This document shows positions 1 to 64,000 of a stretch of DNA of 64,000 nt, one piece after another. The DNA lies in NCBI GenBank assembly GCA_963745835.1, contig CAVUZH010000013.1, positions 1 to 64,000 on the forward strand, read 5' to 3'. Position 1 is the first letter of the stretch. Each line of letters opens with the position of its first letter. The translations under genes were made by a program, and so were the position numbers. The notes under the pieces were generated by a model. The model ran no database searches. It was not told where the DNA came from and was given only the letters and a program-made list of their open reading frames with translations. This stretch comes from an uncultured delta proteobacterium. GTDB taxonomy: Bacteria > Desulfobacterota > Binatia > UBA9968.

Positions 1-529
1 TAAAAAACACTAACACATCTACAGGCCGAGTAAGCTTTCTAGTCCGCTAATGAAATTTGTTGATTTCTTTGCATTGGTTCCTGGACTCAATCTGGTGGCC
101 AACCGCTACTTTCAATATCAACTGCGTGAGAGTCGGATGATGTTAACAATGTTTGTCCGTCAAGCAGCACATGTCTCCCCAACGTCACGCAAGTAAGCAC
201 AACTCCAGCTTTCGAAATCGAAAATGGCAACAGGCCTCAGTTTTCCTTCCATGCTAACGGGTTTTAATGTCACATTGGCCGGTGATTGCTTCACTTCAGA
301 TGACGTTCGTTTCCAAGTGTCTTCAGACTCTGGCAGCACATACAAGTATTACAACGGCACCGCATGGACAACAGTGACAACCCCAAGCTGACCATACAAT
401 GAAGCGGCAAGGCTTGCAGTAACTCAAGCCAACATTGGTTCACTGGCCAGCAGCGGAACTTTCCGTTTCAAGGCTCTCGTGCCAAGTCAGTACAACAAAA
501 CCTGCGACCTTTCCAGCCCATCTTATTAA
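1..529 (+). CDS. 3' end of a large secreted/surface protein (frameshifted, 5' partial)
   Basis: Manual translation across frames gives TGLSFPSMLTGFNVTLAGDCFTSDDVRFQVSSDSGSTYKYYNGTAWTTV...GTFRFKALVPS. It is followed by a strong hairpin. Confidence 0.4.
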
Positions 530-575
530 CTGGTAAAAAGGTGCCAGGTCTGGACCTGGCAACTTTTTTACCAGT
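529..575. terminator. Long inverted repeat (terminator or REP-like hairpin)
   Basis: ACTGGTAAAAAG-GTGCCAGGTC-TG-GACCTGGCAAC-TTTTTTACCAGT is nearly perfectly self-complementary. Confidence 0.6.
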
Positions 576-1173
576 TTCTCACGCAGTTTCCCTCCATTTT
601 ATTGCCAACGGGAATGTGAGGATTAACTAAAAGAGATGTGAAATTGGGATACACAACTAAGTCTAGAGAGTTGTCTGCAGACTCTTTGAAACAGTGGCTC
701 GGTAGAGCTCGCCCGGCTGTAGCAATTCGTTGGTGATCGTTTCCGTGTGTGTTGTGCCAAACTGATTGATGGTGACTGAGTCACCTAAGTGATTTCCTTC
801 CTCAGTCAGCGTAAGTTCGGCAAAAGGACTACCCATGAAAGTATAGCTGCAAACCAGCTCAGTCCCAAAAGTTTGCCCTGCATTAAGTCAGGTCGGGAGT
901 GTTGGACGCTTGGAGGCCATTGAGATCGAAGAGAGCATGGTGAAGAGCAATTCAAGAAAATAATGATTTGATTTGATTTTTTTTCAATAGGCATTAGTTA
1001 TGCTAGCTTCATTAGTTTTAAAAATCCACTTCAATAATACTGCAAAAAATTATTTAGATTTCTAAATGCGCTGAGAGTCTTATGAGTTGTCAAAAGCGAA
1101 TCAAAGCTTTGCCTTTATCGTGTTTAAAATTTTTCAAATTTCTTTACAGTAGTAACAGAAAGTGAGGGTCATC

Positions 1174-1497
1174 ATGAATTGTCCTGCATGTAAAGATACT
1201 GTGTTGTCCATGACCGAGCGGCAAGGAATTGAAATTGATTATTGCCCCAGCTGCCGCGGAGTTTGGTTGGATCGTGGTGAGCTTGATAAGATTATTGAAA
1301 AATCAGTGGTGGCGGAAGCGCCTGCTGCTAGAGTGGGTGAGAACCCTGCGTATCCGCCTTCATCTCCATCGCCCGACCGGTATTATAAGGACCAACACAA
1401 ATACAAGCGCAAGAAATCCCTTTTGGAAAGAGCCATTGAATTCCCCTTAAATAGTTTCTTCTCATTAAAAAAATTAAGATTTTCATTTAGGTTTTAG
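1174..1497 (+). CDS. zf-TFIIB zinc-ribbon domain protein
   Basis: MNCPACK...ERQGIEIDYCPSCRGVWLDRGELDKII signature and a KRKKSLL tail. The extreme C-terminus is probably frameshifted. Confidence 0.85.
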   Translation: MNCPACKDTVLSMTERQGIEIDYCPSCRGVWLDRGELDKIIEKSVVAEAPAARVGENPAYPPSSPSPDRYYKDQHKYKRKKSLLERAIEFPLNSFFSLKKLRFSFRF

Positions 1498-2510
1498 CCT
1501 AATCAAAGCGATATGGCTTTAGCCTAACTTGCAGCACTTCGCTTCTAGCCTAGGTTCAACGGTGGTATTTTCAGGAGATTTTGAGTAACATCCGTTTCCT
1601 TGAATGAAGTGACTTTTGAAAGTCTTACCCCCTGTTTTTCCGCCAGTGCTGAAGTGACAACCTACCAGACTCCATCCTGGGTTGCATTTTGCTCCCCAAG
1701 AACTCCCTGTCGTTTGAGAATCAACTTTCGAAAATACAGTGGAGTGCTCGGGTTCTCCAGAGGAGCCTGACTGAAAAGTGAGGATGCTGAGCGGAGAAGT
1801 CAGGAGAGTTGCACAGTAGATTCTCTTTAGGGCGCCAGGAGAGGAGTCGTCAAAATTTATCTTGTTTACGTTGATAGGCGGAAATTCTGCAGGTGAGTTT
1901 GAATACGATTTTGAAGCTCAATTTGAAGTCGAATTTGAAGTTGCAATGGCGAATTTTACGGAAACCTTGATTAAAGGGTTGGTGCAGCCTGGAGGACATT
2001 CGAGCGCTGCGAAAGCTTGGACAGAAATAGGACAATTGTTATCAGGCTTTTTTTCGCTGAAAGTTCCACAGCTCTCGCTATTTTTCGTAAAACCAGAAGT
2101 TGGTGACAAGTGAAGAAAGGGAATGCCCTCCGCATCTAGAATTGCGTATTCCACCCTGAGTCTTGGTGGGACAAGTTTCCACCTGCGACAAGCACTTAAA
2201 GAGCTTTTGGTTTTCCGGGTAGGCGGTCGTCAACTGCCAGGCCTGCGGATTATCGATTAGCGCATGAATCGTCTGACTCAAGGAATTCAGGTGCAAGCGT
2301 ACCGATTCCGCCTGCGGTTTTCTTTTCGATGATAGTTTACGAGGGCGAAAGAGCCCATGCATAGTATTAAGGTTGCAGAGATCACTCCGAGCACTACGAT
2401 AAAAGCTCACCTTTTTCCCGTTCTGTAGTGGCTTTTTCGTCAGGTTTAAGTTCAGGCGCAAGAACAAAAGTAAGTGCAAACCTATGAGCAAGTGTAGATT
2501 CATGCCGACC

Positions 2511-3460
2511 TTATAAAAATTTGCAGCAGGTTAAGCTGATGTTTGAATTTGCGAGAAACTCTTCATTGTCACTCATACAGCCATTTTTACTCATAAAAAC
2601 GTCCATATCGGTAGCTTGCCCACTGGCATTGTCGATCGAGCAGCCCATGACTTCCCACCCAGTGGCGCAGAGGGCGCCGTAGTTGCCGCCTTCTTCGCTT
2701 GGGCTAAGGAGTCGAAGAGGTGTACAATTTAAAGACCTCACCAGCTTTTTCGTAGGGAATATTAGATTCTCCTGCAGAGTATCGATCAGGAATAATGCTC
2801 CCGTCTTTGGTCATTGACCCGTGGACACATTTAAGTCCCGAGTCATTTCTCACGGCCCGATCCAAGCTGAAGGCAAACTTTTTAAAATTCATAGGTCCTT
2901 TGAACACACTAGCTGTGGAGTGCAGATCACCAGAGATTCTCAGGGTGGGGGATTTGCATGGGTTTTCTCGCAAATTACCTTGGCCATCACTTCTAATGAA
3001 ATGGACATGCTGCATTTTTGCCGTCAAAGGAGGTGCAAGTTTGCCCGGAGGCGGTGACTCCATCATGGCTTTCTTTTCCGAGAAGGACAGAGCCGCTAGA
3101 TTCTAGGATTGAAATGCGAGCCTCGGCTCCATTGACACAGTTGCTGGGAGTTGCATTCAGGCAGGAGAAAAACTCAGAGTTCTTTTCGTGAGACATTATC
3201 TTTTTCCAGACCTCTTCGTTGCGAATGGCTGAAATGGCTTGCTGGCGCAGGCTCAATAATGAGACTCCGTGGCTTAGGTCAGAGGTGCTGCTGATGATGG
3301 ACATTAGGAAGGTCATCGACGACATTATGGATATGCAGGAAAGGCCGGCGGTTAGGATCAATTCGGCTACCGTGAACCCACGCTCGCATTTGAACTTGAC
3401 CAATCTCTTCCTCCCCAAAAAATCAGATGCGTGAACGGCAGGCAGGTCAGAGGGTTTCAA
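2511..3460 (-). CDS. Prepilin-type N-terminal methylation domain protein (split over three ORFs by indels)
   Basis: ERGFTVAELILTAGL class III signal followed by a hydrophobic helix; Cys-rich C-terminus. ORFs 2993-3460, 2704-3066 and 2511-2741 overlap in series. Confidence 0.6.
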
Positions 3461-3887
3461 GGTGAAACACTCAGTGGGCTTGCCTAAAGCTTTTGCGCCT
3501 GATTACTTTTTACAAAATATACCACTTTGGGCAGTGTCCCTGAACTTTCAATTTGTGCGTGAAGTTTCCAATGACGAGACAAGAAAACGAAGCGAGATGA
3601 TACATTGAGACACTCTAAGTTTCATTTCGAAATATGGGAGTGGGGTCGGGCTCTGGAGCACTGGTTTGTATTCAGCCATTTTCTGCCCAAATATCACGCA
3701 CTACTGACTCCAGTGAGCTGACAGAGGATTCTACGTACCTCCTAGACAAATCCGAAATTTATCCGTATTTACCTCAGTTAACTGGTTCAGGCTGTGACCT
3801 GCCCTTGCAGGCAGTCAATTGCAAAAATGCAATGGTCAATACAAGTGTCGGAGTAATTTCTCTTCGAACGCCGCGGAGAAGAAAAAT

Positions 3888-4079
3888 ATGAAACAGCGTA
3901 CCCACAGCGGCGCGAAGAAGAGAATGCGTTTGCTTCCGGGCGGGAAAATTAAAAGAAGAGCACCCGCCTTCGCTCACTTGAACTCACACATGAGTTCAAA
4001 AACTAAGAGACATTTGGGCAAAACCTCCTATGTGGATGATGCCAACCTTTATCAAACCCGTAGAACTTTGGTATTTTGA
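3888..4079 (+). CDS. rpmI: 50S ribosomal protein L35
   Basis: MKQRTHSGAKKRMRLLPGGKIKR...HLNSHMSSKTKRHL; lies directly upstream of L20. Confidence 0.95.
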   Translation: MKQRTHSGAKKRMRLLPGGKIKRRAPAFAHLNSHMSSKTKRHLGKTSYVDDANLYQTRRTLVF

Positions 4080-4087
4080 GGTAAAAC

Positions 4088-4448
4088 ATGACGCGTAAAA
4101 AGTGGTAAAACCAATAAAGCTCGTCACAAAAAAGTCTTAAAGGCCTCAAAAGGTCGTTATTCAGCCAACAGCCGTTGCTTCATTCATGCTCGAGAAAAGA
4201 ATGACCGCGCGATGGTTTATATGTTCCGAGATCGCAAGGTTCGTAAAAGAACTTTCCGCAGACTCTGGACTCAAAGGATCAATGCAGCAGCTAGAATGTT
4301 TGGCACCAATTACTCTCGTTTGATTGGTGGCTTGATTAAAGCAGGCATCGAGATTGATCGAAAACAGCTTGCAGATCTGGCCGTTCATGATCTGACAACC
4401 TTTCAATCTTTGGTGTAAGCACACTTTGGCCTAAGAGCGAAAGCTTAA
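4088..4448 (+). CDS. rplT: 50S ribosomal protein L20 (indels near both ends, likely sequence errors)
   Basis: [12 protein letters not shown]; [26 protein letters not shown]; [15 protein letters not shown]. Confidence 0.95.
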
Positions 4449-4509
4449 GTAGGAAAGTGCAGACTAGCGAGAGATTGCAGGAGAAAGCACCAGCAAAAGG
4501 GCAGGAAAA

Positions 4510-5695
4510 GTGGCAGACAAATTGACTGATACTTTAACGGAACCTTTAACTGGTGTTTTGACGAAAGCTACATCTGCGAATCGAGTGCGAATTTCGACAC
4601 TCGAAAATTCGACACTCGAAAATAGATCATCTTCGCTTGTCTCTTGATCCACAAAATCAAAGCTTTGAGCACGGCGATCTGCACAGGATTGAGTTGCTTA
4701 ATGAGGCGCTACCTGAGCTTGATTTTAGTGAAATAGACACAACTCTTAATTTTCAGGGGCACACACTTAGTGCCCCTTTTCTTATTTCCTCCATGACGGC
4801 GGGTCATCACTTTGCTGTCGAATTCAATCGTCTCCTCTTTTACATTGCAGAAAAGTATCAAATATTATTAGGCGTGGGTTCCCAGCGCCGCGATTTGGAG
4901 GCTCTGGGAAGGGCTCGAACGGGATCTCAGGCAACCAAAGAGTTGGTAAATGAGTGGGCGATTCGGCGTGAGTTTCCGAAAGCTCCGGTGATTGCCAACA
5001 TTGGCATTGCTCAGCTGATTGAGCATGGTGCTGAGAGGTCCTATGAATTGGTGGGCCTGCTAGATGGCGTGGGTATTTTCGTTCACCTCAACGCTCTTCA
5101 GGATGCCTAGCCCCGAAGGCACGCCTAACTTTCGTGGTGCGCTCAAGGCTTTGCAGGATTTGCAAAAGATGGCGAAGGTGCCGATCATTCTTAAAGAGGT
5201 GGGCTGTGGCATCAATGTAAAAACGCTTCAGAGATTGCGGGCGGAGTGTGGGATTGAGTATTTTGACCTGAGCGGTGCGGGCGGCACTGATTGGGGCCGA
5301 ATTGAAGGCGGTCGGTCGACTAAAGAGCAAATCCTCTATTCGGCAGCAGAGACTTTTAGGAATTGGGGACAGAGTTTGAGTTACTGTCTAGAGCAAGCAA
5401 TCAATTCTAGTTTACCGGGCATTTGTGGGCCTCGGGCGGCGTGCGCAGTGGCCTAGATGTGGCAAAGCTGATCGCGATGGGCGCAGAGGTGGTGGGAATG
5501 GCCAAGCCTTGGCTGGATGCCATGATTGAAATTTCTGCGAATGGTGAAGTGATTTTGAAAGACAATTGTGAAAAAAACCTAGAGAATCTCTATGCAAGGT
5601 TACGATTGGAGTTGGCCATCGCCATGTTTTGCACAGGCAGCAAAGACTTAAAGGCGTTGGCGAAAGCACCTTGGATACGGAGGACGACATCGTGA
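4510..5695 (+). CDS. fni: Type 2 (FMN-dependent) isopentenyl-diphosphate delta-isomerase, frameshifted
   Basis: Motifs APFLISSMTAG, GVGSQR, VHLNALQ, PIILKEVGCG, DLSGAGGTDWGRIE and WASGGVRSGLDVAK across ORFs 4637-5110, 5064-5456 and 5423-5695. Start is approximate. Confidence 0.9.
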
Positions 5696-7101
5696 AACAA
5701 GACGTGAAGCAAGAGTTGAACAACATGGACAACATCAGCAACGTCAACAGCAGCAACGTGAACAGCAAAAACAGAGATAGCAGCTTAGACAAAGTATTTA
5801 GAGGCTTTTCAAAACTGTCTTACAACGACAGATTGCAGGCGCTTTCGCGCGGCTGGATTGTTGGCCGATGAGGGTGGGCAGTATCTGCGCGAAGGTGGCA
5901 TCAAGGATATTTCCTTGGGTGAAAAATTGATTGAAAATCTGATTGGTTATTTTCAGGTGCCCCTCGGAGTCGCCGTGCATTTTCGCATTGACGGAATTGA
6001 TCGCTTTATTCCCATGGCTGTCGAGGAAACCTCCATTGTGGCGGCCGCAAGTAAAACAGCAAAGTGGATTCGCGAATCGGGATCGATCACCACCCACAGT
6101 TCGGGCTCGGCCATTATTGGCCAAATTCAGATCGCAAAAATTAAAAATGTCGAAAAATTACAGGCAGCCTTGCAGTCCCACGAAGCCTATTGGGTGCAAA
6201 TGGCCAATCGAGAAGTGGCCGGCAACTGGTTTGGTCCAGCGCGGAGGTGGGGTTAAATCCATCGATCTGCGCATTTTGCCGCGACCAGATGGCCTGCAAA
6301 TGGGGGTCTTGCATGTGCACATGGATCCTTGCGAGGCCATGGGTGCCAACTGATCAATCAGGTTTGCGAATATTTAAAGTTCCTGATTGAAGTGGCCAGC
6401 GGCGAAGAAGTCACCATGTGCATTCTCAATTTCGTCCACACCAAGCTCACTACGGCAGAAGTGGTGATTGAAAATATTGATCCGCATGATTGCCGAAAAA
6501 ATTGAAGAGGCCTCTTTGTTTGCCGAACTCGATCCTACCGAAGTGCCACCAACAACAAAGGTGTTTTGAACGGCATGGACCCCATCTTGATTGCAACGGG
6601 GAATGACTGGCGAGCAGTGGAGGCAGGCGTTCATGCCTATGCCTGCAAAGAGGGGCAGTACCGCAGCATCACCAAGTGGCGACGCGAAGCTGGCGACCGG
6701 TGGTTCTACTACGGCGCCCATAGTGGTGGGCACGGTGGGTGGAGTGACAACTCTGCACCCTACCGCTTCGCTGTGTATGAAAATCCTGGGTGTGTCTGGC
6801 TCACAAGATCTTTCGCGAGTGATTGCGGCGGTGGGCTTGGTGCAAAATCTCGGAGCTTTGCGCGCGCTGGTGACGGACGGGTATTATCGAAGGCCATATG
6901 CGACTGCACATCAAGAACTTGAGCTTGGGTGCGGGAGCTAACGAAGTGGAAATGCCTGCTTTGCAAAAGAAATTGGAAGATATTTTTTCGTTGCGAAAGC
7001 GAATTTCTCTTTCCCAGGCAAAAGAAGCGCTTACAGAGCTAAGAGCCAGCGAGTTGAGTGCTGCTGAGCGAAGACTGAGCCGCGACGAAGTGATTCAGTA
7101 A
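5692..7101 (+). CDS. mvaA: Class II hydroxymethylglutaryl-CoA reductase, frameshifted
   Basis: Motifs [30 protein letters not shown]...[32 protein letters not shown] and HMRLH. Confidence 0.92.
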
Positions 7102-7160
7102 TTTTGTAATTTAGTAAACAAGTAAATTAGTCACTCAGTAATTCAGTTTGGAATTTCACT

Positions 7161-7240
7161 ATGGAATTTTCGATCGCCATCTCGCTGAAAACTTTTGTGC
7201 TTGGAGAGTATTTGGCTCTCCAGGGCGGGCCGGCCCTGAG
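7161..7240 (+). CDS. N-terminal fragment of a mevalonate/phosphomevalonate kinase (GHMP family), cut at the sequence junction
   Basis: KTFVLGEYLALQGGPAL resembles the GHMP motif PGKxxLxGEY/H, and the fragment follows mvaA. Confidence 0.65.
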
Positions 7241-10133
7241 AGGCCGCCTGCTCGGCGTCGGCGGTGGTGGCGGTGACGAACGCGCCTTTGTTCTTGTCGA
7301 GCAAATCGTAGAACTCGCGCGGGATGGATTGGCGGGTTTCCTTCGGGTCGGCGGGCTTCAGGATTTTCGCGGCGGACATGAAGTCCAGTTCGGCGGTCGG
7401 TTGTCGCCGGATGCACCGAGGAAGAATTTGTCGAGCCTGCCCTGACGGAAGTAGGTGAGCAGCGCGGGAAACTTTTGGACCGCGGTGTCGGCCGACAAGA
7501 TCCGGGTGGAGCGGGCCTTCTTGGGCAGGCGTTTGATGCGCTCGAAAAGTCGGGCTGCTTGTCGCGACGGCCCGAATTTCGGTGAGGAACTCGAGTTCGC
7601 TTTCCTCCTTCTCGTCTTCGCCGGTGATGGTCTTCTTGGAATTCCACTTGGCGAACAGATCGTGTGATACGATCTCCTCGCCCTCGGTCAACAGCCGGGC
7701 ATCCGCGCCGAGCATTTGGATGAAGGCATGAATCTTGGCCTCGGCGGCTTCGCTGGAGCTTGATGAGGTCGTTGCCTTCGTCGGTCGGGAAGAAGTTGTA
7801 GGTGTGAATCGTGTCGAACTTGGTGTCCACGCGGTTCACGCGCCCGACGCGCTGGATGAGCCGGGTTGGATTCCACGGGATGTCGTAGTTGATGACGATG
7901 TTCGAGCGATGAAGGTTCACGCCTTCGGAGAGAACTTCGGTGGCCACGAGGATGCGGTAATCGTCCTTGGGCCGATACGCCTTGGCGTCGAAGTTGGCGA
8001 TGACGTCCTCGCGGACGCTTTGAAGCGATTCGCCGGTGAAGAGCAGGACTTTCGGGTTCGACTTCGTCGCGGATCTTTTCGGCGAGATAGTCGGCGGTTT
8101 CCTTCGATTCGGTGAAGATGATGAGCTTGCCCGTTCTTGAGCAGCGGAGTCTTTTTCAGGATGTCCCGGAACGACTTCCCACTTGGATCGCGGGTGATTT
8201 TCTTCCAGTGGCTGCGAATGGCTTTCGAGAGCCTTCAGATCGTTTTCGAGATCGGTGATGAAGTCGGGCCGGAAATCTTTGGCGGCCAGTCTCTCGGCCT
8301 TGTCTTCTTCCAGCAGCCGGTCGATGCCTTCCTGATCGTCGGATTCGAGCAGTTCAAAGATTTTCCCGATGTGCTTCTTGCTGATGAAGACATGGCCTTT
8401 CTGGAACTCGGCGATGACGCGCTCGTAGGTGTGGATGAAGCGCCCGAGCGTGGACGGAACGCGGTGAAACTGCTTTCGAGGCGCTTCACCGTGAGGATCT
8501 TCATGAACTTGGCGAGGTTGCGCTGGCTCTGGATTTCGTGCTCGTCGCGCTTGCCTGTGTAGTAGGCCAGCGGCGTGTAGCGGGCGTATTTGAAGTCGTG
8601 CGTCAGCGAACGGATGGTTTCGTCGAAGACTTCGCTCTCGGTCTTGTTGAACTTGTAGAAGAGCGGTTCGGGGTTGGCGACCTCGGGAAACTTCAAACCC
8701 TGCTGTTTCAAATCGTCGCCGTAGTATTTCTCAATCTCGGTGCGGGTGCGGCGGATCATCAGGAACTTGAGAATCTTCTCGCGGGTCTGCCGTGGCGTTT
8801 TCCTGTACAGTGCGGAAATAGTCCTCGCGGTCGCGCTGGCGGTCGAGTCCTTTGAGCCGTCGACGGAGCGCGCCGAAGAAGGCTTCAAGATTGCGGACGT
8901 TCGGGATGGTGCTGTTCTTGCCGGGCTGAAACAGCTTGATCTGGCTCAGGATGTCCTGCGGCGTGTTGTTCAGCGGCGTGGCGGAAACCAGAACGACGCG
9001 CTTGCCGCGGCAGATTTGCGCGAGCATCTCGTAGCTCTGCGTGTCCTCGGTGCGGAAGCGGTGCGACTCGTCAATGAAGACATTGGTGAATTTCTTGAGG
9101 TCGCGGTCCAGCAGCGATTCCAGCTTGCCAAGGGATTCGCACAGGTAGCCGCGCACGCCGAAATCGCGAAAGACATTGGGCCACGAGCCGGGATTGTGTT
9201 CGTCGAGCAGGTGCGGCGGCGCGATGACGAGGCACGGCTCGTTGAGATGCTGGGCGAGCAGCGCGGACATGTAGGTCTTGCCCAAGCCGACCACGTCGGA
9301 CAAGAATGCGCCGCCGTATTCGTCAAGCACCTTGCGGGCGTTCAGCACGGCCTCTTCCTGATACTTCAGTTTCTTGAAGCCCGTGGGCAGATACATGTCC
9401 TCGATCTCGTCGGGCAGGTTGAGTTCGCCCCGGAAATACTCGTAGAGGAACTTCAGATAGAGTTCGTAGGGCGTGAACTGCGCGAAGGGCGACTTGACTT
9501 CGATGGTCGTAACGTAATCCTTGGTCACGTCCACGGACTTGGCCCAAAGTTCGTTGAACTTCTGGATGCGCGAACTCGTAGTCGGAGCGGTTCTTCAACT
9601 CGACGTTGAACTCCAGATTGTCCTGCAAGCCCGCTTCGGTGAAGTTGCTCGAACCGGTGATGACGCGGCCCTTGTCGCGGTCGCCCTCGTGGAACGTCAT
9701 GATGTAGAGCTTGGCGTGAACGCGCTCGGACGGATACGCGCGGACTTCCAGTTTGCCGGACTTGATCCATTCCACGAATTTGCGGACGCCGTCTTCGATT
9801 TCGGAACTGTCGCCGGATTTCTGGAACTCGTCCAGGATTTCGCCCGGCAGCGCTCTCGGACTTGGGCGTGGGATTCCAAAACAAACTCCTGCTGCTTCTT
9901 TGGCGGTCTGAATCAGTTCGTAGGTCGCGCCGGTCGGTCTTGATGCCGACGAGAATGCGAATCTTCTCGGTCTTCGTCAGCGCGGGATGAAGCTTGTGAA
10001 AGCCGCTGATGAAGAAGTAGCCGACGAGACAATCGAAGAGGCGCGTGTCGTCACCGAGCAAGACGCCGAAGCGGTCGCGCTAGATGCTTGCCCTGCTCGT
10101 TGGTGATGAAAGTCAGGTCGGAGGAAGTGGCAT
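7240..10133 (-). CDS. PLD-domain SNF2/SF2 helicase (restriction/defence-associated type), frameshifted, 3' end cut at junction
   Basis: PLD motif HAKLYI...ITGSSNFT...NLEFNV; Walker A LSDVVGLGKT; IDESHRFR; SATPLNN; LSEGVNL; NYDIPWNPTRLIQRVGRVNR. Confidence 0.88.
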
Positions 10134-10468
10134 TGGCGGCGTCTTTTGTAGCCGCGCTTAGGCAAGACTCGATCTTCGTGGGTAGAGTGGTTTCCGATAG
10201 GCTAGGATACGTGTGTCCAGCCGCCTCAGAGCGAGCAATCTGAAGTCATCCAGGAAAGCCAAGTAGCAACGGGTCGTTCTTCTTGAAAGCCACGCATCAG
10301 CTCGTCTGGCCAGCAACTGGATGGGAGCTGAAGCAACAACCCTGCGATCTGTTCGTATGGTTCGCTCACGGGACAGCGGCTTTTGTACCTGACCCAACGG
10401 AGAGTGGGTGATAAGCCGCAAGGCTCGAAGTGAGTTCATTTACTCGGCCATTCATTTCCTCGAATTTC

Positions 10469-10720
10469 TTATCCACCAATGCTTCTCAAGTGATTGAAGC
10501 TATATGATCTCGGTACCCTCAGGCGCGTTGTTTTTTTTGTGCCAGAATGCAGGGGTTCTCTTTGTACTTTGCGGGAGCATCTGGGCCCCAGTCCTCGTCG
10601 TCGGCCCGTACTATGACAGTTAGCGCAGAGAGCAATTAAGTTCGCAACACGTGGACACGCGCCTCGCTCCAAGGAATTACGTGCGCGTGCTCAAGAGGTA
10701 ACGGATTACAGCAGACTGCG
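10469..10720 (-). pseudogene. HNH endonuclease-like remnant
   Basis: NLIALCANCH motif within a disrupted frame. Limits are approximate. Confidence 0.4.
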
Positions 10721-11344
10721 CAATGGTGGCGGGCCTCGAAAAGGACCTCGCGCCTAATAGCTATTGGAATGGCGGGCTGGTCGTTAGGCATGTTCACTGC
10801 CACTTAAAGGTGCACAAGCTTTTGACGCAGATTCCACGCGCATGCTCTGTGATAATCAAGCTTCGGCGGCCATTGTTAGCATCGCTGTTACCGATGGGTT
10901 CCGAGATTTACATGGGCTGCTCGCTGGGTCTCCAACTATGGATCTCTTTTGAATTTGGCCTGTTCGGAATTTACGCTAAGAAGATTCGCGGGGATCGAAG
11001 TTTCTGTATCCGGATCGGCGCTGCCAAGATACTAGTCGAACTGCGCTGATATGCCAAGGAAAAACTGAATACTCAAATCTTTGGCTGGTACAACCTTAAC
11101 GCGCCTCATGTTTGGTTTACCGCTCGCTATTCAATAGGAACCCCAGACTAACATGTTCGATCGTCGCTCTGCCTCACCGATAGAACTATCTGCTTGCCCT
11201 ACTCTGTGTCATTACCAAAGGTGCGCATCCTTCTTTGAGTATTAAGATAACTTGTTTGGGGGGGTTACTGTCTACTAGTGGACAATTTCGTAAAGAAATA
11301 TCCGCGATGACGCATCGCTCGGGTCGCCGTGAGCCATTGAATTA

Positions 11345-11376
11345 GATTTCGAGATTTCCGAAACGTCGAAAATGAC
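11345..11376 (+). repeat. Site A palindrome (partial)
   Basis: TTTCGAGATTTCCGAAACGTCGAAAATGAC, in the same context as the copy at 12896. Confidence 0.7.
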
Positions 11377-11384
11377 AATTCGAG

Positions 11385-11674
11385 CACCTACCAGGACCTT
11401 GGAACACCTCTTGACGTGCCAAGAGATCCAAGCTTCATGAGGATAGTAGTTGGGGCGTTGCGGCTGTCGAATCTCCTTTCCGTGATATGCAACGACCCAT
11501 TCCTGAAATCCCCTCTTGCTCATCGGCCAGTGTTTTTCGGAGACGATGACGGACATGGAGTCGGAAATTGTAAACATGCCCCGGTCGAAAAGCTTGTGAT
11601 GGAGCGAGCACAGGGCGAGGCCGTTGCGCTCCTCGTCGGGACCGCCGGCTTGATGCCATTTGATGTGAGCGGCC
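11385..11674 (-). pseudogene. 3' fragment duplicate of the SBD-HNH endonuclease gene
   Basis: Aligns by eye with 12942-13230 (AAHIKWHQAGGPDEERNGLALCSLHHKLFDRG...). The 5' part is absent. Confidence 0.85.
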
Positions 11675-11820
11675 GTTGGGTCGTTTTAGCTGACCAACGA
11701 GCCCGAGCTTCTATCCGGACGTGATCGCAGTGTGCGGCCGAAGCTTAATCGGACGTCACGAATGTGAGTTATTTGGGAGGAACTCCCACGTTTCGAGAGT
11801 TCCCGAAACGTCGAAATGAG
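11671..11820 (+). repeat. ~290-nt array element, right half, ending in site A
   Basis: TTTTAGCTGACC...GTGCGGCCGA...TAATCGG...GTGAGTTAT...GGAACTCCCACGTTTCGAGAGTTCCCGAAACGTCGAAATGAG. Confidence 0.8.
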
Positions 11821-12042
11821 ACCGGCACTAGCGCCGCCCGTAGGCAGCAGACTTCTCTTGGACCAGGAACCCAATTTTCCTTCTTCTTCGGCTTCGGTCG
11901 TGGGGTAAAAAGGGCGTGGTCGTAATGGTCCGGCGAGATCCGTTTGGAAGGAAGGACTACTGTGAGGGTGATTGGAAACCCCTGCGGGGCAATTATCGCG
12001 TCTTGCTCGTAGGCAGAAAACCGCCGGGTTTCGAAGCCAGGT

Positions 12043-12255
12043 CTATTTGCTGCCAGTTAATTCTGCTTCAAACGGTCGCTCCTTGCGAAAACGGCTGACG
12101 CCGAGAATGCTGAACCCAACCACCTGTCCCTGCTCGTCGACTCGCTCCATCAACGCGTCATGGGTGGTTTCGCGCATAAAGCCGGGCACGTCGCTGAACC
12201 GTACTTCCAAAAAGTCGCCTTCAGGATCGAACCAAACTTTTACTTTTTCGGCCAT
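12043..12255 (-). CDS. DUF2283-like putative antitoxin
   Basis: VKVWFDPEGDFLEVRF...ERVDEQGQVVGFSIL; overlaps the upstream partner gene. Confidence 0.75.
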   Translation of the reverse strand: MAEKVKVWFDPEGDFLEVRFSDVPGFMRETTHDALMERVDEQGQVVGFSILGVSRFRKERPFEAELTGSK

Positions 12256-12551
12256 ACGATTTCTCCTGCTTTCACCGTATCCGTCAGGTATGCGGTAATG
12301 ACAAACGCGTCATCTGGCAAATACTTTACCACCACACACAACCATTTCCTACGCACTCGGGTTTGCGCGTAAAATTCGTAGAAGAGCCTTACGTCATCAT
12401 CGGAGCGCGACCGTCTCACCTCGCTCGGCACGCGCAATACCCGCTCAAGCTCGTCTTCCATGCCGGCCAGTTCGGCGTGTTCCAAAATATGCGCAAGTCG
12501 TTCGTCAGTAAGCCTGACTGATTGGCCAAAGCAATCCAGGATCACTTTCAT
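12240..12551 (-). CDS. Putative toxin, RelE/BECR-like nuclease fold (partner of DUF2283)
   Basis: VRLTDERLAHILEHAEL...WLCVVVKY...FVITAYLTD; two-gene TA layout. Confidence 0.65.
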   Translation of the reverse strand: MKVILDCFGQSVRLTDERLAHILEHAELAGMEDELERVLRVPSEVRRSRSDDDVRLFYEFYAQTRVRRKWLCVVVKYLPDDAFVITAYLTDTVKAGEIVWPKK

Positions 12552-12648
12552 AATCGCAAGATACGGCAGTGAGCAATTCGACGCAATCACTTCAGGTCGA
12601 AGCTCATCGTATCGAGACTAGGTCTGACGGAACGTGCTCATCGTCATC

Positions 12649-12937
12649 GGGTCAAGCGTGAGTTATTGAATTATTACGATAACTATTCACTTCGAGGATT
12701 TTCGAAGCGATTCCTCCGGGGGACGATCGCGGAAAGGGAACGCTTGAATACGCGCATTACGTCAGCCGATCGGCCGAATTTTGGCTGGTCTTTCTAGCCG
12801 ACCATAGGGAACCCGAGCCTTACCCGAACGTCGAATGCATTGTGCGGCGCGCAATCGGTGCTTATTTTCTGGAGAGGCGTAAGTTATACTGGTCGGGAAC
12901 TTCCACGTTTCGAGAATTCCCGAAACATCGAAATGAC
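12649..12937 (+). repeat. ~290-nt array element, full copy ending in site A
   Basis: Starts GGGTCAAGCGTGAGTTATTGA and ends GGAACTTCCACGTTTCGAGAATTCCCGAAACATCGAAATGAC, a few bases from the HNH stop codon. Confidence 0.85.
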
Positions 12938-12941
12938 AGTT

Positions 12942-13876
12942 CTAGTACCGACCAGGACCTTGGAATACCTCTCGGACGTGCCAGGAGATCCAATCTTCAT
13001 GAGGATAGTAGTTGGGGCGTTGCGGGGGTCGAATCTCCTTTCCGTGATATGCAACGACCCATTCCTGAAATCCCCTCGTGCCATTAGCGCTTTCGGAGAC
13101 AATGACTGACATGGAGTCGGAAATTGTAAACACGCCGCGGTCGAAAAGCTTATGGTGGAGCGAGCATAGGGCGAGGCCGTTGCGCTCCTCGTCCGGACCG
13201 CCGGCTTGATGCCATTTAATGTGAGCGGCCTCGACAGCGATCAGAATATTTCCGAGCCGAACATCGAAACCGCACACCGCGCAGCTGTATTCGTAGGCTC
13301 TGAGAACCCGCTCTCGAAATTCCGGATCGCGTGCAATCACGACCCGCGTATCCATTGAAAACTCTATTCCAACCGCATCCAGAATGTCGCGATGTATGGT
13401 CTCAGGAAAATGGGCGTCCAGTAGGTCCTGAACGATCTCGCGGGCGAGGCCATTGTTGCGCGAGAGTTCATCAAACACCTCGGCTGGAAAGCCTCCTTGC
13501 ACATTATTACTCAGCAAGGTTATTTTCGTCGGGCTGTTACTACCAGTCCGTTTCACGAGATCGCGAGTATCGCTCAACTCCCATAAGCCATCAGTCTGCA
13601 GATGCCAAAACGGAAATTCGGGGTGATAGGACTTCCTGCGAGGGCCGAACTCGATGAGAATTTGCGAAGATCGCGATCGACCTGGGCATACTCGATCATG
13701 CGCGGTTCGCCGCGCAGCGCCCGTCCAATGGCATAAAGCGCGAGCAACGGCTTATGCGGCGCCCTCTCCCCGCCTCTTTTCCAGACCGTGATCGCGTCGA
13801 ACTTTTCTTTGATTTCTGTCGGTGTCACTCGTCCTTCCGATTTTAAGATTGTTTCGTTTACTACGACTGAGAGCAA
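12942..13876 (-). CDS. SBD-HNH phosphorothioated-DNA-dependent restriction endonuclease-like protein (frameshift near 13575)
   Basis: N-terminal ERAPHKPLLALY and PFWHL (sulfur-binding domain type); C-terminal RDPEFRERVLRAYEYSCAVCG...EAAHI...NGLALCSLHHKLFD HNH domain. Confidence 0.8.
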
Positions 13877-13932
13877 AGCGCTATAGCTTTTTAGAACGAC
13901 AACTCAGAACGCACGCTCCCGAGGGGCCGCAG

Positions 13933-14045
13933 CAGGGTGAGTCACTGAGTTGTTCCCGTGCAACTACCCACTTAAGTTTTTGGAACGATGTCTTTCGGGG
14001 AACGACTGCGGCAAGGAAGCTTGAGCGCGTGAATATGGAGTGAAT
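13933..14045 (+). repeat. ~290-nt array element, left part only
   Basis: GTGAGTCACTGAGTTG...CAACTACCCACTT...GGAACGACTGCGGCAAGGAAGCTTGAG matches the left portion of the other copies. Confidence 0.75.
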
Positions 14046-14146
14046 CTGTAATTAATTGGCATGGCGAAAGGCTGGTTCAAACGTTCAACGGTTCGATGGT
14101 TCCGGCACGTTCACCATGAGCGGGATTGTACAACAATAGCCGGTCG

Positions 14147-14186
14147 GGAACTTCCACAATCGAGAATTTCCGGAACTAGCGAGTGA
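14147..14186 (+). repeat. Site A, degenerate, preceded by a GTTCMA tract
   Basis: GGAACTTCCACAATCGAGAATTTCCGGAAC. Confidence 0.6.
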
Positions 14187-14205
14187 ACAGCATAAGCAGG
14201 TGCTG

Positions 14206-14397
14206 CTATTTTGGATCTGGGATACCGAGCTGGCGGCAAATCTTGCGTGCGAGGAGGTCGGCGATTTCTATATGTCTTGGAACGGTGGTAATGCGGCGGG
14301 GATCGGCGAGATTGACGTACTTGCTATGTTTTGACCCCTCCTCAGCGAGCGCACATCCGAAGCGTTCCAAATGCCGGATGAGCTCGCGTCGTTTCAC
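14206..14397 (-). CDS. hicA: HicA family toxin
   Basis: MKRRELIRHLERFGC...EGSKH...TTVPRHIEIADLLARKICRQLGI. Confidence 0.92.
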   Translation of the reverse strand: MKRRELIRHLERFGCALAEEGSKHSKYVNLADPRRITTVPRHIEIADLLARKICRQLGIPDPK

Positions 14398-14598
14398 CTA
14401 CACCTCGAGTTGTTCGATCACAATTTTGTTTTTAGGTAGCTTAGAAAGATCAATCGGCTGGCGCATCAGTCGCACCGCATCTATGAGATTCTCCCGCGCC
14501 TCTTCCAATGAAGCCCCTTGTGTCAACGCGCCGGGAACATCATCTGTCCATGCAACCCACCATTTTCCGTCTTGAACAAAACTCGCTTGAATCTTCAT
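14398..14598 (-). CDS. hicB: HicB family antitoxin
   Basis: WWVAWTDDVPGALTQGASLEEARENLIDAV. Confidence 0.92.
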   Translation of the reverse strand: MKIQASFVQDGKWWVAWTDDVPGALTQGASLEEARENLIDAVRLMRQPIDLSKLPKNKIVIEQLEV

Positions 14599-14736
14599 AA
14601 AATCACCTCTTGACTGGAATATTACGCGAAACTGCAAACCGAAGCCAACCCGCGAGCACGTCGCCGCAGACACGATGCTCCGGGGGATAAGATAGGAACC
14701 AGTCGAAATAAGCAGGGGTCACGTCGAAATAAGCAA

Positions 14737-15050
14737 GGTCAGGCGTGAGTTATTGAGTCGTTTCCCCTGTAACTACCCCTCTGGGATTTTCGGAGCGATC
14801 TCTTTGCGAGGAACAACCCTCGGCAAGGAAGCTTTGAGCGCCTGAACATGAAGTGAGCCCCAACGACTGACCACACGCGCATTCCCTTAGCCGATGCCGG
14901 CCGGTTTGAGCTCCTTTTTTAGCTGACCCTACGGAACCTGAGCTTATTTGAAGGTGAGTGCAGCTTTGCAGCCGAGAGGTAATCGGGGGGCTGTGAGTTA
15001 TATGGGCCGAAACTTCAACGTTTCGAGAATTCCCGAAACATCGAAATGAG
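14737..15050 (+). repeat. ~290-nt array element, full copy ending in site A
   Basis: GGTCAGGCGTGAGTTATTGA...TTAGCCGATGCCGGCCG...TTTTTAGCTGACCC...GTGAGTTATAT...site A. Confidence 0.9.
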
Positions 15051-15110
15051 ACGCTGCCCCATCTCCTCGATTACCTCACTCTCCGCTTACAACTTTGACC
15101 CCTGGACACC

Positions 15111-15152
15111 TTTCACGTTTTCGCAATGCGAAAACATGATAACCATCGCTGC
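15111..15152 (+). promoter_or_regulatory. Site B palindrome plus first codons of a truncated ArsR gene
   Basis: TTTCACGTTTTCGCAATGCGAAAACATGATA followed by ACCATCGCTG. Confidence 0.7.
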
Positions 15153-15178
15153 TGGTCTCTGATTCCGCCTTGTTCTCG

Positions 15179-15508
15179 CTATGCGGCTCGGGGAGTGACG
15201 ATGATCCGAGATAGCTCCCGCTCGGATGCTCCAAGACTGATAAGAGATCGAATCAGCAAATCCAAGGAAACCGATGGATCGCCCGCTTCCATTTTGGCGA
15301 CGCGCGACTGGCTCGACTGAAGTTTCGCGGCGAGGTCCAGCTGTGACAAGCCTTGTTGCTGCCGGCGCTGTCTCAAACCTCCCGCCAGCTTAATCTTTAA
15401 GTCGATATAAGCCGACTCCTCGTCGGAGAGACGCAGAAATTCTTTGACCGTACCGATCTTCCAACCCTTCGCCTCCAAACGTTTTCTCTTTGGCTTACGC
15501 ATTCGCAT
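15179..15508 (-). CDS. XRE-family HTH antitoxin (HigA-like), copy 1
   Basis: KRKRLEAKGWKIGTVKEFL...GLSQLDLAAKLQSSQSRVAKMEAGDPSVSLDLLIR. Confidence 0.9.
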   Translation of the reverse strand: MRMRKPKRKRLEAKGWKIGTVKEFLRLSDEESAYIDLKIKLAGGLRQRRQQQGLSQLDLAAKLQSSQSRVAKMEAGDPSVSLDLLIRSLISLGASERELSRIIVTPRAA

Positions 15509-15766
15509 AATCCTTCAGGTCGTTTTTACCAGGCTGTTGAAAAAGCCCATCTACTTCGTTGCGCTCCATCGCCTCGCTCCAACGTACACCGGAGTACGCT
15601 TCTGCTCGTCGGTTGGTCGCGCGCCTCGTATTTGAACATTTTTAATCAGCCTGAAGAGATTGCGCAGTGAAGCAAAAACCCCGCTTCCAATCTGGCTGTC
15701 GACGAGAATGGTGGGGTTTTAAATTTCCCCCTGCAGCCAAACGAGCGGTTTATTCTCTGAGGTCAA
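15495..15766 (-). pseudogene. RelE/Gp49-like toxin with its middle replaced by a MITE, copy 1
   Basis: N-terminus KPLVWLQGEI-KTPPFSSTARLEAGFLL lies to the right of the MITE; C-terminus KRPEGL/RLKDYANA* lies to the left. Confidence 0.75.
15530..15653. mobile_element. ~125-bp MITE-like element with terminal inverted repeats
   Basis: CAGGCTGTTGAAAAA...TTTTTAATCAGCCTG; related copies at 26203, 40638 and 61850. Confidence 0.8.
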
Positions 15767-15772
15767 TAACTA

Positions 15773-15801
15773 ACTGTATGTCAAATATGACATCGCGTCA
15801 A
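15773..15801 (-). promoter_or_regulatory. Sigma70-like promoter with palindromic operator
   Basis: TTGACG-17 bp-TACAGT, 6 nt before a TTG start. The spacer holds the inverted repeat ATGTCATATTTGACAT. Repeated at 26447-26475. Confidence 0.6.
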
Positions 15802-16318
15802 GAATGACAGCCAGTTCGGCATCTGAGAGGAACAAGACAGTTTAGGTCCGTCGAGGAGTTAATGACTTGTTTGTCGGTAACCACCCATCACGCCATCTTG
15901 ATCCTTGAAATAGTACCGCGGCACTTCGGAATTTTGTGCGGTTGACCCCGAATTGAGTCGAGCGAATAGCTTAAGACTCTTACGGGATCGGCCGAGGCTT
16001 CGATACCGGATATTGCACATCCAGACTTCAACGCACTGCTTTAGAGATCAGAAGCCGAGCGGGGGCTCCAGGGCTCGCGGAGTGGTGATGATCCGAGATA
16101 GCTTGCGGTCCTGTCGCGGATCGAACCGTTCCAATCCTTTCAGACGTTCCACCGCTTCGCTCCGTTCAGAACGTTAAAACCTGAAGACCGCTCGAAAGTT
16201 CAGGCGAACCCGTGACACGAACACGCCCGTCGCCGCTACCGGGTTCTTCGCTTCGTTTGCGATAGCCGTGGCTTATTTGCTACCAATTGTGAAACGAATT
16301 TGCGACGGAGTATCGAAG

Positions 16319-17056
16319 ATGAAACTCGCTGAACTTCACTGGCCGGAAGTTGAAAAGCTCGACAGAGAAAAAATAGTCGCCGTGATTCCGGTGGGCTCGA
16401 TGGAGCAACATGGCCCGCACCTGCCCTTTCAGGTCGATGTTTTTTGCGCGTCGCGTCTGGCCGAGGATCTCGAGCAGAAAATCCCGGACGTCCTGCTGGT
16501 GCCGTCGCTTTGGGCCGGTGTTTCGGCGCACCATATGGATTTTCCGGGCTCCATCACTTTGCGCGCCAGAGTCTTCATCGATCTTTTACATGACATCTGC
16601 GGTTCGCTACATCATCATGGCTTCCGCCGGATCGTGCTGTTAAACGGCCACGGCGGCAATCGCTCCAGCCTCGAAGTGCTGGGACAAGAACTCTTCGTCG
16701 AGTTAGGCCTGACCGTGAACACATTGGCTTATTGGGACCTGGTACCGGATTTGGTCAAGTCGCTCAAGAAAACCAAATCGAGCGGCATGGGTCACTCGGG
16801 CGAGCTCGAAACATCGCTGATGCTTTACCTCGCGCCCGAGTTGGTCGATCGGCAAGCTGTTCCGCAGGGAGTTCTCGGCATCGAACCGGCCGGCCCAACG
16901 AGCGGGATCAAACGTTACGTCAATATGAAGGAGCATTCGGCGCAAGGCGTAATCGGTATGCCGTCAGCGGGCACTCCGGAGATCGGCAAAGAGCTATACC
17001 ATGGCGCGCTTAGCGCGCTCGAGAAGGCGGTTCGCACCCTGCAATCTCATGATTGA
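16319..17056 (+). CDS. Creatininase family protein, copy 1
   Basis: PVGSMEQHGPHLP; SAHHMDFPGS; LNGHGGN; GHSGELETS. Confidence 0.93.
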   Translation: MKLAELHWPEVEKLDREKIVAVIPVGSMEQHGPHLPFQVDVFCASRLAEDLEQKIPDVLLVPSLWAGVSAHHMDFPGSITLRARVFIDLLHDICGSLHHHGFRRIVLLNGHGGNRSSLEVLGQELFVELGLTVNTLAYWDLVPDLVKSLKKTKSSGMGHSGELETSLMLYLAPELVDRQAVPQGVLGIEPAGPTSGIKRYVNMKEHSAQGVIGMPSAGTPEIGKELYHGALSALEKAVRTLQSHD

Positions 17057-17074
17057 TTCGAGCCCATCACTGCT

Positions 17075-18109
17075 TCATTTCTTGAAAAACTTTGCATACT
17101 TCTGAGTGAGCTGCTTGTAATCGCTTTCGCTGCGCTGGATCTCTTCGACGAATTTGATTTTATCGGCGTCTTTCAAGGGCGGATGAACACCGCGTAAATT
17201 GACGAACTCGCAATCCTTAGCGAGCGCTTCCATGCTCTCTCGGCTGTACCAATGGTCGATCCATAATTTGGCCGCGTTGACATTTGTCGACCTGGAGCCG
17301 ATCGCGATGTAGTTGCTTTCTCCCAGATACGCGGGCAAACGCACGTAATCCAAAGGCGCGCCGACTTTTCCCATATCGCAAACATATTTAATGTAAGCGA
17401 TGCCGAGCGGCTTCTCGCCGTTGGCGATGCTTTCCACCGCCGGAGTCAGCGAGCGGTGCAGCAGCGGGCGGTTCGACGCCAGGCGCTGAATGTATTCGTC
17501 CTCTTGGGTTTTATCACCCAACACCAAGTGCAGACTGGAGAGCCATTTAGCCATGGACGTATGCGAGGTCGGATCGGACATGGTGGTCTTGCCGTCCCAT
17601 TTTGGGTCGACATAGTCCCAGTAGGATTTCGGCGCGTCCGACGGTTTGATATAGCGGGTATTGTAGACAAAGCCGATAATCGAGCTACGATAATTAGGGC
17701 TATAGAAATCGTGATGAGATCCAGAATCGAAGTTCTTGGCCGCCGGCGTTTGATACTTGAGAAACATTCCCTCGTTTCTCATTATCTCCATGGCATCGAC
17801 GCCGGTGAAGAAAACATCCCAAGTAACTTTGCCGGTGCGGAATTCATTGATAGCGCGATCCATCACCGCGGTCGTTGATGCACGCCAGTAGACGCTTTTG
17901 ACGTCGGGATATTTTTTGTCGAAGCTCGCCTGGATTTCCTTCATCACTTCGTCTTGGAGAGAACCAAAAATAGTGACTTTGCCCTCCTTTCGCGCGGCCT
18001 CGATAAGCGCTTTATCCTGGCTGTTAGCCGAGCGAGAAAGAACGAGCATCAACAGCGAAAACAAGGCACAGACCAAAATCACTCTCCGCTGAAGTGTGCT
18101 CTTATTCAT
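17075..18109 (-). CDS. ABC transporter extracellular solute-binding protein (Fe3+/thiamine/polyamine-like family)
   Basis: Signal peptide; AARKEGKVTIFGS; YNTRYIKPSDAPKSYWDYVDPKWDG; NAAKLWID. Confidence 0.9.
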   Translation of the reverse strand: MNKSTLQRRVILVCALFSLLMLVLSRSANSQDKALIEAARKEGKVTIFGSLQDEVMKEIQASFDKKYPDVKSVYWRASTTAVMDRAINEFRTGKVTWDVFFTGVDAMEIMRNEGMFLKYQTPAAKNFDSGSHHDFYSPNYRSSIIGFVYNTRYIKPSDAPKSYWDYVDPKWDGKTTMSDPTSHTSMAKWLSSLHLVLGDKTQEDEYIQRLASNRPLLHRSLTPAVESIANGEKPLGIAYIKYVCDMGKVGAPLDYVRLPAYLGESNYIAIGSRSTNVNAAKLWIDHWYSRESMEALAKDCEFVNLRGVHPPLKDADKIKFVEEIQRSESDYKQLTQKYAKFFKK

Positions 18110-18295
18110 AAGAACCTCCTTTGACTCGCAAGTTACTGCAAAGCTGATCGATCATATCATCCAAGTAGTTTGCCAGGCGCGGTCAGGACAAGACCTATCA
18201 CGAATAGGACGATCAGGGCTAACACGCCATTGATCGACGCTTGAAACTCATTGCGCCAAGAACTCGGTGATTCCGGATCAAGCAGTTCAATAATC

Positions 18296-18572
18296 GGGTC
18301 AGGCGTGAGTTATTGACTTATTTCCTTTGCGATAGCCAGTTTGGAATTTTCGGCCCGATCTCTTTCCGGGAACGACTGCGGTAAGGAAGCTTGAGTACCT
18401 GATCATTGAGCCCGAACAAATGACGAGAACGTGCATTACGTTAGCCGATCCGCCGGATCTGAGCTCGTCTTTTTTAGCTGACCCTACGGAACCTGAGCTG
18501 ATTTGAGCGGTGACGCAGCGTGCAGCCGAACGAGTAATCGGAGGTCACGGGTGAGTTATATGAGCGGAATTC
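18296..18572 (+). repeat. ~290-nt array element, full body (site A displaced ~90 bp downstream)
   Basis: GGGTCAGGCGTGAGTTATTGA...GCATTACGTTAGCCGAT...TAATCGGAGGTCACGGGTGAGTTATAT. Confidence 0.9.
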
Positions 18573-18659
18573 AGTAGACACGGATAGTAACAAAGGTTAG
18601 CGGTAAAAGGAAAGACACAGACGCTGTGCTTTCCAAAGTTAAATGGTTCAACGACAGAC

Positions 18660-18802
18660 GGAACTTCCACGTTTCGAGAATTCCCGAAACGTCGAAATGA
18701 GAGCGCTGCCCCATCTCCTCCGAACCTCACTCTCCGCTGACAACTTCGGCCCCTGGGTTTTCACGTTTTCGCAATTGCGAAAACATGATAGGCATCGCTG
18801 CC
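18660..18802 (+). repeat. Site A, conserved linker, site B and ArsR 5' stub
   Basis: GGAACTTCCACGTTTCGAGAATTCCCGAAACGTCGAAATGAG...TTTCACGTTTTCGCAATTGCGAAAACATGATA. Confidence 0.85.
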
Positions 18803-18972
18803 ATCAACGGAGTGGCGCAGTTCGGTCAGTTCCAATGGTTCCAAACGTTTAAAGGCAAGGCTCGTTCAGCGTCAAAAGTTCAACCTCGGCGCGGAACTTC
18901 CACGTTTCGATCTTCAACCGCTACGCTCGTTAGGATGGTTCGACAAGCTCACACTTAACCAATGATACGAGG

Positions 18973-19000
18973 TTGACAATATACGGCGCTGACGTATAAT
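18973..19000 (+). promoter_or_regulatory. Consensus sigma70 promoter of the higBA-like module
   Basis: TTGACA-16 bp-TATAAT. Confidence 0.75.
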
Positions 19001-19007
19001 CACGAGC

Positions 19008-19319
19008 ACGTACACCTTCGTTGAAACCAAACAGTTCTCACGACTAGTTCGGGAGTATCTCTCGGACGATGATTATGCATCCTTGCAGCGCGCCCTGATC
19101 GCCAATCCCGCGGCTGGCGTCGTCATCCCTGGAACGGGCGGGCTCCGTAAAATCCGCTGGGCAGTGTCTGGTAAAGGTAAGCGGGGAGGCGTGCGGGTCA
19201 TTTACTATGGCAAGATGCGCGCAGGCATCATTTGGATGCTAACGATTTACGGTAAGAATGTAGAAGCGAACATTCCCGCTCATATCCTGCGACGGATTAA
19301 GGAGGAAATGAATGCCTAA
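19008..19319 (+). CDS. RelE/HigB2-like toxin (apparent start codon ACG)
   Basis: YTFVETKQFSRLVREYLSDDDY...VIPGTGGLRKIRW...GKRGGVRVIYY; the frame is open from 19008. Confidence 0.88.
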   Translation, partial: TYTFVETKQFSRLVREYLSDDDYASLQRALIANPAAGVVIPGTGGLRKIRWAVSGKGKRGGVRVIYYGKMRAGIIWMLTIYGKNVEANIPAHILRRIKEEMNA

Positions 19320-19584
19320 ACGAAAAAGAAACATTGGACTGGAAATTTTGGAGGGAATCCGGGAGATAAAGCGCGGTGAGCATGGTCGCGTTATCAACGT
19401 TCCCTCCGTGTCAACCATTCGGGAAAGTACCGGTCTATCGCAGTCTCGGTTTGCACAGCTTCTTGGTGTGTCGGTGCGAACACTCCAAGAATGGGAGCAA
19501 GGCCGTCGCGCCCCCTCAGGAGCTGCGCGCACGTTGCTGATAATAGCGGCAAAAAATCCGCAAGCGCTTAGAGACGTAGCGTAA
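19312..19584 (+). CDS. HigA-like HTH antitoxin
   Basis: IRESTGLSQSRFAQLLGVSVRTLQEWEQGRRAPSGAARTLL. Confidence 0.92.
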   Translation: MPKRKRNIGLEILEGIREIKRGEHGRVINVPSVSTIRESTGLSQSRFAQLLGVSVRTLQEWEQGRRAPSGAARTLLIIAAKNPQALRDVA

Positions 19585-19734
19585 AAGCCCCCCTTCCTTT
19601 AATCGCGCTCAGTCTCGGGCTGTCCTTAGTTTTTCCTTCGTCTATGCGCGCCAACCGTACAACCTCAAACGTATTTGGCGATTCGAAAATTTCCCGGCTG
19701 CCAGATCAGGGCACTACGATCTTCAGCGGAATGA

Positions 19735-19895
19735 GCCGTTCCAAGCGGTTGCACCAGTTTCATCGCTTCCCTCTTTGTCGGATCGGTCAAGTTCCAATCG
19801 TTCCAGTGGTTCGATCGCTTCGCGCATTATCGGATCGAGCCGTTCCAAGGTTCCAATAGTTCCAAACGTTCAACCGCTTCGCTTCGTTCAAACGT
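19735..19895 (+). repeat. GTTCMA tandem tract (representative copy)
   Basis: Units such as GTTCCAATC, GTTCCAGTG, GTTCCAAG, GTTCCAAAC and GTTCAACC, with the embedded motifs GGATCGAGCCGTTCC and CCGCTTCGCT. Confidence 0.75.
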
Positions 19896-19940
19896 CGGAC
19901 CTAACGCCGTTTAAACTGCCGGTCTTGGACCTTAGACACC

Positions 19941-20091
19941 TTTCACGTTTTCGCAATTGCGAAAACATGATAAGCATCGCTGCCGTGGAAGAGATCACCT
20001 ATAGGCAATCGCGGCTGTGTCGTCTGCTCGGTAACCCGGTGGCGTTTGCCGTGGTCGCCTTGCTCACCAACGGTAAAGACCTGAGCACCAG
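19941..20091 (+). pseudogene. Site B plus 3'-truncated ArsR gene
   Basis: Nearly identical to 20884-21034; similarity stops abruptly after GACCTGAGCACCAG. Confidence 0.85.
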
Positions 20092-20098
20092 CAAGGGA

Positions 20099-20326
20099 TT
20101 ATGCGGCAGTATACTGCCGGATTTCGACCTGAATGCCAGAACGCGCGGCTTCTTCCGCCGATTTTAGCAGTCGTTCGGTGATATCTTCATCCACATAAGC
20201 CTCCCCGCAAATATTGCACACACGAGCCGGAACGCTCTTGAAGACCAAAGTGGCACCGTCCTTTTCCAGAGTTATCGTGGTCTTTCCGGGTTTGGTCGTT
20301 CCCTTTTTACAAACAACACAGTTCAT
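20099..20326 (-). CDS. YgiT-type zinc-finger protein (MqsA-like antitoxin N-domain)
   Basis: MNCVVCKKG...LVFKSVPARVCNICGEAY. Confidence 0.9.
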   Translation of the reverse strand: MNCVVCKKGTTKPGKTTITLEKDGATLVFKSVPARVCNICGEAYVDEDITERLLKSAEEAARSGIQVEIRQYTAA

Positions 20327-20610
20327 GTCTCTTTTCTCCTTTTGAGGTCCGGCTCCCATTCATCACGATCCGGCTCATAAACTGTTACCACGATGTTTTC
20401 CTTATCGTGTGCATTGTCCGCGACGACGACATGTATCGGTCGTAAATCGCACCATCCGAGTATTAAACGACTGGGATAAGGGAAATCATTCGGATAGTCT
20501 TCAATTGTCTCGCCCGTTTGAATCACCGTATGCACTTCCTCCGCGGTGATGCTTCTCTGGTACATACGTTGAATGGCATGTACTCTGAACACTATCTTTT
20601 CAAATACCAC
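20323..20610 (-). CDS. DUF4258 putative toxin
   Basis: FRVHAIQRMYQRSIT...IEDYPNDFPYPSRLILG...PIHVVVA...VVTVYEPD. Confidence 0.88.
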   Translation of the reverse strand: MVFEKIVFRVHAIQRMYQRSITAEEVHTVIQTGETIEDYPNDFPYPSRLILGWCDLRPIHVVVADNAHDKENIVVTVYEPDRDEWEPDLKRRKET

Positions 20611-20883
20611 ATCCGAACCCCTTCCGGCGCGACTGTTGATCGTACAATGAAATTGCTTCTCAGGAAAGGCAGGCACAGGCCCAATTAAATGCTGCTCACG
20701 CCCGTTCCAGTCATCTCAGCCGTTCAACCCTTAGCTCCGTTCAGTCGGTCGGATTAAACCGTTGAATGGTTCAACCGCTTCGGTGCCTTATTGCTCGCCC
20801 GTTTTAACAGACTGTAGCTACTTCCACCGCCAGCCGCATCTCCGTTAGTCGGCCTCGCTCTCCCCTTACACTTTCGATCCTAC

Positions 20884-20915
20884 TTTCATGTTTTCGCAAT
20901 TGCGAAAACATGATA
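20884..20915. promoter_or_regulatory. Site B 32-bp palindrome overlapping the ArsR start (putative operator)
   Basis: TTTCATGTTTTCGCAATTGCGAAAACATGATA. Confidence 0.7.
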
Positions 20916-21230
20916 AGCATCGCTGCCGTGGAAGAGATCACCTATAGGCAATCGCGGCTGTGTCGTCTGCTCGGTAACCCGGTGGCGTTTGCCGTGGTCG
21001 CTTTGCTCACCAACGGTAAAGACCTGAGCACCAGTGAGATAGCAAAGGCTATCGGCCGGAGCGTACCGCGCACGAGCAATATCTTGGGCGCGTTGAGGCT
21101 TGCCGAGTTAGTGCGCTATGAGACCGAAGGGAGATACGCGCGGTATCGACTGAAGCATCCGCGCCAGATACGGAGAATTCTCGAGGCGCTTTCCGAATTT
21201 GTAAAAACCACATCCGTGGCGCGTCGTTGA
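20910..21230 (+). CDS. ArsR/SmtB-family winged-helix regulator (only intact copy)
   Basis: SRLCRLLGNPVAFAVV...STSEIAKAIGRSVPRTSNILGALRLAELVRYETEGRYARYRL. The true start could be the downstream GTG. Confidence 0.85.
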   Translation: MISIAAVEEITYRQSRLCRLLGNPVAFAVVALLTNGKDLSTSEIAKAIGRSVPRTSNILGALRLAELVRYETEGRYARYRLKHPRQIRRILEALSEFVKTTSVARR

Positions 21231-21387
21231 TCTCGTTTACCAGTTAAGGGGAATGCAAACTTCTCAATCTGGACGAAACTGCCGCGGATTTGCAAGCCGG
21301 GTTCAGTTCCAAACCAAGTGCGAGAAAATAACCGGATAAGTGATATGTTAATAGCGCAGTGGCAACTGACGGTATGGAGGCATCAAG

Positions 21388-21609
21388 ATGGCTAAGCCTA
21401 TAGACAAACTGGCAGCGGAGATTCGGAATCTTCCTGATAAAGAAAAGTTACAGCTCGTCGACGCAATTCTGGAAGAGCTCGTCAAGCCGGACCCGGAAAT
21501 CGACCGCATTTGGGCAGAGGAAGCCCGGAAACGTTGGAACGCATATAAAGCCGGCCGCGTTCCCATGGTGTCATATGATACGGTCATGGCCAAACATCGG
21601 CGACCGTGA
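21388..21609 (+). CDS. Addiction module antitoxin (TIGR02574-like)
   Basis: LPDKEKLQLVDAILEEL...IDRIWAEEARKRWNAYKAG. Confidence 0.88.
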   Translation: MAKPIDKLAAEIRNLPDKEKLQLVDAILEELVKPDPEIDRIWAEEARKRWNAYKAGRVPMVSYDTVMAKHRRP

Positions 21610-21896
21610 AGGTCAGTTTTTTATCGCTGGCGCAGAAGGAACTCGATGATGCTGTTGCCTGGTACAACGAACAGGTGTCTGGGTTGGGTATAGAGTTTCT
21701 CGATGAGCTGGACAGAGCTGTTCGGCGGGCCGCGACTTTTCCTCTGTCCTGTCCAGAAATCGAACCAGGAATTCGCCGCTGCCTTGTGACCCGTTTCCCG
21801 TACGGAGTAGTTTACGGAGTGGATGGTGAAAACATTGTAATAATCGCTGTTGCACACCTACACAGAGAACCCCGCTATTGGCTAGATCGTAAATAA
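21606..21896 (+). CDS. RelE/ParE family toxin
   Basis: AQKELDDAVAWY...LGIEFLDE...RRCLVTRFPYGVVY...IIAVAHLHREPRYW. Confidence 0.92.
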   Translation: MKVSFLSLAQKELDDAVAWYNEQVSGLGIEFLDELDRAVRRAATFPLSCPEIEPGIRRCLVTRFPYGVVYGVDGENIVIIAVAHLHREPRYWLDRK

Positions 21897-21966
21897 CTTC
21901 CCGATGATATTTCCCGTCTTCGGTCGCCTCAAATAAACTTCACTGATTCGAGTAATCGACAATCGC

Positions 21967-22283
21967 GGTCGGGCATGAGTTATTGAGTTGTTTCCCAGCA
22001 ACTACCCACTTAGGATTTCGGAGCGATCTCCGTCGGGAAGAACCCACGGCAAGGTCGATTGAGTGCCTGAACATAGATTGAGCCATAACGGATCACGACA
22101 AGGCGTTACGTTAGCCGATGCCGGCCGGATTTGTTCGGCTTGTCTTAGCTGACTCTAGAGAACCTGAGCTTATTTAAACGCCGAGCGCCGCGTGCGGCCG
22201 AAGGCGTAATCGGAGGTCAGGGGTGTGAGTTATATGCGCCCGAACTTCCACGTTTCGGGAATTCCCCGAAACGTCGAAATGAG
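21967..22283 (+). repeat. ~290-nt array element, full copy ending in site A
   Basis: GGTCGGGCATGAGTTATTGA...GGTCAGGGGTGTGAGTTATAT...GAACTTCCACGTTTCGGGAATTCCCCGAAACGTCGAAATGAG. Confidence 0.9.
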
Positions 22284-22375
22284 AGGCCTCAGGGCAGCTT
22301 GGTGAGATGATTTGATCAATTTGGCGATACCCAACACCTCTCCCGAATAACTTTAGGTCAAGGCGAATCGTGAAT

Positions 22376-22822
22376 CTATCTGGAGGCGCTTCGATGAGAC
22401 AGAACCTTGAGAGAAAACGGTTTGTGGCGACGGATCAGTTCGAAATCGGCCCGATTGAACGTAAACAAGTCGGCTCCGATGCGGCGAGCACACAGCGCCA
22501 GCAGGATACCGTTCAGCATCTGTTGGACTTTCGACTTCCTACTGGGCTCTTGCCGCGTTACTCGCGCTATGATCGTGCCCGCCTCTTTCCAGTCAGAAAA
22601 GCCGGGAGCGATCACACGGCCGGTTCTTTCAAGAGCTCCGACGTACCTTTCCACGAGACGGATGGCTTGAATGTTAAGTGCTCCCGCGTAGAGCTCCTCG
22701 ACAACGACGCCAGCGAGGTAGGTTTGGAAAACCAGAGGCAGAAACTGGCGTTCAAATAACGCTGCGCCAGCCTCAGACTGTACGGCGTAAAGGTAAACAT
22801 TAGTGTCCAGGAGAATGGCCAC
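22376..22822 (-). CDS. vapC: VapC PIN-domain toxin
   Basis: ILLDTNVY...VVVEELYAGA...LFTFNRADF. The third acidic position reads LNGIL rather than the usual ND. Confidence 0.88.
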   Translation of the reverse strand: MAILLDTNVYLYAVQSEAGAALFERQFLPLVFQTYLAGVVVEELYAGALNIQAIRLVERYVGALERTGRVIAPGFSDWKEAGTIIARVTRQEPSRKSKVQQMLNGILLALCARRIGADLFTFNRADFELIRRHKPFSLKVLSHRSASR

Positions 22823-22825
22823 TGT

Positions 22826-23023
22826 CTAGTCGTAGACGTCCACGAACCGCCCGCGGCCTTTCCGTATCAAGTCCTTTAGGCTGGCTTGAATCTCTCGATT
22901 CGCGAGGGTTTCTTGGAGAGCCTTGGTCACTGCCTCGGTATTGCTTGAAGCCTTTAGAGTTTTTCGTGCCTTTCGAAGGAGCTTTTCACTTAACAGCACA
23001 GTAGTGCGCTTCTCGGTCGCCAT
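22826..23023 (-). CDS. VapB-like antitoxin
   Basis: KRTTVLLSEKLLRKARK...SNTEAVTKAL ribbon-helix-helix pattern, upstream of vapC. Confidence 0.8.
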   Translation of the reverse strand: MATEKRTTVLLSEKLLRKARKTLKASSNTEAVTKALQETLANREIQASLKDLIRKGRGRFVDVYD

Positions 23024-23259
23024 TTCATTCCCTCCCGGCTGCTAAGCTACCATTGTCCCGCAAACCCTTCAATTCAATGCTTGGGAAAGTGATGGTGGTC
23101 GTGCCTTGTGGGATCGGGGAAAAGCCGTACTCGTTGGGTGTGATTCTTAGGAGATGAAGGAGAAGGGATAAAGGATAAGCCAGAAAAGGACGTGAGCGTG
23201 ATGAACCGTGATCGTGTTCGGGGGTCGTGCTCGGAATTGGGGGCTCATGCTAACTCAGC

Positions 23260-23298
23260 GGAGTTTTCTACGTTTCGAGAATCCCGAACGTCGAGATG
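23260..23298 (+). repeat. Site A, degenerate
   Basis: GGAGTTTTCTACGTTTCGAGAATCCCGAACGTCGAGATG. Confidence 0.7.
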
Positions 23299-23444
23299 TC
23301 AATATTGGCGAATCCGATAATGGTACGAGACATTTTGCGCTTTACCCGCTTTACCAAAAGTCGATCCGGTTTGTGCTGGCGCAGGGTCGGCCTCTTTCCC
23401 CGACTTCCGGCAGGGTTTCGCGTGGTGGTTCACCACAGATCGAA

Positions 23445-23720
23445 CTAAGCGGCATGCTCCAAAGCGAGTCCCTTGATTCGCGAACGAACCGGGCTCAGTT
23501 TCTTCACGGTAATGGAAATGAGCGGTTGGCCCTTCTTGGCTTGCCTTTTCGCCCATCGTGCGCTCCACTGATTGAATTTTTGATTCCCGGCCAATTTCAT
23601 GAATACGATCGCATCGCGCGGAATCTTCTCCGTAATCTCCGGATGCTCCAAAACATACTTTTCAAACTCGAATAAAAGATCGAGATTCTTCTCTATCATC
23701 TTCTTTTCGGCTGACGTCAT
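23445..23720 (-). CDS. DUF5647-like protein (putative antitoxin)
   Basis: EKNLDLLFEFEKYVLEHPEITEKIP; paralogous to 27493-27756. Confidence 0.7.
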   Translation of the reverse strand: MTSAEKKMIEKNLDLLFEFEKYVLEHPEITEKIPRDAIVFMKLAGNQKFNQWSARWAKRQAKKGQPLISITVKKLSPVRSRIKGLALEHAA

Positions 23721-23776
23721 GGCCATTCTCCTCGCAAAAAGCGCCCTCGATATACAGACCAGTTTTGCTTGATCTC
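23717..23776 (-). pseudogene. C-terminal remnant of the upstream partner gene
   Basis: EIKQNWSVYRGRFLRGEWP* matches DINDNWDIYQQRFLRGDYP* at 27753. Confidence 0.7.
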
Positions 23777-23839
23777 CCGTTCGGCTCGCATGAGCACTGC
23801 GCCACAACTCAGCGGCAGTCTTCGTTTTTTGGCGGCAGA

Positions 23840-24163
23840 CTAAAGCTCTACCCGGAGCAACTCGCCCGAGCGGCTTTTCGCAATAGCCGCCAGCAGACTT
23901 GGGACAAGAGGAATGAGATCCTCAAGCGCATTGCTGGGTGCAATGAGCAGGATGATTCCGATACGTGATTGTGAGAGGTTTTGTTGAAACTCTAGATTGC
24001 GATCCGCGGTGACTAGAACCTCAAAACCCGCGGCCGCAGCAACACGAAGTAGCTCGCCGTTCTGAAGCCCGGCCCACCCGCGCTGCTGAACAGTGCTGAC
24101 ATCGTGCCCACCGATTTCTCTGGCGAGGTGACGCGGCAGTTGTTCATCGAGCAGCACGTGCAT
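23840..24163 (-). CDS. DUF5615 PIN-like toxin
   Basis: MHVLLDEQLP...GHDVSTV...GWAGLQNGELL...VLVTADRNL. Confidence 0.9.
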   Translation of the reverse strand: MHVLLDEQLPRHLAREIGGHDVSTVQQRGWAGLQNGELLRVAAAAGFEVLVTADRNLEFQQNLSQSRIGIILLIAPSNALEDLIPLVPSLLAAIAKSRSGELLRVEL

Positions 24164-24371
24164 CGGCCGTCAAAACTTCGTGCGCGTTTTCGAGAACGGC
24201 GATCGCCTGTTCTTTGGAGACTGTAGGGAACGCATCAAGAAACTCATCGATACCGTGTCCACGCTCGAGATAGTCAAACAGGTTTCGCAGAGGAACGCGC
24301 GTGCCGACGAACACCGGAGTCCCTCCCAGGATTTCCGGGTCGCTATGCACTACCGAAAGTCTTTTAGCCAT
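24144..24371 (-). CDS. DUF433 antitoxin
   Basis: DPEILGGTPVFVGTRVP...IDEFLDAFPTV. Confidence 0.93.
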   Translation of the reverse strand: MAKRLSVVHSDPEILGGTPVFVGTRVPLRNLFDYLERGHGIDEFLDAFPTVSKEQAIAVLENAHEVLTADARAAR

Positions 24372-24500
24372 AAAAGCTCCGTTGAGAACATACCTCCGAC
24401 CTTGCGCTTAACAATATATCCTATGCTCAGCGGCCCTCCAACTGTTCGAAAGAACGAGGCGTAATCTTGGATGACGGAACGAAGGCAACAGCACCCGCAC

Positions 24501-24807
24501 GGGCTCAGCCGTCAGTTATTGAGTTTTCCAACTGCAACTATCCGCTTCCGGATTTTCGGAGCGATCTCCTTCGGCGAACAACCTCGGCAAGGAAGGGCAA
24601 CATAAATTGAGCCATAACGAATAACGACAACCGCATTACGTTAGCCGATGCCGGCCGGATTGGGGTTCGTTGTTTTTAGCTGAGCCTGGCGAACTGAGCT
24701 ATCGAAACGCTGAGCGCAGTGCGGCCGAGGGGATAATCGGAGGTGGGTGCGAGTTATATGCGCCCGAACTTCCATGTTTCGAGAATTCCCCGAAACCTCG
24801 AAATGAG
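24501..24807 (+). repeat. ~290-nt array element, full copy ending in site A
   Basis: CAGTTATTGA...TTTTCGGAGCGATCTC...GCATTACGTTAGCCGATGCCGGCCG...GAGTTATATGCGCCCGAACTTCCATGTTTCGAGAATTCC. Confidence 0.9.
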
Positions 24808-24829
24808 AGACAAACCTGCGAGGGAAACT

Positions 24830-25078
24830 CTAACTCGCTTGAGCTAAAGGCTCTTGGTTTTGAATAACGATTTTGGGATTCGGGTTTTCGTTAGGGACCG
24901 GTAGCGATTGTTTTTTTAGCAGCTCGAGATGTTCCTCCATACCCCACCTGGCTTGATAAACGCAGTCTTCAATAGAGTGACCGATGCCGGTAAACCCTTC
25001 GAGATCCGGCGAGTAAAAGCCAAAAAACGTTGGATCATCCGTCGCTTCGATTACCAACGAATATTTTAGATCAATCAC
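24830..25078 (-). CDS. hicB: HicB family antitoxin (orphaned)
   Basis: YSLVIEAT...FYSPDLEGFTGIGHSIEDC...LPVP. Confidence 0.82.
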   Translation of the reverse strand: MIDLKYSLVIEATDDPTFFGFYSPDLEGFTGIGHSIEDCVYQARWGMEEHLELLKKQSLPVPNENPNPKIVIQNQEPLAQAS

Positions 25079-25092
25079 GGTACTTCTCCTCA

Positions 25093-25138
25093 CTATCGCT
25101 TCAAACCGGCAGCTTTCAGAATGGCGTTGCAAGTTCCC
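25093..25138 (-). pseudogene. C-terminal remnant of HicA toxin
   Basis: GTCNAILKAAGLKR* is a typical HicA ending and lies just upstream of hicB. Confidence 0.7.
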
Positions 25139-25284
25139 GTCGGGAAAGCCGTTCCTATTTAGTCAACGGTAACTTTTATGCCATTCAAATTGAACGACCG
25201 CTTTTGCAATTACAATTCTCTTGCTGGATTTCGCGAGAGAATGATACGAGTCTCAAGTCGTAACTTGTTCTTCTCGCCCGATGC

Positions 25285-25497
25285 TCAGGAGACTTTGCTG
25301 GCGTGGTGCTTGCGGACTTCTTCGAGCAATTCATCTACATTGAATTGCGAAAAATACTCCCGCCGCCATTCCTGATAGTCGAAAGGCTCGCGGGAAACCA
25401 ACGCGAGAAAACGCAACGCATCGACAGGGCCCAAGCTCTCGCTCAATGCCTGAACAGCCTGACGCCGCAACTCGTTTTCGGAAAGTTTTTTAGCCAT
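25285..25497 (-). CDS. Small putative antitoxin downstream of a PIN gene
   Basis: ELRRQAVQALSESLGPVDALRFL...FDYQEWRR; overlaps the PIN stop codon. Confidence 0.7.
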   Translation of the reverse strand: MAKKLSENELRRQAVQALSESLGPVDALRFLALVSREPFDYQEWRREYFSQFNVDELLEEVRKHHASKVS

Positions 25498-25699
25498 TGC
25501 CTGCCACCTCCTGCAAGTATGCCACAGGGTTAAGAACCCGTAAACTCAGGTCGAGGCGCCTGGCTCGTCGCACCATTATGTCATCACAGGTCAATACGAC
25601 TTCGGCGCCACCAATTTCCGCCGCTGCCAAATGCGCCGCATCCAAGGCGAGAATCCCCTGTTGCGCAAATTCCCGAGAGATCCCGCCAGACGTTTTCAA
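25490..25699 (-). pseudogene. 5'-truncated PIN-domain toxin
   Basis: LDAAHLAAAEIGGAEVVLTCDD...VLNP is the C-terminal half; no N-terminal D-T motif is present. Confidence 0.75.
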
Positions 25700-25782
25700 G
25701 AGTTATGCAAGGGATCGATCGACCACACTGCCGCATCTCTTCATTGGCCTTATCTCGGATTACAACTTTGACCCTGGACACC

Positions 25783-25827
25783 TTCCATGTTTTCGCAATT
25801 GCGAAAACATGATAAGCATCGCTGCCA
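25783..25827 (+). promoter_or_regulatory. Site B plus ArsR 5' stub
   Basis: TTCCATGTTTTCGCAATTGCGAAAACATGATAAGCATCGCTGCC. Confidence 0.75.
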
Positions 25828-25851
25828 GTCCCTAATTCCGCCTTGTTCTTG

Positions 25852-26181
25852 CTACGCCGCTCGGGGTGTGACGATGATGCGAGATAACTCCCGCTCGGAG
25901 GCTCCAAGACTGATAAGCGATCGAATCAGCAAATCGAGGGAAACCGATGGATCCCCTGCTTCCATCTTGGCCACACGCGATTGGCTCGACTGAAGTTTCG
26001 CGGCCAGGTCCAGCTGTGATAAGCCTTGTTGCTGCCGGCGCTGTCTCAAACCTGCCGCCAGCTTAATCTTTAAGTCGATATAAGCCGACTCCTCGTCGGA
26101 AAGACGCAGAAATTCTTTGACGGTGCCGATTTTCCAACCCTTCGCCTCCAAACGTTTTCTCTTTGCCCTACGCATTCGCAT
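25852..26181 (-). CDS. XRE-family HTH antitoxin, copy 2
   Basis: Protein nearly identical to 15179-15508. Confidence 0.9.
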   Translation of the reverse strand: MRMRRAKRKRLEAKGWKIGTVKEFLRLSDEESAYIDLKIKLAAGLRQRRQQQGLSQLDLAAKLQSSQSRVAKMEAGDPSVSLDLLIRSLISLGASERELSRIIVTPRAA

Positions 26182-26439
26182 AATCCTTCAGGTCGTTTTT
26201 ACCAGGCTGTTGAAAAAGCCCATCTACTTCGTTGCGCTCCATCGCCTCGCTCCAACGTACACCGGAGTACGCTTCTGCTCGTCGGTTGAGTCGCGCGCCT
26301 CGTATTTGAACATTTTTAATCAGCCTGAAGAGATTGCGCAGTGAAGCAAAAACCCCGCTTCCAACCTGGCTGTCGACGAGAATGGTGGGGTTTTAATTTC
26401 CCCCTGCAGCCAAACGAGCGGTTTATCTTCCGAGGTCAA
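26168..26439 (-). pseudogene. RelE/Gp49-like toxin disrupted by MITE, copy 2
   Basis: KPLVWLQGEIKTPPFSSTARLEAGFLL followed by the MITE at the same position as in copy 1. Confidence 0.75.
26203..26327. mobile_element. ~125-bp MITE-like element
   Basis: Near-identical to 15530-15653. Confidence 0.8.
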
Positions 26440-26494
26440 CAATCTAACTGTATGTCAAATATGACATGTCGTCAAGGAATATCAACGGATAGCG

Positions 26495-26756
26495 ACGTTA
26501 GCCGATGCCGGTCGGATGTTGGCTCTTTTTTTTAGCTGACCCTGCAGAACCTGAGTTTATTTCAACGGTGTGCGCAGCGTTCGGCCAAGGGGTGATCGGC
26601 GGTCAGGGCTGTAACTTATCTGCGCGGGAACTTCCACGTTTCGAGAATTCCCGAAACGTCGAAGTGAGAGCACTCTCCCATCTTCATGGCCTCACTCTTC
26701 GCTGACAACTTTGACCCTGCATACTTTCACGTTTTCGCAATTGCGAAAACATGATA
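26495..26756 (+). repeat. ~290-nt element right half, site A, linker and site B
   Basis: ACGTTAGCCGATGCCGG...TTTTTAGCTGACCC...site A at 26627-26668...site B at 26725-26756. Confidence 0.88.
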
Positions 26757-27070
26757 ACCATCGCTGCCGTGGAAGAGATCACCTATAGGCAATCGCGGCT
26801 GTGTCGTCTGCTCGGCATCCGGTGGCGTTTGCCGTAGTCGCCTTGCTCACCAACGGTAAAGACCTGAGCACCAGTGAGATAGCAAAGGCTATCGGCCGGA
26901 GCGTACCGCGCACGAGCAATATCTTGGGCGCGTTGAGGCTTGCCGAGTTAGTGCGCTATGAGACCGAAGGGAGATACGCGCGTTATCGACTGAAACATCC
27001 GCGCCCGATACGGAGAATTCTCGAGGCGCTTTCCGAGTTTGTAAAAACCACATCTGTGGCGCCCGGTTGA
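26751..27070 (+). CDS. ArsR-family regulator, full-length copy with a 1-nt frameshift near 26815
   Basis: Nearly identical to 20910-21230. Confidence 0.8.
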
Positions 27071-27134
27071 TCGCAACCCGTTCAAAGTTCAACGGTTCAA
27101 CAGTTCAATGGCAGACGGGAACTTCAGCGAAAAG

Positions 27135-27395
27135 TTATTTTTCTAGACCTAGACGCCGGCGCAGTTCGCTGGCCGAGATGGCGCCCTGTTTTTTAACGCG
27201 GTTTCTGGAGCGCTCGATAATAGCTACAAATTTGCGGCTCATACTGAGCGCTATAGTTTCCTCATCCGCGTTGCGGAGCGGAATCACAGCCGCGAACGGC
27301 TTGCCCCGTTTGATTACGATGACCGGATCTTTTCTTGCCTTTTCTGCATACTCGGAAAGTGGCCCGGACGTTTTTTTGAATTCAACTTTTGTCAT
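27135..27395 (-). CDS. Phd/YefM-like antitoxin (orphaned)
   Basis: LSEYAEKARKDPVIVIKRGKPFAAVIPL. Confidence 0.8.
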   Translation of the reverse strand: MTKVEFKKTSGPLSEYAEKARKDPVIVIKRGKPFAAVIPLRNADEETIALSMSRKFVAIIERSRNRVKKQGAISASELRRRLGLEK

Positions 27396-27445
27396 AATTT
27401 GATTGTCTCTCCGCCGATCCGCACCCGGCCCTTCTCTTTAATGCC
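27392..27445 (-). pseudogene. C-terminal remnant of a RelE-like toxin
   Basis: GIKEKGRVRIGGETIKL*, with its stop codon overlapping the antitoxin ATG (ATGA). Confidence 0.65.
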
Positions 27446-27492
27446 ATGCCTCCGCTTCGGCGAAACGAGCGTTACAGCGTCGACCGACTCGT

Positions 27493-27756
27493 CTAACCTG
27501 ACGCGCTGACCTCAAGTTCTTCAATGCGCGACCGAATGGGTTGAATGCGCTTGATCTTCACGTACACAATCCGCTGTTCTTTTTCAGCTTGGCGTTGTGC
27601 GCCTTCTTGACTCCACCGATTAAATTCTTGATCCCCTTCAACCAACATAGCCACCAATGCATTCTCTGGAATCCGTTCGGCGAAATCCGGGTGCTCCCGA
27701 ACATACCGGTCAAATTCAGTGACAAGCTCGGCATTTTTCTGCTCGAAAACATTCAT
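27493..27756 (-). CDS. DUF5647-like protein
   Basis: EQKNAELVTEFDRYVREHPDFAERIPENA. Confidence 0.72.
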   Translation of the reverse strand: MNVFEQKNAELVTEFDRYVREHPDFAERIPENALVAMLVEGDQEFNRWSQEGAQRQAEKEQRIVYVKIKRIQPIRSRIEELEVSASG

Positions 27757-28066
27757 GGATAATCTCCTCTTAGAAAGCGCTGTTGGTAAATATCCCAATT
27801 GTCGTTTATGTCTTTGTCCGCGAGATCCAGAGACTCAGCGTAACTCAACGCGATCTCTTGCTTGTCCTGATCACCCTTTAAGTTGTACCGATCACGATGA
27901 GCGAAGTCGTGGGCGCAATCGTACCAATCACCGGCTTCCAAACCCCTTCTTCGACTTCCACTTCCAGCTGCAACGTGAACGTGAGTAGAGTCCCTTTATC
28001 AGTTTTGTGATGATGGCGCTTTCGTGCATGTTCACCAAGACGAATGAGGTATTCCTTTTCAGCCAA
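27753..28066 (-). CDS. Small partner protein of DUF5647 (putative toxin), frameshift near 27925
   Basis: RKRHHHKTDKG...FTLQLEVE...WKPV / YDCAHDFAHRD...DINDNWDIY. Confidence 0.65.
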
Positions 28067-28180
28067 GAGTTATCCGCTTTCCTGATGTTAGCATTGTCGG
28101 ATTATACGCTGCCTCTATCTGAGGCTCAATCTGACATCTAAACCGCCGCGGGCAATCTATGTCCGCACGGTCATCGGGCC

Positions 28181-28420
28181 GTCAGGACGTGACTTATTGA
28201 CTCGTTTCCGTGTAACTATCCCTTCGAGAATTTTCGGATCGACCTCCTTCGGGGAACAAAGTGGCAAGCGAACTTTGAGCGCTGAATAGAATTTGAGCCC
28301 TCACGAATGACGACGCGCATTGCATCCAGCCGATGTCGGCCGACTTTGGGCTCTCGTTTTTTTAGCCGACCCGAGGACCCTGAGCTGATTTGAGCGGTGA
28401 GCGCAGCGTGCGGCGAGGAA
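28181..28420 (+). repeat. ~290-nt array element lacking its right end
   Basis: GTCAGGACGTGACTTATTGA...TTTTTAGCCGACCC...CTGAGCTGATTTGAGCGGTGAGCGCAGCGTGCGG. Confidence 0.82.
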
Positions 28421-28485
28421 TGGACGCTTCCAAGTTTCCACGAGGCGTCGCTAATGGCCGACTCTCGACCAATGATAAGATAGAA

Positions 28486-28710
28486 GCCGTTCCAAAGGTT
28501 TCACAGGTTCCAGCGGTTCCAAATGGCGAACCGTTCCACCACTGCGCTCTCCTCCGGATCGAGCCGTTCCGATCGTTCCAGTAGTTCCATCGCTACGCTC
28601 CGTCCAAAACGATGAGCTCGCAGGCTGTTAGAGGGTTCAAAGTTCAACGGTTCAACTGTTTAGCTACCGACGGGGCAATTCAGTTTCGAGAATTCGCGAA
28701 CGTGAAAACG
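28486..28710 (+). repeat. GTTCMA tract followed by degenerate site A
   Basis: GGATCGAGCCGTTCCGATCGTTCCAGTAGTTCC...GTTCAAAGTTCAACGGTTCAAC...GTTTCGAGAATTCGCGAACGTG. Confidence 0.7.
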
Positions 28711-28722
28711 ACTGGAGTAAAG

Positions 28723-29142
28723 TTATGACCGAGGGGGAAGGATGGTGAAGCGACCGATTCGAGACGGGCGATAAACTTGAAAGTCGCGACGATCCAAGGT
28801 GAAGATGCGGCGCAGCCGTTCGCGCTCGGCGACGCGCACCAACCCCGCATCCGCAAGGTCCATCGGCAGATCTCGGTACTTGCGCATCAGCTCTCTGATG
28901 CGCGGGATATCATCGATGTCTAGCGAAAGTATCTGAACGGCCCCGGACTGAATCATTTCCCAGAGCGCATCCTGGGCTCGCCAGTAGGCTCTTAACATAG
29001 ATATGGCCTCCGTCACGACCGGCCATACGGTAACCAGCGAATCGTCCAGCGAACTGAAAGTCTCTTGACAGCTGAGGTGATAGGGATCACTTCGGTCCAG
29101 CAAGGCCACCAGTGGCCCCGTGTCAACGAGAACGGCGGGCAC
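28723..29142 (-). CDS. vapC: VapC PIN-domain toxin
   Basis: VLVDTGPLVALL...WPVVTEA...MDLADAGLV...IFTLDRRDF. Confidence 0.92.
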   Translation of the reverse strand: MPAVLVDTGPLVALLDRSDPYHLSCQETFSSLDDSLVTVWPVVTEAISMLRAYWRAQDALWEMIQSGAVQILSLDIDDIPRIRELMRKYRDLPMDLADAGLVRVAERERLRRIFTLDRRDFQVYRPSRIGRFTILPPRS

Positions 29143-29181
29143 GAGCCCTCTCCCGCAAGAGCTTCGCAAATTTTTCGCCGG
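29122..29181 (-). pseudogene. C-terminal remnant of the cognate antitoxin
   Basis: TGEKFAKLLRERARARRSR* overlaps the vapC start; no N-terminal part is present. Confidence 0.5.
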
Positions 29182-29295
29182 TCCAAACTTAAACCTGGGC
29201 AGTTCGAATTGGTCCATCGACGCGTTCCGTCCTCGAAGATCGCTGCCGTTTAAGGTTCAAACGTTCAACCGTTCAACGACAGATAAGTCAGATTG

Positions 29296-29337
29296 GGAAC
29301 TTGCACGTTTCGAGAATTCCCGAAACGTCGAAATCAG
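29296..29337 (+). repeat. Site A after a GTTCAA tract
   Basis: GGAACTTGCACGTTTCGAGAATTCCCGAAACGTCGAAATCAG. Confidence 0.85.
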
Positions 29338-29380
29338 ATGCCAAGGAGTCGACTGTCAGCTCTTTCTCAGTGATAATCTT

Positions 29381-29776
29381 CTAGGACGGGAAGTGCTCGA
29401 CTATGACTTGACCGACCTTCTGATAGTGCGCATCTGTGGTGAGTATCTGAAGACCATGTTCCATGGCACTGGCGGCGATCCAAATATCGTTAGTGGGGAT
29501 CGGAGTTCCCGCTTTCCAGAGAGAATTCAGAATAACCCCGTATCTCTCGGCGGTTTCCTCCGTCACGTCGACAACATTGACTCGCGGTGAGCTAAGAAAT
29601 CGGCTAAGCTCTTCTTGGTTTCTGGCTCGTCGCCGGCCCTTGATAAACCCGGCCGCAAGCTCCCCGAGAACAATCGCGTTTACGACGATTTCGTCGGCCC
29701 GTTGCAGGCTAGTCTTGATAGCAGCATGACCCCGCATAAATGCTGAATAGGCAGAAGTATCGAGCAAAAGGCGCAT
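29381..29776 (-). CDS. vapC: VapC PIN-domain toxin
   Basis: LLLDTSAYS...IVLGEL...PIPTNDIWIAASA...LTTDAHY. Confidence 0.94.
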   Translation of the reverse strand: MRLLLDTSAYSAFMRGHAAIKTSLQRADEIVVNAIVLGELAAGFIKGRRRARNQEELSRFLSSPRVNVVDVTEETAERYGVILNSLWKAGTPIPTNDIWIAASAMEHGLQILTTDAHYQKVGQVIVEHFPS

Positions 29777-30033
29777 TACTTCCAGAGCTCAGGATCAATC
29801 GTCCGTTGCGCCGCCAAGGCTTTGTCAAAATCTGCGGCTTCCTTTTTGGACCACGATCCCGCCAAGCTATCGAGGTCCTCATGAACAGTTAATCGATTTT
29901 TACTCCGTACTGTGGCACGATTCTCCAGAAGACTAATGACCGCCTTATTGATGCTTGTCCCTTTACGATTGGCTTCCTGACGAATAGCTTTCGCCAGTTT
30001 TGCTGGAAGCTTTCTCAATGTTACGACTTTCAT
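29776..30033 (-). CDS. VapB/FitA-like antitoxin
   Basis: VTLRKLPAKLAKAIRQEANRKGTSINKAVISLL...DLDSLAGSWS. Confidence 0.85.
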   Translation of the reverse strand: MKVVTLRKLPAKLAKAIRQEANRKGTSINKAVISLLENRATVRSKNRLTVHEDLDSLAGSWSKKEAADFDKALAAQRTIDPELWK

Positions 30034-30229
30034 GGATTCCCTTCATGCAGCATGATGCAGCAGTCTGCTGCAATATAGCAAAAGTCCCTATGCTCGCAAA
30101 GAGCACGCTGGAATACCCGCGACTTTCAATTCCCGCTTCACAGATCAGGAGCCAAGTCTGCGCTATGCGGCTTGAGGATTGTTGATGATATCAGACAGCT
30201 CCCGGTCGATGCTCCGCTATAGGCAAGAG

Positions 30230-30416
30230 AGGTTCCAATGGTTCAAATCGTTCACCGCTTCGCTCTTCACTGGATCGAGCCGTTTCCAATCGTTCCAGAC
30301 GTTCCACCGCTTCGCTCCGTTCCAATCGTTTTCAGTCGTTCAACGTTCAACAGTTCAATCGTTCAACGAAAGAGAGGAACTTCCATGTTTCGAGAATTCC
30401 CGAAAGGTCGAAATGA
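30230..30416 (+). repeat. GTTCMA tract followed by site A
   Basis: Many GTTC(C/A)A units, then GGAACTTCCATGTTTCGAGAATTCCCGAAAGGTCGAAATGA at 30376. Confidence 0.85.
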
Positions 30417-30572
30417 TAGTCATTCAATTCAGCTGTAGCGTGAACCACCGCCAGCGGATCGAGCCGTTCCAGTCGTCCCAGTAGTTCCACCGCTAGCGCT
30501 GTTCCAGTTGCTTCAAACGTTCAAGAATGGATTCGGGCGTAGCCTCCACATGCTGGGCAATTCTCGAAACAT

Positions 30573-30863
30573 TTAACGATAGCTGCTTCGGCGAAGGAGG
30601 GCTCTGATCTCGTTGTGGTTGCCGAGAAAGGAAACAAAAAGCTCCGCGCCTCGGTCTTGAAAGATAAATCGCAGATCGCGGTTGCCGCGGCATTCGAAGA
30701 GCTTGCCGCCTAATTTGCGGATCCCCAAGCCGCTGTGCACATGGGGCTGGCCAAAGCCGTCCACTAAATCACATAGAGCAAGCAGGCACTCTACCCTTTC
30801 GTTCTTTGGCAATTCGCGCAGGCGGCGGATAACGGTGGGGTCGATGGCAAGAAGCTTACTCAA
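30573..30863 (-). CDS. RelE-like toxin
   Basis: FGQPHVHSGLGIRKL...FECRGNRDLRFIF...FLGNHNEI. Confidence 0.7.
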   Translation of the reverse strand: MSKLLAIDPTVIRRLRELPKNERVECLLALCDLVDGFGQPHVHSGLGIRKLGGKLFECRGNRDLRFIFQDRGAELFVSFLGNHNEIRALLRRSSYR

Positions 30864-31134
30864 GCATCTTCCTAAGCTCTCCAGTGGTTACCGAAATAAG
30901 CTTTCTACCCCGTTTCAAGCGTCGATACCGCTGGTCGGTGGCTTTCTCCAGGGCGGCGACCTGCTCGGGCAGAGCGCCATACTCCCGCTGAGCGTAATCG
31001 GTGGACTCGACCTCGACCTTCCTGAGTGCGACGATATCAGAACCGCAAACGATGCCGATATCTTCGCCCCGCGCCGCAGCGGCGAGCCATCGTCCGAGAT
31101 TCTTCTTAGCATCGGTAATCGTTAAAGTCTTCAT
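30856..31134 (-). CDS. Phd/YefM-like antitoxin
   Basis: MKTLTITDAKKNLGRWLAAAARGEDIGI. Confidence 0.8.
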   Translation of the reverse strand: MKTLTITDAKKNLGRWLAAAARGEDIGIVCGSDIVALRKVEVESTDYAQREYGALPEQVAALEKATDQRYRRLKRGRKLISVTTGELRKMLE

Positions 31135-31140
31135 AAAGAC

Positions 31141-31169
31141 TTTATATAGGCGATAAAAGAACTTGTCAA
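31141..31169 (-). promoter_or_regulatory. Sigma70-like promoter, leaderless
   Basis: TTGACA-17 bp-TATAAA, 6 nt before the ATG at 31134. Confidence 0.65.
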
Positions 31170-31314
31170 TACTGCCGAATCATGGTTCCAGATGCAAGGC
31201 CACTTCAACAGTTCAACGAGAGACCGTTAGGAGCGGACAGCGCGGCGCTTGAGTTCCGAGGCTGTCGAGGAATCACCGCTCAGCAGAATGATCTACAACC
31301 TAATAACCGGAGTG

Positions 31315-31344
31315 GCAACTTCCACGTTTCGGAATTCCCGAAAC
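31315..31344 (+). repeat. Site A (partial)
   Basis: GCAACTTCCACGTTTCGGAATTCCCGAAAC; the ~70-nt upstream leader is shared with 37615-37680. Confidence 0.75.
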
Positions 31345-31502
31345 CCTCTGACCGCGTATGAATCTGCCGTTTTCCAGTCAACTGTGCGCGCGAGTTTCCA
31401 ACAAAAAGACATACGAGCAGCTTGTTCCAGACCGCCAGCCTGACGAAGTCACATCTTAACTGTCAATGAGAGGAACTGGTGCGAGGCGGTGAAGAAAATG
31501 TC

Positions 31503-32531
31503 TCAGTTGACGTTGAAAATTTCTCCATACAGCTTAACCAAGCCACGAATATCGGTATATCCTTCCGGCCGAAGCGCCTCGCGCTTGTAACCTCTCAAGA
31601 GCCGCGCCGGATCCGGTTCAACATCTTTGCGCAGCGGAATCCGTTTCATTTTCTGCATCGTGATCTGAGCCTCCCGCGAAAGCAGGAAGTCGATAAATCG
31701 CTTGGCGCTATTCGGGTGGGGAGCATGGGCGGCCATCATGATCACGCTCAGTTGCACCGGCACAGGCTCCAGTGTCACCCAGTCGATGGGCGCGCCGGCA
31801 TGCTTGGCACTCTCGATGGAATGCGCATACGCTATCAGGATCGGATACTCTCCGGCGGCGACGAGCTGAACCCGGTGCGTGTTGCCGCGCATGGGAACCG
31901 GTGCTTGCGTGGCAAGCTTCTTCAAATACTCGATCGCCCGCTGCCGGCCCCAAGCATTTTCAAGACCCTTCAAAAGTCCAAAGCCCTCGTTGTCTATGGA
32001 AATTCTCCTCCCCTTCCATTTAGGATCGAGCAAAGCTTCGTAGCTCGTCGGAACTTCCTCGCTCTTGACGAGCTTCGTGTTGTAACCCAAGACAATGGGT
32101 TGGGCGTGAAGACCGCTCCAGATGCCGTCCTTGTCTTTGAAATCATCATCCAACATTGCCTGTTGTGGAGAGACATAGGAGGCGATCAGCTTCTGTTTCA
32201 CAAGCTCCAGAACAAACTCGCCGTTGAAGTTCGCTAGATCCCATGAATGTCTTCCGACCCGCGCTTCCGTGACGATCTTATTTTGCAGAGAGGTTGCCCC
32301 CGTGCGAAAAAGATCCACCTCGATCGAAGGAAACTGCTTTTGGAATTGATCAGCCAAAACTTTGCTCTGATCGACCGGAACCGTAGTCCACCACACGACT
32401 TTATTTTCCATCTTGGCGGGTTCGGCGCGCCCGGCTTCAGCGGCCGCAGAGAGCTGTGCGTTCATCAGAACGAAAACAACAATCCCAAGAACAAAACCCA
32501 TCTTTTGCTGCCTCATGGTTACGATTGACAT
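31503..32531 (-). CDS. ABC extracellular solute-binding protein
   Basis: Signal peptide; YNTKLVKSEEVPTSYEALLDPKWKG; APHPNSAKRFIDFLLS. Confidence 0.9.
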   Translation of the reverse strand: MSIVTMRQQKMGFVLGIVVFVLMNAQLSAAAEAGRAEPAKMENKVVWWTTVPVDQSKVLADQFQKQFPSIEVDLFRTGATSLQNKIVTEARVGRHSWDLANFNGEFVLELVKQKLIASYVSPQQAMLDDDFKDKDGIWSGLHAQPIVLGYNTKLVKSEEVPTSYEALLDPKWKGRRISIDNEGFGLLKGLENAWGRQRAIEYLKKLATQAPVPMRGNTHRVQLVAAGEYPILIAYAHSIESAKHAGAPIDWVTLEPVPVQLSVIMMAAHAPHPNSAKRFIDFLLSREAQITMQKMKRIPLRKDVEPDPARLLRGYKREALRPEGYTDIRGLVKLYGEIFNVN

Positions 32532-32581
32532 ATGTTTTCCTTACCTCCAAATTTTTTGCCTCTCCGCGTGGATGACCTAAC

Positions 32582-33130
32582 CTATTTACCTTCGAGATCG
32601 ACAAACAGCTCGCCGAGGCGAGATTTTTTTTGAAAGCAGCCCTTTTGCCTGAGAGAAATCGAGGAATTTTTTAGTGCGGTTGAGTTTTCAGCGATGCCGT
32701 GGATCCACGGATCTTTTCCCCATGATCTCCTCAACCTCTTCGAGATAGTCTTCCAACCAAGGGACACTGGATGATATCTCAGGACGTCGACTTTTTCATA
32801 AAAGTCGTTTTGAGCTCCTGGAGAATCAGGTGATCCGCTGGGATGCTATTTTCCTTTCGAGAAGAGTTTCCCTTAATACCAGAGTATGCATGATCGGGAA
32901 AAATGCCGTGCCGACGATAATAGTCCCTTTTCACCTGCGGACAGTTTCTGCACAGTTGTCGCACCGGGTTTCCGGTCCACGAGTCACCGCAGGTTTATGA
33001 GCGCACATAACCGTATCCAAGCACCCACAGAGCAGCATACCGAACAGGGTTTCGTCTGCCGGAATGGGAGTAATTCGAGCTGCTCTTTTCTTTGGGAGAG
33101 GGACTCGCTCCTTGCGTCCGGGTTCTTCGG
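32582..33130 (-). pseudogene. Fragmented 4,5-dihydroxyphthalate decarboxylase-like / SBP-fold gene
   Basis: ITPIPADETLFGMLL.G.LD, DYYRRHGIFP, WGKDPWIHGIAEN and ELFVD occur in different frames; the 5' part is missing. Confidence 0.6.
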
Positions 33131-33265
33131 CGCCGTTCGCTCCCACCTTCTCACTGGGCGCATTATTGACGGGCGAGCGGCGCTGTACTAGCTTCGGAGC
33201 ATAGCGCATTCTCGCCGGCCACCTGCTTGCCGGTCGCATACTGATTGTGCCAAAGAGGAGCACTC

Positions 33266-34384
33266 ATGGCCATTATCGATTTAGATTCGCATCTTCGCGA
33301 CGGCTGGCTGCTCGACGAGATTTATCGATTGCCGGAACCGTTTGCGCACCACTCGCCGAGACGCATCGGCGAGGGCAAATATTTTTATTCCAAGTTCGAG
33401 CACGACCTCTCTCCCATGGACGATCCCGTGGCCAACGCGAATTTCAAAAAACCGGTGACCCACCAAGTTTTTTATAATCCGGAAGCAAACCAGCGCGGCA
33501 ATGAGGTCATGCGCTGGCAGCAGGGCGGCTACGACATGGAATACCGCCTGAAGGACAATGCCCGCGAGAACATCGACTTTCAATTGATCTTCCCTACCGG
33601 TATCGACATTCCGTCGCAGAATGCCGGCGCGCTCGGCGCCGCCGTAGCGCGAGCCTACAACGATTGGGCACATAAGCTCGTGGCCGGCTATCGCGATCGG
33701 CTCTCGCCCGTCGCCATGATGCCCGCCGGGTGTCCGGAAGAAATGGCCAACGAGTTACGCCGTTGCGTCAAGGTTTTGGGCTGCAAAGCCGCCCACCTTG
33801 TCAGTTACACCAAAGACCGGCAGATGGATGATCCGGTTTTCTTCCCGTTCTATGAAGCGGCGCAAGAACTCGATATCCCGCTTTTCTGCCATCCGAGTAC
33901 GCTCGGCGATATCGGCACACTGATCAATCGTCAAAGTCATTTCTTTCCGATGCATATTCTTGGCCGGCCGCTCAACTGCGTCGCGCCGCTGGTTGCGATG
34001 GTGCTCGGCGGGATTTTCGAAAAGTATCCGAAATTGAAAGTCACTTTCTTCGAAGTGACGGCCGAATTCCTGGTGTTCTGGATGCACCGCATGGATGACG
34101 ATTACGAAGTCATTAAGGATGCCGGCATGTGCCCGCAGCTGAGCATGTTGCCGTCGGAATACGTCAGGCGAAACTGTTACGTCACCTGTGAAGCCGATGA
34201 GAAATGCCTGCCCTTGGCGTTGGCGGAGGTCGGCGAGACCCACGTTTTGATGGCGACGGACTATCCTCACTTCGACTCGACGTTCCCCAAAACGGTAAGC
34301 GGTATTCGCGAGCGACCCGATATTTCACCGAAACAAAGGAAACTGATCCTCGAAGATAATGCGCTCAATCTGATCCATATGTAG
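33266..34384 (+). CDS. Amidohydrolase family protein (amidohydro_2)
   Basis: IIDLDSH; ARAYNDW; PLFCHP; GGIFEKYPKLK; MATDYPHFD. Confidence 0.92.
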   Translation: MAIIDLDSHLRDGWLLDEIYRLPEPFAHHSPRRIGEGKYFYSKFEHDLSPMDDPVANANFKKPVTHQVFYNPEANQRGNEVMRWQQGGYDMEYRLKDNARENIDFQLIFPTGIDIPSQNAGALGAAVARAYNDWAHKLVAGYRDRLSPVAMMPAGCPEEMANELRRCVKVLGCKAAHLVSYTKDRQMDDPVFFPFYEAAQELDIPLFCHPSTLGDIGTLINRQSHFFPMHILGRPLNCVAPLVAMVLGGIFEKYPKLKVTFFEVTAEFLVFWMHRMDDDYEVIKDAGMCPQLSMLPSEYVRRNCYVTCEADEKCLPLALAEVGETHVLMATDYPHFDSTFPKTVSGIRERPDISPKQRKLILEDNALNLIHM

Positions 34385-34478
34385 GTCGATGAAACAATCC
34401 AAACCCCAGAGCATGAACGCTTACGAACATGGCTCGGGCTTCGGATTCGTGGTGAACTTCTCATGGGGAGACCTTGTG

Positions 34479-35483
34479 ATGATTCGTCCATCGATTTTTG
34501 CCTTGTTCATTAGCCTGTCGATTTCGTTTAGCGCCGCAGCACAAGACGCCATGCTCATCGAGCAGGCCAAGAAGGAAGGCGGCAAGCTGATCGTCTACGG
34601 CTCGTTGGAGTCATTTACCGTCGAGCCCATTGCCGAAGCTTTTCAAAAGAAGACCGGCATCGCGGTGGAATACTGGCGCGCTTCCGCGACCAAGGTGATG
34701 GATCGGGCGCTGAGTGAAACGCGCGCCGGCAAGGCGCTCTTTGACGTGATGTTGAACAACAGCGGCGCGATGCACGTGCTCAAAAAAGAAGGTTTGTTTA
34801 TCCCCTACAGTTCTGCGGCAACCGCGGCCTTCCCCAAAGAAATCACCGATCCGCAACTGGGCCCCATCTACCGCAACACTCCGATCGGCATCGTCTACAA
34901 TAGCGGCGCGATTAAACCCGCCGATGCGCCCAAGTCCCTCGAAGATCTGCTCAATCCTAAATACAAGGGCAAATTCGTCATGCCCGACCCGACGCAACAC
35001 ACAACGACCCTGCAGTGGATCGCCAGCCTGTATAAGATAATGGGTAAAGAGAAGGCGGAAAAGTTTACGCGCGATCTCGGCGCCACCAAGCCGCTTCTGG
35101 TGGAGTCTCTGGCGCCCGCGGCTGAACGGGTATCCACGGCCGAGACTCCCCTGGGCATCAGCTTGGTAAGATATGTGGTGACGTTTTCGGAGAAGGGCGC
35201 GCCGGTCGACTACGTCAGGCTCGGCAAGATGCTCAGCCTGGGGCAATACATCGCGCTCAGCAGCAAGGCGTTACGACCTAACAAAGGCAAGGCATTCATC
35301 GATTTTTTTCTCGGCGACGAGAGTATGCGCATGCTCGCCAAACAAGGCGAATTTGTAAATCGCAAAGGCATCTATCCGTCCCTGGCCGACGCGGACAAGA
35401 TTCAAGCCGTGGAAATGGATGACTTCGATGCTCAAGGCTTTAAGGAAAAAACCCAGGAGTACCAGAAGATTTTTCTGAAATAG
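34479..35483 (+). CDS. ABC extracellular solute-binding protein
   Basis: AKKEGGKLIVYGS; APKSLEDLLNPKYKG; paralog of 17075-18109. Confidence 0.9.
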   Translation: MIRPSIFALFISLSISFSAAAQDAMLIEQAKKEGGKLIVYGSLESFTVEPIAEAFQKKTGIAVEYWRASATKVMDRALSETRAGKALFDVMLNNSGAMHVLKKEGLFIPYSSAATAAFPKEITDPQLGPIYRNTPIGIVYNSGAIKPADAPKSLEDLLNPKYKGKFVMPDPTQHTTTLQWIASLYKIMGKEKAEKFTRDLGATKPLLVESLAPAAERVSTAETPLGISLVRYVVTFSEKGAPVDYVRLGKMLSLGQYIALSSKALRPNKGKAFIDFFLGDESMRMLAKQGEFVNRKGIYPSLADADKIQAVEMDDFDAQGFKEKTQEYQKIFLK

Positions 35484-35510
35484 TAAGCGGGCTGAATCCT
35501 TTTACGGAGG

Positions 35511-35885
35511 ATGATCATGAACGCACCCCTCAAAGTAAGCGGTATCGATCATGTGGTCTTTCACGTCAAAGATCTCGCACGCGCCAGAAAATTTTACGTC
35601 GATTTCCTCGGCCTGGAAGTCGAGCACGAGCGAGATTGGCAGTGCTTCCTCAAATGCGGCAAACAGGGCATCGCACTCTTTGAAGTCGATGACGGCGAAG
35701 AAGTGCACGCCGGCAGCGAGGTCAATCATATGGCGCTCCGGCTCGACTCGGGCGAATATGAACGGGTCAAAGCGATACTGGAGGAAGCCGGCATCGAAGT
35801 CCATGGACGCAAGGGCGATCCGCATTGCATCTACTTCCACGATCCCGATGGCCATCAGCTGCAGTTCTTAATGCCCAACGAGTAA
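35511..35885 (+). CDS. VOC/glyoxalase family protein
   Basis: GIDHVVFHVKDL...FYVDFLGL; NHMAL; IYFHDPDGHQLQ. Confidence 0.92.
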   Translation: MIMNAPLKVSGIDHVVFHVKDLARARKFYVDFLGLEVEHERDWQCFLKCGKQGIALFEVDDGEEVHAGSEVNHMALRLDSGEYERVKAILEEAGIEVHGRKGDPHCIYFHDPDGHQLQFLMPNE

Positions 35886-35899
35886 CCGGCCGCTCTAGC

Positions 35900-36126
35900 G
35901 GATCGAGCCGTTCCAAACGTTCCAATTGTTCGATCGTTTCGACGTTCATCATGGGGCGAGCTGCTCTTCATAGGATTGCAGTCCAAATGTTCCAATGGTT
36001 CCAATCGTTCCACCGCTTCGCTCCGTTCGACAGTTCCTCGAGTAAGCACTGAATTGAACTACGTTCACCGGTTCGATGTTCACCGTCGAAGGGGAACTTC
36101 CACGTTCGAGAATTCCGGAAGATGAG
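35900..36126 (+). repeat. GTTCMA tract followed by site A
   Basis: GGATCGAGCCGTTCCAAACGTTCCAATTGTTCG...GGAACTTCCACGTTCGAGAATTCCGGAAG at 36093. Confidence 0.75.
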
Positions 36127-36354
36127 ATCTTGGACCTACGGAGTCAGGTGAGGTACAAAGTCAGCTGCTGGCCACCGTTTTACTGGGTTGTAAGAACTGT
36201 CGATGCTTTGCGATCGCCTGGCCTCGGATAAAGTCACAGCGTGAACCGTCGCCGACTTATACGTGGCGATAAAGCCCGCGAGGTAGGAAGAGCGGAGCAC
36301 GGGAATCGAGAGCCTATCCGAAACGGTGAGCCCATTGTCCGGATGACTGGGCGA

Positions 36355-37302
36355 CTATTTCTTTTCCGGCGAGTAGTAGGTTTCCAGTAGGCGTCGGCTG
36401 ATCGCCGACTCGCCACCCGGCAGAGCATCGAACTTTGTCGTACCGTCGGCTTTTTGCAGGATCGATTTTCCTTCGGGATCTTGATGCATCGACAGCAGAA
36501 CCTTTTCCAAACCTTTGACCATCGACGATGCCAGATTTTTCCGAACAGAAACAAGATGGCGCGGCAAGCTAGCCGTTTCCCCCAGGATCGTTATCGGTGA
36601 TTTTTTACTTTCTTCCAGTGCGGAATAATCATCGTTGCTGAACGCTCCGGCAGCGACCTTTTTCGTGAGAACCAGGTCAAGCAGTTTTCGCTGAGAAGTA
36701 GCGAAAACGTAACCGATTTCCCCCGGATGAACCTTGGCATCGATTTGACTGATCCGCGATAGCGTAAATCCCTTCCTCGTAAGAAATAACTTGGGTAGGA
36801 AATAGCCCGACGTCGATTGGGGATCTTCAAAAGCGATGATCTTTCCCTTGAGATCTTCGAGACGCTTCGTCTCACCGTCGGTTCTGGTGAAAATCAAGGC
36901 GTGATAGTCGGCCATGCCGCCTTTCCAACGCCTCAGAAGTAACTTCCCGGCCCCATAGACGTCATTGATCAAATAGGTCCGATAGGGACTCTCCATGTAA
37001 AAATCCGCCCTTCTCTCCGTAAGCAGGCTTGCGAGCCGGGCATGCGTTGGAGCGATCACGACCTTACCTGGGATCTCCGATGAGCCGGATATTTTGCTTC
37101 CGACATAGCGCACAAAATCTTGAAAATGCGCTTCGACCTGCTTCTGATTTGTTTCCGCTATCATTCCTAGAGTAATCGTCTTTGCTTCCAATCCAGGCTG
37201 CGTCTGCGCTGCCGCGCCGGAGCCCAGGATGAGCTCAAAAAAGAGAATGGTAGATACTATGCTCAGGCTAGTTGGGTATTTTGTTAAGATCATTATCGTC
37301 AC
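36355..37302 (-). CDS. PhnD-like phosphate/phosphonate ABC solute-binding protein
   Basis: YHALIFTR...LEDLKGKIIAFEDPQSTSGYFLP. Confidence 0.88.
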   Translation of the reverse strand: MTIMILTKYPTSLSIVSTILFFELILGSGAAAQTQPGLEAKTITLGMIAETNQKQVEAHFQDFVRYVGSKISGSSEIPGKVVIAPTHARLASLLTERRADFYMESPYRTYLINDVYGAGKLLLRRWKGGMADYHALIFTRTDGETKRLEDLKGKIIAFEDPQSTSGYFLPKLFLTRKGFTLSRISQIDAKVHPGEIGYVFATSQRKLLDLVLTKKVAAGAFSNDDYSALEESKKSPITILGETASLPRHLVSVRKNLASSMVKGLEKVLLSMHQDPEGKSILQKADGTTKFDALPGGESAISRRLLETYYSPEKK

Positions 37303-37404
37303 GACAAACGCTCTCGGCGTAGGTATGATACAAACTCAATGATCTTGCAAGAAAAAACACGGCGCATGCGCCTTTCTGGTTCGTGATCAAGGATGAGATA
37401 GAAG

Positions 37405-37720
37405 CCGTTCCAAAGGTTTCAAGGTTCCAGGTGTTCCACATGTGATAGATGTTGCAATCGTTCAACCGCTGCGCTCTTCCCCGGATCGAGCCGTTCCAAT
37501 CGTTCCAGTAGTTGCATATTCCGTTCAAAACGTTGCACATCACGGCCGTTCAATGTTCAACCATTCAATGGTCGACCGTCCCAGAAGCCTCACGGCAGGC
37601 TTCACTGCCGGCCTTCGTTCCGAGCCCCGTCGAGGAATCACCACTAGCGGGATGATCTACAAACCGAATAGCCGAGGCAGGAACTTCCACGTTTCGAGAA
37701 TTCCCGAAACGTGGAAAGGG
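37405..37720 (+). repeat. GTTCMA tract, leader and site A with perfect arms
   Basis: TTCCACGTTTCG-AGAATTCC-CGAAACGTGGAA at 37685-37716. Confidence 0.85.
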
Positions 37721-37875
37721 TAAATTTATTCAAGGCGGCTGGAAGCGTGAACCATCTTGTGCAGCGCGCCTTTAAGATCCCTGAATCTCGCCTTTATGCG
37801 TGAGCCAGTGGCGAACTCATTTCCAGCTGACGGTTCACTCGATGCTTAGATTAATCGAGCCGAGGCTAAATAACG

Positions 37876-38706
37876 TCACTCCTCGACGGCGATGAAACGG
37901 CACGGCGATGCGCCTCCTTGCTTGATCAACAGAGGAAGAATGATCATCTTCACCCGCGGTTTTGAGATCTTGTCGCAGTCGACCAGGCATTTGCAGCCGG
38001 CGATCGATTTTCTAATCAACGCGCCATAACTGCTCGGATGCGGGCTGCCATGCCGGTGAGCGCCCAGATCCAGTACCCGTTCCCGAGCTTCTGCCGAAGG
38101 CCATGGCTTCGGGTGCGGAACCATAGGAGTTTCGCCGCGAAACCAATTATTGCCTTGCACCCTCGGCGGATTTACCAGACCGCAATCCGTCATAAAAAAT
38201 CCGCTGTCCATCTCGTCCATTTTCTTCGCCAATAAGGATGCCGCGTCGAAATGGATGCTTGGAGTTCTTTTGTAGTAGTCGATGCCAAGCTCGTAGGCCC
38301 GCTCGCGCGTTCCCCAACCTGTGCGAATCAGCACCTCGTCGCCTTTGCGGAAATCAGCGCCTTTGATCGCTTTGTCCATCTCCTCGACCGTAATCTCGTG
38401 CTGTTCAGGAGCCCTAATGTCGAGGATCACCGTGTCTCTAAGGATCAGTCGATCGAGCGGAATCTGGTCCAGCGTCCATGAAAACTTCGGGTCCGGCTGC
38501 AAAGGCGTCGGATCAAACGGCATACGCTGATGCGGGACCATGAAGGGACTGCCGGTTTCGCCATCGAGTTTCATTCGCGTCATCCTGAGGCCGTGCTTGT
38601 CGTAATACATGTACTCCCACAACCGCACGGAGGAATTGGTAAACGGCAAAATTTCTCCGTATCCCGCGCCTTCCCAAATCGGCATCGTTAAATCGATCAT
38701 TTTCAT
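37876..38706 (-). CDS. Cyclase (kynurenine formamidase-like) family protein
   Basis: MIDLTMPI; IPLDRL; KGDEVLIRTGW; LPLLIKQGGASPCRFIA. Confidence 0.8.
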   Translation of the reverse strand: MKMIDLTMPIWEGAGYGEILPFTNSSVRLWEYMYYDKHGLRMTRMKLDGETGSPFMVPHQRMPFDPTPLQPDPKFSWTLDQIPLDRLILRDTVILDIRAPEQHEITVEEMDKAIKGADFRKGDEVLIRTGWGTRERAYELGIDYYKRTPSIHFDAASLLAKKMDEMDSGFFMTDCGLVNPPRVQGNNWFRGETPMVPHPKPWPSAEARERVLDLGAHRHGSPHPSSYGALIRKSIAGCKCLVDCDKISKPRVKMIILPLLIKQGGASPCRFIAVEE

Positions 38707-38708
38707 GG

Positions 38709-39476
38709 TCACTCCTCCACGGCTACGACTCTGCAAGTCGAGCCTACGCCCCGGACAACGTTCAATGGCGACACAATCATCTTGATCCGCCGGCTTTTGA
38801 TTTGGCCGCACCCGATGAGCTTGCGCACGGTCATGATGCCCATTCGGGCAAATTCCATGTCCACGGCGAAATCCTTTTTGGCTTTGTCGCTGTCATAAAG
38901 ATGCAAATACATGCGCGCCTCCGGCGATTCTGCGCCCGGCGACGGCAGCATCGAGAACCATTCCGGAATGATATGGCTTTGCGGCAGTCCAAGCACTGCC
39001 GTATCGACCAAAAGCAAGTCATTGTCGTTGTCATGCATTGCTTGTGCTAGGTATTGCGCGGCCTCCAGAGAGAAATGCGGGCTACCAAGGACGTACTCGT
39101 TTCCCTCCGCCTGATCGTGCGGTTTGTCACCCCAACCGGTGACAATCAGAAGCGCGGCCCCCTTCGCCGGACGAGCGGCATCAAACGCCTGCTGCACATC
39201 CGACTTGTTTATCTCCTCTCCGGTCCCCTTTTTGATATTGGCAATGGCAGCGGGTCGCAAAAACAACTTCTCGATCGCCACCTGATCGAGCCGAGTAGTG
39301 TTGCGAAAATCGGCGAACAGCGCAGGCAACGCCAGGCTTGTCCCCGAATCGCTCCCCACGACCATGCCTTTTTCCTGATGGTTCTTAGGTCCTAGAAAAA
39401 ACTTGATCGCCGTCGGCAGACCCTCATCCGGCATCCAGCGATGGTTTAACGGCATTGTCAGATCGACAAAATTCAT
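38709..39476 (-). CDS. Cyclase family protein, second paralog
   Basis: FVDLTMPL; LLIVTGW; SPLNVVRGVGSTCRVVA. Confidence 0.75.
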   Translation of the reverse strand: MNFVDLTMPLNHRWMPDEGLPTAIKFFLGPKNHQEKGMVVGSDSGTSLALPALFADFRNTTRLDQVAIEKLFLRPAAIANIKKGTGEEINKSDVQQAFDAARPAKGAALLIVTGWGDKPHDQAEGNEYVLGSPHFSLEAAQYLAQAMHDNDNDLLLVDTAVLGLPQSHIIPEWFSMLPSPGAESPEARMYLHLYDSDKAKKDFAVDMEFARMGIMTVRKLIGCGQIKSRRIKMIVSPLNVVRGVGSTCRVVAVEE

Positions 39477-39517
39477 ATTTCCTCCACCTTTCTCGCGGCG
39501 CTGCTCCGGCAAAACCG

Positions 39518-40618
39518 TTACGCCGCCAACACTCTGATTCTATCGGCCGGCATCTCCAGCCAAACGCTTTGTCCCCTTTCCAACGGCGCAACGTATGGGT
39601 TGGTGTCGGCGCGCACATGATATTGACCGACATCGATGTCATACTCGATACGATTACCGGTAAACACAACTGCCCGCACTTGACCCGCCAACACATTGAC
39701 GGGCGACCCGCAGGCTGCTGTATGGATCGATACCGCCTCGGGGCGAAACATGAGCGACACCCGTTGCCCTTGAAGGACCCCGTTCGGCAATGCGCAGCGC
39801 AGCTTTCCCACCGCGGTTTCGACGATTCCCCGCTCGCCGGCAGTCTCGTTATCTATGACCCGGCCCTCGAGCAGGTTGGTGGTGCCGACAAAGCCGGCGA
39901 CGAATAGATTGGCCGGCTCCTTGTAGATGTCCATGGGCGGACCGAGTTGTACAACCCGGCCACCATGCATCACCGCCATGCGGTGCGACAACACCAAGGC
40001 TTCCTCCTGATCATGAGTCACGTACAAGGCCGTCAGCTTCAATCTCTCGAATAGATTGCGGAGCTCGTGACGCATCTCCACCCGAAGCTTGGCGTCCAGA
40101 TTACTTAACGGCTCATCCATCAGGAGCAGTCGCGGTTCGGCCACTAGGGCGCGCGCAACCGCGACACGCTGCTGCTGTCCGCCGCTCAGCAACGAGGAAG
40201 GCCGAGCTGCCAAATCATCGAGTTGAACCAGATGCAGAATCTCCTTGACTCTCTTTTTCGTCTCGTTCCTCGGCAGCTTGCGCCGGCCGTGAACCAGCGG
40301 ATAGCCGACATTCTGCGCAACGGTCATATGCGGCCACACGGCATAAGACTGAAACACCATGCCGATTTCGCGTTCGTGAACCGGCACCATGATGCCCTTC
40401 TTACTCGAAAACACCGGCTTGTCGTCGATCCAGATTTCTCCGGAATCCGGCGTCTCGAGTCCGGCGATACACCTGAGAGTGGTTGTCTTACCGCAGCCGG
40501 AGGGTCCCAGTAGCGAAAAGAATTCTCCGGTTTTGACATCGAAGCTGACATCATGCACGGCCTGCACCTGGCCATCGCCCGTGACGAAAGTTCGTGTCAG
40601 TCCCTCTACCGTTAACAT
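39518..40618 (-). CDS. ABC transporter ATP-binding protein (FbpC/PotA-like)
   Basis: GPSGCGKT; LSGGQQQR; LMDEPLSNLD. Confidence 0.95.
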   Translation of the reverse strand: MLTVEGLTRTFVTGDGQVQAVHDVSFDVKTGEFFSLLGPSGCGKTTTLRCIAGLETPDSGEIWIDDKPVFSSKKGIMVPVHEREIGMVFQSYAVWPHMTVAQNVGYPLVHGRRKLPRNETKKRVKEILHLVQLDDLAARPSSLLSGGQQQRVAVARALVAEPRLLLMDEPLSNLDAKLRVEMRHELRNLFERLKLTALYVTHDQEEALVLSHRMAVMHGGRVVQLGPPMDIYKEPANLFVAGFVGTTNLLEGRVIDNETAGERGIVETAVGKLRCALPNGVLQGQRVSLMFRPEAVSIHTAACGSPVNVLAGQVRAVVFTGNRIEYDIDVGQYHVRADTNPYVAPLERGQSVWLEMPADRIRVLAA

Positions 40619-40637
40619 CGACGACGACTTCCCTTAG

Positions 40638-40763
40638 CAGCCTGCTGAAAAAGACCCATATGCTTCGTTGCTCTCCAATCGCCTCGCTGCAACGTACTGT
40701 TAAGTACGTCTCCGCTCGTCGATTTTTCGCGCGCCTCGCCTCTGGATCTTTTTGAGCAGCCTG
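40638..40763. mobile_element. ~125-bp MITE-like element
   Basis: CAGCCTGCTGAAAAA...TTTTTGAGCAGCCTG, with the internal CAACGTAC...GTACG hairpin shared with the other copies. Confidence 0.8.
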
Positions 40764-40782
40764 CAACCAGAGTTCAGGTGTG

Positions 40783-41916
40783 TTACGGCATCAACGGTTG
40801 CAGTGCCTTTCTGATCTTATCGCGTTGGCCGGCGAGCACCTCTTCGGGACTCCATTCCAGTACTTTGGCTTTGGGCAGGGCCTTTAGCGATTTGGCAAGC
40901 TCGGATCTTGGATCGACAAAGGTGCCCTCACCGTTGACGCGTTCGACGATCGGCAAGCCATCCTCGAGAATGAAAGCCAGATAGAGTAGCGCCAGATTGG
41001 GGCTCTTGGCGCCTTTGGGAATGGTGAGGCCGATCGAGCCGATCGCCATCACGTCTTCGAGGAGCTTGTTTTGTATCGGATAGCCCTCCTTGCGCAGACC
41101 TTCGGTGCCACCAATGTTTCCAGTGGCCGCGGCGACTTCGCCTAACGCCACGGCCATCCGCACATCACCGCTGCTTCTCTTGATCAGCGGCTTGTTGGCA
41201 AGCAGCATTTGCAGTACCTTCTTTTGCTTTTCTATGTCCCAGTGACCGCCGACGCCCATATCCGTGAGCGGGCTGGCGGGACCAATCGTATTAATGGCAA
41301 AATTTCCCTTCCATTTCGGATCGGCAAAACCTTTGCCTTCGGCAAATTCCTCATAGGTCTTCGGCAGGTCGTTGGCATTGGTTTTTTTCGTGTTGTAAAT
41401 GATGCCCGATACCAACGTCGTCACGTCAACCGAAAACGGCCGCTTCCATGCGGCCACATTGCGAAGAACTCCTTCGAGACCTTTGAATTTCGGGCTGAAT
41501 ATTTTAACCAGCGGTGTCTCGATATCCTCGAACAGCGCCAGCCGATCGGGCCGGCCCGCGATATCCGCCGCGCCGGCGTATAACAAATCGGCATCGATGC
41601 GGCCGACCCTCGCCTCGGTCAAGAATCTGAGCAAAGAATCCGGATTGGTCACGGGCGTAAGATGAACTCGCGGCATGAAACCGAACCGTTTCTTGAAGGC
41701 TGCTTCGAACTGCTCGCCGACTCCTCTCTCGCCCGGCACTTCCCACCACAGCCGCAACTCAGCCTCGCGCTTGGCCTTGTCGAGAACCTCTTCATAGGTC
41801 TTGCCGAACACTGATTGAGCCAGCACAACTTTTGTTGAAAGGGAAAGTAGCGCACCAATGAGCGCAAGAAATAATAACGAGAGAAACGTTTTACTTGGTC
41901 TATCGACCCTGTTCAT
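40783..41916 (-). CDS. ABC extracellular solute-binding protein
   Basis: Signal peptide; YNTKK...LPKTYEE...DPKWKG; AKSPNLALL. Confidence 0.88.
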   Translation of the reverse strand: MNRVDRPSKTFLSLLFLALIGALLSLSTKVVLAQSVFGKTYEEVLDKAKREAELRLWWEVPGERGVGEQFEAAFKKRFGFMPRVHLTPVTNPDSLLRFLTEARVGRIDADLLYAGAADIAGRPDRLALFEDIETPLVKIFSPKFKGLEGVLRNVAAWKRPFSVDVTTLVSGIIYNTKKTNANDLPKTYEEFAEGKGFADPKWKGNFAINTIGPASPLTDMGVGGHWDIEKQKKVLQMLLANKPLIKRSSGDVRMAVALGEVAAATGNIGGTEGLRKEGYPIQNKLLEDVMAIGSIGLTIPKGAKSPNLALLYLAFILEDGLPIVERVNGEGTFVDPRSELAKSLKALPKAKVLEWSPEEVLAGQRDKIRKALQPLMP

Positions 41917-41957
41917 GTCAAACTCCTTTCGAATTTTCAGCCGCACCGGCATATCTA

Positions 41958-43682
41958 TTAGAGATCTTCCCAGCCGGCTTTTTTTCTTTGTCGTTTGTCG
42001 AAGTAGCGCGCGGCCATGGTAACGAAAAAGAATCCGCACATATAAAGCGTTCCAAGCGCCGCGGTACCGGATATATCAGGAACATTCCACAAAACCCACA
42101 TGGCCGACGGTAGAATCATGTTACGCCCAGTCATCAGAAAAATCGCGAAAGTAAAATCGCGCAAAGTCGCGGAAAACGCCCAGAGCCACCCGTTTAGCAA
42201 CGCCGGAAAGAGCAGGGGCAGTGTCACCGTCCGGACGGCGCGGACGGTCGTCGCGCCGGTGACTCTCGCCGCTTCCTCGAGTTCCTTGTGTTGCTGCAAA
42301 AGAGCCGCGCTGAGAACGCGGGTAGTAAACGGCAGATGAGCAACGATATGCGCCATAATCAAAACCCAGATACTGCCGTGAATCGGCGTCATGACGTAGG
42401 TTAAAAATACTGCCAGCGCCAGCACTACGTTGGGAATCCCCATGGGTGTCATGGCGAATATCTCCACCCAGCGCATTTTGCGCTTCACCGAAAACCAACT
42501 GGCACAAAAAGCGATAAGCACCGACACTGTTGGGGCGATAACAACAAGGATCAGCGTATTGACCGCGCTCTGCCGCACTTGAGGATTCGTAAGTGTTCGA
42601 AAATAGCTCTGCAAACTGATCTGGCTCAGCGCTTCGAGAGAGGGCGGCTGATAAACTTTGACAAGGCTCGCCCACATCAAGATGAAAATCGGCAAAGCAT
42701 AAGAAACAATCACCAGCATAACGAATCCCAAGGCAATATATTTCCAGGGACCTAACTTGAGCTGGCGCGGACGAAAAGATTTGCCCGTAACCACGCTAAA
42801 CCTGTCCTGTTGGCGCGTTAGCCAAAAGTAAAGAAGCATCAGCAACAGGGCGAGCAGCAGCAAAACCACACCGAAGGCCGCGGCCAAGCCGTACATCGGT
42901 AAACCGTCTTCCGCTTTGGTGAGCAGATAGATGTGCACGCTCAGCACTCGTATGCCGCCAGGCACTCCGATGGCAAGGGCGGTCTCCATAACCTGTACCA
43001 GAACCATTCCGAAATAGATTAACGCCGACAAAATACCCGGCAGGAGCAGCGGCAGAGTGATCTTGCGCAAAACCGTAAGGCGCCGGCTGCCGGCCGTCTG
43101 CGCCGCCTCCTCGAACTCCGGATTCATCTGTCTGAACACCGGGCTGAGCATCAAAAAGGCATTGTTGCTGAGCCCGATACCGGTGACAAAGATCATCGCC
43201 GGCATCGTGTAGATGTTCAGTGGACCGCTGGGAGCTTGGAGACCGAGCCCACTGCGCAGAAGATGATTGATCCAGCCAAGGCCGGGCGACAGCAGGAGTA
43301 CCCAACCAAAAGCTTTCAACATGGTGGGAACCGCAAGCGATACCAGCATCGCGGTGTAGATTACCGAGCGAAACGGAATGTCGGTCCGCTCAACCAGAAA
43401 CGCAATCGTCGCACCCAAGCTCAGAGATAAGACAAGCGCGCCACCGCCATAGATCGCAGTATTAACCAAGACCTGAAACATTCGCGGACTTGAGAAAATC
43501 GCCCCGAAGTTGTCCAGCGAAACGCCAGGATCCAGAGGGAGCGCCGTTGGCGGTCGAAGGCTTGTAATGAATAAAATAACCAGTGGCGCACCAAGCAGCA
43601 CCAGCACGATAGCCGCTATCACTGCCGTGAGCAGACGCCCCTGCGTTCTTGAAGTTCCTCTGCTTTGCACAAACGCGTTCAT
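41958..43682 (-). CDS. ABC transporter permease (FbpB-like, two TM domains)
   Basis: Two EAA loops: FEEAAQTAG and LEEAARVTGA. Confidence 0.93.
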   Translation of the reverse strand: MNAFVQSRGTSRTQGRLLTAVIAAIVLVLLGAPLVILFITSLRPPTALPLDPGVSLDNFGAIFSSPRMFQVLVNTAIYGGGALVLSLSLGATIAFLVERTDIPFRSVIYTAMLVSLAVPTMLKAFGWVLLLSPGLGWINHLLRSGLGLQAPSGPLNIYTMPAMIFVTGIGLSNNAFLMLSPVFRQMNPEFEEAAQTAGSRRLTVLRKITLPLLLPGILSALIYFGMVLVQVMETALAIGVPGGIRVLSVHIYLLTKAEDGLPMYGLAAAFGVVLLLLALLLMLLYFWLTRQQDRFSVVTGKSFRPRQLKLGPWKYIALGFVMLVIVSYALPIFILMWASLVKVYQPPSLEALSQISLQSYFRTLTNPQVRQSAVNTLILVVIAPTVSVLIAFCASWFSVKRKMRWVEIFAMTPMGIPNVVLALAVFLTYVMTPIHGSIWVLIMAHIVAHLPFTTRVLSAALLQQHKELEEAARVTGATTVRAVRTVTLPLLFPALLNGWLWAFSATLRDFTFAIFLMTGRNMILPSAMWVLWNVPDISGTAALGTLYMCGFFFVTMAARYFDKRQRKKAGWEDL

Positions 43683-43859
43683 GTATTTGTTCTAATCACC
43701 TCAGGCGATATCAGTCTTTATCGCTTTTGAAAATAGTTACGGAGAATCGTGACTAAAACTGGCTGAAGTCCCTAGCAAGGAAGTAGGGACGATGGAGGTC
43801 CGAGATTGAGAGTTCGACGTTAAGCGCCGAGCTCCGTCAGCCGTTGACGATCGCAGCCG

Positions 43860-43937
43860 CTCAAACGTTCAATAGTTTCAACGTTCAACGACAGCGGGCA
43901 CACTTCGAGATTGGAGAAATCCCGAAAGCTCGAGACG
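43860..43937 (+). repeat. Short GTTCAA tract plus degenerate site A
   Basis: CAAACGTTCAATAGTTTCAACGTTCAACGACAG...GAGAAATCCCGAAAGCTCGAGA. Confidence 0.55.
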
Positions 43938-43989
43938 AAGGCTGGCACCTAGCTCTGTGATTTACGCTTCGCTAGCCTGCAGGCACCGG

Positions 43990-45057
43990 CTATGAGCCTG
44001 CGATTTTTCTGAAATTTTCTACCAGCTCGTTGTATTTTCGACCCCATTCCAGCTGCGGCACGATGTGGAGTTGTCCTGGCGATTCTTGCAGCCAGCGGAC
44101 GTCCTTGTGTACCGTCCAATAGCCTAACTTCTGCGCCAGAATCTCCTGCGCTTCTTTGGAGAGATAAAAATCGGTCAGCAGAGCTGCCGCATGGGGATGT
44201 GGAGCCTTAGAGGCGATACCCAGCGCGGACGGCGGCTTGACGATCGTTGGATTCGTGAAAGCCAGTTCGACGGGTGCTTTCGCGGCTTTAAGTTGAACGG
44301 CATTTTGGACATAACCATCGACAAACAGATCATGCTCGCCGGCAGCCACCAGCTGGCTGATCAGCGTATGACCCCGCTTGAAAGCAAGAGCCTGCTCCTC
44401 CACAAGCCTTTTGAGAAGCTCGGCGGCTTTGCTCTCACCCATGACCCCGATCATTCCGGCAAAGATGTCGTACTCTTCCCGATCCATCACCAATCTTCCC
44501 TTCCATCTAGGATGTACGAGATCCTGGAAAGAGCGTGGAACTTCAGCGGCCTTGACGTTGTGAGTGTTGTAGATGAACGCGTAACCGGTTGAGTAAAGAC
44601 TGGAGACGTATCCTTCTTTATCGGCGAAACCCGAGCGCATAACGCTCGCCATGGGACTGGTGTATTTCGCGACGACCTTTTTATCGATCAACTCCGGAAA
44701 CAAGGTTCCCCGGATCGAAATCAGATCGGCGTTGTTCAAACCGGCTTGATACTCGGTGCTCAAACGGCTTACCAGCGACGGGGCTCCGAGCCTGGTGTAG
44801 CGGACCTCGATAAATGGATAGTGTTTATTGAATGCTCTGATGACATCTTGCGAATTGCTTACCGGAGCCGAGCCATAAAAGGACAGGAGACGTTCTTTTC
44901 GCGCTCCGTCAGTCAATATCCTGAGCCGTTCTTCGGCGGGTTTGCGGTTAAGTTCCGCCAATAGCGCCTCGACGTCACCATGGGCTCGAAACGGAATCGA
45001 TAGGACCGCCAAAATGAAAAAGGCTAGGGAATTGATCCTGGATGATTTAATGGTCAT
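43990..45057 (-). CDS. ABC extracellular solute-binding protein
   Basis: GARKERLLSFYGS; PRSFQDLVHPRWKG; APHPHAAALL. Confidence 0.9.
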   Translation of the reverse strand: MTIKSSRINSLAFFILAVLSIPFRAHGDVEALLAELNRKPAEERLRILTDGARKERLLSFYGSAPVSNSQDVIRAFNKHYPFIEVRYTRLGAPSLVSRLSTEYQAGLNNADLISIRGTLFPELIDKKVVAKYTSPMASVMRSGFADKEGYVSSLYSTGYAFIYNTHNVKAAEVPRSFQDLVHPRWKGRLVMDREEYDIFAGMIGVMGESKAAELLKRLVEEQALAFKRGHTLISQLVAAGEHDLFVDGYVQNAVQLKAAKAPVELAFTNPTIVKPPSALGIASKAPHPHAAALLTDFYLSKEAQEILAQKLGYWTVHKDVRWLQESPGQLHIVPQLEWGRKYNELVENFRKIAGS

Positions 45058-45079
45058 GGCCTCGCTCCTTCCGACCAGA

Positions 45080-45718
45080 TCACCGAATTGCTTCATCGAT
45101 CATGCCTAATACCTGATCCGTGGTCCTGACCCGCGACATACGGGGGAAGATGAAATCCATGAGCGTGTCATGTGCTAGTTGGTTGTGGTTGGTCGCGCAC
45201 GCGTCACGAACGACGATCATATTGTAATCCATGTCTCTGCCGGCAAAAACTGTCGCTGCCACGCCCACGTCTGTCGAGCCGCCGGAAATGATCAGAGTAT
45301 CTATCTTCCTCGCGCGCAGAGCCAGATCGAGATACGTCTGGTAGAAGGCGCTCCAACGGTGTTTGGGAATATGATAGTCGCTCTGGTTAGGTTCAAGCTC
45401 CGGAATGACCTCCGAGCCGCTCCTCCCCTCTATCGCAGCCGGCAGGACCATGGTGACAATTCCCTCGGGCCACGGTTTCAAGGGGATGTTGGTGTCGGTT
45501 TTGAGCAGAACCGTCGTGCCTTCGTCTTCACGATGACTGCCCTTTGCAAAGAAAATCGGCATACCTACTTTCCGAGCTGTTTTCATCAAACGCACGGCGT
45601 TGTCTACCATGGGCTTTTTCTTCTGCTTAGCCGCGTCGCTCGCCTCGTGATAGTAGCCGTTCAAGACATCAAAAAAGATCAGACCGGTTTTTTCTATTTC
45701 GATCGTATGCAAGTCCAT
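45080..45718 (-). CDS. Isochorismatase/cysteine hydrolase family protein
   Basis: LIFFDVLN; KHRWSAFYQT; SGGSTDVGV; VVRDACA. Confidence 0.9.
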   Translation of the reverse strand: MDLHTIEIEKTGLIFFDVLNGYYHEASDAAKQKKKPMVDNAVRLMKTARKVGMPIFFAKGSHREDEGTTVLLKTDTNIPLKPWPEGIVTMVLPAAIEGRSGSEVIPELEPNQSDYHIPKHRWSAFYQTYLDLALRARKIDTLIISGGSTDVGVAATVFAGRDMDYNMIVVRDACATNHNQLAHDTLMDFIFPRMSRVRTTDQVLGMIDEAIR

Positions 45719-45858
45719 CGGCGACCTCCAATCTATGCTCCACTGCGCTACAATAAACCAAAGCCCCGTTCAAACGTTCAACAGTTCAAGCGTTCAACGA
45801 AAGAGGGAAGGTTGGTTTCGAGATATGCCCAAACGCACATCATCATCACAGCAATTTC

Positions 45859-46407
45859 CTACGGGGGGAGAACCGGCCGGCCCGGCGGCGTTTCAACCTC
45901 GAAGGCGTTGAGCGAGCATGCAAGCCCCACATAGGCGCCGAGGATGCCGGTCAACTCGACCAATCGATGAACACCGATGCGCTCTCTTAGCGCATCGCAC
46001 GTCGCAGGCGTTATCCGGTGCGGCGGCCGGAGAAGCTCCTGGACATAACCTACCACCTCCGCCTCGCGTTCAGTGAGTCCGGCCGGCGCCTTGCGATTCT
46101 GAATGATCTTGATGCATTCTTGCCGAACTCCCGCTTTGAGCGCCTCATCCGCATGCGCAGCCCACTCGAAGGCGCAGTCCATCTCTCGCGCCACGGTACA
46201 GATCGCCAGCTCCTTTACATCCTGGGGAAAATCCGTGCTGAAAAGCGCATACGCGATCAGGTGCGCGGTCCGCGCCGCCAGGTCGGGAGCATGAAGGAGG
46301 TAATTATAGGGAGCGCCGATTGCCTTTCGGCTGGCGATAATCGAATCGTAGAATTCCCGCTGGTGTTCCGGAAGTTCATTTCGATTGGTGATCTCGGGTA
46401 CTCTCAC
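45859..46407 (-). CDS. Carboxymuconolactone decarboxylase/AhpD family protein
   Basis: LLHAPDLA; KELAICTVAR...FEWAAH; LVELTGILGAY. Confidence 0.88.
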   Translation of the reverse strand: MRVPEITNRNELPEHQREFYDSIIASRKAIGAPYNYLLHAPDLAARTAHLIAYALFSTDFPQDVKELAICTVAREMDCAFEWAAHADEALKAGVRQECIKIIQNRKAPAGLTEREAEVVGYVQELLRPPHRITPATCDALRERIGVHRLVELTGILGAYVGLACSLNAFEVETPPGRPVLPP

Positions 46408-46551
46408 GATTGCCTCCTCCAATGACGCCAGGTCGGATAAACATCGGCCTTCTTTTTCTTGGCGCCTTTGCACCGACATTCGGCACTGCTTGTCCTTCGC
46501 GGCTCCTTCGAAAATTTCGGCTAAGGTGAAGAGATGCGACTACCCAAGATC

Positions 46552-46627
46552 GTTACCCCCGAATGTTTTAATCGGGGGTCCAGTCTGAATTCCGCCTGGA
46601 TTCCCGCTGGAAGCATGCGGGAATGAC
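46552..46627. repeat. REP-like double-hairpin element
   Basis: ACCCCCGA..TCGGGGGT followed by ATTCCCGC-9 nt-GCGGGAAT; intergenic. Confidence 0.6.
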
Positions 46628-46727
46628 AGACTCGTTAGAGAATTAGGGCCTGAAGGACGTACTCTATTTTGATTCTGTGTGCGCGGGTGTAAACTCATGA
46701 AACACTTCGTGGTGAGTCCCGCATTTC

Positions 46728-47933
46728 CTAAATCAGCAACTGCATCGCCGTCGCGGCGTAAATCTTTGCCGCATCGCGAACGTCTTTTAGAGGGACGGCC
46801 TCTTGATCCGTGTGCGCAAAGCGCAAATCGCCGGGACCGAACATAATCGTCTCGATGCCGTTGCGATTGAGAAATCCGGCGTCCAGAGCGGCGGGCGAAT
46901 AAAACAATTCGGATTCCTTCTTGGTCAACTCGCGACTGGCCCTATCGATTGCCGCCACGATGGCGGCGTCTCCGGCAACCTCGGCGGGATACATGAAAGC
47001 GCCGCGCCTGACCGCGACGGAATAGCCGTGCAAGTCCCGGAGCGCTTCTTGAATTTCTCGAAACGCCGCATCAGGATCCTCACCGGGTAACAGCCTGCGA
47101 TCGAGCACGGCGCGGCAAACATCCGGGATCGTATGGCTTATGTCCGGTCCGCTGGTGACTTGTGTCACCGTCAAGGTGGCGTTGCCGAGACCGCGATGGC
47201 CGGCCTTGAGCGGCAGTCGATCCAACCGTTCCATCACCCGGCGAAATCCGTCTACGGCGTTGATACCTTCTTCGGGCATGCTGCTGTGGGCCGACTTACC
47301 CCGTACGATGATTTCGACATCGATCCGGCCCTTGTTGCCGAGGCAGATTCGATTGCTCGTTCCCAGACCGATGATGGCAGAGTGTGCGCTGATGGAATCA
47401 TTTTTTAAAATAAATTTTGCCGCGTCGTGACGGCCGGTCTCGCCCGCCAAGCTCACCGCGATAATTAGCGGCGCGCGCAAGTTTAATTGTGACCGCGCTA
47501 CAAGCGCCGCAGCGTAGATCATTGCCGCCAGCGCTCCCTTTTGTTCGCATGCGCCTCGTCCGAGAGCGCACTTCGCCGCCGCACCGAACGCCTCACCGTC
47601 TACGAACGCGCCGGAGAACGGTTGTTTCATCGAAGCGGCCGGAAAGGTCATGGCGTAGCCCATCAGCAGCAATCCCTTGCTGGTTTCATCGCTCGCGCCG
47701 CCCAGGCGCCAGACCAAGTTGCCCATGGCATCGATTGCGCCGGCGCTTCCGGTCAACTCCGCCAAACGCGGCGCGACCATTTCTGCGATAAACTTTTTTA
47801 CTTGAGGGTCGTCTTCGAGCCGCTCGGTCTGCGGAGAGGGATAACGCAGCAGATCGACAAGCAGCTGGTCGATCTCTTTGTCACTGGCAACTTGATCGAC
47901 GGCAGTGAATGCTTGCGCGGAAGTCATCGTCAT
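46728..47933 (-). CDS. M20 (ArgE/DapE-like) metallohydrolase
   Basis: GRGACEQKG; GEETG-like motif (GETG); GKSAHSSMPEEGINA; FGPG...AHTDQE. Confidence 0.88.
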   Translation of the reverse strand: MTMTSAQAFTAVDQVASDKEIDQLLVDLLRYPSPQTERLEDDPQVKKFIAEMVAPRLAELTGSAGAIDAMGNLVWRLGGASDETSKGLLLMGYAMTFPAASMKQPFSGAFVDGEAFGAAAKCALGRGACEQKGALAAMIYAAALVARSQLNLRAPLIIAVSLAGETGRHDAAKFILKNDSISAHSAIIGLGTSNRICLGNKGRIDVEIIVRGKSAHSSMPEEGINAVDGFRRVMERLDRLPLKAGHRGLGNATLTVTQVTSGPDISHTIPDVCRAVLDRRLLPGEDPDAAFREIQEALRDLHGYSVAVRRGAFMYPAEVAGDAAIVAAIDRASRELTKKESELFYSPAALDAGFLNRNGIETIMFGPGDLRFAHTDQEAVPLKDVRDAAKIYAATAMQLLI

Positions 47934-47952
47934 CGGCGCCTGCGATGCGCGA

Positions 47953-49125
47953 TCACCAGGCTTGCTCCAACACTTCGAGCACTTGCTCCGTGGCGGTCAC
48001 CGGCTTGGGATTGGTGTGAATGCTGTAATCATCCAGAGCATCGCCGGCGAGCTGTCTGAGACCCTCGCGCGGCACGCCCAGCTCACGCAGCCTGAGCGGC
48101 AGACCCATCCTTCGGTTCATGGTAAAAACATGCTCAGGAACGGCGGTGGCCAGAGCGTTTTCATCTACGCCTTCGATGCCGATCTCTCGGGCCATACGCG
48201 CGTGCGCCTCTACCGTACCATCGAGATTCCAGCGCATGGCGTAGGGCAGCATTAGAGCATGGATCTCGGCGTGGGGCGCTTTATAGCGACCGCCGATCAC
48301 GTGAACAATCGCATGATGAATACCGGTCCAAGCGCTGTAAACCCCCATGCCGGAAAGACAGGCTGCCACCTGAAGGTGACTCAACGCTTCGAGGTCCCGG
48401 GAATTTTCCACGGCGCGCGGCAGGTAACGCGCGATTAGCCCGATACCCCTGAGACAGTAAGCGTCGGTAAGCGGCTGCGTTTCGGTTGAGTACACCGCTT
48501 CGACGCAATGGGCCAATGCGTTCATTCCCGAGGCTGCGAGCAATCTTGCCGGCGCGGTCGCCGCCGCTTCGGGATCGAGAATTACCACGCGCGGGGCAAG
48601 TTTAGGGTCGGCGACGATATACTTTTTGCCGCCTTCGCTGATACCCGCCGAGTAACTGTACTCTCCGCCGGACAGTGTCGTGGGGATCGCGATATGCGGC
48701 AGCTTCGGCGCCGGCATGGGCGGGACTTCTTTCTTGTTAGGCGGCGTAAAGCGCACGCCCAAGCGCGGCAAAGAGCCGCCTTCGGCCAGTAAAGCCGCGA
48801 CCCCCTTGGCGCTATCGATGGCGCTTCCGCCACCCGCACTGACCAGCACATCGATGGCTGCCTGGCGCGCGCTCTCGACCGCTTTGGCAATCGACTCTGT
48901 CGGCGAATGCGGTTTGACCTGATCGAAAACCGCGACGCATTTCGCTCCGAGTCCGGACTTGATGCGATCGAGCAAGAACGTTTTGGCGACTGACGGCGAG
49001 ATCACGAGCATTGCGCGTGTTCCGCCAAGCCCGTCGATCTCACCGGATAATTTTTCAATCGATCCCGGCCCGGAAACGATGCGCTCGACCCGCGGATTGT
49101 TAAAAATAAAAGTTGAAGCCGCCAT
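47953..49125 (-). CDS. Iron-containing alcohol dehydrogenase / maleylacetate reductase-like
   Basis: GGGSAIDSAK; IPTTLSGGE; NALAHCVEA; HHAIVH; PHA. Confidence 0.92.
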   Translation of the reverse strand: MAASTFIFNNPRVERIVSGPGSIEKLSGEIDGLGGTRAMLVISPSVAKTFLLDRIKSGLGAKCVAVFDQVKPHSPTESIAKAVESARQAAIDVLVSAGGGSAIDSAKGVAALLAEGGSLPRLGVRFTPPNKKEVPPMPAPKLPHIAIPTTLSGGEYSYSAGISEGGKKYIVADPKLAPRVVILDPEAAATAPARLLAASGMNALAHCVEAVYSTETQPLTDAYCLRGIGLIARYLPRAVENSRDLEALSHLQVAACLSGMGVYSAWTGIHHAIVHVIGGRYKAPHAEIHALMLPYAMRWNLDGTVEAHARMAREIGIEGVDENALATAVPEHVFTMNRRMGLPLRLRELGVPREGLRQLAGDALDDYSIHTNPKPVTATEQVLEVLEQAW

Positions 49126-49134
49126 TTTGCCCGC

Positions 49135-50193
49135 CTATTTCAGAATTTCTTTAAGCCGCGCGACCAGAGGGGGATCAAGACGAAGAAGCTCTTTGACGTT
49201 GCGCTCGAGATCTTCGCCCGATCCCGGATTGATTTCCAAATTGGCTTTGGCTGCCTCCTTGAGCAATTCCGGATCTTTGACAGTCTCCATAAAAGCGCTG
49301 CGCAGGATCTCCACTCGATCCTTAGGCGTCCCTGGCGGCAACACGTAAGGACGCACCGCGGCGCCATGAGCTTGGGCCACTGCCTGCATCAGTTTTCGCG
49401 CCTCGTCTGTCTTGGCGATGTTCATGGCCAAAGGCACCTTAGGAAGATCCGGATGAGGCTTGGCACTAACCTGAAGCACAATTATCACCTCGGAGTTATC
49501 GAGCTCTTTCCTCCACGTCGAGCGAAACGACTGCCACGAATTGCTCAGGCCGCCGACCTCGTCGCTGTTGAATGCCAAGCGAATCGGCGCGGTCCCTTTA
49601 TAACCCGAAACCACCTGGATCGGCAGGCCGAGAGCGACTTCGGCAACCTTGGGAATATCATAGGTGCCGTCACCCGCCGCTATCGCGCCGAACTTGACCG
49701 CTGTCTTCGATGCCAACCATTGCTCGATGTCGGTGATGCCCGTGGTCTTGGCTACTCCAAAGACAAAATTGTCCTGAGCAGGCACCCCGACGTATTCGAA
49801 TTTGAGCGCATCGAATTCAATGCCGGGCTTGCCGAGGAGCTGTTGAAGAAATTGTCCGCCAACGAAATGGCCGATGGTGAGACCGTCGGGTTTGGCCACC
49901 TTGAAGAGATGATTCGCCGAAACCAATCCGCCCGCTCCCGGCATGTTGTCAACGATGATGGCAGGTTTGCCGGGAATATGATTGCTGAAATGGCGGGCGA
50001 TAAGGCGTGTGTAGGTATCGTACCCGCCACCTGGCGAGGTTCCAACGATAATCCGAATTGTTTTCCCTTCATAGAACGGCGCCGCGCCATGAGCGCGCTG
50101 GTCATTGACACCCACCGCAATCAACAGAACAGCGCAAGCGGTCGTTAAACCCCGCAACCTCACCGGCAAACGTCTCAAAATTCTGACTGGCAT
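49135..50193 (-). CDS. Bug/TctC tripartite tricarboxylate transporter solute-binding protein
   Basis: IIVGTSPGGGYD...NMPGAGG...AKPDGLT. Confidence 0.92.
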   Translation of the reverse strand: MPVRILRRLPVRLRGLTTACAVLLIAVGVNDQRAHGAAPFYEGKTIRIIVGTSPGGGYDTYTRLIARHFSNHIPGKPAIIVDNMPGAGGLVSANHLFKVAKPDGLTIGHFVGGQFLQQLLGKPGIEFDALKFEYVGVPAQDNFVFGVAKTTGITDIEQWLASKTAVKFGAIAAGDGTYDIPKVAEVALGLPIQVVSGYKGTAPIRLAFNSDEVGGLSNSWQSFRSTWRKELDNSEVIIVLQVSAKPHPDLPKVPLAMNIAKTDEARKLMQAVAQAHGAAVRPYVLPPGTPKDRVEILRSAFMETVKDPELLKEAAKANLEINPGSGEDLERNVKELLRLDPPLVARLKEILK

Positions 50194-50494
50194 TTTTTCA
50201 TTGCTCCTTTCGCAATGTTTTCCTCGACGAGTATAACGAGCTGCTGCGACATCGCCGTGATGACAAACAACCGGATTGCCGAGCTACCGACAACGACCCA
50301 ACTCTCGGTAGCACTTGTCGTACATTCCGCCGTCTACGACGAGCCGCTCGTGCTGTCAAGGGATACCTTCACGTCTCAGAAGCAATCTCTGTTAGGCGTG
50401 AACTAAAGGAGCTACCCTGAATGGTGATCTCTTGCTAGGGCGATAGCTGATTTGGTAACAATCTCGAAACGATTCTCGCGGGGAGTGACGAAGC

Positions 50495-51232
50495 ATGAAA
50501 CTCGCTGAACTTCACTGGCCGGAAGTTAAAAAGCTCGACAGAGAAAAAATAGTCGCCGTGATTCCGGTGGGGTCCATGGAGCAACATGGCCCGCACCTGC
50601 CCTTTCAGGTCGATGTTTTTTGCGCGTCGCGCCTGGCCGAGGATCTCGAGCAGAAAATCCCGGACGTCCTGCTGGTGCCGTCTCTTTGGGCCGGCGTTTC
50701 GGCGCACCATATGGATTTTCCGGGCTCCATCACTTTGCGCGCCAGAGTCTTCATCGACCTTTTACATGACATCTGCGGATCGCTACATCATCATGGCTTC
50801 CGCAGGATCGTGCTGTTAAACGGCCACGGCGGCAATCGCTCTAGCTTGGAAGTGCTGGGACAAGAACTCTTCGTCGAGTTCGGCTTGACCGTCAACACAT
50901 TGGCTTATTGGGATTTGGTGCCGGATCTCGTCAAGTCGCTCAAGAAAACCAAATCGAGCGGCATGGGTCATTCGGGCGAGCTCGAAACATCGCTGATGCT
51001 TTACCTCGCGCCCGAGTTGGTCAATCGGCAAGATATCCCGCAGGGAGTTCTCGGTATCGAACCGTCCGGCCCAACGAGCGGGATCAAACGTTACGTCAAT
51101 ATGAAGGAGCATTCGGCGCACGGTGTGATCGGCATGCCCTCGGCGGCCAGTCCGGAGACCGGCAAAGCGCTCTACGATGGCGCGCTCAACGCGCTAGAAA
51201 AAGCGGTTCGCGCCCTCCAGGCAGACCATTGA
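50495..51232 (+). CDS. Creatininase family protein, copy 2
   Basis: Nearly identical protein to 16319-17056. Confidence 0.93.
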   Translation: MKLAELHWPEVKKLDREKIVAVIPVGSMEQHGPHLPFQVDVFCASRLAEDLEQKIPDVLLVPSLWAGVSAHHMDFPGSITLRARVFIDLLHDICGSLHHHGFRRIVLLNGHGGNRSSLEVLGQELFVEFGLTVNTLAYWDLVPDLVKSLKKTKSSGMGHSGELETSLMLYLAPELVNRQDIPQGVLGIEPSGPTSGIKRYVNMKEHSAHGVIGMPSAASPETGKALYDGALNALEKAVRALQADH

Positions 51233-51249
51233 TTTGAGCGCATCGCCGT

Positions 51250-51449
51250 TTCATTTCTTGAAAACTTTGCGTATTTTTCACCGAGCTGCTTGTAATCGCT
51301 TTCGCTGCGCTGGATCTCTTCGACAAATTTGATTTTATCGGCGTCTTTCAACGGTGGATGGACTCCCCGTAAATTGACGAACTCGCAATCCTTGGCGAGC
51401 GCTTCCATGCTCTCTCGGCTGTACCGATGGTCGATTCGTAATTCGGCCG
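51250..51449 (-). pseudogene. 3' remnant of the solute-binding protein gene seen intact at 17075-18109
   Basis: MEALAKDCEFVNLRGVHPPLKDADKIKFVEEIQRSESDYKQL is identical in both. Confidence 0.88.
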
Positions 51450-51493
51450 ACGCGATCTTTGGCCGAAATAGCGCCCTGTTTTTTGCCGGTGTG

Positions 51494-52567
51494 CTATTTG
51501 ACCCTTAAAATCTTCTTTACCTGATTCACCACCTCGGCTGGCTGCACCATGATGCGCTCGGCTAAGCTCTGTAGCTCTTCGCCTGAAACCGGCTCAATCA
51601 CCCAGCCGCCTTTCTGTGCCTCGGCAACGAGCTCGGGATCGCCGAGCGCTTTCGCATAGGCGTCGCGGAGTATTTTCACTCGATCCATAGCCGTACCTGG
51701 GGGAGCCATCATCGGGTGACCGAAGCCCTCTCCCGCCGCCAAAACCTCCATAGCTCGGCGGTTGACCTCCGGAGTTTTGTACCGATCCATCAGCTCGAAT
51801 ATAGTCGGCGTCTCTGCGGCGCGCGGATCGCGCTTGCGCCCGGTCTGCAGCAGGTGGCGGTCGAATCCTTTTGCGTGCCACGAAAGAAACGGCTCTCTGC
51901 TAAAGTGTGCTGTCAGTCCAAGATCCCGGCAGACGACCTCACCCCTGACAACAGCCAAATCAACCTCGTTGGCGCCCTGATAACCCAAGACCAATTCGAA
52001 CTTGGCGCCCAACGCTTCTTCCAAAGCGACAATCAGGCTCGAGCTTTCCCAGCCGGTGCCGCCGCACTTGGGCGGAACTTTGCTTTTGATGACATCGTCA
52101 ATGGTCTTATATGGAGTGTCCGCCCTGATATAGAGAATCGCGGGGTTTCGGTCGGGAGAGCCGATCCAGAGAAATCTCCGCATCTGAAATTTGACTTCGT
52201 CGTTGCCGACGAATTCGCCCATGTAGATTTGCTGCGTCGGCATGCCGACCGTGAGACCGTCGGGCTGGGCAAGATTATAAACGTAGTTGGTTGCGATTAC
52301 CGATCCCGCGCCCGGCATCGCCTGGACCACGAAACTCGGATTGCCCAGGATGTATTTCGGCATATAGCGCGCGAGAAGCCGCGCCCAATAGTCATAACCT
52401 CCCGAAGGACCTACGATCACTCTGACCGTTTTACCTTCATAGAAAGGTTTGCTTTGGGCATGGACGGCAACGGGATTTATAAAGTCCAAGTTCGCTATGG
52501 GTCCCAACCAGGTTGCGGTGGAGAGCCAAAGAAACAAAGACAGCAAGACGAATGACTTCGATTTCAC
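51494..52567 (-). CDS. Bug/TctC solute-binding protein
   Basis: FYEGKTVRVIVGPSGGYD...MPGAGS...AQPDGLT. Confidence 0.9.
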   Translation of the reverse strand: MKSKSFVLLSLFLWLSTATWLGPIANLDFINPVAVHAQSKPFYEGKTVRVIVGPSGGYDYWARLLARYMPKYILGNPSFVVQAMPGAGSVIATNYVYNLAQPDGLTVGMPTQQIYMGEFVGNDEVKFQMRRFLWIGSPDRNPAILYIRADTPYKTIDDVIKSKVPPKCGGTGWESSSLIVALEEALGAKFELVLGYQGANEVDLAVVRGEVVCRDLGLTAHFSREPFLSWHAKGFDRHLLQTGRKRDPRAAETPTIFELMDRYKTPEVNRRAMEVLAAGEGFGHPMMAPPGTAMDRVKILRDAYAKALGDPELVAEAQKGGWVIEPVSGEELQSLAERIMVQPAEVVNQVKKILRVK

Positions 52568-52590
52568 CAGGCACCTTCTCTCGTTAAAAG

Positions 52591-53277
52591 TTACGGCCGA
52601 CGCGGGTCTTTACCGCTGGCTTCGGGTCCATCGTACACGGTGTCGACCTCGATCATCTCGTAGGATGCGACGAAGCGGTGCTTGTTGTCGCCGGAGTACG
52701 CCTGGCCGCAGTAGTGCGCCGGTCGGAGCTTGTTTAAGATCGCCCAGCCATCGTGATCGATGCAGTCCTCATCGACTGAAGCAGCAACAACCCTCCCGAC
52801 CACCATCAGCCGGGTGCCAAACCACTCCTTGGTCCATTCGACGCGGCATTCAAAATGGCTTTTGTACTCGGCAATGCGCGGCGGCTTTACCACCTTTGAC
52901 GGCAAGGCCGTGAGACCGGCTTTTTCGAGCTCGTTTACTCCGGGGGCAAAAGGCAACCCGAGTGTTCTGACTTTTTCCAGGATCTCGCGATCGAAAGACG
53001 GAATATTGACCACGAACTCGTCCGTTGCGAGAACGTTTCGATAGGTGTCCTTATGCGAGTCGACGCAGAACGCGATGCAGGTGGGCTCGTGATGCACTCT
53101 CACGCAAGTTGCAAAAGATGCCGCGTTGACTCGACCGGCTGGATCGACAGTCGTTATCGATACCACGCAAGCGACCGGGATAAACAGTCTGTCATAGTGC
53201 TCTGCCGGCACATCGACTTTGTTAATGCCAGATTTCAAAGTCGCCTCCAATTCGTTTGATTGCGCGATCCTATACAA
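52591..53277 (-). CDS. Flavin reductase family protein
   Basis: ITTVDPAGRVNAASF; KDTYRNVLATDEFVVN; VKPPRIAE..HFECR. Confidence 0.9.
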   Translation of the reverse strand: MYRIAQSNELEATLKSGINKVDVPAEHYDRLFIPVACVVSITTVDPAGRVNAASFATCVRVHHEPTCIAFCVDSHKDTYRNVLATDEFVVNIPSFDREILEKVRTLGLPFAPGVNELEKAGLTALPSKVVKPPRIAEYKSHFECRVEWTKEWFGTRLMVVGRVVAASVDEDCIDHDGWAILNKLRPAHYCGQAYSGDNKHRFVASYEMIEVDTVYDGPEASGKDPRRP

Positions 53278-53505
53278 ATTCCATTCGAATTACACGCTTT
53301 CAACTTCTTGGAGCACAGGCGTTCAACAGTTCAAGTCGACGGTCGACGAGAATTTCCCGAAATGACGAGATAGGCGCAGTGAAGTCACGATCGACTTTGG
53401 ATAGAACTGATTTGACCGGCAGCGGGCAACCTGCTAGGCAGTTCCGGAGAAAAGATCCGTCAGCAAAGCCGCCAAAGAAGCCATACGACACTCTGGAGTC
53501 AGCTC

Positions 53506-54476
53506 ATGAGCTCGGCATTTGAATTTGGACTACTACTACACACCCGCGGCATGCTCGGAGACAAGGATAGCCCGCCGAGCTTCGACGAGCTCTGGGAGGA
53601 CGCCGCTTACGCCGAGCAGATGAACTTCGACCAGATCTGGTTGGGCGACAGCGTCTGCATTCTCAACCGCGCGCGCGGTGACTGTCTGACGACAATGGCG
53701 GCGCTGGCCTGCAAAACCAATCGCATAAAGATCGGCACCGTTCCATTGATCGCCGCTTTGCGCAATCCCGTGTTGTTGGCGCATTCTCTTGCCACGCTTG
53801 ATGTCATATCCAAGGGCAGGATTTCGGTCGCGGTGAGCGTGGCGGGGACGGCGGAGTACAACGAGCGTGAGTTCATCGCCTGTGGCGTGCCGTTTCATCA
53901 AAAAGCCGGGCGCCTGAGCGAATCCATCGTACTCATGCGCCGTCTCTGGTCGGAAAAATCGTTCGCGTTCGACGGCAGATATTATCAGTTCAAGGAAATT
54001 GGCGTGCTCCCCAAACCGATCCAGAAGCCTGGAATTCCGATCTGGATTGCAGCGGCGAAAAATGACAATGCGCTCAGGAGAGTGGCAAAATTCGCTGACG
54101 GCTGGGTAACCATCGCTCACAACCTGGAGGATTTCACGAGCCGTCGTCGAAAGATCGATCTCTATGCCGCCGAGCTCGGTCGCAGACAGGACGTGCGCGG
54201 CTCGTTACTTTTCGCTTCGCTCAATTTGGGCAGAGACGGGCAAGCCGCAAAAGAGGAAGGTTGGAGTTGGATGGAGCGCTTCTTCGGCGGCCGCGCCGGG
54301 AAATTACCAGTCAAGCGACGATCTTCGGCACCGTGAAAGAGTGCGCTGGAAATTCTGCGACCAATATATCGATGCCGGTCTTACCGGCCTGATCATACGC
54401 ATCGCCTCCGCGGATGAGAAAACCCAGATGCAGCGGATTGATCGAAGAGTTGAAGCCGGCTCTATCGGCTCGATGA
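53506..54476 (+). CDS. LLM-class flavin-dependent oxidoreductase (indels in the C-terminal part)
   Basis: FDQIWLGDS; RNPVLLAHSLATLDVISKGR; PKPIQKPGIPIWI; RRVAKFADGW. Confidence 0.9.
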
Positions 54477-54579
54477 GTAATTTCTTAGTTACCGTCAAGC
54501 GGCTGCATACGTTGGAACGACCTGAGAGAGCGCGTTAATCCAACTCTAAAGCAGTGAATCCGGTTAATTCTCAATCATC

Positions 54580-55647
54580 ATGATCGAGGTACGCAATCTA
54601 CAGAGAATCTTCCATGTCGGGCAGCGGCAAGTAGAGGCACTACGCCGGGTCAATCAGGAAGTCCGCGAAGGAGAATTCCTTGTGCTTCTCGGACCCAGCG
54701 GTTCGGGAAAGACAACATTGCTTCGCTGTATCGCCGGCCTGGAAACTCCCGACGACGGCGAGATTCTCATCTCAGGGCAACCGGTGTTCTCCAAGAAAGA
54801 CCGCATCTATGTGCCGCCCGAAGACCGTCAAATCGGCATGGTGTTTCAATCCTATGCGATCTGGCCCCACATGACCGTATTTGATAACGTCGCCCTGCCC
54901 CTGACCTATGGGCGCAAACGAATCAAAAAACATTTGGTCCGCGATCGAGTTCTCGATGCACTGCATTTGGTTCAGCTCGATGAGCTTGCCGAGCGCCCCT
55001 CGCCACTACTGAGTGGCGGGCAGCAACAACGGGTCGCTCTGGCACGGGCCCTGGCTGTCAACCCCAAGCTCGTCCTCATGGATGAGCCGCTGAGCAACTT
55101 AGACGCGCGGCTGCGGGAAGAAATGCGCGATCAGATCAGAGATCTCGCCAAGCGGCTGAAGATGACCGTGATCTATGTTACTCATGACCAAGTCGAAGCC
55201 ATGGTCGTAGCCGATCGGATTGCGGTGATGAGTCTGGGATCGATCATTTCGATTGGCTCGCCGGAGGCGCTCTACGACGGCCCCGCCAATAGAACGGTCG
55301 CCGAGTTCTTCGGCTCGATCAATTGGCTGGAAGCAGAGGTTGTTACACGGGGTGTTTTGCAAACAAAAATGGGCAAGCTTTTGTGGGATGACGATGGCAT
55401 AACAGGAACGATCGGCATGGTCGGACTTCGCCCCGAGGACATCGAATTGGGCGGCCGTGCCGCCGCCGGACAGGACAATGCGTTTTCAGGCAGCATCGTG
55501 TCGCGGACTTTTCTGGGCGACCTCAACGTTTACGATGTCCAAATCGGCGGCGTGAACCTAAAAATTAAAACCATGCAAAAGGGCGAGCTGGAAAATCCGA
55601 TCAATGTCAGAATTCCAAAGGAGCGGGTTAAGTTTTTCGCGACATGA
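54580..55647 (+). CDS. ABC transporter ATP-binding protein
   Basis: GPSGSGKT; LSGGQQQR; MDEPLSNLD. Confidence 0.95.
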   Translation: MIEVRNLQRIFHVGQRQVEALRRVNQEVREGEFLVLLGPSGSGKTTLLRCIAGLETPDDGEILISGQPVFSKKDRIYVPPEDRQIGMVFQSYAIWPHMTVFDNVALPLTYGRKRIKKHLVRDRVLDALHLVQLDELAERPSPLLSGGQQQRVALARALAVNPKLVLMDEPLSNLDARLREEMRDQIRDLAKRLKMTVIYVTHDQVEAMVVADRIAVMSLGSIISIGSPEALYDGPANRTVAEFFGSINWLEAEVVTRGVLQTKMGKLLWDDDGITGTIGMVGLRPEDIELGGRAAAGQDNAFSGSIVSRTFLGDLNVYDVQIGGVNLKIKTMQKGELENPINVRIPKERVKFFAT

Positions 55648-55697
55648 CGGCAAACGTGAATCGTTGGTTGTTGATATAGATACTACGAGGAGCAAAT

Positions 55698-56894
55698 ATG
55701 GCACAACAGAATTTAATTCCCCTACCGTCCCTGATGGAACGCGATCGGCGCTATAAAAATGTCCGCGAACGGATGGCGCGGGAAGGACTCGACGTCTTGT
55801 TGCTGCCGGCAAATCACAGCCGGTGGGAACAGATGATGGCGGATTCGCGGTATCTAAGCGGCATCGGCGGATTTGCGACGGAGGTTTTTACTGTTTTTCC
55901 CGCCGAAGGCGATCCAACCGCCTACGTTTTCAACCGGGCCGGCTGGTGGAAACAAGCGCAGAACTGGACCGCCGACGTTCGCGATGGGCGAAATCGCTGG
56001 GCGCAAAACGCCATCGAGAAACTCAACGAGCTCGGGTTCAAAAAAGGCAGGATAGGAATCTCCGGACTGGCGGGCTTGGTCCGCGCTCCCGAGGGGATTA
56101 TTTCCTATTCCACCGTGGAGGCGATTCGCCAGGCATTTCCGGACAGCGAAATCGTCAATGCCACGGTGCTCATGCAGGAGGCCCGCGCTCTCAAGAGCGA
56201 CGAAGAGATCGCCTTTTTACAACGTTCGATGGATATCATCGAGGAGATGATTCGCACCATGAAGGAAAGCGCGCGGCCGGGCGTGACGGAAAAGGACCTT
56301 TACGCGGAGATGATCCATACCATGTTGCGCCATGACGGCGAGCTGCCGACTTTGTTTTTTCTCGGCACCGGGCCGCAAGCCACACAGAGTACTTTTGTCC
56401 CGACCACCCGGGTCATTCAAGACGGCGATCGTGTGGTCAATGAAATCGAAGCCAAAGTCGGCGGCTACGCCGCGCAGGCGGTCTGTCCGATGGTCGTGGG
56501 CCGAGCTAAAGACAACTACGAAGAGATGGTCGACCTTTCCGCCACCTGCTTTCATGCGATTTTGCAGCAGATGCGCCCGGGCGTGACCTTCGGCACGCTG
56601 TTCGATACCTATCAAAAAACCGTACAGGAAAACGGCAAGGACATGTACCGCTGGAGTCATCCGATGATGCATTCGCGAGGACTCGGCGACGACGCCCCGG
56701 CGCTCATGGGGGATAAGGATTTGGAACGTCTGGCGCAACGCCAACTGGAAAAAGGCATGGCGTTCATCTTAAAGCCTCGGGTCCGGCATGCCTCCGGTAA
56801 AGGAAGCGCCAGCATCGGTGACACGGTGGTGGTCGAACAGAACGGCGCGCGACGACTGGGACGGAGAGAAATGAAGCTGATGGTAGCCGAGTAA
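55698..56894 (+). CDS. M24 (Xaa-Pro peptidase/creatinase fold) protein
   Basis: Creatinase-like N-domain; RALKSDEEI; ARPGVTE; HSRGLG; IGDTVVV. Confidence 0.85.
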   Translation: MAQQNLIPLPSLMERDRRYKNVRERMAREGLDVLLLPANHSRWEQMMADSRYLSGIGGFATEVFTVFPAEGDPTAYVFNRAGWWKQAQNWTADVRDGRNRWAQNAIEKLNELGFKKGRIGISGLAGLVRAPEGIISYSTVEAIRQAFPDSEIVNATVLMQEARALKSDEEIAFLQRSMDIIEEMIRTMKESARPGVTEKDLYAEMIHTMLRHDGELPTLFFLGTGPQATQSTFVPTTRVIQDGDRVVNEIEAKVGGYAAQAVCPMVVGRAKDNYEEMVDLSATCFHAILQQMRPGVTFGTLFDTYQKTVQENGKDMYRWSHPMMHSRGLGDDAPALMGDKDLERLAQRQLEKGMAFILKPRVRHASGKGSASIGDTVVVEQNGARRLGRREMKLMVAE

Positions 56895-56904
56895 CAGCTC
56901 GACC

Positions 56905-57846
56905 ATGGCACTTTTACTCGCACGATCTGAAATCACCAAGCTGCTCGACCTGCGCTCGGCGATGCGGATTCTCGAGCGCGTCTATCACGACCAAGCCCAG
57001 GGTGGCATCGACGCCGTCCCGCCGCTTCGGCTCATGAATCGAGGGATCAGGCTGGTGGCCGGGCGATTGAATTTGCAGAACCGGGTCGGTGTTCGACTGA
57101 GCGTGACCGGCAGCAGAGCACTGGCGCTGATTTTTGAGATCGAGTCCGGCAAACTCTTGGCGATCATGGGCTACCCGTTCAGCAATCTGCGCATCGGCGC
57201 GACGGTCGGCTTGGCAATGGAGCGGCTGGTCAAACCCGGAATCAAAAAAGTCGGCCTGATCGGCAGCGGCGCCATCGCTCCCTGGCTGCTTCGTACCGCC
57301 GTGAGTCTTCGACCCATCGAAGAGATCAGAGTTTTTAGCAGGAGCGCCGAAAGGCGCCAGAAGTTTACCGCCGACATGACCCGAGAGTTGAATGTCACGG
57401 TAATGCCGGTAAACCGCCCCGAGGATGCCATTGAGAACGCCGAAATTATCTTCGTCAGCACCAACTCCCCTGGGCCCGCATTGCTCGGCAAATGGTTGAA
57501 ACCGGGAGTGCCTGTCATCGGTACTGGGCGGCCTAACGAATTCGATGACGACGTTTATCTGAGAGCCAAATTAATTGTCGTCACTTCCAAGGAACATGAA
57601 CTGGGTTATTACGACAAGGAGCTCGATAAGCCTTTACTCAGGCTCGCAAGCGAAGGCCGAATCAATTGGAACGAAGTCACCGAGCTCGGACAGATCATTG
57701 CGGGTCAAATCCACGTCGAACTCAACGCCACTGATATCTACGTCTTGCGCGAGTCACAGGGCGGTTACAGCGATGTCGCCCTTGCCGCTTGGGTGTTTCA
57801 AGAAGCGGTGCGACAAAAACTTGGACAGAGTTTTGCCTTCGATTAA
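56905..57846 (+). CDS. Ornithine cyclodeaminase/mu-crystallin family protein
   Basis: LRIGAT; GLIGSGAIA; IRVFSRS; ELGQIIAG. Confidence 0.88.
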   Translation: MALLLARSEITKLLDLRSAMRILERVYHDQAQGGIDAVPPLRLMNRGIRLVAGRLNLQNRVGVRLSVTGSRALALIFEIESGKLLAIMGYPFSNLRIGATVGLAMERLVKPGIKKVGLIGSGAIAPWLLRTAVSLRPIEEIRVFSRSAERRQKFTADMTRELNVTVMPVNRPEDAIENAEIIFVSTNSPGPALLGKWLKPGVPVIGTGRPNEFDDDVYLRAKLIVVTSKEHELGYYDKELDKPLLRLASEGRINWNEVTELGQIIAGQIHVELNATDIYVLRESQGGYSDVALAAWVFQEAVRQKLGQSFAFD

Positions 57847-57912
57847 TGGTCGCGCGTGTCGTGAGCCGACTAAACGATGAACCATTATCTGCACTGTAAT
57901 GGATCGGATTAA

Positions 57913-59052
57913 ATGGAGGCGGTTATGAAGTTCTATGCCCGATCACGGAAAATTTTTCTCCTAATGCCGCCGGCTCTCGTGTTCCTTCAGCTCGCCTTAG
58001 TAGCGCACGCTAGCCAACCCGGAGAGGCGAGAACCCCGGCATTGCAGCAATTGATCGAGGCGGCAAAAGCCGAGGGCGGCCGGTTCATTGCGGATGCAGT
58101 CATCGACGATGCTCGCGGCCGTAAAGAAGCGGAAATTGCCATAGAGAAGCTATTTGGTTTCAAGGTCATTTGGGAAGCCGTCGATCTAATGAACCAGAAC
58201 CAGTTTGCCTCGCGGCTGTTGAAAGAAAATCAAGCCGGCAGGCAGCCGTCGACGGATGTTTTCAACGGAACACAATCTACTATTCCGCGGCTGATGCAAA
58301 GCAACGCCCTCGAATCCGTCGACAATTGGCAGGCGTTGCTGCCGAGAATCCCCAAGGAAGCGATTGTCAGCGGTGGCGGCGCGCTCGCGGAACGCACAAG
58401 AATCGGCGGCTTCGCATACAACACCAACCTGGTTCCGGCCAATAAAGTGCCAAGAAAAATGGACGATTTTTTGGATCCGTTTTGGAAGGGGAAACTGGCA
58501 TCGACCACCTATGCCGCGGTATGGGATCGCGCCGGGGTTAGGCAAGACGGCACGTATGACGCCGAAAAGGCCCAACGCATAGCCGATCTATTGACCAAAC
58601 TCGTCAAGGAGAAGCACATCGTCGGGATTCTTCGTTGCGGTGACGAGAGCCGAATTTCCAGCGGCGAGTTCGCCGGATTGGCGTTGTTGTGCAGTCAGGA
58701 CACCGTAGATCTGGCCCGGCGTAAAGGCGCGCCGATCCAAATGGCATTTCTCGAGGAAACCAGCAACCTGACGCATTCCTATCTAGGGCTTATGAAGAAG
58801 GCTAAGTATCCCAACACGGCCAAGCTGTTTATGGTTTTCATCCAGACCGCGGAAGGGCAAGCCTTGCTGCGCAAATGGGAGGCTACGGACACCAGCTTCT
58901 ATCCGGAAAATGACATGTACAAACTGGTTCAGAGCTTGAAGAAAAAAAACGTCGACCCGCCTTATATCGACATTCCTGCATACTTGAAAGCCAGGGACGA
59001 AGTCGAAAAATGGAAGGACGTCTATCAGCGGATTCTCATCGGGCAGAAATAA
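57913..59052 (+). CDS. ABC extracellular solute-binding protein
   Basis: LIEAAKAEGG; YNTNLVP...PRKMDDFLDPFWKGKL; AKYPNTAKLF. Confidence 0.9.
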   Translation: MEAVMKFYARSRKIFLLMPPALVFLQLALVAHASQPGEARTPALQQLIEAAKAEGGRFIADAVIDDARGRKEAEIAIEKLFGFKVIWEAVDLMNQNQFASRLLKENQAGRQPSTDVFNGTQSTIPRLMQSNALESVDNWQALLPRIPKEAIVSGGGALAERTRIGGFAYNTNLVPANKVPRKMDDFLDPFWKGKLASTTYAAVWDRAGVRQDGTYDAEKAQRIADLLTKLVKEKHIVGILRCGDESRISSGEFAGLALLCSQDTVDLARRKGAPIQMAFLEETSNLTHSYLGLMKKAKYPNTAKLFMVFIQTAEGQALLRKWEATDTSFYPENDMYKLVQSLKKKNVDPPYIDIPAYLKARDEVEKWKDVYQRILIGQK

Positions 59053-59140
59053 CGCTACGGATTCATGACGACTCATTTGAATGAATCGGAACACCAATCC
59101 TTTCAGGATGCCATCGTCGAGCCGTGATAGAGAATAACAA

Positions 59141-60892
59141 GTGGAATCGGTTTTAAGATCGGTAAGAGCGCTGATGCCTACGGCGCGCGGCAGCGAACTT
59201 CTGACAGCGCGCTCGACCCTTCTGTTTGCCAGCGCAGCGATTCTCTCGACCGTTCTATTGTTGCTCCTTATCGTCCTGGTGATCGCTTTCCAGGATCCAG
59301 TCGATTCGTCGATTTACACGCTGAAAAATTTCCGCCTGCTCTACCTGGAGCCGTTCGTCTATCATACCCTGCTCAATACCGCCGGTTTTACACTGGTGAG
59401 CACGGTGACCGCGTTATTCTTCGCGGTGCCGATTGCCTGGTTTGCCGAGCGCACCGATCTGCCGGGGCGGAGCACGATATTTCCGTTGATGATGGCCAGC
59501 ACGATACTGCCGGGGCTCTTTGGCGCGCTCGGTTGGCTGTTCATGTTCCATCCGCGGATCGGCACGATCAACCGCTGGTTGGTCGATGCCTTGCCGTTCT
59601 TCGAAAACGCTCCGATCAATATTCTGTCGATTCCGGGAATGGGGTTTATTTCCGGGCTGGGCATGTCTTCGCTCGCCTTTATTATGCTGGCGGCGACCTT
59701 CCGGGCTATGGATCCCGCGCTCGAGGAAAGCGCGCAGGTTCACGGTCTTGGTTTCGTGCACCGGTTTTGGAAAGTCACCCTACCGTTGATGTGGCCCGGA
59801 ATACTCGCGGTGGCGATTTACATCTCGACGATTGGACTGGCATCTTTCGACGTGCCGGCAATCATCGGCATGGCCAATCGGATTTTCACCTTCAGCACTT
59901 TCGTCTACATCCACGCAAATCCCGAAGACGGTCCACCGAATTTCGGTATTGTCGGCGCCGCCAGCGTGCTCATGATTCTCGTCGCCCTCATTCTCAGCTG
60001 GCTCTATGTTCGGGTCATCAAGCAATCTCATAAGTACAGTGTCGTGACCGGAAAAAATTATCGTCCTAGAATCGTTGAGCTTGGTCGCTGGTGGATCGTT
60101 GGCTGGGTATTTATCGCGGCGAAACTTCTGCTCGGCGTCGTGCTGCCGCTCCTGACCTTGATCTGGGCCTCGTTGATTCCCTATTTCCAGCCGTTCTCGA
60201 TTTCGGCGCTGGATCTGGTTTCTTTGGAAAACTTTTATCGGATCCCATGGGACCGATTTTGGCAGGCGGCCACAAACACCGCGATATTGACGCTGGTCGT
60301 CCCCACTCTACTCGTGCTGATAGGGTTGGTGATCTCGTGGGTCGTGATCCGCTCCGGATCGAAATATGCCGGGCTGATCGATACGGCGGCGTTTATGCCG
60401 CACGCGGTTCCGAATCTCATTTTTTCCGTCGCCCTTTTAGTCGTCGCGCTCTTCTGGCTGCCGGAGTTCATTCCGTTTTACAACACGATTTATATTCTCA
60501 TTGCCAGCTTCGTCATCGCCCGCATCAGCTTCCCGACGCGGGTCTATAACAATGCGCTGCTGCAGATTCACAAAGAGCTCGACGAAGCGGCTTACGTTTC
60601 CGGACTCGGCACCCTCCGGGTGTTGCGCCATGTGCTGATTCCGCTGCTGCGGCCGGCCACGGTCTACGCATGGATCTGGATGGCGCTACTGTCCTACCGG
60701 GAGCTGACTCTCGCCGCCTTTTTAACCGGACGGGAGAATCAAACCCTGCCGACGCTGATCCTGGGCCTGGTATCGGCCGGGCAGGCCACCATCGCCGCGG
60801 CAGTCTCGCTGCTATTGTTTATTTTCATGATTCCGCTGGTGGTTTTATACTTCTTGTTTGGCCGGCGGAGTTTTCAGGTAGGCGATCATTAA
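59141..60892 (+). CDS. ABC transporter permease (FbpB-like)
   Basis: LEESAQVHG and LDEAAYVSG EAA loops; many hydrophobic segments. Confidence 0.93.
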   Translation: MESVLRSVRALMPTARGSELLTARSTLLFASAAILSTVLLLLLIVLVIAFQDPVDSSIYTLKNFRLLYLEPFVYHTLLNTAGFTLVSTVTALFFAVPIAWFAERTDLPGRSTIFPLMMASTILPGLFGALGWLFMFHPRIGTINRWLVDALPFFENAPINILSIPGMGFISGLGMSSLAFIMLAATFRAMDPALEESAQVHGLGFVHRFWKVTLPLMWPGILAVAIYISTIGLASFDVPAIIGMANRIFTFSTFVYIHANPEDGPPNFGIVGAASVLMILVALILSWLYVRVIKQSHKYSVVTGKNYRPRIVELGRWWIVGWVFIAAKLLLGVVLPLLTLIWASLIPYFQPFSISALDLVSLENFYRIPWDRFWQAATNTAILTLVVPTLLVLIGLVISWVVIRSGSKYAGLIDTAAFMPHAVPNLIFSVALLVVALFWLPEFIPFYNTIYILIASFVIARISFPTRVYNNALLQIHKELDEAAYVSGLGTLRVLRHVLIPLLRPATVYAWIWMALLSYRELTLAAFLTGRENQTLPTLILGLVSAGQATIAAAVSLLLFIFMIPLVVLYFLFGRRSFQVGDH

Positions 60893-60963
60893 TCACGAGA
60901 AAGAGCGCTGTCACGAATAGTGAATCCATGTTAGAGCGCAATAAACTTCAAGAGAGGTGAGTT

Positions 60964-61377
60964 ATGGCGAATATCAGAACGTTTGATCATTGCGGTTTTG
61001 TCGTCGAGGATATTCCAAGATCGCATCAGTTCTACAACACGCTTCTTGGCGCGAAGCCCTTGCACATTCAGAATCTCAATACCCAGCGACTTTACCAGGG
61101 CGGCTTTCCGGTCATGTCGTTCGTCGAAATGGGCGGCCACCGCTTCGAGCTGTGTCTGGCTCAGGAACCGCTGCCGAAAGTCGAAGGCGCCGGCACTATG
61201 CCACGCATCGGATTTTCACTGAGTGATGAGATGATGGACCAGATGATGCAACAACTTGATGCGAACAAAATCCCGCACGAGGGCCCGATCGACTATCCTG
61301 ATCCGGTACCTTTTAAGCGCACGATAAGAGTCTGGGATCCTGACGGCAACACGCTGGAATTCTGTGTGCGGCGATAA
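60964..61377 (+). CDS. VOC family protein
   Basis: FDHCGFVVEDI...FYNTLLG; WDPDGNTLEF. Confidence 0.88.
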   Translation: MANIRTFDHCGFVVEDIPRSHQFYNTLLGAKPLHIQNLNTQRLYQGGFPVMSFVEMGGHRFELCLAQEPLPKVEGAGTMPRIGFSLSDEMMDQMMQQLDANKIPHEGPIDYPDPVPFKRTIRVWDPDGNTLEFCVRR

Positions 61378-61388
61378 CGGAGGTTTTC

Positions 61389-61844
61389 ATGATTCAATAC
61401 CAGGACATCAGCCATCTGGCGATGGAAGTGACCGATCTGGATGGGGCGGAACAGTTTTATGGCAAGGCCTTGGGTATGGAGACGGTCTGCCGCGACAACG
61501 GCGAGCTCGGCCAAGGCCGACTGGTGATGAAAAACGCAACCGGCCAGTTTTTGCTTCTCGAAAAAGTAAACAAGCTCTCTCAGCGATCCCGTTTCTGCGG
61601 CCCTGACGTGAATAAAGTGCCGGACCCCGGCGAGGGATTCCGTTACAAGGGCGCCCATCTCGCGATGAGCGTCGGCTCGCTTGAGGAATACGACCAGGTC
61701 TACAACAGATTGGAAGATAGCGGCGCTTACCTGGAGGGCGATTTACGCGCGGCGCATCGCAAGCCGGGCGAGAAGAGCGTCTACTTTTACGATCCGTTCG
61801 GCAATCGACTTCAGCTCATTATCTTGCCGCCGGCCCAGTCGTGA
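61389..61844 (+). CDS. VOC family protein
   Basis: ISHLAMEVTDL...FYGKALG; HLAM; VYFYDPFGNRLQL. Confidence 0.88.
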   Translation: MIQYQDISHLAMEVTDLDGAEQFYGKALGMETVCRDNGELGQGRLVMKNATGQFLLLEKVNKLSQRSRFCGPDVNKVPDPGEGFRYKGAHLAMSVGSLEEYDQVYNRLEDSGAYLEGDLRAAHRKPGEKSVYFYDPFGNRLQLIILPPAQS

Positions 61845-61849
61845 TGGCG

Positions 61850-61973
61850 CAGTCTGCTGAAAAAGACTCATATGCTGCGTTGCACTCGTTCGACTCGCTT
61901 CAACGTACTGAAGCGTACGCCTCAGCTCATCGGATTTCGTGCGCCTTGCATCTGAATCTTTTTGAGCAGCCTG
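61850..61973. mobile_element. ~125-bp MITE-like element
   Basis: CAGTCTGCTGAAAAA...TTTTTGAGCAGCCTG, located between convergent genes. Confidence 0.78.
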
Positions 61974-62079
61974 CATCCGGGTTTTTCAGCAGCTGCTAGG
62001 CTAAAGCTAGTGTGCCCTTTAAAAGGGTAAGCCAAGACGCATTTTGCCTGCGACCGCGAGAGACTGTGAGTCGCCCCAC

Positions 62080-63216
62080 TCAGCCCGCCGCTGCCAGCTT
62101 TTTCCGCCATTCAGCTTGTTTGTGCACCGTGGTGGTAACCTCAAATTTACTATCGAAGAAGTGTTTGGTCGGATCGATCGGAACTCGCCAGCGCAATTTA
62201 CTATAAAAATTGAGCCGGAGAAAATTCTCATCCTCCGGTGGAATGCTGATGACACTGTGCGAGATGCCGAGCGGAATGATCGTCACCTCTCCGGGGGAGA
62301 CTTCAACATTTTCGAACTCTGACATGTCGAGCGCGTCCCCCCGGAATTGGATGCGGACCTCCTCACTTCGCAAGGCCCGATGAAATGCGAACTGCTCGTC
62401 CTGCATATTGTAAGTGCGAATCCGCATGCTGGCAGATTCCATGAGCGGCTGAGTGCCGGCGTCTTCGCGGCCCTTGCCAACGATGGCAGTGAAATGATCA
62501 AACGCCCGAAGCTTATGAACCGCGCTTCCCGGCTGACCGCGCCTTAGCCCGGCAACTCCAACGATAGAGTCGTAATCGCGCTCGACCAAAGTGTAGTCAT
62601 CGGCACCATCATCCCAGAAATGCATCTTCTCGATCACGCGACCGTTGGCAGTCGGTTGAGCGCTCTGCGCTACGGTCCAATCGGGACCGCCGATGCGTTT
62701 TACGACGAAGCTGGTTTGGCTCGTGTACTGGTCTTCGCCCATGACATAGTCCACCGCCTCATGACTGCGGCAGAAATAACGCAGGCTATCATCACGTCCG
62801 ATTGAGCGATGGGAGATGCCACCCGGGATCAAAATCACTTCGCCCGGCTCCATTTCATAGATGCCAAATTCCGTCTCCACTGTCGTGTTGCCGCAAAATT
62901 GAAAATAGACGATGTCGCTATCGATGTAGCGATGGAAGCTGTCTTGAGCTCCCATCACACTCTCCACCCCGATACGGTGGTTTTCGTTTTCGAGGATTAC
63001 CAGCGACTCGTTGGGAGTGCTGAGCATATCAAAGGGCCGGAATCGCGGTGTATAATGTGTGCTCTTGGCCGTTCCCATCAAGCCGGCCTTCCTACGCTCG
63101 GCCCATGCCGCCAATCCTGGTCGGGGAAAGTCTTTCCATGTGGTCATGAACTCGCCGATACGCTCTTGTTTATAGACCTTCTCTTCCGTTGCCTTTGTTT
63201 CAGGTCTCCTGAACAT
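62080..63216 (-). CDS. Bicupin protein, homogentisate-dioxygenase-like
   Basis: Two cupin repeats: FHRYIDSDIVYFQFCG...TEFG..EMEPGE...PGGISH and FHRALRSEEVRIQFRG...PGE...PLGISH. Confidence 0.65.
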   Translation of the reverse strand: MFRRPETKATEEKVYKQERIGEFMTTWKDFPRPGLAAWAERRKAGLMGTAKSTHYTPRFRPFDMLSTPNESLVILENENHRIGVESVMGAQDSFHRYIDSDIVYFQFCGNTTVETEFGIYEMEPGEVILIPGGISHRSIGRDDSLRYFCRSHEAVDYVMGEDQYTSQTSFVVKRIGGPDWTVAQSAQPTANGRVIEKMHFWDDGADDYTLVERDYDSIVGVAGLRRGQPGSAVHKLRAFDHFTAIVGKGREDAGTQPLMESASMRIRTYNMQDEQFAFHRALRSEEVRIQFRGDALDMSEFENVEVSPGEVTIIPLGISHSVISIPPEDENFLRLNFYSKLRWRVPIDPTKHFFDSKFEVTTTVHKQAEWRKKLAAAG

Positions 63217-63254
63217 AGTTCCTCCTGATCATGTTAGATTCACTTTTAGCCTAT

Positions 63255-63800
63255 TTACCAAATTGTTCCGAAACCGTGCGCTTCGTGCAACACCGGCGCG
63301 AGCACTTTATAAGGATCGCCGAACTCAGCAGCCGCTTCGAGCACCTCAGGATGATGCAGCAGCGCGCGATCGAGCATGCCATGACGATCGACCACCAACC
63401 GATGGTCAATATAGAGCCGCGCGTTGAACACCGAGCCATTCCGATGTCTGAACTTGGGATACTTGCGCGGCGTTTCCAGCCCCGCCCACGGCATTTTACT
63501 AATCAACTCCCAATGCATCGGATCGGCGATCCCATACTCCGCCGAGGCCTTGGGATGGTAGCCGAACATGATTTCGATCAGGCGGTTCGATTCGGAAACT
63601 TCCTTGAACAAGCGCTTGCACTCTTCGCCGATTTCGCCGCCGCCGTCGACTTCAGTGATCAGGCTTTCTTTAACTTTCCAGCGCATCGGTTCGCGCAGCA
63701 TGCCAGAGACACCCTGAACGCAGCTTAGATAAACTTCACCATTGGCTTCGCCGTCGCCGTTGAACACGCCGCAGCGGCCCCAGGGAAAGTGACAGCGTCC
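63255..63800 (-). CDS. C-terminal part of a leucyl-aminopeptidase/NicX-like (M29 fold) protein, 5' end missing
   Basis: EANGEVY; ITEVDGGG; LIEIMFGYHPKA; LYIDHRLVVD. No upstream continuation is recognisable. Confidence 0.5.
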   Translation of the reverse strand, partial: GRCHFPWGRCGVFNGDGEANGEVYLSCVQGVSGMLREPMRWKVKESLITEVDGGGEIGEECKRLFKEVSESNRLIEIMFGYHPKASAEYGIADPMHWELISKMPWAGLETPRKYPKFRHRNGSVFNARLYIDHRLVVDRHGMLDRALLHHPEVLEAAAEFGDPYKVLAPVLHEAHGFGTIW

Positions 63801-64000
63801 GGGTGAACGATAGCATCCCTGAAAGACGCAAGCTGATGCGAGGGGGACTTTAAAGATTTGCGGCTCACACCTCGCCTGTATATCTTAGCGTCAAAAAACT
63901 GACAAACTGCTGCTAACGCTCCTTGACATAGATGCGATGCATGGCCTAACGTTTCGCTAGTTACCTTAAATTTTGCAAAAGAATCCATCCCTCTAAATCA

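What the first reader, a model, noticed from the sequence alone, without database searches (positions are those of the whole stretch)
11345..31345. Integron-like array of ~17 toxin-antitoxin modules built on a non-attC repeat scaffold
Seen in the sequence: about 20 kb of small two-gene modules from many unrelated families (HicAB x2, HigBA, ParE/TIGR02574, VapBC x3, DUF433/DUF5615, DUF4258/YgiT, DUF2283 pair, DUF5647 pair x2, Phd/RelE x2, XRE/RelE x2, a PIN pair) plus an HNH nuclease. Most are on the minus strand, and many end a short distance from a conserved, always co-oriented repeat. For example, stop codons at 12942, 14206, 24830, 28723 and 29381 lie about 5-45 nt from site A. Established: integron arrays are TA-rich but use attC sites (RYYYAAC...GTTRRRY) and IntI, and neither is visible here. 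Inference: this is a cassette accumulation platform using a different site and an enzyme supplied in trans, and possibly undescribed.
Basis: partly seen in the sequence, partly recalled or inferred. Interest (0 to 1): 0.88.

Follow-up and report, generated by a model that had tools for sequence, protein, structure and literature searches.

The report
Hairpin-punctuated toxin-antitoxin cassette array in Binatia
A soil bacterium of the uncultured Binatia group carries about 20 kb of small toxin-antitoxin gene modules, most followed by the same 44-base hairpin-forming DNA site, which looks like an integron cassette array but lacks the integron's sites and enzyme.

Summary
Window 11.3-31.3 kb holds about 18 small modules, 13 with a Pfam toxin/antitoxin domain above cut-off. 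A co-oriented repeat, site A, lies 2-45 nt past minus-strand stop codons. Of 19 site A copies in the 7.28-Mb genome, 14 lie in window 11.3-37.7 kb.

Site A is a sharply bounded 44-nt element: a 16-bp hairpin with two fixed mismatches. It was found in 22 of 24 other genomes of the family and 0 of 16 of two sister families. It forms co-oriented arrays there with different toxin-antitoxin cargo.

It is not attC. Relatives carry true IntI beside canonical attC arrays. A covariance model built from those attCs finds CALINs elsewhere in this genome but nothing in the window or in 100 site-A loci. No recombinase is encoded at the arrays.

Congeneric genomes differ in content at this locus, and cassettes are reordered between genomes. 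However, some junctions lie at gene ends rather than at site A.

Best reading (0.45): an IntI-independent cassette platform whose hairpin site is used by an unidentified enzyme supplied in trans. Rivals: a REP/MITE-like element, a 3' RNA element, or an atypical attC. Recombination itself is not shown.

The parts
11347..11375 (+). Leftmost, partial site A: the left arm is replaced by unrelated sequence. This is the array's left boundary.
   Evidence: nhmmer 20.9 bits. Homology 11347-11674 to 12908-13230 starts inside site A.
11779..11822 (+). Site A copy
   Evidence: nhmmer 56.0 bits; family D1.
12896..12940 (+). Site A copy, 2 nt left of the HNH gene stop at 12942
   Evidence: nhmmer 57.8 bits; sequence.
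14142..14182 (+). Degenerate site A, 24 nt left of the HicA stop at 14206
   Evidence: 71% copy in family D1.
15010..15052 (+). Site A copy, followed by site B at 15093-15153
   Evidence: nhmmer 53.3 bits; families D3 and D6.
18660..18704 (+). Site A copy (best score), followed by site B at 18742-18802
   Evidence: nhmmer 61.8 bits; ssDNA fold -9.8 kcal/mol.
22242..22286 (+). Site A copy at the right end of a type I composite
   Evidence: nhmmer 55.8 bits; alignment A1.
23266..23298 (+). Degenerate site A, downstream of the DUF5647 gene
   Evidence: nhmmer 22.4 bits.
24766..24809 (+). Site A copy, 21 nt left of the stop at 24830
   Evidence: nhmmer 53.8 bits.
26627..26670 (+). Site A copy, followed by site B at 26708-26768
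   Evidence: nhmmer 59.2 bits; fold -12.3 kcal/mol, z -3.5.
28683..28715 (+). Degenerate site A, left of the PIN gene stop at 28723
   Evidence: Fuzzy match; 94% core copy in family D9.
29296..29339 (+). Site A copy, 42 nt left of the PIN gene stop at 29381
   Evidence: nhmmer 55.7 bits.
30376..30420 (+). Site A copy preceded by a GTTCAA/GTTCCA-rich arm (30230-30375)
   Evidence: nhmmer 56.0 bits. Contigs of all 4 metagenome runs diverge just left of 30284.
31317..31344 (+). Partial site A lacking the right flank, preceded by a ~75-nt arm; lies 3' of the solute-binding-protein gene 31503-32531
   Evidence: nhmmer 27.6 bits. 31253-31344 matches 37617-37710 at 83%.
36093..36120 (+). Degenerate site A outside the quoted range, preceded by a GTTCAA-rich arm
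   Evidence: nhmmer 23.9 bits.
37608..37805 (+). 198-nt segment holding site A (37680-37722), with no gene; absent from the congeneric genome G006
   Evidence: blastn and junction sequences.
31244..33165 (.). Segment specific to this genome (arm, partial site A, SBP gene); missing at the same place in congeneric G005. G006 joins other DNA at 33053.
14737..15009 (+). Type I composite repeat, about 330 nt including its site A. Other copies at 12650-12895, 18297-18569, 21967-22241, 24505-24765, 26498-26626 (partial) and 28181-28407 (partial). It holds a short attC-like remnant (CTAACG..CGTTAGCC).
   Evidence: The family attC model scores these only 10-11 bits.
20867..20927 (+). Site B, a perfect 20-bp palindrome ending 3 nt before the ATG of a winged-helix gene. 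Six copies: 15093, 18742, 19924, 20867, 25766, 26708.
   Evidence: Family D6; wHTH Pfam hits.
12043..12590 (-). DUF2283 gene plus an unassigned 116-aa gene
   Evidence: Pfam. The gene is 95% identical to one in locus L170, with unrelated flanks.
12942..13876 (-). HNH_2 nuclease plus an unassigned 100-aa gene. A truncated copy of the HNH 3' end lies at 11275-11577.
14206..14673 (-). HicA toxin plus a HicB-like (DUF1902, sub-threshold) antitoxin
15179..15508 (-). HTH_3 (XRE) gene; duplicate at 25852-26181 inside a 750-nt duplication at 93% identity
16268..18109 (.). Non-TA genes inside the array: creatininase (+) and a solute-binding protein (-)
19083..19584 (+). RelE-like (sub-threshold) plus HTH_3 pair
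20099..20676 (-). DUF4258 toxin plus MqsA/YgiT-like antitoxin
21388..21896 (+). Unstab_antitox plus ParE pair
22376..23023 (-). PIN (VapC) plus VapB pair
23445..24371 (-). DUF5647 gene, then a DUF5615/DUF433 pair, with no site A between them. In locus L152 these are separate cassettes, each with its own site A.
24830..25699 (-). HicB-like gene (sub-threshold), a 70-aa gene and a 69-aa PIN fragment
27493..28066 (-). DUF5647 plus DUF7718 pair
   Evidence: 84% DNA match to L021.
28723..30033 (-). PIN gene (164 aa), then a PIN plus FitA-like RHH pair
30573..31134 (-). Phd-like (sub-threshold) gene plus an unassigned 96-aa gene
   Evidence: 94% DNA match in congeneric G005, where the pair sits directly beside the amidohydrolase gene.

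Best explanation
The locus is an integron-like, but integron-independent, gene-cassette array typical of the Binatia family this genome belongs to.

Each unit is one or two small genes, mostly a self-regulated toxin-antitoxin pair. Some units carry a solute-binding protein or another accessory gene instead.

Each unit ends, a few bases past the stop codon, in site A. Site A is a 44-nt element whose core folds into a 16-bp hairpin with two fixed mismatches. It is usually followed by an arm rich in GTTCAA motifs.

Inferred, not shown: site A is read in a strand-specific way, probably as folded single-stranded DNA as attC is, by a recombinase or transposase encoded elsewhere in the genome. That enzyme would add, remove and reorder units, giving one main array per genome plus a few satellite copies.

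The enzyme is unknown. It is probably not IntI, and probably not XerCD acting as it does on dif. The many Y1 (HUH) transposase paralogs are only a guess.
For: 1. Clustering. 14 of 19 genomic site A copies lie in 26.4 kb of a 7.28-Mb genome, all on one strand. In genome G077, 22 co-oriented copies lie in a 24-kb array.
2. Family-wide conservation. Site A was found in 22 of 24 other family genomes and in 0 of 16 genomes of two sister families. The exact core occurs in at least 111 stretches of public genomes, almost all titled Binatia or 'Deltaproteobacteria' MAGs.
3. A discrete, asymmetric site. A logo of 184 unique copies has sharp edges and two conserved stem mismatches: C.C in 136 of 184 and C.A in 132 of 184.
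4. Hairpin under selection. 92.3% of cells are paired. Cells changed on both sides number 57, against 28.5 +/- 3.7 in shuffles (0 of 500 reach it). The covariation score is 0.135, against 0.099 shuffled and 0.036-0.070 for slid controls. Variant and standard stems coexist within single arrays.
5. attC-like position. An ORF of 60 aa or more ends within 60 nt upstream in 42% of 185 sites, against 15% for the mirrored orientation and 15% for random places.
6. Co-orientation. 30 of 36 loci with three or more copies are fully co-oriented.
7. Variable cargo. Another genus has HEPN, AbiEi/AbiEii, Zeta and DUF7718 modules between site A copies.
8. Shuffling. Window cassettes recur in other genomes at 72-95% DNA identity in a different order, for example in L105.
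9. Differences among congeners. Three genomes of the genus have three different contents beside the same amidohydrolase gene.
10. Shared boundary. Two segments specific to this genome both begin at the start of the same arm-plus-site-A element.
11. Not the integron system. See the membership tests.
Against: - No recombination product, excised circle or hybrid site was observed.
- No enzyme is linked to site A. In 111 site-A loci (728,587 nt), Y1 transposase occurs in 1, a tyrosine recombinase in 1 and IntI in 0. The commonest large neighbours are solute-binding proteins and amidohydrolases.
- Breakpoints are not confined to the site. A 95%-identical DUF2283 gene has unrelated flanks starting right at the gene ends.
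- Metagenome contigs join cassettes at gene ends without site A: 23789 to 15178 and 25501 to 20087.
- The two segments specific to this genome start about 75 nt from the palindrome, not in it.
- A 198-nt cargo-less indel and paired A1/A2 copies 50-120 nt apart fit a small mobile element.
- The arms next to site A are heterogeneous: a 330-nt composite, GTTCAA repeats, or a 75-nt arm.
- The copies in the covariation test are related by descent, so that test overstates independence.
Confidence: 0.45

Rival explanations
1. Site A, with its arm, is a small non-autonomous mobile element of the REP/BIME, PATE or MITE kind. A transposase supplied in trans, for example a Y1 HUH enzyme, moves it, and it settles preferentially just downstream of accessory genes. 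The TA island would then be an ordinary defence or addiction island. The repeats decorate it, and may promote homologous shuffling, rather than defining cassettes.
For: - A 198-nt cargo-less segment with site A is present here and absent in congeneric G006.
- Two near-identical ~150-nt A1-A2 doublets lie in one locus, L099, and 20 of 123 same-orientation neighbour pairs lie under 130 nt apart.
- Metagenome contigs diverge on both sides of the ~140-nt element: at 30284 'before' in 4 of 4 runs, and at 18697 and 29345 'behind'.
- The genome has 12 Y1_Tnp matches.
- The hairpin with fixed mismatches and its place after stop codons resemble REPs (recalled knowledge).
- Site A also follows non-TA genes.
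Against: - Only about 19 copies per genome, three quarters of them in one locus. REPs are typically dispersed in hundreds of copies (recalled).
- No Y1 gene is flanked by site A, and Y1 genes are not enriched near site A: 1 of 111 loci.
- The 198-nt indel shows no clear terminal inverted repeats or target duplication.
- Homologous cassettes in different genomes often carry their site A with them: 24766-25144, 29305-29572 and 30378-31236.
Confidence: 0.25
2. Site A acts in RNA or as a protein-binding insulator: a lineage-specific 3' stem-loop that ends or stabilises transcripts of accessory genes, or blocks read-through between neighbouring TA operons. It would spread together with the genes rather than moving them.
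For: - It lies immediately 3' of stop codons and is co-oriented with the genes.
- The stem is kept by compensatory changes.
- It lies 300-550 nt from the next start codon, so it belongs to the upstream gene.
- No recombinase is nearby.
Against: - No U tract follows the hairpin on the gene strand.
- The hairpin is modest: -7 to -12 kcal/mol as DNA, z from -0.8 to -3.5.
- About 90% primary-sequence conservation across genera, with two conserved mismatches, is not needed for a terminator.
- With only about 19 copies per genome it cannot be the general terminator.
- Copies occur with no gene attached.
Confidence: 0.15
3. The array is a true CALIN or decayed integron, and site A is an atypical attC still used by the family's IntI.
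For: - IntI scores above the cut-off in 28 of 61 family genomes.
- This genome has IntI fragments and canonical attC clusters elsewhere.
- The type I composite holds a short CTAACG..CGTTAGCC remnant.
- One canonical attC lies 2.7 kb from a satellite site A on contig C22.
Against: - The family attC model gives 0 hits in the window with default filters. With filters off the best is 14.8 bits (E 0.15), and that hit is not at site A.
- The model gives 0 hits at E<=0.01 in 100 site-A loci (653,593 nt).
- No site A lies within 20 kb of IntI in 6 relatives.
- IntI occurs in 0 of 111 site-A loci.
- Site A lacks the RYYYAAC/GTTRRRY boxes, and its GTT and AAC triplets sit in the opposite order on the hairpin.
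- 11 family genomes have site A but no IntI match at E<=1e-30.
Confidence: 0.1
4. The array is an assembly artefact: repeats collapsed or mis-joined in a metagenome-assembled genome.
For: - Contamination is estimated at 9.33%.
- The array is 11 kb from a contig end.
- The first 9 kb hold broken genes.
- Cassette order is not confirmed by spanning public contigs.
Against: - The unique parts of the cassettes recur at 99-100% identity in contigs of 4 runs from 4 studies.
- The stretch is held by 17 DNA runs of 7 studies.
- The same architecture is found in dozens of independently assembled genomes.
Confidence: 0.03

Closest known systems
Sedentary chromosomal integron arrays and CALINs (attC clusters lacking an integrase)
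   Same: - Co-oriented array of small cassettes, often toxin-antitoxin.
- Each cassette ends 3' in a hairpin-forming site with conserved asymmetric features.
- Content varies between close relatives.
- There is one main array per genome.
- No integrase is needed in cis for a CALIN.
   Different: - Site A is 44 nt with about 90% sequence conservation across genera, and it has no R/L boxes.
- The family's own attC model does not detect it.
- It is never beside IntI in the loci examined.
- The spacers next to it are long and heterogeneous.
REP/BIME elements with RAYT (Y1 HUH) transposases, and IS200/IS605-derived PATEs (features recalled, not tested against a database)
   Same: - A short imperfect palindrome with fixed mismatches, extragenic, just after stop codons, and lineage-specific in sequence.
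- Cargo-less copies and doublets exist.
- Y1 transposase genes are present in the genome.
   Different: - Low copy number, with three quarters of the copies in one array.
- Strictly co-oriented rather than alternating.
- No Y1 gene is flanked by the site or enriched near it.
Xer-dependent dif modules (pdif modules of Acinetobacter plasmids) and IMEX elements (recalled)
   Same: - Small modules, often toxin-antitoxin, bounded by short palindromic sites.
- They are moved by a host recombinase encoded elsewhere.
- The site A core can be written as 11-6-11.
   Different: - Site A has no ATAA-N6-TTATG dif core.
- Two dif-like sites of that form lie elsewhere in this genome.
- Site A copies are all co-oriented, whereas pdif sites alternate.

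Membership tests
Integron (complete) | An integron integrase (IntI, TIGR02249) beside the array | tested here: not met
   No match above the 265-bit cut-off in the whole genome; the best is 86.1 bits, on contig C14. Relatives score about 470 bits.
Integron / CALIN | attC sites: R''-L''...L'-R' with RYYYAAC/GTTRRRY boxes, detectable by a covariance model | tested here: not met
   A crude R-box-plus-fold scan found 17 attCs in relatives' IntI loci and 0 in the window. Model R1, built from 16 family attCs, found 0 window hits with default filters. With filters off the best hit is 14.8 bits, E 0.15. The same model found 28 hits elsewhere in the genome. IntegronFinder's own model could not be run.
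Integron / CALIN | Co-oriented cassettes, each with its recombination site 3' of the ORF | tested here: met
   All 14 window sites score best on the + strand. Stop-codon proximity is 42% against 15% for controls.
REP/BIME with RAYT | Hundreds of dispersed extragenic copies, with the RAYT gene flanked by REPs | tested here: not met
   19 copies, 14 of them in one locus. There are 12 Y1_Tnp matches, and the nearest lies about 4 kb from a site A copy.
IS200/IS605-type non-autonomous element (PATE) | Two similar subterminal hairpins (left and right ends) in direct orientation bounding the unit, with a Y1 TnpA in the genome | tested here: inconclusive
   A1/A2 variant doublets exist, but in both orders: about 13 A2-to-A1 and 5-6 A1-to-A2 among 20. 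My attempt to classify variants with separate profiles failed because the seeds were contaminated. Y1 genes are present but not linked.
Xer/dif module | A 28-bp dif-like core with a conserved XerD arm, and alternating site orientation | tested here: not met
   Site A lacks that core. dif-like sites lie at C3:2231 and C3:1067398. Site A copies are co-oriented.
MITE | Terminal inverted repeats and a target-site duplication | tested here: inconclusive
   The 198-nt indel ends in CACTG/CAGTG-like bases, with at most a 1-2 nt duplication. This is a single case.
Type II toxin-antitoxin modules | Adjacent small genes with toxin and antitoxin domains | tested here: met
   13 modules have at least one domain above the Pfam cut-off. 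Activity was not tested.
Known RNA families (Rfam 15) | A match to any curated covariance model | tested here: not met
   0 matches at gathering score over the whole window. 0 matches at E<=5 over 11000-38500.

The most novel reading that the evidence does not exclude
Binatia carry a second gene-cassette system in parallel with their integrons. In it, a 44-nt strand-specific hairpin site (site A, with an A2 variant and GTTCAA-rich arms) is recombined by a host-encoded enzyme that is not IntI, possibly one of the many domesticated Y1 HUH paralogs. This would build arrays of toxin-antitoxin, defence and solute-binding-protein cassettes, and would be a new class of cassette platform.
Probability: 0.3. 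Interest if true: 0.9.

Novelty: new variant of a known kind. Interest (0 to 1): 0.72.

Why it matters
Integrons are the only well-understood system that stockpiles promoter-bearing or promoterless gene cassettes behind hairpin sites.

This locus shows the same genomic layout built on a different, much more conserved site. It occurs in a lineage that also has ordinary integrons, so the two can be compared within one genome.

If site A is a recombination site, there is an undescribed enzyme-site pair to find. It would also give a route to understanding how toxin-antitoxin and defence islands are assembled in abundant but uncultured soil bacteria.

If site A is instead a REP-like element or a 3' RNA signal, it is still a class-wide marker of accessory-gene islands in Binatia, and useful for annotating them.

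Tried and rejected
Searches and tests that led nowhere:
- Rfam gave no match at gathering score or at E<=5.
- A winged-helix protein whose gene starts right after site B was considered as the site-binding factor. Its homologs were found in only 13 of 24 family genomes and in 0 of 7 congeners, 6 of which have site A. It is therefore not required.
- Looking for a neighbouring enzyme found none: all-against-all of neighbours in 11 loci, clustering over 111 loci with Pfam of the top ten clusters, and tblastn with 15 recombinase or transposase queries.
- Serine recombinase: one locus, on contig C24, far from any site A.
- Y2 (IS91-type) transposase: no match, but the control genomes were silent too, so this shows nothing.
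- Xer/dif: rejected as the simple reading, because dif-like sites of the usual form lie elsewhere.
- Terminus idea: GC skew changes sign near 11-12 kb and stays negative over all 919 kb of the contig. Only 11 kb of odd DNA lies on the other side, so I draw nothing from it.
- The site A pattern had 0 exact hits in the viral contig collection.
- Separate profiles for the A2 and B variants were contaminated by A1 seeds, and their strand calls are unreliable. I use none of that classification.
- The window's left flank (1-11340) was not found in 4 congeners beyond a 37-nt match, so the left junction could not be compared.
- Public contigs are too short to confirm the cassette order. Parts without cover, and joints with sides under 30 nt, were ignored.
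- Three RNA runs hold small shares (0.06-0.11) of the stretch.

Literature:
- A search for 'Binatota' with 'integron' found 0 papers.
- A search on toxin-antitoxin / cassette array / attC / non-canonical listed integron papers, of which I saw only the listing and the starts of the abstracts. None was read.
- What I say about attC anatomy, REP/RAYT, IS200/IS605, IS91 and pdif modules is recalled knowledge.
- Supplementary files were not consulted.

Unpublished genomes:
- G012 and G018 are flagged unpublished. They are included in the counts (both; G012; G012).
- Locus L014 (from G012) was fetched automatically and was part of the bulk scans. No individual result from it is cited.

Full report
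WHERE THE WINDOW LIES. The window is the first 64 kb of contig C13 of a 7,276,699-bp, 25-contig genome. Its estimated completeness is 97.1% and its contamination 9.33%. Exact copies of the repeat core occur in at least 111 stretches of public genomes. Almost all of those records are titled 'Candidatus Binatia bacterium' or 'Deltaproteobacteria bacterium' MAGs. I therefore take the organism to be a member of the uncultured Binatia.

THE OBSERVATION: GENES. Pfam scans of the ORFs between 11.3 and 31.3 kb confirm a dense run of small toxin-antitoxin-type genes:
- DUF2283 (12043-12255)
- HicA with a HicB-like partner (14206-14673)
- HTH_3 genes (15179-15508 and its duplicate 25852-26181)
- a RelE-like/HTH pair (19083-19584)
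- DUF4258 with an MqsA-like partner (20099-20676)
- Unstab_antitox/ParE (21388-21896)
- PIN/VapB (22376-23023)
- DUF5647 (23445-23807 and 27493-27798)
- DUF5615/DUF433 (23840-24371)
- DUF7718 (27878-28066)
- PIN (28723-29217)
- PIN with a FitA-like partner (29381-30033)

Thirteen modules have at least one domain above the curated cut-off. About five more have only weak hits or none. An HNH_2 nuclease gene (12942-13577) is present as reported.

THE OBSERVATION: REPEAT. The repeat finder reports a 41-nt family with 11 copies. A profile built from ten window copies finds 19 distinct sites in the whole genome at E<=0.01. Fourteen lie between 11347 and 37722 of the window, all scoring best on the + strand. 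The other five are three at C13:707.5-710.4 kb, one on C5 and one on C22. So the repeat is neither a chance match nor genome-wide, and the repeat system extends about 6 kb beyond the quoted end.

WHAT SITE A IS. I centred 184 unique copies from named public genomes on the palindrome. They give the consensus GGGA.ACTTCCACGTTTCGaGAATTCtCGAAACGTCGAAATGA, and information content drops to zero on both sides. The core is a 16-bp stem with a 4-nt loop. It has two positions that are mismatched in most copies: C.C in 136 of 184 and C.A in 132 of 184. These mismatches give the site a direction.

On an alignment of 140 copies, 92.3% of cells pair. Cells changed on both sides number 57, against 28.5 +/- 3.7 in column shuffles (0 of 500 reach the observed value). 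The covariation score is 0.135, against 0.099 shuffled and 0.036-0.070 when partners are slid. The commonest double change (C-G to T-A) marks a variant, A2, that sits in the same arrays as the standard form. The copies are related by descent, so these figures overstate independence, but they favour selection for a folded single strand over a plain duplex binding site. As single-stranded DNA, window copies fold at -7.3 to -12.3 kcal/mol, with z from -0.8 to -3.5.

The 46 nt to the left of the site are enriched in GTTCAA-type motifs: 92 on the site strand on the left, against 2 on the right, in 184 sites. In the window, the left neighbour is one of three things. It can be a ~330-nt composite repeat (alignment A1), a run of GTTCAA/GTTCCA 8-mers, or a ~75-nt arm.

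POSITION AND ORIENTATION ACROSS GENOMES. I examined 200 sites in 110 named loci. In 42% of the 185 scorable sites, an ORF of at least 60 aa ends within 60 nt upstream when the site is read in the gene direction. The figure is 15% for the mirrored orientation and 15% for random places, and many distances are under 10 nt. Of 36 loci with three or more copies, 30 are fully co-oriented.

In genome G077 (7 contigs), 22 co-oriented copies span C2:1,244,648-1,268,964. Small minus-strand ORFs lie between them, together with an IS110 transposase, an IS256 transposase and a pyruvate:ferredoxin oxidoreductase gene. DUF4007/AAA genes lie on one flank and TctC plus amidohydrolase genes on the other. In another genus (locus L021), the units between site A copies are HEPN, AbiEi/AbiEii, Zeta-toxin and DUF7718 genes.

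Site A was found in 22 of 24 other genomes of the family and in 0 of 16 genomes of two sister families. These counts include the unpublished G012 and G018.

NOT THE INTEGRON SYSTEM. The family does have integrons. TIGR02249 scores above its cut-off in 28 of 61 genomes. Beside those genes lie canonical attC sites of the form GYCTAACG...GTTAGSC, 49-99 nt long.

I built covariance model R1 from 16 of those attCs. It recovers further attCs in the relatives' arrays that were not in the training set. It also finds 28 hits at E<=1 in this genome, in clusters such as C14:3210-7482 and C14:589594-596347 that lie near IntI fragments.

In the window it finds nothing with default filters. With filters off, the best hit is 14.8 bits (E 0.15) at 41140-41200. 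It also gives 10-11-bit hits on a short CTAACG..CGTTAGCC remnant inside the type I composite. It finds nothing at E<=0.01 in 100 site-A loci totalling 653,593 nt.

Conversely, no site A or site B lies within 20 kb of IntI in six relatives, and IntI is in 0 of 111 site-A loci. This genome has no IntI above the cut-off. Eleven family genomes have site A but no IntI match at E<=1e-30.

EVIDENCE FOR MOBILITY. Window cassettes recur in other Binatia genomes at 72-95% DNA identity and in other orders. Locus L105, for example, holds relatives of five window modules in a different sequence.

Within the genus, three genomes differ immediately left of the same amidohydrolase gene. This genome has the Phd-like cassette, then an arm with a partial site A, then a solute-binding-protein gene. 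G005 has the Phd-like cassette (94% identical) directly beside the amidohydrolase gene. G006 has a GTTCAA arm, a site A copy and a truncated PIN gene. To the left of that point, the G006 contig is syntenic with a different contig of this genome.

G006 also lacks a 198-nt piece (37608-37805) that holds site A and no gene. The two segments specific to this genome (31244-33165 and 37608-37805) both begin within about 10 nt of the start of the same ~75-nt arm that precedes site A.

Public soil, rhizosphere and winery metagenomes hold the stretch 21900-31400 with word shares of 0.41-0.86, in 17 DNA runs of 7 studies. Contigs of four runs from four studies reproduce the unique cassette parts at 99-100% identity. 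They break at the repeats, and some join cassettes in other orders.

EVIDENCE THAT LIMITS THE CASSETTE-SITE READING. A DUF2283 gene is 95% identical between the window and L170, but its flanks are unrelated from the ribosome-binding site to the stop codon. The best-supported alternative joints in metagenome contigs (23789 to 15178 with a side of 140 nt, and 25501 to 20087 with a side of 76 nt) lie at gene ends with no site A. Some window modules share one site A, whereas in L152 they have one each. Doublets of A1 and A2 copies 50-120 nt apart, in both orders, make up 20 of 123 same-orientation neighbour pairs. The cargo-less indel also fits a small mobile element. Site A also follows non-TA genes: solute-binding proteins of the NMT1/PhnD type are the commonest large neighbour (14 of 111 loci), and satellites in this genome follow an NMT1-type gene and an AMP-binding enzyme gene.

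THE ENZYME. None is encoded at the arrays. The genome has 12 Y1_Tnp matches, and the nearest lies about 4 kb from a site A copy. It has one serine recombinase locus on another contig and several tyrosine recombinases on other contigs. Two dif-like sites of the usual ATAA-N6-TTATG form lie at C3:2231 and C3:1067398, so the Xer recombinases have a cognate site unlike site A. The winged-helix gene behind site B is not required. The exact site A core is absent from the viral contig collection.

VERDICT. This is an integron-like array on a non-attC site, in a lineage that also has real integrons. But recombination at the site, and the enzyme, remain inferred.

I put 0.45 on an IntI-independent cassette platform, 0.25 on a REP/MITE-like element decorating a defence island, 0.15 on an RNA-level or insulator element, 0.10 on an atypical attC, and 0.03 on an assembly artefact.

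No paper in the searchable library links Binatota with integrons. I found no described family that matches site A. I rate it a new variant of a known kind.

Noticed in passing
window 1-9600: The first ~6 kb have low GC (0.44-0.47). The first ~9.5 kb hold only fragments of genes: FMN-dependent dehydrogenase pieces (4637-5110, 5423-5695), HMG-CoA reductase pieces (5858-6256, 6591-6941) and an SNF2/ResIII helicase fragment (8731-9534). This looks like decayed or poorly assembled DNA at the contig end.
   Followed up: partly
window ~11000-12000 and the whole of contig C13: GC skew is positive over the first ~11 kb and then negative over the remaining 919 kb of the contig. The sign change falls at the left end of the array. 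Too little sequence lies on the left to call this a replication terminus.
   Followed up: partly
G000 contigs C14:3210-7482, C14:589594-596347, C3:1338091-1339766, C18:527615-532884, C13:135512-136918: The same genome has clusters of canonical attC sites, 28 hits at E<=1. IntI gene fragments lie nearby at C14:9668-9790, C14:588399-588479 and C18:529140-529265. These are CALINs or decayed integrons, separate from the site-A array.
   Followed up: partly
G000 C3:2231 (+) and C3:1067398 (-): Two dif-like sequences of the form GTCTGATAA-N6-TTATGT(T/A)AACT. One lies 2.2 kb from a contig end.
   Followed up: no
window 15093-15153, 18742-18802, 19924-19984, 20867-20927, 25766-25826, 26708-26768: Site B is a perfect 20-bp palindrome whose outline resembles site A, placed just before the ATG of a winged-helix gene. 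That gene is intact at 20910-21230, shorter at 26801-27070, and a remnant at 19967-20095. It is probably that gene's own operator. In other genera, distant homologs of the gene sit between two site A copies.
   Followed up: partly
window 12650-12895, 14737-15009, 18297-18569, 21967-22241, 24505-24765: A ~330-nt composite repeat (about 75% identity between copies), seen only in this genus. It contains a 36-40-nt CTAACG...CGTTAGCC hairpin that resembles a collapsed attC.
   Followed up: partly
loci L099, L163, L129, L132 and others: An A2 variant of site A (TTTTGA...TCAAAA stem) often lies 50-120 nt from a standard copy in the same orientation. Two near-identical ~150-nt A1-A2 units occur in L099.
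   Followed up: partly
window 15051-15802 / 25725-26476; 20851-21232 / 26688-27072; 11347-11674 / 12908-13230: Recent internal duplications of whole or partial cassettes at 90-93% identity.
   Followed up: no
window 31503-37302 and many contigs: The amidohydrolase_2, solute-binding-protein and a 574-aa protein family are highly paralogous: 14-19 matches per genome. They recur beside site A in several genomes.
   Followed up: no
L028 (G000:C13:705371-707323) and 5 of the 111 named loci: Type I restriction-modification genes (HsdR, HsdM) lie next to site A satellites or arrays, so the arrays sit in defence-island-like regions.
   Followed up: no

Follow-up and report, generated by a model that had tools for sequence, protein, structure and literature searches.

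The window, by which we mean the whole 64,000-nt stretch that was analysed, contains an array of toxin-antitoxin cassettes in which a non-coding element recurs between unrelated genes, and the question is what kind of element this is. An earlier note had counted nine copies and offered three identities: a structured RNA, an attP-like recombination site, or a non-autonomous element. A profile of six full copies, searched with nhmmer, recovered six full and three partial copies in the window, all on the plus strand, with starts within about 10 nt of those given before. A full copy is ~250-280 nt long, and E-values for the five full copies and the near-full one range from 5e-53 to 3e-79. The copies are as follows.

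11678..11777, plus strand: partial copy, 3' part, profile positions 176-277 (nhmmer E 8.6e-10)
12648..12893, plus strand: full copy, short form (nhmmer, alignment)
13937..14045, plus strand: partial copy, 5' half (nhmmer E 4e-21)
14736..15007, plus strand: full copy (nhmmer, alignment)
18295..18565, plus strand: full copy (nhmmer)
21966..22240, plus strand: full copy, used as reference (nhmmer)
24502..24764, plus strand: full copy (nhmmer)
26485..26625, plus strand: partial copy, 3' half (nhmmer E 1.2e-27)
28181..28460, plus strand: near-full copy with a diverged 3' end (nhmmer)

The partial copy at 11678 directly abuts a truncated duplicate of an HNH gene, 11413-11674 being a duplicate of 12975-13230 (repeat families D13/D17). 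The copy at 12648 lacks about 30 nt of the central segment and has orthologous copies on two metagenome contigs (L142 and L143). The same profile found 5'-part copies outside the array at C22:289549, C22:279352, C13:708489 and, on the minus strand, C5:158547, and a motif scan found a short variant at C13:707446. The copies thus share one strand in the window, as described before, but they are not confined to the array, since the genome has five weaker ones, partial or short, at other places. Short variants (C5:158523, C13:707446 and one in genome G006) consist of the left motif, about 30 nt, GTTCAA 9-mers and a palindrome, D1, that is described below. Among 90 genomes of the family, the element occurs in three, all of one genus, and two metagenome contigs add four copies.

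The left end of the element begins GGGTCAGGCRTGAGTTATTGA. The alignments show both features reported previously, blocks in a constant order and GGTCA..GTGAGTTAT as a direct repeat of the two ends; these direct motifs lie about 245 nt apart. In the reference copy the terminal motif appears three times.

21966..21992, plus strand: left terminal motif, sharing homology with the terminal inverted repeat (27 nt) of a RAYT-like Y1 gene
22147..22155, minus strand: short internal inverted copy of the terminal motif, AGCTGACyC (pairing test)
22215..22236, plus strand: right terminal motif (GGTCAGGGGTGTGAGTTATATG), repeating the left one directly but in diverged form (alignment)

The internal inverted motif is situated within one of the most conserved blocks. 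In the pairing test against the left end 79% of cells pair, compared with 14-53% when the partner is slid; covariation between the two is weak, as 33 of 500 shuffles attain the observed score. Pairwise identity among the copies is 53-79%, with the same block order throughout. Column permutations of an 8-copy alignment (mean pairwise identity 66%) showed that conservation clusters beyond chance: invariant and variable columns form 47 runs against 67.8 +/- 4.1 when permuted (0/5000 as low), and the windowed conservation variance is 0.0052 against 0.0028 (1/5000), a signal somewhat inflated because aligners anchor on conserved blocks. The copies have therefore not diverged uniformly at random, and the earlier description of blockwise conservation holds. 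In the three orthologous copies, differences fall in 9 of 110 block columns versus 16 of 97 other columns, which would be a weak sign of present constraint.

The ends of the element point to a transposase gene. In related genomes, the far end of a RAYT-like Y1 gene unit reads ...CATGCCTGACCCC. The motif GGCRTGAGTTATTGA has 18 exact matches in 11 of the 90 family genomes, and 13 of these are not element copies; a Y1 gene or gene fragment lies just downstream of six of the 13 by tblastn and of a seventh (L135) by eye, so that the end motif does flank Y1 genes. Three intact transposase units of about 1020 bp each (L125, L126 and L132) share one layout, in which a left repeat is followed after 45 nt by a gene for 313-314 aa whose 3' end overlaps ...AACTCATGCCTGACCCC, the inverted repeat. 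L126 is from an unpublished genome (G018), and the link to a transposase gene holds on L125 and L132 without it. By blastn, element left ends match both repeats at 88-96% identity over 25-27 nt. The reference left motif matches the left repeat of the three units at 88% over 26 nt and their inverted right repeat at 83-87%, and the left motif of copy 18296 is 96% identical over 27 nt to the transposase repeat; the right-end motif of copy 18296 has weak similarity (82% over 17 nt). The protein carries Pfam Y1_Tnp (61.6 bits) and a DnaA_C-type HTH, and its best NCBIfam match is the REP-associated tyrosine transposase at 68.7 bits, below that model's cut-off of 80. This genome contains 19 copies of the end motif at <=5 mismatches and none of the reversed pattern, and of the matching gene only decayed fragments. 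Folded as DNA, the end motif reaches -0.3 to -1.8 kcal/mol (z 0.4 to 1.7) and forms no hairpin. The suggested link to Y1/RAYT genes is thus borne out, such a gene having the end motif as its terminal inverted repeat. The two long copies in the element are, however, direct, and the motif has no hairpin.

The other fixed partner of the element is D1, an imperfect 12-8-12 palindrome (TTCCACGTTTCG-AGAATTCC-CGAAACGTCGAA) that is found family-wide and marks the boundaries of gene cassettes. The distance from the last GTTAT of the element to TTCCACG of D1 is 11-13 nt in nine copies (five in the window, one in genome G005 and three on L142/L143). The D1 sites of the array are listed here.

11784..11815, plus strand: D1 by partial copy 11678 (repeat family D1, 11774-11814)
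12901..12931, plus strand: D1 by copy 12648 (repeat family, sequence)
15014..15044, plus strand: D1 by copy 14736 (repeat family, sequence)
18665..18695, plus strand: D1 after copy 18295 (DNA fold -7.8 kcal/mol)
22246..22278, plus strand: D1 by copy 21966 (DNA fold -12.1 kcal/mol, z -4.5)
23267..23298, plus strand: degenerate D1 on the upstream side of a VapBC cassette (read directly)
24770..24802, plus strand: D1 by copy 24502 (repeat family D1, 24760-24800)
26632..26662, plus strand: D1 by partial copy 26485 (repeat family, sequence)
29301..29331, plus strand: D1 without the element, GTTCAA 9-mers in front (repeat family, sequence)
30381..30412, plus strand: D1 without the element (repeat family, sequence)

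Copy 18295 is the sole full copy that is not directly next to its D1, with about 95 nt inserted between the two. Beyond the D1 at 12901..12931, the next minus-strand gene has its stop 10 nt away. The 3' end of copy 28181 is replaced in this genome (G000), and in a contig of run X4 the copy continues with a normal 3' end and D1 (joint 28411->12891, 38 letters between); a contig of that run also joins 26663 to 28719. Cassettes are reshuffled at D1 between strains: to the right of the same element and D1, G000, L142 and L143 each carry a different cassette, and an orthologous DUF4258/MqsA cassette has the element upstream in L142 and none in G000. D1 adjoins neither integron integrase genes nor Y1 genes.

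In our reading the element is no RNA gene and no remnant of a protein gene. Stops interrupt all six frames of all six full copies, in agreement with the earlier statement that no ORF is conserved, and none of 248 tblastx matches against the whole genome falls outside known copies, which led us to reject a decayed gene. The suggestion of a structured RNA is not supported either, with no Rfam match at the gathering score or at E<=1 and almost no consensus fold or compensatory change on either strand (RNAalifold on 11 copies over about 290 columns: -3.25 kcal/mol and 16 pairs on the plus strand, -3.84 kcal/mol and 13 pairs on the minus strand). The element could nonetheless be transcribed and act as RNA, either as a shared 5' leader or promoter module for the minus-strand cassette genes on its left or as a plus-strand sRNA of about 190 nt ending at an internal T-run, which we consider very unlikely. 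A minus-strand gene does start 58-186 nt to the left of five of the six full copies and of one partial copy, but copy 21966 has none, the genes that a leader would serve belong to unrelated families, and a promoter scan places no sigma-70-like promoter inside any copy. A hairpin followed by a conserved T-run is predicted on the plus strand of copy 26485, single copies fold with z about -2.5 on both strands when the D1 hairpin is included, and in three species a 305-aa gene is preceded at 70 nt by a syntenic, co-oriented 5' half; these observations speak for a role as RNA, the missing consensus structure against it.

It is also rather improbable that the copies are passengers without present function, left by old segmental duplications and unequal recombination in a decaying repeat-rich region, with blocks owed partly to alignment anchoring. 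The array is indeed rich in other duplications, truncations and gene fragments (D2, D4, D5, D13-D17), several element copies are halves, and copy 12648 deviates from the consensus of the family at 23 block columns, its orthologues at 16-17. However, block order is kept at the identities given above although the flanking cassettes are unrelated, conserved columns cluster strongly, and the distance to D1 is preserved across species. The proposal of an attP-like site has on its side that the element is fixed at a lox/dif-shaped palindrome of cassette junctions, and against it that no recombinase was found beside such sites. In its developed form, which we regard as unlikely, D1 would be the core, two inverted 12-nt arms round an 8-nt spacer as in lox, FRT or dif, and the element its accessory arm; together they would resemble attL/attR, a core with a one-sided arm. 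The conserved blocks would, with the direct repeats, be arm-type or bending-protein sites, and a recombinase would excise and insert cassettes at D1. Consistent with this, the element has fixed spacing and orientation relative to D1, D1 sites are co-oriented in this array and in a 14-site array of another genus's genome, strains differ in cassette order with homology stopping at D1, and blocks are conserved without RNA structure. Of 79 sites in relatives, 62 retain a difference between the two D1 arms, as for a directional site, and hybrid half-site combinations are common (33 of 79). A 1018-nt circular contig, from a run filed as RNA, spans the VapBC cassette from one D1 to the other, with the degenerate D1 as its far end, but in k-mer assembly a repeat at both ends can produce such a circle. 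The 103 ORFs of at least 170 aa within 3 kb of D1 at about 60 loci show no enrichment of any recombinase family; the top family there is ORF6N with seven members, and the arrays in G000 and G062 have no recombinase at their flanks. In one cassette common to G000 and L142, it is at the borders of the genes, not at D1, that homology stops. The element is missing from most D1 sites and from every D1 site outside one genus, and hence cannot be required.

In bacterial interspersed mosaic elements (BIMEs) of enterobacteria, intergenic REP-type units of alternating orientation and other motifs stand in fixed order, non-coding, dispersed genome-wide and acting as protein-binding sites at the DNA level. 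The present element is likewise a non-coding intergenic mosaic with motifs in fixed order, but it occurs mostly in a single cassette array in one genus, joined to a second, unrelated palindrome, D1. As in REP/REPIN-RAYT systems, as defined in PMC3337134, PMC3116915 and PMC5581495, a short repeat is inverted round a single Y1/HUH transposase-like gene and also occurs solo and paired in intergenic DNA away from it, and a RAYT model is the protein's best NCBIfam match. Unlike them, the repeat is no palindrome and has only about 19 copies, the element has direct repeats about 245 nt apart in place of the closely spaced inverted pair of a REPIN, the protein has the extra HTH and a score under the RAYT cut-off, and the gene is decayed here with varying contexts in relatives. 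IS200/IS605 elements, with PMC6006769 as background, likewise have a Y1 HUH enzyme and a single-strand logic in which both ends are read on one strand and can resemble direct repeats; no target duplication is evident here either. Their ends, however, are subterminal hairpins, whereas the left end of the element does not fold, the protein reaches 21.3 bits on the IS200 model against a cut-off of 55, and the 27-nt terminal inverted repeats of the transposase unit are absent from IS200/IS605. Non-autonomous derivatives of IS200/IS605 are known as PATEs.

Integron cassette arrays (Vibrio VCRs, CALINs) carry a same-orientation repeat, attC, at each cassette border. They resemble this array in their toxin-antitoxin-rich cassettes, with unrelated genes between related border repeats of one orientation. 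Unlike attC, the D1 core reads GTT...AAC and not AAC...GTT, the element is far longer, and a crude attC-shaped scan gave no candidate in the array versus six in a control stretch (three distinct, both strands). Integron integrases score over cut-off in 19 of 41 genomes of the bacterial family, but none was found in this genome, and neither 10 integrase loci nor three 20-kb flanks of two of them (G062 both sides, G030 upstream) gave a D1. Acinetobacter pdif (XerC/XerD) modules and the IS1202-family elements targeting them, as portrayed in PMC13141974, PMC6449649 and PMC10132070, offer small, often toxin-antitoxin modules bounded by short inverted-arm sites and shuffled between replicons, with mobile elements that keep one orientation and a fixed distance of a few bases to the site. 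In contrast, pdif modules lie between inversely oriented plasmid sites with known Xer dependence, whereas D1 sites are direct, chromosomal and unlike dif in sequence, and the element, unlike those of the IS1202 family, has no transposase.

We favour, at about an even chance, a genus-restricted, non-coding, non-autonomous mosaic DNA repeat that can be compared with BIMEs or with a REP/RAYT relative. It combines a left copy of the Y1-gene repeat, a diverged direct right copy and a 7-9-nt inverted internal copy with about 200 nt of block-conserved filler that has no coding or folding signal, and with fixed docking before the family-wide D1 that separates toxin-antitoxin cassettes. Against a mosaic repeat of this kind, the long end motifs are direct, unlike the inverted ones round the transposase gene or in a REPIN. 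Y1 enzymes recognise hairpins, and an end motif without one is at odds with this. Internal block conservation is unexpected in a purely selfish repeat and would need a binding protein, and transposition stays inferred because no site, empty or filled, could be recovered with its exact boundaries. The weak right-end match, the protein's score under the RAYT cut-off and the weakness of the constraint signal in the orthologous copies count against it too. Under the mosaic-repeat reading, the conserved blocks would be protein-binding DNA, and the Y1 enzyme may have spread the copies by acting in trans on the end motif that they share, recombination at D1 and between copies may have carried them along, or both. 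As the matching transposase gene is left only as fragments, the element family would now be decaying in this genome.

Using a profile built from the six full copies of the element, a non-coding repeat of ~250-280 nt, we recovered all nine copies described in the earlier note, on one strand and at nearly identical coordinates; the six full copies gave E-values of 5e-53 to 3e-79. The blockwise conservation reported there was also borne out: the block order is kept although the copies are 53-79% identical (mean 66%), and the conserved columns form 47 runs versus 67.8 ± 4.1 after permutation, with none of 5000 column permutations as low. Confinement to the TA array, claimed in the same place, did not hold. 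The profile found four 5'-part copies elsewhere in the genome (G000) and a motif scan added a fifth, short variant, so the element is concentrated in the array, not restricted to it. Among 90 family genomes only three, members of a single genus, carry it, and two metagenome contigs do as well. No match to the element together with D1, the imperfect 12-8-12 palindrome adjoining most copies at cassette borders, was found in a plasmid and a phage collection, and a metagenome pattern scan for the element recovered two contigs, too few for a stronger covariation test. Individual copies vary: copy 18295 has a 95-nt insert between element and D1, and copy 28181 has lost its 3' end in G000, a version with normal end and D1 being present in another metagenome. 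The 5' half occupies the same place in three species of the genus (C22:289549-289673 in G000; loci L104 and L102 in the related genomes G005 and G006), 70 nt upstream of a conserved, co-oriented 305-aa gene; this insertion is older than their split. Immediately left of copy 14736, at 14690-14736, a 21-nt unit (GTCGAAATAAGCA plus GGGTCA) is tandemly duplicated; in it, a string resembling the right arm of D1 runs into the opening bases of the end motif, which may be chance or the footprint of a recombination event.

The window comprises the first 64 kb of contig C13 in an assembly of 7.28 Mb (25 contigs, 97.1% complete, 9.3% contamination). From ~11.6 to 31 kb it carries small genes, on the minus strand for the most part, with many TA pairs:

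HicA with a DUF1902 partner, gene pair
PIN/VapB, gene pair
ParE with an Unstab_antitox-family antitoxin (PF09720), gene pair
DUF4258/MqsA-like, genes
DUF433/DUF5615, genes
DUF5647, gene
HNH nuclease, gene

Ordinary genes for transport and metabolism lie to the right of the array. The stretch 1-11000, of low G+C at its start (0.44-0.47), looks like a gene graveyard at the contig end, with a 132-aa piece of HMG-CoA reductase (5858-6256), a 267-aa piece of an SNF2-type (SNF2/ResIII) helicase (8731-9534) and a weak FMN-dehydrogenase piece. The 3' part of the HNH-nuclease gene (12975-13230) recurs as a truncated duplicate at 11413-11674, fused directly to 3' sequence of an element copy; this junction is a deletion or recombination scar.

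As the earlier note had stated, no open reading frame is conserved: stops occur in all frames of every copy. A decayed protein gene, the possibility it had set against its own reading, was rejected too, as six-frame comparison (tblastx) with the whole genome gave no match beyond the element copies and tblastn with Y1 proteins gave none below E 0.5. The structured non-coding RNA that it had proposed found no support in consensus folding. RNAalifold gave weak structures for six copies (-14.6 and -12.4 kcal/mol over 307 columns), and for eleven copies, including one of another species and four from metagenome contigs, only 16 pairs on the plus strand (-3.25 kcal/mol) and 13 on the minus strand (-3.84 kcal/mol), with no conserved fold showing covariation. 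Folds of single copies have z of about -2.5 on both strands, to which the adjoining palindrome contributes much. A helix pairing ATTACG of block 6 with CGTAAT of block 9, judged by eye in the alignment, was dropped because the changes are not compensatory. A known RNA family was likewise rejected, since no Rfam covariance model matched at the gathering score over the whole window or at E ≤ 1 over the array (11600-30500). A sigma-70 promoter scan found none inside the element. Among the pieces listed from two RNA-library runs, none spans an element copy; the four runs compared are assembled contigs, in which strand and transcript ends are not visible. What is conserved is primary sequence, with no consensus fold, and this points to probable recognition at the DNA level.

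The likeness of the minus-strand end to CTGACCCC motifs beside Y1/RAYT genes, raised in the earlier note, proved correct. Eleven of 90 family genomes contain the 15-mer GGCRTGAGTTATTGA, at 18 sites in all, a count that, like the D1 and integrase counts for the family, includes the unpublished genomes G012, G018 and G093. Thirteen of the 18 matches are not element copies; six of these have a Y1 gene or fragment ~50-350 nt downstream by tblastn, and at a seventh Y1 is visible by eye. Intact units and decayed remains of this RAYT-like gene are as follows:

L132:621-1640, ~1.02-kb unit with 27-nt non-palindromic terminal inverted repeats; gene at 677-1621 for a 314-aa protein with a C-terminal DnaA_C-type helix-turn-helix
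L125 and L126, further intact units of this kind, each ~1.02 kb
C5:14769-15090, 18508-18612 and 21871-22037 of G000, decayed fragments

Each intact unit begins with GGGGTCAGGCATGAGTTATTGACTTA, followed after 45 nt by a gene of 313-314 aa, the last codons and stop of which overlap ...TTAAGTCAACAACTCATGCCTGACCCC, the 27-nt motif inverted; L126 sits in the unpublished G018, and the terminal-repeat claim holds without it. In L132, three tandem GCTGACTTATGCCTGACCCC units follow the far repeat. The protein joins a Y1_Tnp domain (Pfam, 61.6 bits, cut-off 23) to the helix-turn-helix; its best NCBIfam match is the REP-associated tyrosine transposase NF047646 (68.7 bits versus a cut-off of 80), and the IS200 model gives 21.3 bits (cut-off 55). 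Y1 enzymes, in the textbook picture, read hairpins. Non-palindromic terminal repeats around a Y1/HUH transposase gene are unusual, and the RAYT-like gene is a poor fit to that picture.

The left ends of the element are 88-96% identical to both 27-nt repeats over 25-27 nt; at the right end the motif recurs in direct orientation with lower similarity (82% over 17 nt). No similarity was found between the element body and the interior of the transposase unit. One of the best-conserved internal blocks contains AGCTGACCC, seven nucleotides of the terminus in inverted form; 79% of its cells are complementary to the left end, versus 14-53% with the partner slid. In copy 24502 both sides of this pairing have changed together, and covariation statistics are weak overall. 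Folded as DNA, three left motifs and a right one reached -0.3 to -1.8 kcal/mol (z +0.4 to +1.7), giving no hairpin. G000 holds 19 copies of the end motif at ≤5 mismatches versus none for the reversed control, and its matching transposase gene survives as fragments on C5 only, beside such repeats; other Y1 paralogues are intact and ≤49% identical over the aligned parts.

At the other end, nine copies (five in the window, one in G005, three on the metagenome contigs L142 and L143) have 11-13 nt between the element's final GTTAT and D1, TTCCACGTTTCG-AGAATTCC-CGAAACGTCGAA. D1 sites span 11784-37715 of the window, all on the plus strand and in identical orientation, including those without an element (29301, 30381, 37685) and degenerate ones (14142, 23267). 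D1 has a far wider distribution than the element: 30 of 36 family genomes carry it at 90-97% identity, 24 genomes of two sister families lack it, and 38 stretches of a species-representative collection contain it. Another genus has its own array in the near-complete genome G062:

G062:C2:1246529-1268993 (loci L099/L100), D1 array, co-oriented sites between small, mostly TA genes

Here, 14 co-oriented D1 sites lie in 22 kb, and small minus-strand genes end 14-53 nt right of D1 at eight of the 11 sites having a gene there. In relatives, 62 of 79 sites preserve a difference between the two arms, and many (33/79) combine half-site types, a pattern that suits a directional protein site no less than a hairpin. 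Among 103 larger ORFs near D1 no family of recombinases is prominent, and none was found at the array borders in G000 and G062. D1 as the flanking repeat (REP) of a RAYT was rejected for the genomes examined: none of seven Y1 matches in G062 is beside D1 (nearest 11.6 and 24 kb), and a Y1 fragment occurs in only four of the D1-bearing loci L010-L076, L099 and L100, none flanking D1.

Cassette order varies between strains, and the variation stops at D1. One arrangement of gene pair, element and D1 is common to G000, L142 and L143, but what comes after it is unrelated in the three; identity extends through ...CGAAATG and then ceases. In contigs of other metagenomes, D1 at 26663 is fused directly to 28719 and different element copies are joined together, many of these joints having short sides (<30 nt), with other organisms or repeats as a possible source. 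In the DUF4258/MqsA cassette, homology between G000 and L142 covers the two genes only and both flanks differ, which speaks against too simple a picture. A 1018-nt circular contig from a run filed as RNA corresponds to window 22265-23282, running from the centre of D1 (22265) around VapBC to a degenerate D1 (23282). It is 90-95% identical to the window and spans exactly the VapBC cassette; it could be an excised cassette circle or a repeat-induced assembly loop. A second palindrome, D6 (GTTTTCGCAATTGCGAAAAC), is perfect, has half-sites akin to those of D1 and stands directly before ATG:

Window 15117, 18765, 19947, 20890, 25789 and 26731, D6, each ~20 nt
C24:369890, D6 elsewhere in G000

A right-hand cassette opening with D6 lies behind three different element copies in the window. 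The six D6 copies have the first 18 nt of the ORF in common, then two different continuations. After two of them comes a MarR/TrmB-like winged-helix gene (20910-21230, 26801-27070), before which D6 looks like a putative operator.

The slot left of D1 is also taken by GTTCAA/GTTCCA 9-mers, by CGTGCTCGTG-type repeats and, in the array of the other genus, by an IS110-family transposase gene; with several repeat families in this slot, D1 looks like a probable accumulation site for selfish DNA. The IS110-family gene (L099:15072-16058, i.e. G062:C2:1251071-1252057) is 376 nt from a perfect D1 inside the array, and a Mutator-family transposase lies further along; the arrays collect insertion sequences. 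Such a role would resemble that of Acinetobacter pdif sites, which reportedly attract IS1202-family elements at a fixed 5 bp (PMC10132070). The 9-mer runs recur through the array and in relatives:

Window 18829-18856, 19842-19877, 27087-27112, 28489-28525, 29255-29280, 30345-30370, 35989-36016, 37407-37442 and 43867-43892
L090:16430-16470 and 16906-16954
L087:2060-2140 and 2540-2580

In relatives, these 9-mers form inverted arrays around 23S_rRNA_IVP-family (four-helix-bundle) genes, one of which is wedged behind lexA in L090 and another 140 nt from an integron integrase gene in L087. This 9-mer repeat also lies, at L090:18737-18794, within a 332-aa ORF (18071-19069) without a Pfam match and reads in frame as ...NDLTDLNELNDLNDLN...; it appears to be an in-frame repeat insertion into a coding region.

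An integron array has a co-oriented repeat at the 3' side of its cassettes, a place taken here by D1 but not by the 270-nt element. Integron integrases above the curated cut-off occur in 19 of 41 family genomes (TIGR02249, about 460-480 bits). In G000 none passes it, the best TIGR02249 match scoring 86 bits versus a cut-off of 265 in a genome 97% complete, with the array 11 kb from the contig end. Ten integrase loci contained no D1, nor did three 20-kb stretches flanking two of these loci, and a full-text literature search for Binatota and integron found no paper. attC sites consist of inverted cores, R''(RYYYAAC)...R'(GTTRRRY), in imperfect hairpins of 55-150 nt. The core order of D1 is reversed relative to attC, and a crude scan for attC-shaped stretches gave no candidates in 9000-31000 versus six in 40000-62000 (three distinct stretches, both strands). 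On these sequence grounds D1 is not the attC of this family's integrons, and a classical integron was rejected. D1 resembles Xer/dif sites, which have two inverted arms around a 6-8-nt spacer, in its layout of 12-8-12 (or 13-6-13), a likeness of shape only; pdif modules recombine through XerC/XerD and lie between inversely oriented sites, whereas D1 sites are direct in both arrays examined.

For the element, the REP/REPIN-RAYT system offers a close comparison in one respect, the inverted repeat around the RAYT-like gene in L125, L126 and L132, of which G000 retains gene fragments only. A REP, however, is a short imperfect palindrome and the motif here forms no hairpin; a REPIN has two inverted repeats with a short spacer, whereas the element's motifs are direct and ~245 nt apart, the inverted copy measuring only 7 nt. 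PATEs carry subterminal hairpins at both ends that match those of an IS200-type transposase gene. The unfolded left end, the low IS200 score and a body unlike the interior of the transposase unit differ from that pattern. That its long end motifs are direct and form no hairpin speaks against classing the element as a REPIN or an IS200-type derivative. Lambda-type attP/attL/attR sites combine a core with an arm of repeated arm-type sites and have their integrase nearby; here, direct repeats and conserved blocks flank D1 on one side, and no integrase was found near it. The rival reading, in which D1 is a recombination site and the element its accessory arm, is unlikely. Slightly less probable again is the broader proposal that the TA array is a gene-cassette system of an undescribed kind. 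D1 would be its separator, a direct, lox/dif-shaped 12-8-12 site 90-97% conserved across an uncultured Binatia-type family and independent of that family's integron integrases and Y1 transposases; the element would be an accessory arm in one genus, with the RAYT-like terminal repeat recruited as a protein-binding module.

The best-supported account is that the element would be a mosaic, non-autonomous DNA repeat. Its ends would derive from the terminal repeat of the RAYT-like gene, and its body is a block-conserved, non-coding stretch with its docking place fixed beside the cassette-junction palindrome D1. It may have spread through the action of the Y1 enzyme or by recombination, whether at D1 or from copy to copy. 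On this mosaic account, an unexplained repeat becomes a testable pair in which a specified 27-nt motif is matched with a specified 314-aa Y1/HUH protein bearing an extra helix-turn-helix. D1 is a second, wider feature, a family-wide palindrome that punctuates TA cassettes and marks strain differences in their order. If D1 is a recombination site, it would provide an integron-like assembly of defence and addiction genes in a soil phylum about which little is known; failing that, the region would still be a clear case of several selfish repeat families piled at one type of site.
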